Assembly: GCA_965368975.1 (NCBI GenBank)
Contig: CBDUPA010000038.1
Location: forward strand, 1 to 29,745
Reading direction: 5' to 3'
Length of the DNA: 29,745 nucleotides
Source of the DNA: an uncultured bacterium
GTDB lineage: Bacteria; Acidobacteriota; Thermoanaerobaculia; Multivoradales; JAHZIX01
Position numbers and translations under genes: made by a program
Shown here: one piece after another, positions 1 through 29,745 of the stretch
Position numbering within the stretch: position 1 is the stretch's first letter
Layout of the letters: every line of letters starts with the position of its first letter
The notes under the pieces: generated by a model
Told to the model about the DNA's origin: nothing
Database searches by the model: none
The model's input: the letters and a program-made list of their open reading frames with translations, nothing else

Positions 1-1
1 T

Positions 2-2947
2 GTTCGGGCCGGTCTCGCCATCGCGGCGGCGCAAGAGTTGACCGCGACTGTTGTAGGACGGATAGACGACCAGCCCACCACCAGCCGAGCCGAGTTCAGG
101 GTGGCGCTCGGAGGTCAGCAGGCCGGCACCATCGTAGAGGAAGCGACGCGTCTGCACGCCCTGGATGACCTTGGTCAGTCTGCCGGCGGGATCATAGCTG
201 TACTGAGTCGACTCCAACTCAGGCGTCGAGGCGACGCTCTGCTCGCGGGCTTGCCATAGGCGGCCTTGACGATCGTAGACTTCGACGCGGCGGGCTCGGG
301 TGGTCAGCAGATTGCCCTGCGCATCGCGGCCGGTGGCGATGTCGGTCAGGCGCACTACCTTGCCGACGCCGTCGTAGTCGAGCTTGGTCTCGCTGCCGTC
401 GGGATTGCGCAGGGTCTGCGGACGGCCGAAGGGGTCGTAGTCGCGGAACTGCGTCAGCTGGAACTGGCGGTTCCAGGTCGAGACGGAGGTGCGATTTCCC
501 AGGGCGTTGTAGGTCGTGAACCGCGTCGACCACTGCGGGGAATGAGAGAGGCCGGCAGGCATGTAGCGACGCTCACGCTCGACACGCCCGAAGCCGTCGA
601 AGCGCAGACCGGTCGCGAACAGAGCGGAGGTCGTGTTGGAACCCGCGTACTGGGTGATCGTGACTTCCATGGGGTTGATCGCCCACGTGTACTTGATCCA
701 ACCGTCGACGGGCACCCCAGCAGGGCCGCCCGGTTTCTCGAAGGTGCGCCGGTGGGCGCGGTCGTACTCGAGGTCGACCCACAGGCCGGAAGTGTCGTAG
801 ACACGCTTGATCAGGCCGCTGGCACAGTCGACGTCCTGGTGCTCGACCAGGAACGGCAGGTCATTGCCGGCGGTATCGACGAAAACGGCCTTCGTGCGCA
901 CGCCGCAAGCGGCGTTCTCGTAACTCAGCTCGAACTCAGCCGCACCCAAGTCGGCCGTGCACCAGCCGTCACCCGTGGGGAGGTTGTCCTCGCTGTCGCC
1001 GCCGTGGCTTTCTTCGCCGGCCAGGTTGCCGTCGGCGTCGGCGCTGTAGACGGTCACCAGGTCGGAAGACGAGCGCGTCAGGCCGGAGCGTAGGCGTCGG
1101 TGACGCTGCAGGAAACCGGTGTCGGCGTCATGGCAGTACTCTTCTCGGATCGATGCGCCGCTCTCGCTCACCGTGCGCCGATCGAACAGGCCGAGCAGCC
1201 ACGGTGCGGTCTTGACGGGCGGGGTGAAACCACCCGGTGCCGCGGCGCTGTAGGTGCCAGCGTTGGGGTTGAAGCGGGTCGTCGTCGTGCGCACGTTGCC
1301 CGCGTCGAAGTTGCCACCGGTGGTGGCGGTGCGGTAGTGGCCGAGGCCGTCGAAGTCGCTGAAGGTGACGTCGGCATGGCGCGGCGTCGAGGTATCCGGT
1401 CCGTCATCGTGGAAGACGCTGCGCGTCGAGGCGACGCGCGCGTTGGCGTACGAGCACTTGGGAAAATCGCCTGGGCATGCCTTGGCTGTGCCACCCTCGT
1501 AACGCACGTAGGTCGAGCGCAGCACGGTTCCGTCCGCGTCGGTGGTGCGGGTCGATAGGAAGCGCGTGCCGGTATCGTCGGCTTCGTAGCGACTCAGCGG
1601 CAGCCCGAACTCGTCGGCGTCGAAGGCCGGTGTCGGGTTGATGCCACCCGAGAAGACCGAGAAGAAGTGCTCCGTCTGGTGGCCCAGCGGATCAACGACG
1701 GTGACCGTCAGCTCGCGCGAGCGCTGTTGGCCGCAGCCCGGCGGGCTCGGCGACGGGGGCATATCGAGCTGCGGGGTGAAGGTCCAGTCACCGTCGAGTT
1801 GGCCGCTTCCCAGACCGTAGACGCGTCGAGCCCGGACACCCCAGTTACCTTGCGTGAAGGTCAGCGCTTCCGGGTCGGTGGCCAGCTCCCAATAGGCGTA
1901 GTCCCACTCGATACGGCCACCGGTCGGTAGGGTCAGCGAGCCGAGTTTGCCGACACGCGGATCGTTGCACAGGCCTGTGCCAAATCCCTGATGAATGTAG
2001 GCATAGTCGCCGGGCAAGTAGACCGTCCCATCGGGACGCGTGACCGAGATCAGCAGCGGCACGGTGACGTCGAGGTCTTGGTCTTCGTGCGGGCAGGGCT
2101 TGATCACCCGGTTGTTTGCGTACGAGAAGTCGTACGTCGCCCAGCTCCTCCCGCTAGCTCCTGAGCCAGGCTGCGCGAAGACCTCCAGCTCGACCTTGTC
2201 GATCACCTCGTCGTAGTAGGATGAGGAGGGCTCGAAGTGAATGAAGTGCTGGCGGTGACCATCGCTGAGCGTCCACTTGCTGGCACCGTTGGTCGTGGTG
2301 CCGTAGCTAACGCTCAGGGTGTTACCGAAGGCGTCGCGGATCGATGTCAGGCGCCAGCTATCTCCGGCAGGGGTGAACCGGTGGACACTGCCGTCCGGGT
2401 GGTGCACCTCGCGCACGCTCGCCGACACCTCGACCAGGCGTAGATACGAGCTATTGCGCGTGTACGAGACGCCCGACGCCTGGCTCTGGTTGTCATTGCC
2501 GTGCAGGTTGGGAAAGAAGCTGTGCTCGCTACCGTCGGCGGCCAGGTAGACCCAGTTCGCTGTGCTGTTGGCGGCCGAGTAAGGCGGACGTAGCTCGCCC
2601 AGCGTCAGCTGCCAGCCCAGACCAGCATTGAAGCCGGCGCCGGGGCTGGCGATGGGGCAATCCGGGTCGCAGCCCGTCTGGACGTCGAAGTCCCAGACGG
2701 TCGAGTTGTAGACCAGCGACAGGCTGTAGCTGAAACCGCCACCCACCGGATAGCTGCCGCCGATGGGCAAAGCAAGCGTCAGGTTGCCGTTGAAGCGATT
2801 GACGCTGTCGAGCTCACCCAGGTCATAGACCTTCGATGGCTGGTAGCCGCGGGCGCGAACGGCAGATTCGGTGGCGGAGAGGGATGAGGAGACGAGCAGG
2901 CAGAAGCCGACGAGCAGGCAAGGCAGAGATCGAGACAGCTGGGGCAT
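2..2947 (-). CDS. Rhs/YD-repeat protein with N-terminal signal peptide, partial (3' end outside window, >=982 aa)
   Basis: Manual minus-strand translation from ATG at 2947 gives MPQLSRSLPCLLVGFCLLVSSSLSA (signal-like), then LDSVNRFNGNLTLALPIG...YSLSLVYNS and GLGWQLTLG. YD repeats follow near the edge: FDGFGRVER, YNALGNRTSV, YDPFGRPQTLRNPDG, YDRQGRL, YSYDPAGRLTKV, YDGAGLLTSERHPE. The frame is consistent at spot checks down to base 2. It is absent from the ORF track, probably because no stop falls in the window. Confidence 0.9.
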   Translation of the reverse strand, partial: MPQLSRSLPCLLVGFCLLVSSSLSATESAVRARGYQPSKVYDLGELDSVNRFNGNLTLALPIGGSYPVGGGFSYSLSLVYNSTVWDFDVQTGCDPDCPIASPGAGFNAGLGWQLTLGELRPPYSAANSTANWVYLAADGSEHSFFPNLHGNDNQSQASGVSYTRNSSYLRLVEVSASVREVHHPDGSVHRFTPAGDSWRLTSIRDAFGNTLSVSYGTTTNGASKWTLSDGHRQHFIHFEPSSSYYDEVIDKVELEVFAQPGSGASGRSWATYDFSYANNRVIKPCPHEDQDLDVTVPLLISVTRPDGTVYLPGDYAYIHQGFGTGLCNDPRVGKLGSLTLPTGGRIEWDYAYWELATDPEALTFTQGNWGVRARRVYGLGSGQLDGDWTFTPQLDMPPSPSPPGCGQQRSRELTVTVVDPLGHQTEHFFSVFSGGINPTPAFDADEFGLPLSRYEADDTGTRFLSTRTTDADGTVLRSTYVRYEGGTAKACPGDFPKCSYANARVASTRSVFHDDGPDTSTPRHADVTFSDFDGLGHYRTATTGGNFDAGNVRTTTTRFNPNAGTYSAAAPGGFTPPVKTAPWLLGLFDRRTVSESGASIREEYCHDADTGFLQRHRRLRSGLTRSSSDLVTVYSADADGNLAGEESHGGDSEDNLPTGDGWCTADLGAAEFELSYENAACGVRTKAVFVDTAGNDLPFLVEHQDVDCASGLIKRVYDTSGLWVDLEYDRAHRRTFEKPGGPAGVPVDGWIKYTWAINPMEVTITQYAGSNTTSALFATGLRFDGFGRVERERRYMPAGLSHSPQWSTRFTTYNALGNRTSVSTWNRQFQLTQFRDYDPFGRPQTLRNPDGSETKLDYDGVGKVVRLTDIATGRDAQGNLLTTRARRVEVYDRQGRLWQAREQSVASTPELESTQYSYDPAGRLTKVIQGVQTRRFLYDGAGLLTSERHPELGSAGGGLVVYPSYNSRGQLLRRRDGETGPN

Positions 2948-3056
2948 GGCGGAGGCTCCGAGAATGGAGATGAGCGGTAGGGGCAGCTTCCATCGTCGAG
3001 CCAAGCCAGGGAACGCTGGCTCGACGAGGCATCGTCGGTGTCCGGTAAGGCGATGG

Positions 3057-3767
3057 TTACGGAGCACTGGCTGGGGACCGGACGCGCTCTACGGCCACGG
3101 ACATCGTCATCGGGTCGACCACGACCACGACATCGCCCGGCTTGAGGCGATCCAATGCCGCCACAGCAGGTTCTGGTAGCTCCGGCCGAACCGGGACGCC
3201 AGCCAGATCTACCCGCACCGTGCCGTTGGCCGGACCATCCTCGTCCAGATCGCCCCCATCAACCACGCGTGCACCCCATGCACCTTCGACTCCTCGCGAC
3301 ACCAGAACGTGAACGCGGCCTCGAGGAATGTCCATGCTCGCCCCTTCGCTCTCGAGGGGAGCAAGCTCTAGCCATCGCAAGGGGTAGCCGTCGGGCGAAG
3401 TCACCGCTACATCGCCCTGGCGATCGATCGCGACCCAGATCGAACGCCAAGGTAACCCGTCCTCCAGCACCAACTCGACCTGACCGTCGCGGTCGTCGTC
3501 GTGAAGCACGTGGAGCTCTTGATGGCGCACGGAGTAGTCGCCTTGCGGGAGGTGAGCCACCTCCTGCAGCAGGACTTCCGAGCCAGGAGTCACTCCGGAC
3601 ACCTCGACCGTCGTCGACGTCAAGGTGATCTCCGGCAGCGGCGCACCTCCCTGGGCAAAGAGCCCGCAAGGCAGCAGCGCAAGGAGCAGCAGGGAGCTAC
3701 CTGTGCCACGCAGCGAGGCAATCGAGGTAGCCGGGCGGGAGCGGAATCGGTGTAGTGTCAACATCAC
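3057..3767 (-). CDS. Hypothetical exported protein (~236 aa), upstream of and co-oriented with the Rhs gene
   Basis: Natural-looking composition with a basic N-terminus, hydrophobic stretch (SSLLLLALLPCGLFAQ) and beta-rich body with acidic loops (HDDDRDG, DGGDLDEDG). It ends 109 bp before the Rhs start. The start could be GTG 3767 or ATG 3764. Confidence 0.75.
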   Translation of the reverse strand: MMLTLHRFRSRPATSIASLRGTGSSLLLLALLPCGLFAQGGAPLPEITLTSTTVEVSGVTPGSEVLLQEVAHLPQGDYSVRHQELHVLHDDDRDGQVELVLEDGLPWRSIWVAIDRQGDVAVTSPDGYPLRWLELAPLESEGASMDIPRGRVHVLVSRGVEGAWGARVVDGGDLDEDGPANGTVRVDLAGVPVRPELPEPAVAALDRLKPGDVVVVVDPMTMSVAVERVRSPASAP

Positions 3768-3916
3768 CAGAGTAGACGGACCGATTCCAGGAATTTCGTG
3801 CCAGCGGGCACCGATCTAAGGACGAATGTACGGATCCCTAGAACCGAAGATGAACCTGTCAAGAGGAGCTGGCGAATTGGAGCGGTCAGCGCTCCGCGAA
3901 GATCGCCGCGACCACG

Positions 3917-3931
3917 GCGAGTTTTGTGCCA
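3917..3931 (-). promoter_or_regulatory. Candidate sigma-54 (-24/-12) promoter for the exported protein/Rhs genes
   Basis: Minus strand reads TGGCACAAAACTCGC, i.e. GG-N10-GC with TGGCAC, ~150 bp upstream of 3767. The -12 element is TCGC rather than TTGC. Confidence 0.4.
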
Positions 3932-4097
3932 CGAAGACCGTCGCGAACAGCGCAGCGCATGAGGGCGTCCACGGCTGCTTACCAGACCGGACCGTCACGC
4001 CCTTGCATGAGACTTCATGCCAGCAGGCCCCGATGGAGTCCCGCTCAGCAGGATCTCACTCAAGCACTGAACAACTGTAAAAAACTAAGTCATTATG

Positions 4098-4153
4098 GAT
4101 CAAGAGGTTGCGCCATGCACAGAGATTGCTCAATAACTACTAACCACCTGATT
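4098..4153. promoter_or_regulatory. Candidate IHF-type sites in AT-rich intergenic DNA
   Basis: AATCAGGTGGTTA (minus, 4141-4153) matches WATCARNNNNTTR exactly. GATCAAGAGGTTG (plus, 4098-4110) has one mismatch. Confidence 0.35.
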
Positions 4154-4443
4154 ACGAATCAGCTGAGCTTGGAATTACAGGGAGTTGCAGTGGCTCACAA
4201 GAGAGCGCATATTTTGCCGCTAAGTACTGAAATGACTTGACTAGGAGTGCTTCAAGGGCTGTCAGGAGGCAGCGTGAAATTAACGTCCTGGAGGCCCCGT
4301 GTTTGGACCCACTTGTCCCGCCTGGGGCCCGAAAGAATCTTAGTCTCTGGCCTGTGGCAACCTCGCTGATGAGGTAGACTGCGTCTCTCCCCCCTCCTGC
4401 TTTCCCCGGCAACTGCCGGTTGGTTGAGGTTCCCCGATCTCCG

Positions 4444-7400
4444 ATGACTAGGCCTGACTCTCCGAGTATCGAATCCGTTGGTCCCTACAAGCTAGAAGAG
4501 AGGCTCGGTGCTGGCGGTATGGGGGAAGTGTACCGCGCCTGGGACACTGAGCTCGAGCGAGCTGTCGCCATCAAGCTGATCCTCGCCGAACAGACAGCGA
4601 GCCCGCAGATGCAGGAGCGATTCCGGCGCGAGGCCAAAGCTATCGCTCGGCTGGATCATCCGACGATCGTGCGCATTCACCACATCCAGAAGTGGCACGA
4701 TCACCACTGCATCGTCATGGAGCTGGTAGAAGGCAAGACACTGTCCCAACTCCTCAAGCGTGGTGGACCGATGCTGCCCGAGCAAGTGATCCCCTTACTG
4801 CGACAGATCGCCTCCGGCCTCACGGCTGCCCATGCGGAGAGCATCGTGCATCGCGATCTCAAGCCCGCCAATGTGATCGTGACACCAACGGGGCAAGCCA
4901 AGATCTTGGACTTCGGCATCGCCAAGCGAGTAGCAGGGCACGACGAATCGATCTCGGCTCCAGGCACCATCCTCGGTACCCTCCACACCATGTCGCCCGA
5001 ACAGGCCACGGGCCGGCCGGTCGATGGTCGCTCCGATCTCTTCTCCCTCGGTGCCCTGGCCTACGAACTGCTCACCGGCAACTCTCCCTTCCGTGGCGAC
5101 ACTCCCCAAGAAACCCTGGCCCGCGTGATCAGTCACCGGCCCCCTCAGGTTCGAGAGTTCGCCTTCAACGTGCCGGAAAGCCTCTCGCAGCTTATCGACC
5201 AGCTCTTGGAGAAGAATCCGGATCGACGCCCGTCGAGCGCCGTCGAGGTCGTAGCGACGTTAGATCGATGGACCAATGCCTCACCGGCCAGCCTCTCCGC
5301 TCTACCACCCAGGCGGCCGTCAGTTACCGAAGACTTAGGCCCCACCCTGGAGTACGGAGCCAACGCATCCGGGAATTCGAAGCCGGCCCCTGCCAGTCAG
5401 GCTCCGACAGCCCCCGACGCTGACGCCACCGACGGCGAGGCCGTTCCTGCGCCCCGTCACCGTCGCTGGATCGCCGCGGCTGTGGCCCTGGTGCTGCTGG
5501 CCACGATTACCGCGGCTGTATTCTGGTGGCTGCAACCCCCGCCCACCTACACTGTCGCCGTCCTGGGTATCGCCTTCGAGTCCGCAGATGAGGACACCAC
5601 CGACGCCTGGATCGGCACCGCCCTGTCAGAAGTCTTGACCCACCGCCTGCGCGCGCACCCCCAGCTGCGTGCCTTGCCCGGCGACCACGCCGCGCAGTTG
5701 CGCCGCGCAGCTGGCTCCCTGGAACCCAACCGCACCAGCCTCGCGGACTTGCGGAAGAACCTGCATCTTGGCATCGCCGATTTTGCCGTCACGGGGGTGT
5801 TGGAGGAAGACGACGGTGCCTTCAAGGTAGAACTAACGGTCCGAGATCTGCGGCGCGGCGAGGAGTACTCTCAGGACTTCGATGGACTGGTGTCGGTACT
5901 TCAGCCATTCTCGAAGCGAGTGAGCCTGGAGCTCGAAGAATGGATCGGCGTCGAGGACGTCCCGGATGAGGCGATGGATACCTGGGCGGGGCTCTTGCCA
6001 GCCAATGCAGAAGCGCTGCGTTTGTACACCGAAGGTTTGCGAGCCTGGAGAGCCGGTGACCTGATCGAGGCACGCGAGCGCATCGAGGATGCGCTCGTGG
6101 TAGCTCCGGAAGATCCCGCGTTGCACAACGCTCACGCTCTGATTCTTTGGGACTCTGGCTACCAAGAAACGGCAGCCACCGCAGCTAACAGAACTCTGGA
6201 GAACCTCGAGCTAGTCGGTTCTACCGCCCGCCTTCAGTTCAAATCCGAGTCTCATGCAGTCTTGAAGAACTGGATCAACGCGGCAGAGAGCTTTCGGCAG
6301 CTCCATGCTCTGCATCAAGACGAGTTCAACTTCGGCTTGCGGCGCGCTACGGCCTTGGCACATGACTTCGAGTCGGCAACCGCACTAGAGTTGCTACAGA
6401 AGCTGAGAGAGAAAGTTCCTTCACATGGTGAAGGTAGTTCAGTGCTCCTTGGTCATATCGATGTTTCTGAGTCTGCAGTTCGATATGACGAGAAGAAATT
6501 TGAGTCGGCCAAAGTCCTAGCTTCCCAGGCTTTGGTAGTCGGCAGAAGGACCCAGGCTCCGTGGCTCGAAGCTGATGCTCTGTTCGCCAAAGCAAAAGCT
6601 CTTGAACGAATAAGCGAACTAGACCAAGCACTAGCAGATCTCGATCGAGCTGAACAGCTCTATCGCCAGATGGGCAACCAGCGCGGCATGCTCAACTGTG
6701 CCATTCAGTACGCCATTGTTCTCAACAGCGCGGGTCGCCCACAGGAAGCACAGCAGCGCTTTGCTGTCTATCGCAGGTTCTTCGAGGAGCGAAACAATCC
6801 CTTGTACGTGGCAATTGTGAGTGTCAACCAAGCCAATACTCTGATCGACCTGGGTGAGTTGATTCAGGCACAAAACTTACTAGAGCAATCCGTTCAGACG
6901 TTTCGAGAGCATAACGAAATCAATTTTGAACTTGCAGCTTCAGAGTCGAATTTGGCGACAAGCTACCATGAGTCTGGTAACCTCCAACGAGCTCTGTACG
7001 GCTATAAGAAAGCAGAGACTTTGTTTCGTGAACTCGGTGAGGTCGACAGCCTATCAATTACCTTGACGAATATTGGTGAAGTACTGCTGTTGCAAGGAGA
7101 GCTCAAGGACGCACAGCAAAACTTCCGCAGTGCCTTAGACTTCGACAAAACCACGGAGGCAAGAGCCTACAACCTTCGACTCCTGGCAGAAGTTTCTTTC
7201 CTGCAAGCCGATCAACGGGCAACGGGGAATTTTCTCCTTGAGGCATCGGAACTGCAAACCGAAAACGAAATCCACCTAGCCCATACTCAGGTACAACAAG
7301 CTAGACTCGCCTTAGAGAAGCACAACCCCGGTGAAGCGGAAGCACTTGCCAAGGAGGCCGAGCAGCGCTTCTTGAATGCTGGGGAAAACGATTCTGTCAC

Positions 7401-7800
7401 TCTCGCCCAGATCGTCCGTACTTTGGCACTGCTCAACCGAAGACTGCCGGACATCGAAAGCGCCCGGGAACTCAACGGCCAGATTCAGCTTCAGGCTTCC
7501 AGCAGCCAGAAGCGCAGCCCTCGTTTTCAAGCTACTCTCCTGGACGCACAGGTTCGCGCCCGTGAGCAGGACGCTCAACTGCCAGAGTTGCGTAACCAAC
7601 TGCTCGACTTGGCTCTCCGCTCGGAAGCCGACGGCTACGCCCTCGACGCCCACCGCGCCCGGCTGGCACTGGGCGAGTTCGAGCTAGAACTGGGCGACGA
7701 AGCTGCAGGCCAAGCCCGGCTCGAAAAGCTGCGCGCCGAAGCGGCGTCGCGCGGCTGGATCTTGTTCGAAGAGCAGGCGGCGCGCCGCCTCGGGCGTTGA
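4444..7800 (+). CDS. Membrane-anchored Hanks-type Ser/Thr protein kinase with extracytoplasmic TolB-N-like and TPR region
   Basis: All catalytic motifs are present: LGAGGMGEVY, VAIK, RFRREA, HRDLKPAN, DFG, MSPEQ, RSDLFSLG. A Pro/Ala linker leads to a TM helix (WIAAAVALVLLATITAAVFWWL, ~5467-5532), then a VAVL motif and TPR-like helices (SNLATSYHESGNLQRALYGYKKA, TNIGEVLLLQGELKDAQQNFRSAL). ATG 4444 is preferred over TTG 4420. Confidence 0.93.
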   Translation: MTRPDSPSIESVGPYKLEERLGAGGMGEVYRAWDTELERAVAIKLILAEQTASPQMQERFRREAKAIARLDHPTIVRIHHIQKWHDHHCIVMELVEGKTLSQLLKRGGPMLPEQVIPLLRQIASGLTAAHAESIVHRDLKPANVIVTPTGQAKILDFGIAKRVAGHDESISAPGTILGTLHTMSPEQATGRPVDGRSDLFSLGALAYELLTGNSPFRGDTPQETLARVISHRPPQVREFAFNVPESLSQLIDQLLEKNPDRRPSSAVEVVATLDRWTNASPASLSALPPRRPSVTEDLGPTLEYGANASGNSKPAPASQAPTAPDADATDGEAVPAPRHRRWIAAAVALVLLATITAAVFWWLQPPPTYTVAVLGIAFESADEDTTDAWIGTALSEVLTHRLRAHPQLRALPGDHAAQLRRAAGSLEPNRTSLADLRKNLHLGIADFAVTGVLEEDDGAFKVELTVRDLRRGEEYSQDFDGLVSVLQPFSKRVSLELEEWIGVEDVPDEAMDTWAGLLPANAEALRLYTEGLRAWRAGDLIEARERIEDALVVAPEDPALHNAHALILWDSGYQETAATAANRTLENLELVGSTARLQFKSESHAVLKNWINAAESFRQLHALHQDEFNFGLRRATALAHDFESATALELLQKLREKVPSHGEGSSVLLGHIDVSESAVRYDEKKFESAKVLASQALVVGRRTQAPWLEADALFAKAKALERISELDQALADLDRAEQLYRQMGNQRGMLNCAIQYAIVLNSAGRPQEAQQRFAVYRRFFEERNNPLYVAIVSVNQANTLIDLGELIQAQNLLEQSVQTFREHNEINFELAASESNLATSYHESGNLQRALYGYKKAETLFRELGEVDSLSITLTNIGEVLLLQGELKDAQQNFRSALDFDKTTEARAYNLRLLAEVSFLQADQRATGNFLLEASELQTENEIHLAHTQVQQARLALEKHNPGEAEALAKEAEQRFLNAGENDSVTLAQIVRTLALLNRRLPDIESARELNGQIQLQASSSQKRSPRFQATLLDAQVRAREQDAQLPELRNQLLDLALRSEADGYALDAHRARLALGEFELELGDEAAGQARLEKLRAEAASRGWILFEEQAARRLGR

Positions 7801-7812
7801 CGACGCGCCGCC
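7776..7812. terminator. GC-rich hairpin at the convergence of the kinase and the paralog stub
   Basis: GGCGGCGCG (7776-7784) and CGCGCCGCC (7804-7812) form a perfect 9-bp inverted repeat spanning the kinase stop codon. Confidence 0.45.
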
Positions 7813-7822
7813 CGCGTTTCCC

Positions 7823-8093
7823 TCACATCGGTTCGGGATAGACGCCAGACCACTTGGAAAGACTATTGCTTTCGTAGTCGTCCGCGAGCAGGCTATTGCT
7901 AGCCGGCGCGTTCGTTTCCAGAGCTTCTGGCAAACGCAAGTCCAGCCCAGCGCCCGACGCATCTTCGCCAACCAGTGGCGTGTACTCCGCCCAGGCGACA
8001 TTGCCGCGATTGTCAACGGCTTGCAGATAGTAGGCCAGCCCAGCGCCCGGTACGATCCCGAGTTCGCCTTCCCAGCGACCAGAGGTCTCGTTG
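7823..8093 (-). pseudogene. C-terminal remnant of a paralog of the giant surface protein
   Basis: NETSGRWEGELG...YYLQAVDNRGNVAW...GLDLRLPEALE...LLADDYESNSLSKWSGVYP aligns by eye with the giant protein's SEESGRWEGYLP...YFLQAVDKKGNVSF...GIDLGLPNPVE...LLSDDFEGRDLSKWTAVHP. Homology begins at the IS left end. Confidence 0.88.
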
Positions 8094-8155
8094 TGACCTT
8101 GCCCGGGTTTGGCGGACACCTATGAAAGGCGCGAGAATGCGCCATGGAGGTGTCG

Positions 8156-8464
8156 ATGCCGAAGAGGAAACGCCGTACGTTTACAACGGAAGAGAAGGCT
8201 GAAGCGGTGAGATTGGTCCAGAGTAGTGGTCGCAGCGTCTACCGTGTAGCTCAGGACTTAGATCTGACTGAGACAGCGCTTCGGCGCTGGGTGCAGCAGG
8301 CCAAGGTCGATGCAGGTGAAGGCTCCGCAGGTGAGCTGACGAGTGATGAGCGCGAGGAGCTGCGCAAGCTACGGCGCGAGAATCGGCGCCTGCGCATGGA
8401 GCGTGACTTCTTAAAAGAAGCCACGGCCTTCTTCGCCCGCGACAGCTCGAGCTTGCCAGAGTGA
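8156..8464 (+). CDS. IS3-family transposase OrfA (HTH plus leucine-zipper-like coil)
   Basis: RRTFTTEEKAEAVRLV...VAQDLDLTETALRRWV...ELRKLRRENRRLRMERDFLKEATAFF. GGAGG at 8146-8150 precedes ATG 8156. Confidence 0.92.
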   Translation: MPKRKRRTFTTEEKAEAVRLVQSSGRSVYRVAQDLDLTETALRRWVQQAKVDAGEGSAGELTSDEREELRKLRRENRRLRMERDFLKEATAFFARDSSSLPE

Positions 8465-9444
8465 TCGAGTCGAAGAAGGCCCAATATCCGGTGACCCAGA
8501 TGTGCCGTCTTCTCGGTGTCTCTCGTAGTGGCTACTACGCTTGGCTCTCTCGTGGACAGAGCGGCCGAGAGCAGGCAGCACGTCGACTGCTGGATCAGGT
8601 GCGTCAAGCCCACCGTGCCAGTGACGGGACCTACGGCAGCCCGCGGGTGCACGAGTCGCTGAAGCGACAAGGCCTGCTGGCTGGTCGACACCGTGTTGCA
8701 CGATTGATGCGTGAAGATGGACTGGTCGGTCGTCCGAAGCGGCGCTACCGCCAGACAACAGACTCGAGGCACGACCAGCCCGTTGCTCCTAATGTGCTGT
8801 CACGGGCCTTTCAGGCTGACGAACCCAATCGAACTTGGGTCGGCGACATCACCTACATTCAGACCGCTGAGGGCTGGCTCTACCTGGCGGTCTTGCTCGA
8901 CGTGTACTCGCGTCGTGTCGTGGGCTGGTCGATGGGTCAGGATCTCAAGGCTGACCTGGCCCTGGGTGCTCTGGAGATGGCTCTGGGGCGTCGCCACGTC
9001 GAGCCCGGCCTGCTGCACCACACAGACCGGGGCAGCCAGTATGCGAGCCACCGCTACCAGAAAGCTCTGAGTAAGGCTCGCATGATCTGCAGCATGAGTC
9101 GCAGCGGCGATTGTTGGGATAATGCCGTGGCTGAGAGTTTCTTCGGGACGCTCAAGACCGAGTTGGTCCACCGAAGCTCGTGGCAGACTCGCCAGGAGGC
9201 TCGCTCGGATCTCTATGCCTACATTGAGGGCTTCTACAACCGCCAGCGGATCCACTCGGCGCTGGGCTACCAGAGTCCAGCGGAATTCGAGGCATCGGCG
9301 AAGAAGCCTATGGAAACTGCCGTGCCCTCGGAAATCGCTGCGCGATTCCCGCCGTCACTTGGAAAACGCTGCGCGTTTCCCACAGTTCCCACAGGCACTG
9401 CTCCTGTAGGTATATTGATGAAGGAAAGAATGGTTACGACTTAG
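8461..9444 (+). CDS. IS3-family transposase OrfB (rve/DDE integrase core)
   Basis: GVSRSGYY, YGSPRV and the DDE motifs WVGDITY, HTDRGSQY, DNAVAESFF, plus YNRQRIHSALGYQSP. It lies in the -1 frame relative to orfA, with a GTGA start/stop overlap at 8461-8464. Confidence 0.95.
   Translation: MIESKKAQYPVTQMCRLLGVSRSGYYAWLSRGQSGREQAARRLLDQVRQAHRASDGTYGSPRVHESLKRQGLLAGRHRVARLMREDGLVGRPKRRYRQTTDSRHDQPVAPNVLSRAFQADEPNRTWVGDITYIQTAEGWLYLAVLLDVYSRRVVGWSMGQDLKADLALGALEMALGRRHVEPGLLHHTDRGSQYASHRYQKALSKARMICSMSRSGDCWDNAVAESFFGTLKTELVHRSSWQTRQEARSDLYAYIEGFYNRQRIHSALGYQSPAEFEASAKKPMETAVPSEIAARFPPSLGKRCAFPTVPTGTAPVGILMKERMVTT
9306..9396. repeat. Multi-branched inverted-repeat element inside the IS 3' end
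   Basis: Outer arms GCCTATGGAAACTG (9306-9319) and CAGTTCCCACAGGC (9383-9396) enclose two similar hairpins, GGAAATCGCTGCGCGATTCC (9330-9349) and GGAAAACGCTGCGCGTTTCC (9361-9380). Confidence 0.75.
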
Positions 9445-9474
9445 GAACTGTGTCCACTGATCCGGGCAAGCTCA

Positions 9475-9829
9475 CCACACGCTCCCCCACCCCGCGAAGC
9501 CGCAGCTTCATCTGCGCCCCCGCCCCCGGCTCGACCCAGCCCGGCACCTGGACATCCAACGCCTCGATCCCCCGCTCCAACAGCCGTCCAACCACCAGCA
9601 ACTCACCCTGCCCAAACGCCCCATCTCCGTCGAAATCCACCCAGACATCCAGTTCCACCCCCGGCTCCCCATCCCAACTCACCGCCAGTTTGCCCATCTC
9701 CCCAGGCACCAGTTCTCCCACCCAGGTAGTCGACAACCCATCGATCGTCTGTGCACTCGCTGCCGCTCCCACCAACGTAGCCAACAGAATGCAGAATGTA
9801 AATCGAATAGCCAAGGTGAAACGTTCCAT
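9475..9829 (-). pseudogene. N-terminal remnant (signal peptide plus GEVED-like domain) of a paralog of the giant surface protein, cut by IS3
   Basis: AAGGAG lies 6 nt before ATG 9829; MERFTLAIRFTFCILLATLVGAAASA is signal-like. WVGELVPGEMGKLAVSWDGEPGVELDVWVDFDGDGAFG...MKLRLRG matches the giant protein's WMDDVVPGETARLLVGWRGQPGTQLDLWADFDGDGAFG...LRFRLRG. The frame then runs into the IS right IR and stops at 9434. Confidence 0.88.
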
Positions 9830-9895
9830 CTCCATCTCCTTACAAATAGCCGGGATAGGCAAGCCCACGGCAATTCAACCGATCCTCGGAACAAT

Positions 9896-9935
9896 AGGGC
9901 GGCACGACGCCTCGGGCTTGACGCCGCGCCGCCCT
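9896..9935 (-). terminator. Probable intrinsic terminator/hairpin after the giant gene
   Basis: Minus-strand RNA AGGGCGGCGCG...CGUGCCGCCCU forms an 11-bp stem with one G-U pair, followed by AUUGUU. It starts 17 nt after the stop codon. Confidence 0.55.
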
Positions 9936-9952
9936 GTCCCCTCCAAATCGGG

Positions 9953-12900
9953 CTACGGGTGGACCGCAGTCCACTTCGAGAGATCACGTCCCTCGAAATC
10001 GTCTGACAGCAGAGGGCTCACACTCGGCATGTCCAACTCCACCGGATTCGGTAGCCCTAGATCGATTCCGCTCGGACCAGCCGCCTTGCCAGCATCTTGG
10101 AACTCGAAGAAGGAAACGTTGCCTTTCTTGTCCACAGCTTGCAAGAAGTAGGTCAGCGTGTCCCAACCATCGGTTGGACTGAGAGGCAAGTAGCCTTCCC
10201 AACGCCCCGATTCCTCGCTGAACGTCAGATCGATTGCTTTCCACTCCTGGTTGGCCTCATCATCGTAGACCACAACCACGCGCCATACTTCCGAATCTTC
10301 GTCCGTCACGGGCACGGACCAGCGTACAGTCGAGTCGTGGACCTCGTGGTAGGAGTCGGCATCTTCGAACAGTGGCCCTTCGCGATCACAGTTGTCGTCA
10401 GCTTCTGCACCTCGGAAGTAGAAGGTCTCGATGGAGACGTCGCGGTACAGACGGTGCGTGAGCAGCCCGTTACCCTCGTCGTGTAGCTCGGCGGGGATCA
10501 AGCTGAGCTGGTTGATGGCGGTATCCGTGGCGCGGCAGTCGTCCTGCCCGAAGAGCGATCCGGGACGGGAACCACCACGGGGGCGGATCATGATCTTGCG
10601 CGGCAGGGAGCCCGGATCGAGTTCTCCTCCGTTGGAGACCAGACGGGCAAACACCGGTGTCCAGTTGGACTCTTCAGTGTACTTGCCTCCCTTCCACAGC
10701 ACTCCGTGCTGGCTCGTGTTGGACACCCGGGTATCCCAGCGCAGAACCGGTTCGACGGGCAGATCTGCCGCCGAGGTGGCTCCGCCATTGAGGGTGTAGT
10801 AGCAACCCGCGGGCTCACCGTCGGCGGGTGGCGGGCAAACCGTCAACAAGGGGATCTGCTCGCCGGACGCGGTGTACTTGGCGTAGGCGAGATCGCCCTT
10901 GATCGAGAACTGCGTAGCCGCCACCAGCAGATTCGGCTCCGTCGTCTCGACGGGCTCCTCCTCGGCAGCAGTCACGCCGATCAAGTTCTTGGCGATGGCT
11001 GCTTCGGTAGCGCTATCGGCAATGCCGGTGATGATCGTGGTCATCGGGAAGCCGTAGAGCGTCCACTGCAACGAGGTCTTGACGTCATAGGCATCGAACT
11101 CTTCGGCATCCTCGTCGAAGTACCGGTACTTGGCGCTATGCACCGCCTGACCGACCGTCAACTCGCTGGCGCTGGTGAGTTCTTCGGTGAAGATTTCCAC
11201 CAAGCGTTCACTGTAGCCAACGGAGTTCTTCAGCCCCCAGCCGAAACCGGAGTTGGCGATGTAGACCAGGGCGCCTCGATCGAGATAGGTCTGGGCCAGA
11301 TCCCACGGACGGTCCAGAGTCGTGGCGCCGCGGTCTGGTACCGGCAGTCCTCCATGACAACCAACGGCGTACAGGACACTGCCGTATAGATCCAATCCGG
11401 CGTCGATAGCAGCGGTGTTCAGACCCTGGATATCGTCGAAATCATCGCCGGGGACACCCTCTTGATAGTGCGTGGCATGCCCGTTGAGGCTGATGATGCC
11501 GTAGGCACCTTGCCCGAACCCACTCATGTGCTGCAGCAGGATGTTGGACCGCTCGCCGACCGTCTGGTAGCCCCACGTGGACCCGATGAGCTGGCCATAG
11601 ACCGGCTCGAGCGACGCGGGATCCTGCGTGGGCGCCAAGGCCTGCCGCCAGATGTTGCGAATGCGTCGACTGGAGTCCTGGAGGAAATCGTAGCCGGTGA
11701 CCAGTACACGCCGGTCACGCTGGGTGAGATCGAGCTTGCCATCGAGTTCCAGGAAGCGGTTCAGGCTGTCGACAATCTGCGCGGGCTCCTCGAGCAGACG
11801 CCCCGTAATCAGGAGAGGTAGGAAGTTCCGCTTCCTGTCCAGGTCGTCTCGACGAACCTTCACACCGCCGCGTGCCACCAATGGATCGTCGGAGAGGTAG
11901 CGGTTATCTGCCAGAGCCCGGCCGACCGTGGTGCGGGTGGCGGTCAGTCCAAGTGCGGAGAGTCCTCCAGGCGAAACGTAGTCCTGTTCCGACGGGTTCA
12001 GGGTCCTATCGCCGATGCGGGCCAAGGGCACGATACGGTCGTCGCCGACCAGCATCAGGTAGCCGTTGGCGCGTGCCGCTTGAGCACCGAAGCCGAAGTT
12101 TCCATCGAGGTCATAGAGACTGAGTACAGAGTCCAAGAGTATCTGGATGCCGGATATCTTTCCGCCGCAGACAGCAGGTTCACAGCCGAACAGCACCTCG
12201 TTGGCTCGGGCGGCCTCTTCTTCCGGATCAGGACTTCCCGCATCCCAACGTTCGTACAGTGCGGCCAGATCTTCGGAGTAGCCGAGATCGAAGATCACAC
12301 CGTTGACGCTGCCGTGCCCAGCGAAGTCGCTCAGCTTTGCCTGCAGAGCTTCGAGATCCGCCGCCGAAGCTGCCTGCTGGCTGCGCATGCGCTGGAAATG
12401 CGTCAGGATGACGGTCTCGACATCGGTCGGTCGCACGATCGAAGCCTGATGCGTCGCGGAGTTGTTGCCAGGTTCGAGATCGGTCGGTGAATCTGCCTCT
12501 GCAGTGAAGACCAGGGAACCTTGATCGACATCGGGCACCTTGCAGCTGAACAGGTACCACAAGGAACTATTTGCCGGGAGACTGACTTCCTCCTGCAGCT
12601 CGAGGCCCATGCCGACCGGCTGGAATCCCGTGGCCTCACCGGTAGCTGTCGCTTCCCAGCGGCACGCGGGCTCGGACCCCGTGAAGTTGGCATGCAAGCG
12701 CACCTGCTGTGCATCCCAAACGCTCGCATTGCTCACCAGCAGATGGTAGATCATGCTGCCGCCAGCAGCCACGGTGTCGACACCACTGGTGATCTGGACC
12801 ACGATGTCGGCGGGCTTGACGATCGCGTTGACGTCGGAGTCCTCGTTGTTGTCAGGATTGAGATCGTGTTGACCGTCGATCAAGGCCGAACTGACCACAG

Positions 12901-15900
12901 TTCCCTCCGCACCATCCGCCAAAGAGCAGGTGATTGCGTAGCGAACGACGCCATCCGCGAGCATGGAGACATAGACCCGGAGGTCGCGGCCGCCTTCGTC
13001 CTGCTCGACGGTGAAGTCGGAGCCGGACGGCGCCCCCCAGGTGCACGACGTCAATTCCGGCGCCAGTGTGGTGGTCAGCAGTGCCGAAGCGACATCGCTG
13101 GGGCCGCGGTTCTCCACGGTGAGTGCATAGACCACCTGCGTGCCGGCAACTGTGTAGTCATTGCCATCGTCCAAGGTGACTTCCAGATCGGACTCACGAA
13201 TGACCTGATCCTTATCCTCAGAGTAGTTGTTCCCGGGAGCCGGATCCCCGTCGAACTTTGCCTCTGCGGCGTACACCAAGATGCCGTTCGCGGTCGAGGA
13301 GAGCTCGCAGTCGAGTTCGTAAATGACACTCGTGTTGGCGAGCATGTCCAGATTGGCAACGAGACTGAGGCCAGAGCCCGCAGCATTACCCGTCACACCT
13401 GCGACCGGGTCGCTTTGCCAGTCACAGTCGAGCTGGGACGGACGCTGATCGCTCAGCTCGATGCCCAGTGCATCACTGGGACCGTGATTGGTAACGGTGA
13501 GCGTGTAGCTCACGCTCTTGCCGGCCACGATTTCGTCGACCCCGTTGGTCAACGTCACTTCGATGTCCGGTGCGACCTTCAACGCACTCTCGACCGTGTC
13601 GGTGTTGTCGGTCAGGTCCGGGTCGATGTCTTCGGGATCGACCTCGACTGTCGCCTGGTGGACCACGGTACCCGTCGCGGCGGCATCCAGCGTGCAGTTG
13701 ACACGGTAGTGGAGTTCTCCGCCCTCCTGGATCGCGAAGGTCGCTCGCAGCGCCGTGGAATCTGGTTGTAGCGCCGAGACCCCGTCTTGACTGACGAGTT
13801 GCCAGGAGCAAGTCTTCTCTTGCGCGGCGGCCTGGTCGATCAACGTCACGTCGAAGGCATCACTGGGGCCCTCGTTGACCACCTTCAACTCGTAGCTCAC
13901 CTCGCCTCCGGCAACCACTTCTCCGGTGGGATCGGTGAGCTCAAGATCGACACCCAGATCGGCCCGGCGCAGGAGCGTGTCTGTATCTTCCGCCCTGTTG
14001 TTGCTGGAATCGGGGTCGGTGTTGGTGGCATTGATACGCGCTACGTTGCCCAAGCTGCCGGGAGCCGCCTCCGGATCGATCCGGCAGGTGATGCGATAGG
14101 TCACGTGGCTATCAGCCGCCAGATCCAGGACTTCATTGAGACTGGTTCCGCTCGTCGTGGTGTTGCCCGTCACGGTGTCCACCAACACGTCGCTCTCCCA
14201 ATCGCAACCCGTGAGCTGGTTCGGGAAGTCGTAGGTCAGCGACGCACCGGTGGTGTCGCTCGGCCCCAGGTTGCGCACGTCGAGCGTGTAGGTGACGTCC
14301 TCGCCGGCCTTCACCTCGGTCACTCCGTTGCTCAGCTCGATGGCCAGGTCGGACTGGCGCACTACGGTGAAGGAGTTCGTGTCCTCGTTGTTGCCCGGCT
14401 GCGGGTCACGGTCCACCTCGGCTCGAGCAAAGTACTCGAAGCTGCCGGTGGTGCCGGACTCGACGTTGCAAAGACCGGAAAAGGTAATCTCCGTGCCGGC
14501 CGGCAAGGAAAGTTGGGTAGCCAACGTAGAGCTGGTCGTGTCGCGCTCTTCGCCCACACTGTCAGGCGCCACGATCGACCATGTGCACTCCTCCCCGTCT
14601 GGCGGCAGGTCGCTGGTCAGCGTCACGCTGGAAGCGTCGCTCGGGCCGCCATTGGTCACGACGAGCGTATGGGTCACCGTCTCGCCGGCTATCACCTCGG
14701 CGGGTGCGTGGCTGTCGGCGGGTGAGTGGCTGAGGGAGACGACCAGGTCGGAACCTTCCACGATCGGATCGTCATCTTGGTGCTGAGCAACGATCGGATC
14801 GGGAGATCCAGCTGCAGTGACCGTCACGTTGTTCACCAGGTTGCCCATGGCATTGGCCTGTACCGTACACGTGACCCAATAGGTGACCTTGCTACCCAAC
14901 GGCATGAGCAGAGTAGCGTCCAGCTCGGAGACTTCGATAGGACCGGGATCGTTACCGCTGGCACTACCCTCAGCAAGACTGGTCCAGGCGCAGTCGCTGA
15001 GTTGGGTGGGCAACGTGTCGGCCACGGTGACCGCAGCCGCGTCGCTGGGGCCATTGTTGATGATCTCGATCGTGTAGGTGATGTCGCTGCCGGCCACGAC
15101 TTCGTCGAGGCCGTTGCCCTTGGTCACCGAGACGTTGGGCACCACCTGGATCTGGCTGTCCAGCTGGGAGAAGTCGTTGCTGCCATTCGGGTCGCCGCTA
15201 GTGTTGACATTAGCCGACACCGTGTAGATGCCCGTGGCGCTCGACGGCAAGCTGCACTCTGCGGTGTAGGTCACGGAACTGCCCACCGACAGCGCCAGCG
15301 TGACGTCGAGCGGAGAACTCACCACCGGTTCCGTCGAGCTCGACCAGATGCACCCGATCAGAGGCGAGGGCAAGGTGGCTGTCAAGGTCACGGCATCGGC
15401 GTCACCGGGGCCGTGATTCGTCGCGGTCACCTCGTAGCTGATGGCAGCGCCCGCGATCGACGACGAGCGCTGGTTCACCACGACCGCCACATCCGGCTGC
15501 ACTGCGATCGAGTGATCGGTCGTCGACGTCTCGTCACCCAGGTTTGGATCGTCGTCCGTGCCAGTGAGCTTCGCGGTATTGATGAGCTGCCCCCTGGCAC
15601 TCGGGGCCAGGTCGCACGTACCGTCGTAGGTCACCGAGCTACCTGCCGGCATGCTCAGCGTGGCCGGTAGGCTGGAGTCGTTGCCAGTGGCGCCGCCGAC
15701 AGCGCTGCTGCTCCAGGTGCAACCACTGAGGTCATTCGGCAACTGGTCGCTGAGGACGGCCTGCGTATCGCTCGGACCGTTATTGGTCGCGACGATGGTG
15801 TAGCTCACCTTCTTGCCAGCGACCACCACGCTGTCCGGGCTGAGCGTCTTGCTGACGCTCAGATCCGCGCTCTCCTGGATCGTGAGACGGTGGGTCGCCG

Positions 15901-18900
15901 TATTGTTGTCCGGAGTCGAATCACCGGTGGCGCTGACCGTAGCCGTGTTGTCGAGCGTTCCCATGGCGGCGGCCGAGACTGTGCAGGTGATGTCGTAGGT
16001 CACGGAACTGTTTGCGGGCATCGACAGCGTGACATCCAGACTGGAGCCGGCCCCCACGACCGGGGTCGTCACTCCGCCCAGGATCTCCGTGGGCTCCCAG
16101 CGACACCCGTTCAGGTCCCCTGGGAAAGTATCCGTCAGCCTTACCGAGTTGGCGTCACTCGGCCCGTCGTTCTTCAACTTGACGCTATAGGTCACGTCTT
16201 CGCCGGCCGCGACGGAGGCCGGTCCCATCTTGGAAACACTGACGTCGGACCGCTGCTCGATCGTCGCAGTGTCTTCAGCGGTATTGTCGACTGGGTTCTC
16301 GCCTGACGTGACCGTCACCATCGCAACGTTACGCAGGGTTCCCGAGGCATTGGCGGCCAGCTGGCAAGTACCTGTATAGGTCACTGAGTCCCCCGCCGGT
16401 AGCGACAGCGTCGCCGGCAACGCAGCTCCGCTGGTGGTCGCCGATCCCTGCAGAGAAAAGTTCCAGTTGCACGAGTTCAGCTCTGACGGCAGATCGTCAG
16501 TGAGTTCGACCGACGGGGCATCGCTCGGACCATCGTTCTTCACCTTGATGTTGTAGACGACCTGATTGCCCGCCAGCGGGTCTCCTCCGTTACGCCCCTT
16601 GGTGACGACGAGTTCGGAGAGCTGCTCGATCGGATCCGAGTCAGTCGCCTTGTTGTCCTGGTCGTCCAGATCATTGCTCAGCGTGATCGTGGCGGTATTG
16701 ACGAGCGTGCCCGTAGCGTTGGATGCGAGTGTGCAGGAGACGGTGTAGGTCACCGTACTATTCGCCGGCATCGTCAAGTTGGCGGGCGGGCTGTTGGCAT
16801 CCACCGTCGCACCGCCCGTGAGTACCTGACTCCAGGAACAAGTCTCGAGTTCAGACGGCAAGGGATCTTCCAGCAGCACCGAGGCATTGCTAGGGCCATC
16901 ATTGGTCACCTCAATGTCGTAGCTGACCGACCTTCCCGCCGTCACGGTTGGCTGACCGTTGCTCTTGGTCACCGACACGTCCGCGCGCGCAACAATCGTG
17001 TCTTTCTTGGTAACGGTGTTATTGCTCTCGTCAGGATCGCTCGCGCCGTCGCCCTCGATCTGCGCCTTCGCAAGGTAGACCAACTCACCGATAGCGTCGG
17101 CGGCCAGCGTGCAGGCCACGTTGTAGGTCACTGAACTCGATACGGGCAGCTGTAGATCCGCCGCCAGTACGACCTCTTGCCCCGTGGGGCCATCGTAGGG
17201 GGCACCGTTGACCGTGCAACCCGTCAGGTCGGTCGGCAGTGTGTGCAAGAGCGTGACCGAAGCGGCGTCACTGGGCCCGTCGTTGTTCACGTTGATCCGG
17301 TAGGTCACCGTCTCACCCGCGACCACCTCGGCTTCCACGGTGTCCACGCTTACGACCAAGTCCGACTGCTGCTCGATCGGCGTGGTCAGTTGACTCGTGT
17401 TGTTGGTAACTACGCTGTCAGGGTTGGACGCCGTCACGGTGGCGTCGCTAATCAAGCTACCGGTCGCACCGGCTGGCACGGAACACTCGGCCTCGTACGT
17501 CACGGACGTCGATGCTGGCACCGCCAGGGTGACCGACAACGCGGCGCCACTGCCAGCCGGATCATCCGTCGCCGTGTTCGTCCAGCTGCACCCCGTCAGC
17601 TCGGACGCCAGAGACGCTGCCAGCGTAACTGATGGGTCATCACTGGCACCGTGGTTGGTGGCTCTCAAGGTATAGACCAGCGGATCGCCAGCGATTGCCG
17701 TCGAGGGATCGGTGGTGAGGGAGACGCCGAGGTCAGAACTCTGGACGATCATGTCGTCGTGGGTAGAGCTGTCGTTGGTGGGGTCGAGATCCCCACCCAA
17801 GCTGATCGAAGCCGTGTTGCTCAAATTCCCCGTCGCCCAGGAGGCCAACGTGCACCCAACGCTATAGGTGGCGGAGCTACCAGCTGGCATGTCCAGGGCC
17901 TGGAGCAGCTGCTGGCCACTACCGTTGCTGGCTCCCGTGGCTCCGCCACTGACCATGACGGTCCATGAACAATTCCCGACCACGCTAGGAAAGTCGTCCT
18001 GAACACGAACCTCTGCGACGTCACTGGGCCCTTTGTTGGTAACTGTGATCGTGTAGCCGACGTCGTCACCCGCCGTCACGAACGTGGCGCCACTGGTCTT
18101 CACGACCGAGACGTCCGCACCTTGAGTGATGTCGTCGGTATCGGTCGAGCTGTTGTTGCTAGGGTCTGGATCAGGTATCGAGGACGTGACCGTCGCTGTA
18201 TTAGTAACCGTACCCGTAGCATCTGAGGCCAGAGTACAGGCACCGATGTAGAACACGGAACTGCCCGCTGGCATGGTCAGCGTGGCTGGCAGCACAAATC
18301 CGTTGCCGGTAGCACCGCCACTCGGCACGCTCGTCCAAGTGCACGAGAGTTCGGGCGGCACTTCATCTTCGAGCGCAACCTCGGGCGCATCACTAGGCCC
18401 GTGGTTCTCCACGGTGATGCCATAGGTGAACACCTCGCCGGCAGTCAACTGGCCCCGCTCATTGCTCTTTCGAACTTCGATATCCGCCTCGTAGGCCACA
18501 GTATCGGTATCGGAATCGCTGTTGTTGCTCGAAGAGCTGTCACCTGCCGCCATCAGGACAGCTCCTACCGTGACCTCTCCAGTCGCACTCGAGGACAGCA
18601 CACACGTTCCGGTGTAGCTCACAGTACTGCCCGCCGAGACACTGAAGGTGGACGGATTGCTCCAGGAGCAGGTGAGGTCCGAGGAAGCGCTCATGGTCAG
18701 CGTCACCGTGTCTGCATCACTTGGGCCATTGTTGGTGACCTCGACCGTGTACGAAGAGGAGGTTCCGGCGATGACCGAGTCGACACCATTGAAAACTGTC
18801 ACGCCGACATCGAACTCGCGGGTTACCGTCACCGTCTCGGAGTCCGAGTTGTTGGACGTATCGCTATCTTCGCCTGTCGTGACCATCGCCTTGGTGGTCA

Positions 18901-21900
18901 GGCTACCCGGAGCGCCGGAAGCCACCAAACAGCTTCCGGTGTAGGTCGCGGTACTTCCCACCGCCAAGGAGAAGGGCGTCGGCAGGGTCGTAGCCGTGCC
19001 GGGGCTCCCGTCGCCGGGGACAGTCTCCCAGGTACAGCTGCTGAGGTCCGCGGGTAGCTCGACGTCCAGCTGTACGGAATCAGCATCGAGCGGACCGTCG
19101 TTGCCGACGACGAACGTGTAGGTCACGCTCTCACCGGCGATCACGGCCCCGGCCGTGCTGCTGAGCTGCACTGAGACATCCGAACCCCATAAGATGTCGT
19201 CGGTATCGGAAGCCTCGTTGAAGTCCGTATCCGGGTCCCCCAGCGATGTCACGTTGACCGTATTCGTCACTTGACCGCGCGCGCCGGCCTTGACGGTGCA
19301 GTCAATGGTGTAGGTCACCGTGCTGTCCACAGGCATGACTAGCTCTGCGTTCACAGAAACCCCTCCAGTCTCGACGGCTGGGATGTCCTCGTTGATCGAG
19401 GTACCAGCCGACCCCTCACCACTCCACGTGCAGTTCTCCAGCTGCGGCGACAGAGTATCGGTCAAGATCACCGAAGTCGCATCACTGGGTCCGGCGTTGC
19501 TGACCACGATCTCGTACGTCACTGACTCGCTAGCCACCACGCCGTCGCGATGATTCGTCTTGGTCACGCTGATGTCCGCATCCTGCCCGATCTCATCGCT
19601 GACTTCAGCCGAGTTGTTGGAGGTATCTGGATCTACAGTAAACGTGGCCGAGGCCGTGTTCTCCAGGAATCCCGTAGCATCTGCCAACACCGTGCAGGTG
19701 AACTCATACTCGACGAAACCACCCACAGCCAGGGACAGCGTCTCGGAGAAGGTAAAGCCGCTGCCTGACTCGTTGCTACCAGTGGCGTTCGCGAAATCGG
19801 TCCTGCTCCAGGTGCAGTTCTTCAGCTGATCTGAGGGCAGATTGTCTATCAACGAAACCGAAGCAGCATCGCTGGGCCCGAGGTTACGCACCTCGACGAC
19901 ATAGCTGACGGGCTTGCCCGCTACCGGGACGTCGACGCCAATCGTCTTGGTCACTTGGATGTCCGTGTATTGCGAGATCGCGTCGGTGTCGGTGGCACTG
20001 TCTGTGACACTCCCACCCAGCGCACTGATCGATGCCGTATTGGTTAACGTACCCGTCGCACTGGGATCGACCGTGCAGGTGATCTGGTACTGCACCGAGC
20101 TTCCGGCTGGCATCGATAGCGTCTGATTCAAGGCTGAGGCGTTCGTTCCCGCACTACCACCTGTCGCTCCCCCACTTTGGGCAGGAACTGCCCAGCCACA
20201 ACCTGTCAACGCTGACGCAAAGGTGTCCGTCAAGGATACGGAAGTTGCATCGCTCGGTCCCGGGTTCGCTACGGTCACGGTATAGGTCAGTGGCTGACTG
20301 GCCAATACACCATTGCCACCGCTCGACTTGGTCACACTGACCTGTGCATCTTGCACGATCGAATCGGAATCCTGGGCCGTCTTGGGACTGGCTGGATCAC
20401 TGTCCGACGTCACCGTGGCAGTGTTGGTCAGGGCCCCTGTTGCGCTCGAGTCTAGTGTGCACGTGACCTCGTAGGTCACCTTGCTGCCCGCAGGCATCGA
20501 TACGCTCAAGTCAGACAGGCTCGAAGCAGGGCCAGCGTTCGATGTGTAGTTCGCCGCACCACCTGTGCCACTACCCGTCCAGCCACAACCCTGCAAGACT
20601 GCCGGGAACGAGTCTTCCACGTTGACTACGGGGGCGTCACTCGGACCGGTGTTGACCACCTCGATGGTGTAGGTCAGCTCGTCGCCCGCGGTCACCTGCG
20701 TCACGCCGTCATCCTTCGTCACGGTGAGGTTGGCGCTCCGGGTCACGTTCACCGTCGCGGCATCCGAGTTTGCCTTGGGGCCAGGATCCTCGGCCGTGGA
20801 AACCGTGGCTGTGGTGGTCAGGTTTCCGAAAGCACTTGCCGCCACCGAGCAGGTGCCGGTGTAGGTCGCGGTGCTCCCCACCGATAGGCTCAGCATCGCT
20901 GGCAGAGTCGCGGCATTGCCGCCTCTCTCCCAGCCGCAGCTGAGCTCGGAGGGTAGGGATAGGTTCAGCGTCACCGACGCAGCGTCAACCGGCCCATCGT
21001 TGCCGACGACGACGGTGTAGATCAGGCTTTCACCCGCTGCGACTGTACTGGTCGAACTGCTGTTGGTGACCCAGACATCCGAGCCCCAAGAGGTGGCGTC
21101 TGAATCCGTAGCGGAGTTGTTGCCCGTATCGGGGTCACCCTGCGCTGTTGCAGTCACAGAGTTGCTCAGCGTTCCCCGGGCCGTCGACTTGACATTACAG
21201 GTCACCAGGTATGTGGCCATACTCCCCACCGGCATTGCCAAGTCTGCGGAGAGGGACGAGCCAGTGCCGCCAGTACAGCCGGAGGCCAAGGGCAGACCCG
21301 AACACGTCCAGCTACAGTTCTCTAGATCGGACGGAAAATTGTCGGTTACCTCTAACGATGAGGCATCGCTCGGGCCGAGATTGCGAACCTGGATGCTGTA
21401 CGTGACGGGCTGACCGGCCACCACGCCATCACCACCGTTGGTCTTGGTCACCACGATGTCAGGGCGCTGTGAGATCGAATCGGTATCGGTGTCACTGTCC
21501 GTCCAGGAACCGCCTAGTGCACTGATGGATGCTGTGTTGGTCAAGGTGCCCGTAGCACTCGGGTTCACCGTGCACGCGATCTGGTACCTAGCCGAGCTAC
21601 CGACCGGCATAACTAGAACCTGATTGAGTGCAGCGCCAGAACCCAAGGTACCACCCGTGGCACCGCCACTCTGAACAGGAGCACCCCAACTACAGCCCGT
21701 CAGCTCCGACGAGAAGGTGTCTGTCAAGTTCACAGCCGAGGCATCGCTCGGTCCGTTATTGGTGACCTGCACAGTGTATGTGACCGGCTGACTCGCCACG
21801 ACACCATCACCGCCGCTCGTCTTGGTCACTTGGACATCCGCTTCCTGCACAATCGGGTCCGAGTCCGTTGCGGTCTTTGGGCTTGCCGGATCACTGACCG

Positions 21901-24900
21901 AGGTCACCGTCACGGTATTGGTCAACGTGCCGGTGGCATTCGAGGCCAGCGTGCACTCGACCTCGTAGCTCACCGTGGTGCCGGCGGGCATCGCCAATGT
22001 TTCAGAGAGACTCGCGCCGGAGCCAGCACCGTAGCCAGACGCTCCACCTGAACCGTTACTCGTCCAGGAGCAATCCTGCAAGACTGCTGGGAAGTTGTCC
22101 GAGACAGTGACGGTAGGCGCATCACTAGGGCCATCGTTGGTCACTTGAATGGTGTACGCAACGACCTCACCAGCGACCACTTGTGGAACACCGTTGCCCT
22201 TCGTCACGCTGAGATCGGCACTCCGGGTCACGTTCACCGTCGCGGCATCCGAGTTCGCCCTGGGGCCCGGATCCTCGGCCGTGGAAACCGTCGCGGTCGT
22301 GGTCAGGCTTCCGAATGCGCTCGATGCCACTGAGCATGTGCCGGTATAGGTCGCGGTACTTCCCACCGGTAGGCTCAGCGGCGCGGGTAGGATCGTTCCG
22401 TTGCCAGATGCACCGTTGGTCGTCGTGCTCGACCAACTGCAGCTGAGTTCGGAGGGCACGGATACGCCAAGCGTCACCGACGCGGCATCGAGGGGACCGT
22501 CGTTGCCGGCCACAACGGTGTACGTCAGGTTCTCACCCGCCGCCACCTCACTGACCGAACTATCGTTGGTCACCCAGACATCTGAGCCGCGCGAGATTTC
22601 ATCCGAATCGGTAGCGGAATTGTCGCCTGCATTGGGATCACCCTGCACCGTCGCAATCGCAGTATTGATCAAGGTGCCCGTAGCACTTGGCTCCACCGTA
22701 CAAGAGATCTGGTACTGAGCCGAGCTACCAGCCGGCATCACCAGGCTCTCGTCTAGCGCAGTTCCGGACCCGGAAGTGCCGCCCGTCGCGCCTCCACTCA
22801 GAGTCGGAGCCCCCCAGGAACAGCCCGTCAACTTGGTTGAGAAGGAATCTGCCAAGGCCACAGAGGCAGCATCACTCGGGCCGTTGTTGGTGACCTGCAC
22901 GGTGTACGTGACCGGTTGACTCGCCACCACACCGTCGCCGCCACTACTCTTGGTCACCGCAACGTCCGGCTGCTGTGAGATCGAATCCGTATCGGTGGCA
23001 GCCTTCGGGCTGTCTGGGTCGCTGGCCGCGGTCACGGTTACCGTGGTGACCAAGCTACCCGTGGCACTCGAGGCGAGCGTGCACGTGACCTCATAAGTCA
23101 CGGTGCTAGTCGCGGGCATCGACACCGTCTGAGAGAGAGTGGCACCTGAACCGTCAGTGTAGCCCGCTGCACCTCCCGAACCACTACTGGTCCAGCCGCA
23201 CCCTTGCAAGACAGCCGGCAGATTGTCTACCACTGAGACGGAGGGGGCGTTTCCAGAACCACTGTTGGAGAGCCCGATGGTGTAGACCACCGTTTCTCCA
23301 GCTACCACAGTATCCACGCCATTGCTCTTGGTCACCGAGATGTTGGAGGGTGGTGAGATCGGCGTGATGTCCGTCGCGGTGTTGTTGCTAGCGTCCAGAT
23401 CCAAACCGTCGAGTGCGTCCACGGCGGCTGTGTTTGTCACATCTCCGGTGGCAGACAGGACCACCGTGCACGAGATCTCGTAGTCCACTTGGCTCCCGGC
23501 CGCCATCTCCAGCTTCTGAAGCAGTCTTAGGCCCGAACCGGAGGTTGCACCTAGAACGCCAGCACCAGGATCAGCTACCCAAGAGCACTCTTCGAGTTCG
23601 GCAGGAAACCGATCACCTACCGCCACCGACGATGCGGCGTCGGGCCCGTTATTGATAACAGTGACGTCGTAGGTAATCGGTTGACCAGGATTGACTTGGG
23701 TCTCCCGTCCCGCCTTCGTTACGGAGATGTCCGCTTCTCCAAGGGGCGCGATCGTGTGACTCGCAGAGTCGGAGGACACCAAGTCTTGGCCAGAAGTTAC
23801 CAAGGCAGTGTTGGTGATCGAGCCTGGCGCCACGAGGGGAACAGAACAGTTGACGTCATAGGTCACTGTGCCTGCACCGCCCAAGGTGAGGTCGTCTTCA
23901 AGTAGAGAGCCGCTGCCGTTGCTATAGCCCGATGAGTTCGTGCCAGCACTCGTCCAGTTGCACGTCAAACCGCCAGGAAACGAGTCGGTTACCGTCACGA
24001 GTGCCTGGTCCAACGACTCATTCGTGACCGAGATCCCGTAATCCAGCGAACCTCCGGCAGTCGCAGTAGTGGTTGGACTCATCTTACTAACGAATACCTC
24101 AAGGGTCGGACATTTCTCACCAACCCTTTGACTGAGCGATTCCAGAAGGTTCGCAGCCCCGCGCAAGACACCACTGGTAGACCTCGAACGAGTCTCTGCT
24201 TCACCTTGCCAACCTGGTGGGGCCCAGACTTCACCGCTCCAACGAGCCACAAGCCAAGGCGGATCGACACGCTCCGAAGCTGCCGACAGGACAGCTCCAA
24301 CGGCATACAAGGTCTGGCGCCCCTGGTGCTCCACCACAACCAAGTTCTCAACTCGGCTCACATCCGGGAACTCCGTGCCCTGCCACCACGCACCGTTCCA
24401 TCTCGCCAACCCCTGCACCTCGACGGCGCCTGCACGACTCAGGTCACCGCCGACGTACAGTGCCGAGCCGCTGCCATCATCATGAACGGCTGAACTCCAC
24501 ACGCGACCATCGACACCTTGCGCCAGGCTGGTCCAAGACGTACCGTCCCACTTCGCGAGATTCTCCACCGAGGCATCACCAGCACGAGAGAAGCGACCAC
24601 CCGCGTAGAGAGCAGGGCCAGTCCCATCGTCGAATACCGCCAGTGCGTGTACCCAGCCGTCGGTGCCCATGCCCACGTGTTGCCAGTCGGTACCGTCCCA
24701 CCTGGCGATGTTCCTAGCTCTTGTTGGGGTGTGGAAAGAACCTGCGGCGTATAGAGTAGCTCCCCGACCGTCGTCGAAGATTGCCAGTGCCGAAACGACG
24801 CCGTCGATTCCGCTGCCCAGCGGGCTCCAGTCCACACCGTCCCACATGACAACACCCTTGGCCTCGAGCTGCCCAACCGTCGCGAACGTACCACCCACAT

Positions 24901-25594
24901 AGAGCCGGGTTGAAGCCTCGTCCTGCTGGATCGCAAGGGCCAGGACGGAGCCTGCCGGGCTCGTCTCGAACGGGCTCCAGGCACCCTCCGTCCAGCTGAG
25001 GAGTTCAGCTGCCGTCTGGGTTTCCAAGCTTCGAGCAGGCGCCGGAACAGCTGCGAAAGCCTGAAGAGCATCTCCCTCACCGGCAATCGCGATGACCGGC
25101 ACAATTTCACAAGGGTCCCTAGCCTCGCGTACCTCTCGCTCACCCGACCGCTGTTGCCCGTCATCGCCGCGCAGCCGGAAGCGCAATCGCATCACTCCAT
25201 CCGCGAGTGCCGTATCCGGCACCGGAATCTCCAGGACGTGCAGTGAGCGTCGATCTAAGCGGCTGCGACCGGTGTCGTCCTCAACCACATTGCCCAGAGA
25301 GAATCCGGAGAGGACCTCCTCGGGTCCCCCAAACGCACCATCTCCGTCGAAGTCCGCCCAGAGATCGAGCTGTGTGCCTGGCTGCCCCCGCCAGCCGACC
25401 AAGAGACGGGCCGTCTCCCCAGGGACGACATCGTCCATCCAATGCAGGGTCACACCTTCGAGAGACCAGTCTTCGCTCGACAGCCCCTCGTCCGCCTGGA
25501 CAGTCACAGCGGCGGCGGCTCCCAACAGAATAAATCCCGCCACCAGAAATCGAAGACACAATCCATCCACCACACCCAGAGCAAGGCGTCCCAT
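9953..25594 (-). CDS. Giant exported protein (~5,213 aa): signal peptide, GEVED-like domain, beta-propeller, ~31 DUF11 repeats, peptidase C25-like (clan CD) domain, C-terminal DDFE..DLSKW tail
   Basis: Uninterrupted ORF with GGAGG RBS before ATG 25594 and signal-like FLVAGFILLGAAAAVTVQA. LWADFDGDGAF...MRLRFRL is GEVED-like (~25170-25460). LYxGGxF...ARWDGxxW blades span ~24190-25010. Repeats DxxVxK...Y.I.V.N.GPSDA...C.W...Y...C...NTA...D....NN span ~12430-24106. LMLVGDDRIVP, GRL, LNGHATH, AVGCHGG, YIANSGFGWG and LYGFP span ~11040-12430. Confidence 0.95.
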   Translation of the reverse strand: MGRLALGVVDGLCLRFLVAGFILLGAAAAVTVQADEGLSSEDWSLEGVTLHWMDDVVPGETARLLVGWRGQPGTQLDLWADFDGDGAFGGPEEVLSGFSLGNVVEDDTGRSRLDRRSLHVLEIPVPDTALADGVMRLRFRLRGDDGQQRSGEREVREARDPCEIVPVIAIAGEGDALQAFAAVPAPARSLETQTAAELLSWTEGAWSPFETSPAGSVLALAIQQDEASTRLYVGGTFATVGQLEAKGVVMWDGVDWSPLGSGIDGVVSALAIFDDGRGATLYAAGSFHTPTRARNIARWDGTDWQHVGMGTDGWVHALAVFDDGTGPALYAGGRFSRAGDASVENLAKWDGTSWTSLAQGVDGRVWSSAVHDDGSGSALYVGGDLSRAGAVEVQGLARWNGAWWQGTEFPDVSRVENLVVVEHQGRQTLYAVGAVLSAASERVDPPWLVARWSGEVWAPPGWQGEAETRSRSTSGVLRGAANLLESLSQRVGEKCPTLEVFVSKMSPTTTATAGGSLDYGISVTNESLDQALVTVTDSFPGGLTCNWTSAGTNSSGYSNGSGSLLEDDLTLGGAGTVTYDVNCSVPLVAPGSITNTALVTSGQDLVSSDSASHTIAPLGEADISVTKAGRETQVNPGQPITYDVTVINNGPDAASSVAVGDRFPAELEECSWVADPGAGVLGATSGSGLRLLQKLEMAAGSQVDYEISCTVVLSATGDVTNTAAVDALDGLDLDASNNTATDITPISPPSNISVTKSNGVDTVVAGETVVYTIGLSNSGSGNAPSVSVVDNLPAVLQGCGWTSSGSGGAAGYTDGSGATLSQTVSMPATSTVTYEVTCTLASSATGSLVTTVTVTAASDPDSPKAATDTDSISQQPDVAVTKSSGGDGVVASQPVTYTVQVTNNGPSDAASVALADSFSTKLTGCSWGAPTLSGGATGGTSGSGTALDESLVMPAGSSAQYQISCTVEPSATGTLINTAIATVQGDPNAGDNSATDSDEISRGSDVWVTNDSSVSEVAAGENLTYTVVAGNDGPLDAASVTLGVSVPSELSCSWSSTTTNGASGNGTILPAPLSLPVGSTATYTGTCSVASSAFGSLTTTATVSTAEDPGPRANSDAATVNVTRSADLSVTKGNGVPQVVAGEVVAYTIQVTNDGPSDAPTVTVSDNFPAVLQDCSWTSNGSGGASGYGAGSGASLSETLAMPAGTTVSYEVECTLASNATGTLTNTVTVTSVSDPASPKTATDSDPIVQEADVQVTKTSGGDGVVASQPVTYTVQVTNNGPSDASAVNLTDTFSSELTGCSWGAPVQSGGATGGTLGSGAALNQVLVMPVGSSARYQIACTVNPSATGTLTNTASISALGGSWTDSDTDTDSISQRPDIVVTKTNGGDGVVAGQPVTYSIQVRNLGPSDASSLEVTDNFPSDLENCSWTCSGLPLASGCTGGTGSSLSADLAMPVGSMATYLVTCNVKSTARGTLSNSVTATAQGDPDTGNNSATDSDATSWGSDVWVTNSSSTSTVAAGESLIYTVVVGNDGPVDAASVTLNLSLPSELSCGWERGGNAATLPAMLSLSVGSTATYTGTCSVAASAFGNLTTTATVSTAEDPGPKANSDAATVNVTRSANLTVTKDDGVTQVTAGDELTYTIEVVNTGPSDAPVVNVEDSFPAVLQGCGWTGSGTGGAANYTSNAGPASSLSDLSVSMPAGSKVTYEVTCTLDSSATGALTNTATVTSDSDPASPKTAQDSDSIVQDAQVSVTKSSGGNGVLASQPLTYTVTVANPGPSDATSVSLTDTFASALTGCGWAVPAQSGGATGGSAGTNASALNQTLSMPAGSSVQYQITCTVDPSATGTLTNTASISALGGSVTDSATDTDAISQYTDIQVTKTIGVDVPVAGKPVSYVVEVRNLGPSDAASVSLIDNLPSDQLKNCTWSRTDFANATGSNESGSGFTFSETLSLAVGGFVEYEFTCTVLADATGFLENTASATFTVDPDTSNNSAEVSDEIGQDADISVTKTNHRDGVVASESVTYEIVVSNAGPSDATSVILTDTLSPQLENCTWSGEGSAGTSINEDIPAVETGGVSVNAELVMPVDSTVTYTIDCTVKAGARGQVTNTVNVTSLGDPDTDFNEASDTDDILWGSDVSVQLSSTAGAVIAGESVTYTFVVGNDGPLDADSVQLDVELPADLSSCTWETVPGDGSPGTATTLPTPFSLAVGSTATYTGSCLVASGAPGSLTTKAMVTTGEDSDTSNNSDSETVTVTREFDVGVTVFNGVDSVIAGTSSSYTVEVTNNGPSDADTVTLTMSASSDLTCSWSNPSTFSVSAGSTVSYTGTCVLSSSATGEVTVGAVLMAAGDSSSSNNSDSDTDTVAYEADIEVRKSNERGQLTAGEVFTYGITVENHGPSDAPEVALEDEVPPELSCTWTSVPSGGATGNGFVLPATLTMPAGSSVFYIGACTLASDATGTVTNTATVTSSIPDPDPSNNSSTDTDDITQGADVSVVKTSGATFVTAGDDVGYTITVTNKGPSDVAEVRVQDDFPSVVGNCSWTVMVSGGATGASNGSGQQLLQALDMPAGSSATYSVGCTLASWATGNLSNTASISLGGDLDPTNDSSTHDDMIVQSSDLGVSLTTDPSTAIAGDPLVYTLRATNHGASDDPSVTLAASLASELTGCSWTNTATDDPAGSGAALSVTLAVPASTSVTYEAECSVPAGATGSLISDATVTASNPDSVVTNNTSQLTTPIEQQSDLVVSVDTVEAEVVAGETVTYRINVNNDGPSDAASVTLLHTLPTDLTGCTVNGAPYDGPTGQEVVLAADLQLPVSSSVTYNVACTLAADAIGELVYLAKAQIEGDGASDPDESNNTVTKKDTIVARADVSVTKSNGQPTVTAGRSVSYDIEVTNDGPSNASVLLEDPLPSELETCSWSQVLTGGATVDANSPPANLTMPANSTVTYTVSCTLASNATGTLVNTATITLSNDLDDQDNKATDSDPIEQLSELVVTKGRNGGDPLAGNQVVYNIKVKNDGPSDAPSVELTDDLPSELNSCNWNFSLQGSATTSGAALPATLSLPAGDSVTYTGTCQLAANASGTLRNVAMVTVTSGENPVDNTAEDTATIEQRSDVSVSKMGPASVAAGEDVTYSVKLKNDGPSDANSVRLTDTFPGDLNGCRWEPTEILGGVTTPVVGAGSSLDVTLSMPANSSVTYDITCTVSAAAMGTLDNTATVSATGDSTPDNNTATHRLTIQESADLSVSKTLSPDSVVVAGKKVSYTIVATNNGPSDTQAVLSDQLPNDLSGCTWSSSAVGGATGNDSSLPATLSMPAGSSVTYDGTCDLAPSARGQLINTAKLTGTDDDPNLGDETSTTDHSIAVQPDVAVVVNQRSSSIAGAAISYEVTATNHGPGDADAVTLTATLPSPLIGCIWSSSTEPVVSSPLDVTLALSVGSSVTYTAECSLPSSATGIYTVSANVNTSGDPNGSNDFSQLDSQIQVVPNVSVTKGNGLDEVVAGSDITYTIEIINNGPSDAAAVTVADTLPTQLSDCAWTSLAEGSASGNDPGPIEVSELDATLLMPLGSKVTYWVTCTVQANAMGNLVNNVTVTAAGSPDPIVAQHQDDDPIVEGSDLVVSLSHSPADSHAPAEVIAGETVTHTLVVTNGGPSDASSVTLTSDLPPDGEECTWSIVAPDSVGEERDTTSSTLATQLSLPAGTEITFSGLCNVESGTTGSFEYFARAEVDRDPQPGNNEDTNSFTVVRQSDLAIELSNGVTEVKAGEDVTYTLDVRNLGPSDTTGASLTYDFPNQLTGCDWESDVLVDTVTGNTTTSGTSLNEVLDLAADSHVTYRITCRIDPEAAPGSLGNVARINATNTDPDSSNNRAEDTDTLLRRADLGVDLELTDPTGEVVAGGEVSYELKVVNEGPSDAFDVTLIDQAAAQEKTCSWQLVSQDGVSALQPDSTALRATFAIQEGGELHYRVNCTLDAAATGTVVHQATVEVDPEDIDPDLTDNTDTVESALKVAPDIEVTLTNGVDEIVAGKSVSYTLTVTNHGPSDALGIELSDQRPSQLDCDWQSDPVAGVTGNAAGSGLSLVANLDMLANTSVIYELDCELSSTANGILVYAAEAKFDGDPAPGNNYSEDKDQVIRESDLEVTLDDGNDYTVAGTQVVYALTVENRGPSDVASALLTTTLAPELTSCTWGAPSGSDFTVEQDEGGRDLRVYVSMLADGVVRYAITCSLADGAEGTVVSSALIDGQHDLNPDNNEDSDVNAIVKPADIVVQITSGVDTVAAGGSMIYHLLVSNASVWDAQQVRLHANFTGSEPACRWEATATGEATGFQPVGMGLELQEEVSLPANSSLWYLFSCKVPDVDQGSLVFTAEADSPTDLEPGNNSATHQASIVRPTDVETVILTHFQRMRSQQAASAADLEALQAKLSDFAGHGSVNGVIFDLGYSEDLAALYERWDAGSPDPEEEAARANEVLFGCEPAVCGGKISGIQILLDSVLSLYDLDGNFGFGAQAARANGYLMLVGDDRIVPLARIGDRTLNPSEQDYVSPGGLSALGLTATRTTVGRALADNRYLSDDPLVARGGVKVRRDDLDRKRNFLPLLITGRLLEEPAQIVDSLNRFLELDGKLDLTQRDRRVLVTGYDFLQDSSRRIRNIWRQALAPTQDPASLEPVYGQLIGSTWGYQTVGERSNILLQHMSGFGQGAYGIISLNGHATHYQEGVPGDDFDDIQGLNTAAIDAGLDLYGSVLYAVGCHGGLPVPDRGATTLDRPWDLAQTYLDRGALVYIANSGFGWGLKNSVGYSERLVEIFTEELTSASELTVGQAVHSAKYRYFDEDAEEFDAYDVKTSLQWTLYGFPMTTIITGIADSATEAAIAKNLIGVTAAEEEPVETTEPNLLVAATQFSIKGDLAYAKYTASGEQIPLLTVCPPPADGEPAGCYYTLNGGATSAADLPVEPVLRWDTRVSNTSQHGVLWKGGKYTEESNWTPVFARLVSNGGELDPGSLPRKIMIRPRGGSRPGSLFGQDDCRATDTAINQLSLIPAELHDEGNGLLTHRLYRDVSIETFYFRGAEADDNCDREGPLFEDADSYHEVHDSTVRWSVPVTDEDSEVWRVVVVYDDEANQEWKAIDLTFSEESGRWEGYLPLSPTDGWDTLTYFLQAVDKKGNVSFFEFQDAGKAAGPSGIDLGLPNPVELDMPSVSPLLSDDFEGRDLSKWTAVHP
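12430..24106 (-). repeat. Array of ~31 tandem ~125-aa DUF11 (TIGR01451-type) Ig-like domains
   Basis: 31 units counted by eye from the 'DxxVx(K/L/V/N)...N.GP.DA' starts, most with two Cys. Some units remain closely similar at DNA level (e.g. ~20736-20894 vs ~22221-22379). Confidence 0.88.
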
Positions 25595-25688
25595 GTAGAC
25601 CTCCAGAGCCAATTTTATGCAAAGATGCACATATTGATAATGCATTTCCCCAAACAAATTACATAAAATAAGAACAGCAGAGTCCTTA

Positions 25689-25705
25689 GGCAAGCAACAT
25701 GCCAA
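25689..25705 (-). promoter_or_regulatory. Sigma-54 (-24/-12) promoter of the giant gene
   Basis: Minus strand reads TTGGCATGTTGCTTGCC (GG-N10-GC, TTGC at -12), ~95 bp upstream of ATG 25594 and adjacent to a sigma-54 activator gene. Confidence 0.8.
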
Positions 25706-25754
25706 CGTCGATGAGGCATCTCTTCAAGGACTTTTCCCATCGCAAGAGCAGCAC

Positions 25755-25806
25755 CATCGTCCGTCATTCCGCACCTGAACCGTCTCAAACCGTCCGACGG
25801 ACGATG
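25755..25806. promoter_or_regulatory. Candidate upstream activator sequence (enhancer)
   Basis: A perfect 11-bp inverted repeat, CATCGTCCGTC (25755-25765) / GACGGACGATG (25796-25806), encloses CTGAACCGTCTCAAACCGTCC. It lies ~50-100 bp upstream of the -24 element, and a related motif recurs at the second sigma-54 promoter. Confidence 0.6.
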
Positions 25807-25891
25807 CAAGACGAGTCTCGGGCGAGACGTCACATCAGCGACATTTTTTGGAAGTGCTGGCTATGTATACTGCTAAACTTTGTCGATGGGC

Positions 25892-27457
25892 ATGAAAGAC
25901 ACCGTCACCCGGCCAGCCCCTTCCAGGAACCCAGGCACACCGGCACCCACAGCTTCGGCACTGACCGTTCTCAGCCACCCAGATCCTGCTCGAGTGGGCG
26001 AGAAGTACGTCCTGACCGATTTGCTCGGTGGAAAGAACGTCAAACTGTGTCGCACGGCTCCGTTCTTCTCCGGGCCCACCAGTGGCTCAGCACGACCGCT
26101 AGAGGACCCTCACCTGAGTCGCCGACCGTTGCTGTTGAGTCCATTGCAGCAGAACGGAGTGCGTATCGACGCGAGTGAAAGCTCGATGACTCTGTTCGTG
26201 AATGGCGAACCGCTGGCGAGTCGGCGAGACTTGCCTACCGAGATGCTGGCGCAGGGCGTCGTGCTGCTCTTGGCCGGCCAGATCGCCTTGGTGCTACAGA
26301 ATACGGTGCTCGAACCTCCCCTATCCTGCGCCCCCGAGATCGTCGGTGAGAGTGCCTCGATCTTGCAGCTACGTCGCGAGATCCAGCGCATCGCGGATCT
26401 CGACTTCCAGGTGCTACTGCGCGGAGAAAGCGGTACTGGCAAAGAACTGGCCGCACGCGCAATTCACGACTCAGGACCGCGCCGAGACAGTCCCTTCCTG
26501 GCCTTGAACATGGGCGCCTTGCCACGCGAACTTGCGGCGGCCGAGTTGTTCGGCGCCGTCAAGGGGGCCTATACGGGGGCGGGCCGCACACGCCCTGGCT
26601 ACTTTCAACAGGCCTCGGGCGGCACTCTGTTTCTGGACGAAATCGGCGAAGCCTCGCCCGAGGTCCAGGTCCTGCTCTTGCGAGCGTTAGAAACCGGACA
26701 GGTCCAGCGCGTGGGCAGTAGCGCGGTCGAAGACGTGAACGTACGCGTCATCTCGGCTACCGACGTCGAACTGGAAACGGCCGTCGACAGTGGCACCTTT
26801 CGCCTTCCGCTCTTGCATCGCCTCGCCGGCTATGAACTCTTCTTGCCACCGCTACGCGACCGCCGAGAGGATTTTGGGCGACTGTTCTTTCGCTTCTTGG
26901 GCCAGGAACTTCGCCGTATAGGCGACGCTGAGCGTCTGGTGCCAGCTTCTGGGCAGAAGCCCTGGATCGATGCCGAGTTACTCAGTCAGCTGGCTCTCCT
27001 TCCCTGGCCCGGCAATGTGCGGCAGCTCAAGAACGTGGTGCGTCAACTGGTGGTCGCGAGCCGTGGCTCGGACAGAATACAGATTCCCAAGGGTGTCGAG
27101 CGCCTGCTGACTCCTGCTGCCACGACTAGCGTGGATTCGCCCAGAACAGAGGCCTCAATCGCAGTAGAGACGTCCTTGCGTCGAGCTGAAGAGGTGAGCG
27201 ACGACGAACTGTTGACCGCTCTGCGCAGTGAGAACTTCATCGTCAGCCGTGCAGCACGGCGTCTCGGTGTATCGAAAACGGCCCTGTACAAACGAATGGA
27301 CCAGTGTCCGCGGGTTCGCAAAGCCTCGGAACTCGACGTCAGCGAGATCGAGGCCACTGTGCAGCAGTTCCCCGGTGATCCCCGAGCCATGGCACTCGCA
27401 CTCGAGGTGTCTCCCCGGGGACTCCGATTGCGCATGGGTGAGTTGGGCCTGCTCTAA
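25892..27457 (+). CDS. Sigma-54-dependent transcriptional activator (bEBP) with degenerate FHA-like N-terminus and two C-terminal HTH-like motifs
   Basis: GESGTGKE (Walker A), ELFGAVKGAYTGA, GTLFLDEIGE (Walker B), RVISAT, LPPLRDRRED, WPGNVRQL. N-terminal LCR...DPHLSRR...FVNGE is FHA-like. The C-terminus has VSRAARRLGVSKTALYKRM and PRAMALALEVSPRGLRLRM. The start is uncertain (25880/25886/25892). Confidence 0.92.
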   Translation: MKDTVTRPAPSRNPGTPAPTASALTVLSHPDPARVGEKYVLTDLLGGKNVKLCRTAPFFSGPTSGSARPLEDPHLSRRPLLLSPLQQNGVRIDASESSMTLFVNGEPLASRRDLPTEMLAQGVVLLLAGQIALVLQNTVLEPPLSCAPEIVGESASILQLRREIQRIADLDFQVLLRGESGTGKELAARAIHDSGPRRDSPFLALNMGALPRELAAAELFGAVKGAYTGAGRTRPGYFQQASGGTLFLDEIGEASPEVQVLLLRALETGQVQRVGSSAVEDVNVRVISATDVELETAVDSGTFRLPLLHRLAGYELFLPPLRDRREDFGRLFFRFLGQELRRIGDAERLVPASGQKPWIDAELLSQLALLPWPGNVRQLKNVVRQLVVASRGSDRIQIPKGVERLLTPAATTSVDSPRTEASIAVETSLRRAEEVSDDELLTALRSENFIVSRAARRLGVSKTALYKRMDQCPRVRKASELDVSEIEATVQQFPGDPRAMALALEVSPRGLRLRMGELGLL

Positions 27458-27550
27458 GGCCTGCCAGAACTGAGCTAGTCTTCCAGCGATCAGCGGTTCG
27501 TTCGATCGCTCCTGGTCCGCAATCGCATCGCTCCCGAGGAACCTCTTCTC

Positions 27551-27818
27551 CTACACCACCGTTTCCACCTCGAGGACGCCGGCAAGCAAGAAGAGAAGAC
27601 TCGGTGCGCTGCTCGACTCCGTCGACGTTGACACTGCTGGCTGAGCCAGAACAGGGCGAGCAAACTCGCCCAGAAAGTGTCGATCCGGAGAGTGTTGATC
27701 CGACCAGTGTCTGTCCGCTGGAAGCCGCGGGATCTCTTGGATTGCCTGGGTGCTCGCACCACAGCAATTACAGCGTAGAGATCGCAGTCGCAACCAATCG
27801 AAAATGTACAGGTCTCAT
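27551..27818 (-). pseudogene. Probable decayed exported-protein gene (or a 16-aa small ORF, 27768-27818)
   Basis: AGGAGG (27825-27830) lies 6 nt before ATG 27818, downstream of a consensus sigma-54 promoter. It reads MRPVHFRLVATAISTL then TAA. An adjacent frame continues GASTQAIQEIPRLPADRHWSDQ...RPVLAQ to a stop at 27551. Confidence 0.45.
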
Positions 27819-27909
27819 CAGGTTCCTCCTCTAGTCAGGCCTCTGTCGGCTGGCAAGGACAAGACCACTCAGCTCCCTCCAAGAACCAGCCTCTATGATC
27901 CTTCGCTTC

Positions 27910-27926
27910 AGCAATTGATGTGCCAA
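27910..27926 (-). promoter_or_regulatory. Second sigma-54 (-24/-12) promoter
   Basis: Minus strand reads TTGGCACATCAATTGCT, a near-perfect TGGCAC-N5-TTGCW, ~90 bp upstream of a strong RBS and ATG. Confidence 0.8.
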
Positions 27927-27981
27927 CCACCGACTTGGCGGGTCGTGGGAAGTGAGCGCTCCGAATATCAGGTCATCCCCG

Positions 27982-28018
27982 GTTCTGGACGGTTGTCTGA
28001 ACCGTCCAGAACTGTCCA
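27982..28018. promoter_or_regulatory. Candidate enhancer: 13-bp perfect inverted repeat
   Basis: GTTCTGGACGGTT (27982-27994) / AACCGTCCAGAAC (28000-28012). It overlaps CTGAACCGTCCAGAACTGTCC, which resembles the motif at 25775. Confidence 0.6.
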
Positions 28019-28645
28019 AAGACGCTTCATGTCGCTGCGATTTCATATCAAGTGGGTGCCAAGACAAGTTCGCTGTGCCCGATCCACGGAAGATGTCTCC
28101 GATCGAGGGCGACAAATGGCGTCGCCCCGTCACGATCTCCCCGGTCGGTACGAGTTCGTATCGGCATTCCATTTCGCGAGTTGCTGGAATAGGTAACCAA
28201 GCCTGGCGAGGAAGTCCGATCGCGGTCGGCGGTATCTACCGGGGTACTGTGGTGCGGCACCCTCGACGCTACAGGGGTGTACGGGGTGACACCCCAGGGG
28301 TACCCTTGCTTTACCTACGGCTTAATCATCAAATCGAAACGGAAAATGACGAGGCACCTTGGCAAACGAGGCTGCTGCCAAGAGCCTGAGTGACGGCACA
28401 TATCTCGCGCAGTCGGAGCCGGGGCGGGGGATCCCGAACTCGGGTAAGATACTGTTACAGGCAAGTTTAGCCAGACCGTGAACCTGGTGTCGCCCCTGTC
28501 AGTTCGGGGCCGAACTTCGGGATGATCAGGATGTCCAGAAATGCCGATAGCGCGGCGCCTCGGTCGCAATCCAGCAATACAAATCTTTCGCAGTAGCTGT
28601 CTCGTGGTACAAATATGTGCAAGACTTCATGTAATGAGGTAGGAA

Positions 28646-28764
28646 GGGCTGGTACCCCGGGTGGAGGCGGGTACGGCGAGGGTGGAGCGGGTGGGTACGA
28701 GGGGTGGTACCCCGTGCCCGACCGGCGTCGCGGAGTACCGGCTAGGGTACCCCGTCGGAGGTAC
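28646..28764. repeat. GTAC/GGTACCCCG and G-tract cluster of unknown function
   Basis: GGTACCCCG occurs at 28651, 28706 and 28746. There are seven GTAC cores in ~115 bp and seven runs of >=3 G between 28646 and 28704. Confidence 0.6.
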
Positions 28765-28805
28765 ATCCTCGCCGTGCCACGTCTGGACGCGCTTCGCCCA
28801 GCGTA

Positions 28806-29690
28806 GTAAGTCGCTCGGGTCAGTTGGGCAGCAGGACAGCGCCCGGCCTGTCAATGGCGACTTTGGCTGCAGTCTTCAGGAAGTCAGCTGGCGAGGTGCC
28901 CTTGAGCTTGGCGGTCTCGATGATGCTGTAGAGGATGGCGGTGACCTTGGCTCCGTGCTTGGATCGGTTGCCATAGAAGTTCTTGCGTCCGACGACCGGC
29001 CCCCGCAAGACGCGCTCGGCTGCGTTGTTGTCGAGCGGGACCTGTGGATTCTTGAGAAAGACGGTCAGCCCCTTCCAGTGCTTGAGCATGTAGAGCACGG
29101 CCTTACCGAACGGGCTGCGTCGCAAGCCACCTTGGGCAAAGGCCCACTCTTTGATCGCTTCGATGATGGGTTCGGATCGCTCCTGGCGTAGCTCCAGACG
29201 CAGGGCGCAGGCGTCCTTGTCGCCGGGGAAAGCCCCATCGACCTCCTTCTCGACCTCATAGAGGTCGTGGATGAGGGTTCGAATCTCCTTGATCGCTGCC
29301 GGGGGACCCTTGGCGTCCTTGAATTTGCGGTCCGCGTGAGCCCAACAGTGAGCGATGCACATGGTTTTCTCAAGGTCGGCCACGATCGGATAGACGACAT
29401 AGCCGTCGACGACCAGCGTACCCTGGAAGCCTCGCAAGATCTTGCGCGCGGTGGCCGCCGACTTGGACCGGGCCAGGTGGTAGGCCGCCACGGTCGGTGA
29501 GGTCAGGCCAAACAATGTCCACTTGGCAGAGCGCTGGTACTTGGTAGCCATCTGCTTCCAGCCGGTTTCATCTACGTGGAGCACCGGCGAGGCGAGCGCT
29601 TCGGTGCACAGCGCCTTCCAGGTCGGCTCGAGGTGCTTGGCCAGGGCGGCATGCTGATCCCACAGGGTTTGCGAGGTCACCGTCAAACCT
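28806..29690 (-). mobile_element. IS66-family element, right portion (interrupted)
   Basis: Contains the tnpC 3' half. GTAAGTCGCTCGGG at 28806, just beyond the tnpC stop, resembles a GTAA-type IS66 terminus. The partner end is not in the window. Confidence 0.7.
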
Positions 29691-29692
29691 TG
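28820..29692 (-). pseudogene. tnpC: IS66-family DDE transposase TnpC, 5'-truncated
   Basis: LHVDETGW, LVVDGYVVY, HCWAHADRKF, LDNNAAERVLRGPVVGRKN, YSIIETAKL. An in-frame TAA at 29693-29695 directly precedes QGLTVTSQTLWDQ, so the N-terminal coiled-coil/Zn-finger part is missing here. Confidence 0.88.
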
Positions 29693-29745
29693 TTAGCGGT
29701 CATCAGAAAGCGCTGCATCCTGGTCATTTCGCTCGTTTGTTTCGC
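29691..29745. mobile_element. Possible terminus of a second IS (IS21-like) inserted into tnpC
   Basis: TnpC homology ends abruptly. The sequence begins TGTTAGCGGTCATCAGAAAG, with GGTCAT repeated 24 bp apart (29698, 29722). Only 55 bp are visible. Confidence 0.3.

Follow-up and report, generated by a model that had tools for sequence, protein, structure and literature searches.

The stretch of DNA analysed here, referred to as the window (29,745 nucleotides), probably comes from an acidobacterium of the Thermoanaerobaculia type and holds an intact set of three genes, which encode a receptor kinase, a putatively phosphothreonine-reading activator and a secreted protease-adhesin of 5,213 residues. 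The contig carries many IS elements and its GC content is below that of the genome. The features of the locus are as follows.

4444-7800, plus strand: receptor Ser/Thr kinase with Hanks kinase domain, one TM helix and ectodomain (Pfam, hydropathy, motifs, ectodomain alignment A4, trees)
7823-8093, minus strand: 3' remnant of a paralogous giant gene (46% identity over 89 aa to the giant's C-terminus)
8094-9473, plus strand: IS3-type element in place of the paralogue's middle (terminal inverted repeats)
9474-9829, minus strand: 5' remnant of the paralogue, with signal peptide and GEVED-like domain (36% over 100 aa to the giant's N-terminus; GEVED E 0.002)
9953-25594, minus strand: 15.6-kb gene for the giant secreted protein, 5,213 aa (ORF and Pfam domain analysis)
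9956-11005, minus strand: conserved C-terminal domain after the protease (alignment A5, 69 rows)
11006-12433, minus strand: C25-like (clan CD) protease domain, His codon 11477-11479, Cys codon 11357-11359 (PF01364, dyad, Atlas)
25690-25704, minus strand: sigma-54 -24/-12 promoter, which precedes the ATG of the giant gene by about 110 nt
25755-25806, unstranded: candidate enhancer, in which GAC(A/G) half-sites are phased and an inverted repeat of 11 bp is perfect (half-site array analysis)
25886-27457, plus strand: sigma-54 activator (bEBP) with Ser/Thr-rich tail, FHA-fold domain, AAA+ with GAYTGA and extended HTH region (Pfam, profile, fold, tree)
27339-27818, minus strand: frame behind the second promoter, with RBS, ATG, 16 codons, an in-frame stop and 142 further codons
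27911-28012, minus strand: second sigma-54 promoter (27911-27925) and perfect 13-bp inverted repeat (27982-28012) (site scan, repeats)

Proteins and control elements

The kinase was predicted from the outset to be a TPR-bearing transmembrane Ser/Thr kinase, and it matches Pkinase (E 1.5e-53) and TPRs in Pfam, with the catalytic motifs GAGGMG, VAIK, HRDLKPAN, DFG and SPE in place; NCBIfam kinase matches all stayed below the cut-off. Because the only hydrophobic helix (5467-5523) follows a basic stretch, the TPR region is predicted to lie outside the cell. The ectodomain, of about 750 aa, consists of an alpha/beta N-terminal part followed by a TPR solenoid. The kinase gene also faces an RHS gene.

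The giant begins with a signal-peptide-like start, followed by a GEVED-like domain (E 0.002, below the Pfam cut-off), a Rax2-like beta-propeller, about 30 DUF11 Ig-like repeats, the C25-like protease, the conserved C-terminal domain and a DFE-type tail. The proposal of a clan-CD-like His/Cys protease was borne out: the excised domain scores 32.1 bits against Peptidase_C25 (PF01364; gathering cut-off 23), its top match in the Atlas is a C25 cluster at 0.92, and the His and Cys of the dyad (His4706 and Cys4746) are kept in 86 of 88 relatives. Profile searches of the PDB gave no meaningful match for either the protease or the C-terminal domain, the latter also having no Pfam match, and Pfam scans of the giant found neither a gingipain-type Propeptide_C25 nor a type IX secretion tail. 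With this layout the product would be exported, would carry a binding propeller close to the tip of a stalk and, given the dyad, would probably be active as a protease. Next to it, two tandem paralogous giant genes had been proposed, one intact and one gutted, and the two remnants of the second indeed lie on either side of the IS3-type element. This element, which we take to belong to the IS3 family from its orfA/orfB layout and end sequences, measures 1,380 nt and occurs once in the assembly; no target-site duplication was found at its ends.

The activator matches Sigma54_activat (PF00158, E 7e-57) and HTH_8 (PF02954), and has the GAYTGA form of the loop, seen in 17/73 family members (GAFTGA in 29/73). 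Not one of 25 members gave a Pfam FHA match, so the FHA identity of the N-terminal domain (25940-26329), which upholds the original call of an FHA-like input, rests on profile and fold: a PDB profile match to 3gqs (E 5e-4), a model with a pLDDT of 95.1 (a single-sequence model reached only 41) and Foldseek top matches to the FHA domains of OdhI, ArnA, GarA and CT664 (query TM about 0.6). The FHA consensus includes a His and an Asn-Gly, and its Arg/Ser/Arg positions bind phosphothreonine. Across 71 rows, Arg38 is invariant and Ser60 and Arg61 are kept in at least 90%; the usual His is replaced by Pro and Asn-Gly is absent. A GarA-like ETT motif occurs in 12/73 of the tails, not clearly above the 10% seen in shuffled tails.

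A sigma-54 promoter before the intact giant had been anticipated, and the score of the site, 13.3, exceeds the 99th percentile of the null (10.5). The palindromic element proposed upstream of it exists, but the 6-bp-arm palindrome at 25815-25828 is less supported than the half-site array. Clusters of at least four half-sites occur in 27/41 versus 8/51, by a measure picked after viewing the data, and are weak at loci L057, L059 and L061; a single palindromic enhancer consensus fitted only one or two of 41 and was dropped. No match to the IHF consensus was listed in 25601-25900. The repeat at the second promoter resembles the first enhancer and lies at an equal distance; the frame behind that promoter, a short peptide or pseudogene, has a homologue neither in the genome nor in the fetched loci. 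The genome encodes rpoN, and no sigma factor gene was found among the window ORFs scanned.

Linkage across genomes

The genome encodes 85 kinases and 25 bEBPs. A kinase lies near all 4/4 of its FHA-bEBP paralogues, versus 3/20 other bEBPs and a background of 5%, and across loci the FHA-bEBP has a kinase gene no more than 2 kb away in 39/60 (one apparent bEBP-kinase fusion, L087, reads as a deletion joint and was left out of the fusion count). The window kinase falls in a 51-row clade that contains 37/47 bEBP-adjacent kinases and 5/78 other kinases of the genome, and the window bEBP forms one clade with four other giant-linked bEBPs (SH-aLRT 97); 2/7 giant-near bEBPs, those of L058 and L061, are unrelated paralogues. 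This trio of genes is found again in other genomes, as the original prediction required, and one locus repeats the order bEBP, promoter, giant, giant, kinase. The wiring which that prediction proposed, from kinase through FHA-bEBP and sigma-54 to the giant, is backed by comparative evidence consisting of this recurrence and the kinase and bEBP clades.

The receptor adjoins the giant at 16/20 GTDB loci that carry giants of this clade, contig ends cutting off the remaining four, and at 8/13 held-out metagenome contigs, the remaining five of which end at most 522 nt from the giant; related genomes are not independent samples in these counts. The clade bEBP, by comparison, is present at 5/20 of the GTDB loci. 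In the loci compared, the three-gene form is confined to the order of the window organism and the receptor-giant pair is wider. By this comparison the conserved core, which the original prediction missed, is the receptor ectodomain together with the giant, and the kinase/bEBP/sigma-54 arm is the output of one lineage.

In quick trees, 22 giant-adjacent ectodomains and 23 other members are split on one branch (SH-aLRT 99), the former with long branches. Distances between receptors track those between proteases (rho 0.81 over 20 pairs), but nearest neighbours agree in only 8/20. The giant-adjacent ectodomains are fused variously to TIR, CHAT, EAD1 or a kinase, the kinases belonging to two unrelated clades; His/Cys motifs are visible in CHAT, and TIR has a Glu at its catalytic position. 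The ectodomain family occurs in at least 162/401 genomes and giants in 13/401. That the family in its entirety serves giants did not hold, as 0/19 other top-scoring loci contain one. The giant family comprises 1,691 clusters at E up to 1e-30. Its N-terminal parts vary (Kelch, FG-GAP, DUF11, beta-helix, OppA-like), the protease and C-terminal domain being constant.

More distant giants often stand beside a soluble-adenylyl-cyclase-like STAND-TPR protein with two cyclase domains, AAA_16 and TPRs, an architecture like that of ADCY10. Promoter type tracks partner type. Sigma-54 sites accompany bEBPs at the window, L057, L058, L059 and a Kelch gene facing the L054 bEBP (12.8-19.6), with a strict match at L056, and were found at 0/7 giants that have a kinase, TIR or CHAT receptor, no bEBP in sight and a well-placed start. 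At L062 the clade bEBP is present and the site before the giant absent (score -8.2); at held-out L238 the bEBP and sigma-54 site lie 6 kb off, and two held-out giants without a bEBP also scored at least 12 in a wider search window. Instead of sigma-54 sites, 5/7 acidobacterial giants of the cyclase-linked branch have perfect CRP boxes, seen at 0/16 receptor-clade giants; no CRP box was found at 16 Chloroflexota/Actinomycetota giants with cyclase partners.

Candidate mechanisms

The reading that we favour, and consider somewhat better than an even call, is that the receptor switches on the giant gene through phosphothreonine, the FHA-bEBP and sigma-54. A protein or peptide ligand would bind the TPR solenoid outside the membrane, and the single-pass kinase, from what is known of the family, would dimerise and autophosphorylate. 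The activator's FHA domain, of which the fold and the Arg/Ser/Arg residues are observed, may read phosphothreonine on the kinase or on its own Ser/Thr-rich tail, and the AAA+ domain would open the sigma-54 promoter, at which promoter and candidate enhancer are seen, to produce the putative stalked protease. Since ectodomains of this sub-family were encountered solely next to giants of this kind, the ligand is probably tied to the giant itself or to its substrate. A positive loop through a self-made fragment of the giant, along the lines of the ligand source raised in the original prediction, is plausible, if tentative, and the route from TIR, CHAT and EAD1 outputs to transcription is not obvious.

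Protease-triggered receptor signalling is the logic of Toll/Spaetzle, and by analogy the giant itself may be the sensor: its variable propellers would meet a foreign cell, phage or polymer, a fragment freed by the C25 protease would bind the TPR receptor, the receptor would trigger the effector attached to it (a kinase, a TIR NADase, a caspase-like CHAT or an EAD1 adaptor), and transcription of the giant would be a feedback arm only. This is unlikely, but is favoured by the exchange of kinase, TIR, CHAT and EAD1 on one ectodomain, the His/Cys motifs in CHAT and the Glu in TIR, and the variable N-terminal parts ahead of a constant protease and C-terminal domain; effector swaps characterise counter-invader systems (PMC8195603). 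Against it, the TPR partner of the distant branch has no TM helix (4/4 tested) and its giant has a signal peptide, so that direct contact would need import, and 15/88 giants have long flanks and no partner gene. A combined version is doubtful rather than improbable: the giant would recognise through its propellers, its protease would make the ligand, and a co-evolving single-pass TPR receptor would pass the signal to a kinase, TIR, caspase-like or EAD1 output, with feedback by FHA-bEBP and sigma-54 here and by cyclase-STAND and CRP elsewhere.

LapD/LapG is the model for restraint and release of an adhesin protease at the envelope, and control of the giant might likewise be post-translational, the receptor ectodomain restraining or releasing the protease-adhesin and the bEBP being a later, lineage-specific add-on. 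We regard this as quite improbable: the receptor linkage is wider than that of the clade bEBP, and TPR solenoids and clan-CD proteases are commonly found in one chain in these loci, but it accounts neither for the pairing of sigma-54 sites with bEBPs and CRP boxes with cyclases, nor for the cytoplasmic cyclase-STAND partner. It is more improbable still that the genes form a co-inherited cassette without functional coupling, in which abundant kinases and bEBPs merely travel with their neighbours. The kinase and bEBP totals, the IS-rich, lower-GC contig, the RHS gene and the unrelated bEBPs at L058 and L061 would suit such a cassette; however, the linkage persists where genes are reordered or turned round, where domains are swapped and where ectodomains have diverged to about 29% mean identity, paralogous loci pair across genomes and not inside one genome, and a predicted partner was located on a separate contig beside a giant-like tail.

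Comparison with known systems

In Myxococcus xanthus, sigma-54 enhancer-binding proteins that carry an FHA domain, with a proposed Ser/Thr kinase link, were reportedly described by Jelsbak, Givskov and Kaiser (2005, PNAS 102:3010). The window activator likewise joins an FHA-fold input domain to a sigma-54 AAA+ activator; unlike them, it comes from the Acidobacteriota, its FHA domain is divergent and missed by Pfam, its HTH is extended, and its locus unites kinase partner, promoter and target, a giant C25 protease-adhesin. The compact set of kinase, FHA-bEBP, enhancer, promoter and target would let the proposed kinase-to-sigma-54 link be tested directly.

PknS of Xanthomonas citri is a single-pass Hanks kinase with periplasmic TPRs that phosphorylates the ECF sigma factor EcfK and controls a T6SS (PMC13147305). 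The window kinase resembles it in its predicted outer TPRs and in the proposed switching-on of a costly surface machine, and differs in its reader (an FHA-bEBP with sigma-54), its longer ectodomain of a different family and its protease target. The effector-swapping conflict systems with EADs of multicellular bacteria (PMC7159879 and PMC8195603) likewise exchange kinase, TIR, caspase-like and EAD1 modules while the sensor stays constant, whereas here the sensor is predicted to lie outside the membrane and has a secreted protease as its partner; 'gingipain' and 'C25' do not occur in the main texts of these two papers. Literature searches returned no published description of the combination, and the supplements of both could list the neighbourhood. 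Clan-CD autoprocessing domains exist in large surface proteins (PMC3482391). The giant resembles the C25 gingipains and PorU in its His/Cys dyad, its PF01364 match and the joining of a protease to adhesin-like domains; unlike them, it has no C25 propeptide match and no PDB relative by profile, and its protease lies near the C-terminus, behind propellers and stalk, with its own C-terminal domain and a receptor gene alongside. The partner of the distant giants, like ADCY10-type proteins in its two cyclase domains, AAA_16 and TPRs, replaces the membrane receptor at loci other than the window.

What emerges is a large family of secreted clan-CD giants, unstudied so far, with a dedicated TPR sensor kept across several phyla; what changes is the output of the signalling, together with the matching promoter in some lineages. 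If the protease does make the ligand, this would be a bacterial extracellular protease-receptor alarm with a logic comparable to that of animal innate immunity. Related giants in other bacteria, which keep a matching receptor and exchange its inner signalling part, point to a mode of surface sensing and response not described before.

Gene set of the window

The receptor kinase, giant secreted protease-adhesin and sigma-54 enhancer-binding protein (bEBP) of the original prediction were found by motif and domain searches to be a real and intact set. Its finer claims, a His/Cys clan-CD-like protease in the giant, a gutted tandem paralogue and an FHA-like input domain on the bEBP, also hold, as described below.

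Features of the window (C38)
4444-7800, + strand: receptor kinase with catalytic motifs, transmembrane (TM) helix and TPRs
9953-25594, - strand: giant, 5,213 aa, whose C25-like domain scores above the Pfam cut-off
25690-25704 and 27911-27925: sigma-54 sites, each with a related element ~70-110 nt upstream
25886-27457, + strand: sigma-54 activator with AAA+ and HTH domains
28820-29686, - strand: IS66 transposase fragment at the window's right end

C38 is an entire 29.7-kb contig within a 7.1-Mb genome, with 61% GC versus ~65% in the genome's large contigs. Its two ends carry an RHS gene and the IS66 transposase. The RHS/YD-repeat gene (2-3767, - strand), cut by the contig end, and a 236-aa secreted-looking ORF preceding it are divergent from the kinase; the ORF was assigned to no family and has no homologue in the fetched loci.

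The giant is composed of a signal peptide, a GEVED-like domain, a propeller, 30 DUF11 stretches, the C25-like domain, whose dyad is retained in 86 of 88 relatives, and a C-terminal domain assigned to no known family. Few genomes of the window's class carry the C25-like domain (15/401 by single-sequence search, 13/401 by profile search), but it is widespread overall, Chloroflexota, Actinomycetota and Holophagae being among the carriers. The paralogue consists of 5' and 3' pieces flanking an IS3-type element, with no target duplication, and has a 30-nt GC-rich segment 3' of the stop in common with the giant. The C-terminal tails of giants are lineage-specific candidate sorting signals: IF.DGFE.GD in the window's order, YLPLV.R in Chloroflexota and RRRAVRH in others (surveyed at L054-L062, L140, L142, L153-L203 and L230-L243).

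The activator's N-domain has a Pfam match in none of 25 members; it gave a profile match to a Chlamydia FHA domain, and its predicted structure (pLDDT 95, from 71 sequences) matched FHA structures. Arg38 is invariant, and Ser60/Arg61 are nearly so. In the kinase, the catalytic motifs are intact and a single TM helix leads to ~750 residues with TPRs at their end; the PDB profile matches of this region are TPR proteins, among them LGN/Pins, kinesin light chain and AfsR.

Pairing of kinase and activator

Each of the four FHA-bEBP paralogues in the window genome has a kinase no more than 740 nt away, versus 3/20 other bEBPs with one in a 2-kb range and 5% of random places. Among 60 FHA-bEBP loci, picked from ~100 matches so as to span families, 39 have a kinase within 2 kb. 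The window kinase belongs to a 51-row clade (FastTree, 159 kinase domains; support 96) holding 37/47 bEBP-adjacent kinases, 5/78 other kinases of the window genome, 5/5 kinases from giant loci with a bEBP and 3/9 from giant loci where no bEBP was seen. On the basis of these proximity counts and the kinase tree, kinase and FHA-bEBP are a general module in the window's order, with varied targets.

A second such locus in the genome (C18:59643-73734) has three sigma-54 sites, one preceding 247-aa and 2,552-aa secreted proteins that end in what we take to be IPTL-type tails. The cassettes' sigma-54 targets are often 125-190 aa long, without signal peptide and with a terminal DP-x-I motif (L071, L074, L086, L093, L094, L096, L097 and C18). 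At L087:8561-10681, the N-half of a bEBP runs in frame into a TPR kinase's C-half, by deletion or assembly artefact, and a bEBP sub-clade with no kinase nearby (L104, L107, L108, L110) shows F.ERR in its tails, not Thr motifs.

FHA-bEBPs were found near a giant in the window and at L054, L057, L058, L059, L061 and L062. Of the seven, the five from the window, L054, L057, L059 and L062 group in one clade (SH-aLRT 97, 70 bEBPs) that spans four genomes and two families; those of L058 and L061 are other paralogues outside it. At L059/L060 the arrangement of the window recurs: a divergent bEBP, then a sigma-54 site, a pair of tandem giants and a kinase. The expected co-conservation in related genomes is borne out; none of the three-gene form was seen outside the window's order.

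Partners and promoters of the giants

The window's giant falls in a 22-row protease clade (support 100; the receptor clade) representing 20 distinct loci once ten duplicates and fragments <300 aa were dropped. An ectodomain gene of the same family lies alongside the giant at 16 of the 20, counting as pairs the window (remnant between), L061 (317-codon gene between) and L055 (receptor in two frames); the other four (L051, L053, L054, L141) are cut by the contig end. In the L053 genome, the top-scoring ectodomain gene sits on a different contig, where it converges with a fragment that has 48% identity to a related giant's tail. A hold-out metagenome scan (protease identity >=40%), in which some contigs may derive from the same organisms as the GTDB loci, found the receptor on 8 of 13 contigs, the other five ending within 522 nt.

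The ectodomain family is common, occurring in at least 162/401 genomes (two candidates scored per genome, unpublished G218 included), and none of 19 other top-scoring ectodomain loci has a giant. Giant-adjacent ectodomains occupy one side of a branch (22 vs 23 rows, SH-aLRT 99; rows <450 aa, L055, GC10_12857 and duplicates left out), and a second tree gave the same split with a second-neighbour CHAT-TPR as single exception. Receptor and protease identities correlate across 20 pairs (rho 0.81, inflated by kinship; 0/5000 permutations), and nearest neighbours agree in 8/20. At its inner end the receptor carries, depending on the locus, a kinase from one of two distinct clades, TIR, CHAT, EAD1 or, in one case, an unassigned domain. 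On one contig (L230/L237/L243), two tandem-giant pairs converge on one EAD1-TM-TPR receptor gene, and one genome has two CHAT-TPR genes adjoining giants (L055:6273-11021 and L056:5836-8367, the latter preceded by a sigma-54 site of its own).

Beyond the receptor clade, a TM-less double-cyclase STAND-TPR gene adjoins 22 of the 88 giants, another kinase adjoins three, and 15 are partnerless; truncated giants, counted across all clades, number 30. Of 26 cyclase-STAND matches in five cyclase-linked genomes, the five highest-scoring are each a giant's neighbour, including one new find. The Chloroflexota giant at L161:5375-11992 has an OppA-like peptide-binding domain N-terminal to the protease, of interest if peptide import connects the giant to the cytoplasmic cyclase-STAND.

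The sigma-54 promoter predicted before the intact giant scored 13.3 against a null 99th percentile of 10.5 and is upheld; the giants of L057, L058 and L059 scored 18.7, 12.8 and 19.2, that of L140 8.9, and a Kelch gene facing the L054 bEBP, its C-terminal part beyond the contig, 19.6. L056 has a strict match before its giant with no bEBP in view, and no site was found upstream of the L062 giant. All seven well-placed giants without a bEBP scored -0.3 or less (start choice was unsuccessful at L051, L054b, L056 and L142). No hold-out receptor-clade giant exceeded 4.8, including L238 with a bEBP 6 kb off; two unrelated hold-out giants scored 12.2 and 13.9 (780-nt span). A perfect TGTGA-N6-TCACA box, which we take to be the CRP consensus, precedes 5/7 acidobacterial giants of the cyclase-linked branch (four related genomes; partner side truncated in two), 0/16 receptor-clade giants, 0/3 partnerless relatives and 0/16 Chloroflexota/Actinomycetota giants; shuffled sequences gave it in at most 1/300. 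Promoter type appears, from these upstream regions, to follow partner type: sigma-54 with bEBP, CRP box with cyclase-STAND.

A proposed circuit for a costly surface protein

These parts, motifs, linkage and trees are most simply explained by a circuit that runs from sensor to transcription and controls a costly surface protease-adhesin; its receptor topology, phosphorylation, activation and ligand are putative. A bolder reading, already raised in the original prediction, is that the giant itself may make the receptor's ligand, consistent with an ectodomain clade dedicated to giants and with immune-type effector swaps on the receptor; the TM-less cyclase partner and the existence of partnerless giants argue against direct giant-receptor contact as a universal rule.

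No description of the receptor/giant/FHA-bEBP combination was found in the literature searched, which consisted mainly of open-access main texts. Related papers include PMC13147305, PMC3482391, PMC7159879, PMC8195603 and PMC11980068, and a term search of PMC13581612 gave no hits. The window system is real, intact and co-conserved; its underlying idea is known, and its core is possibly new.
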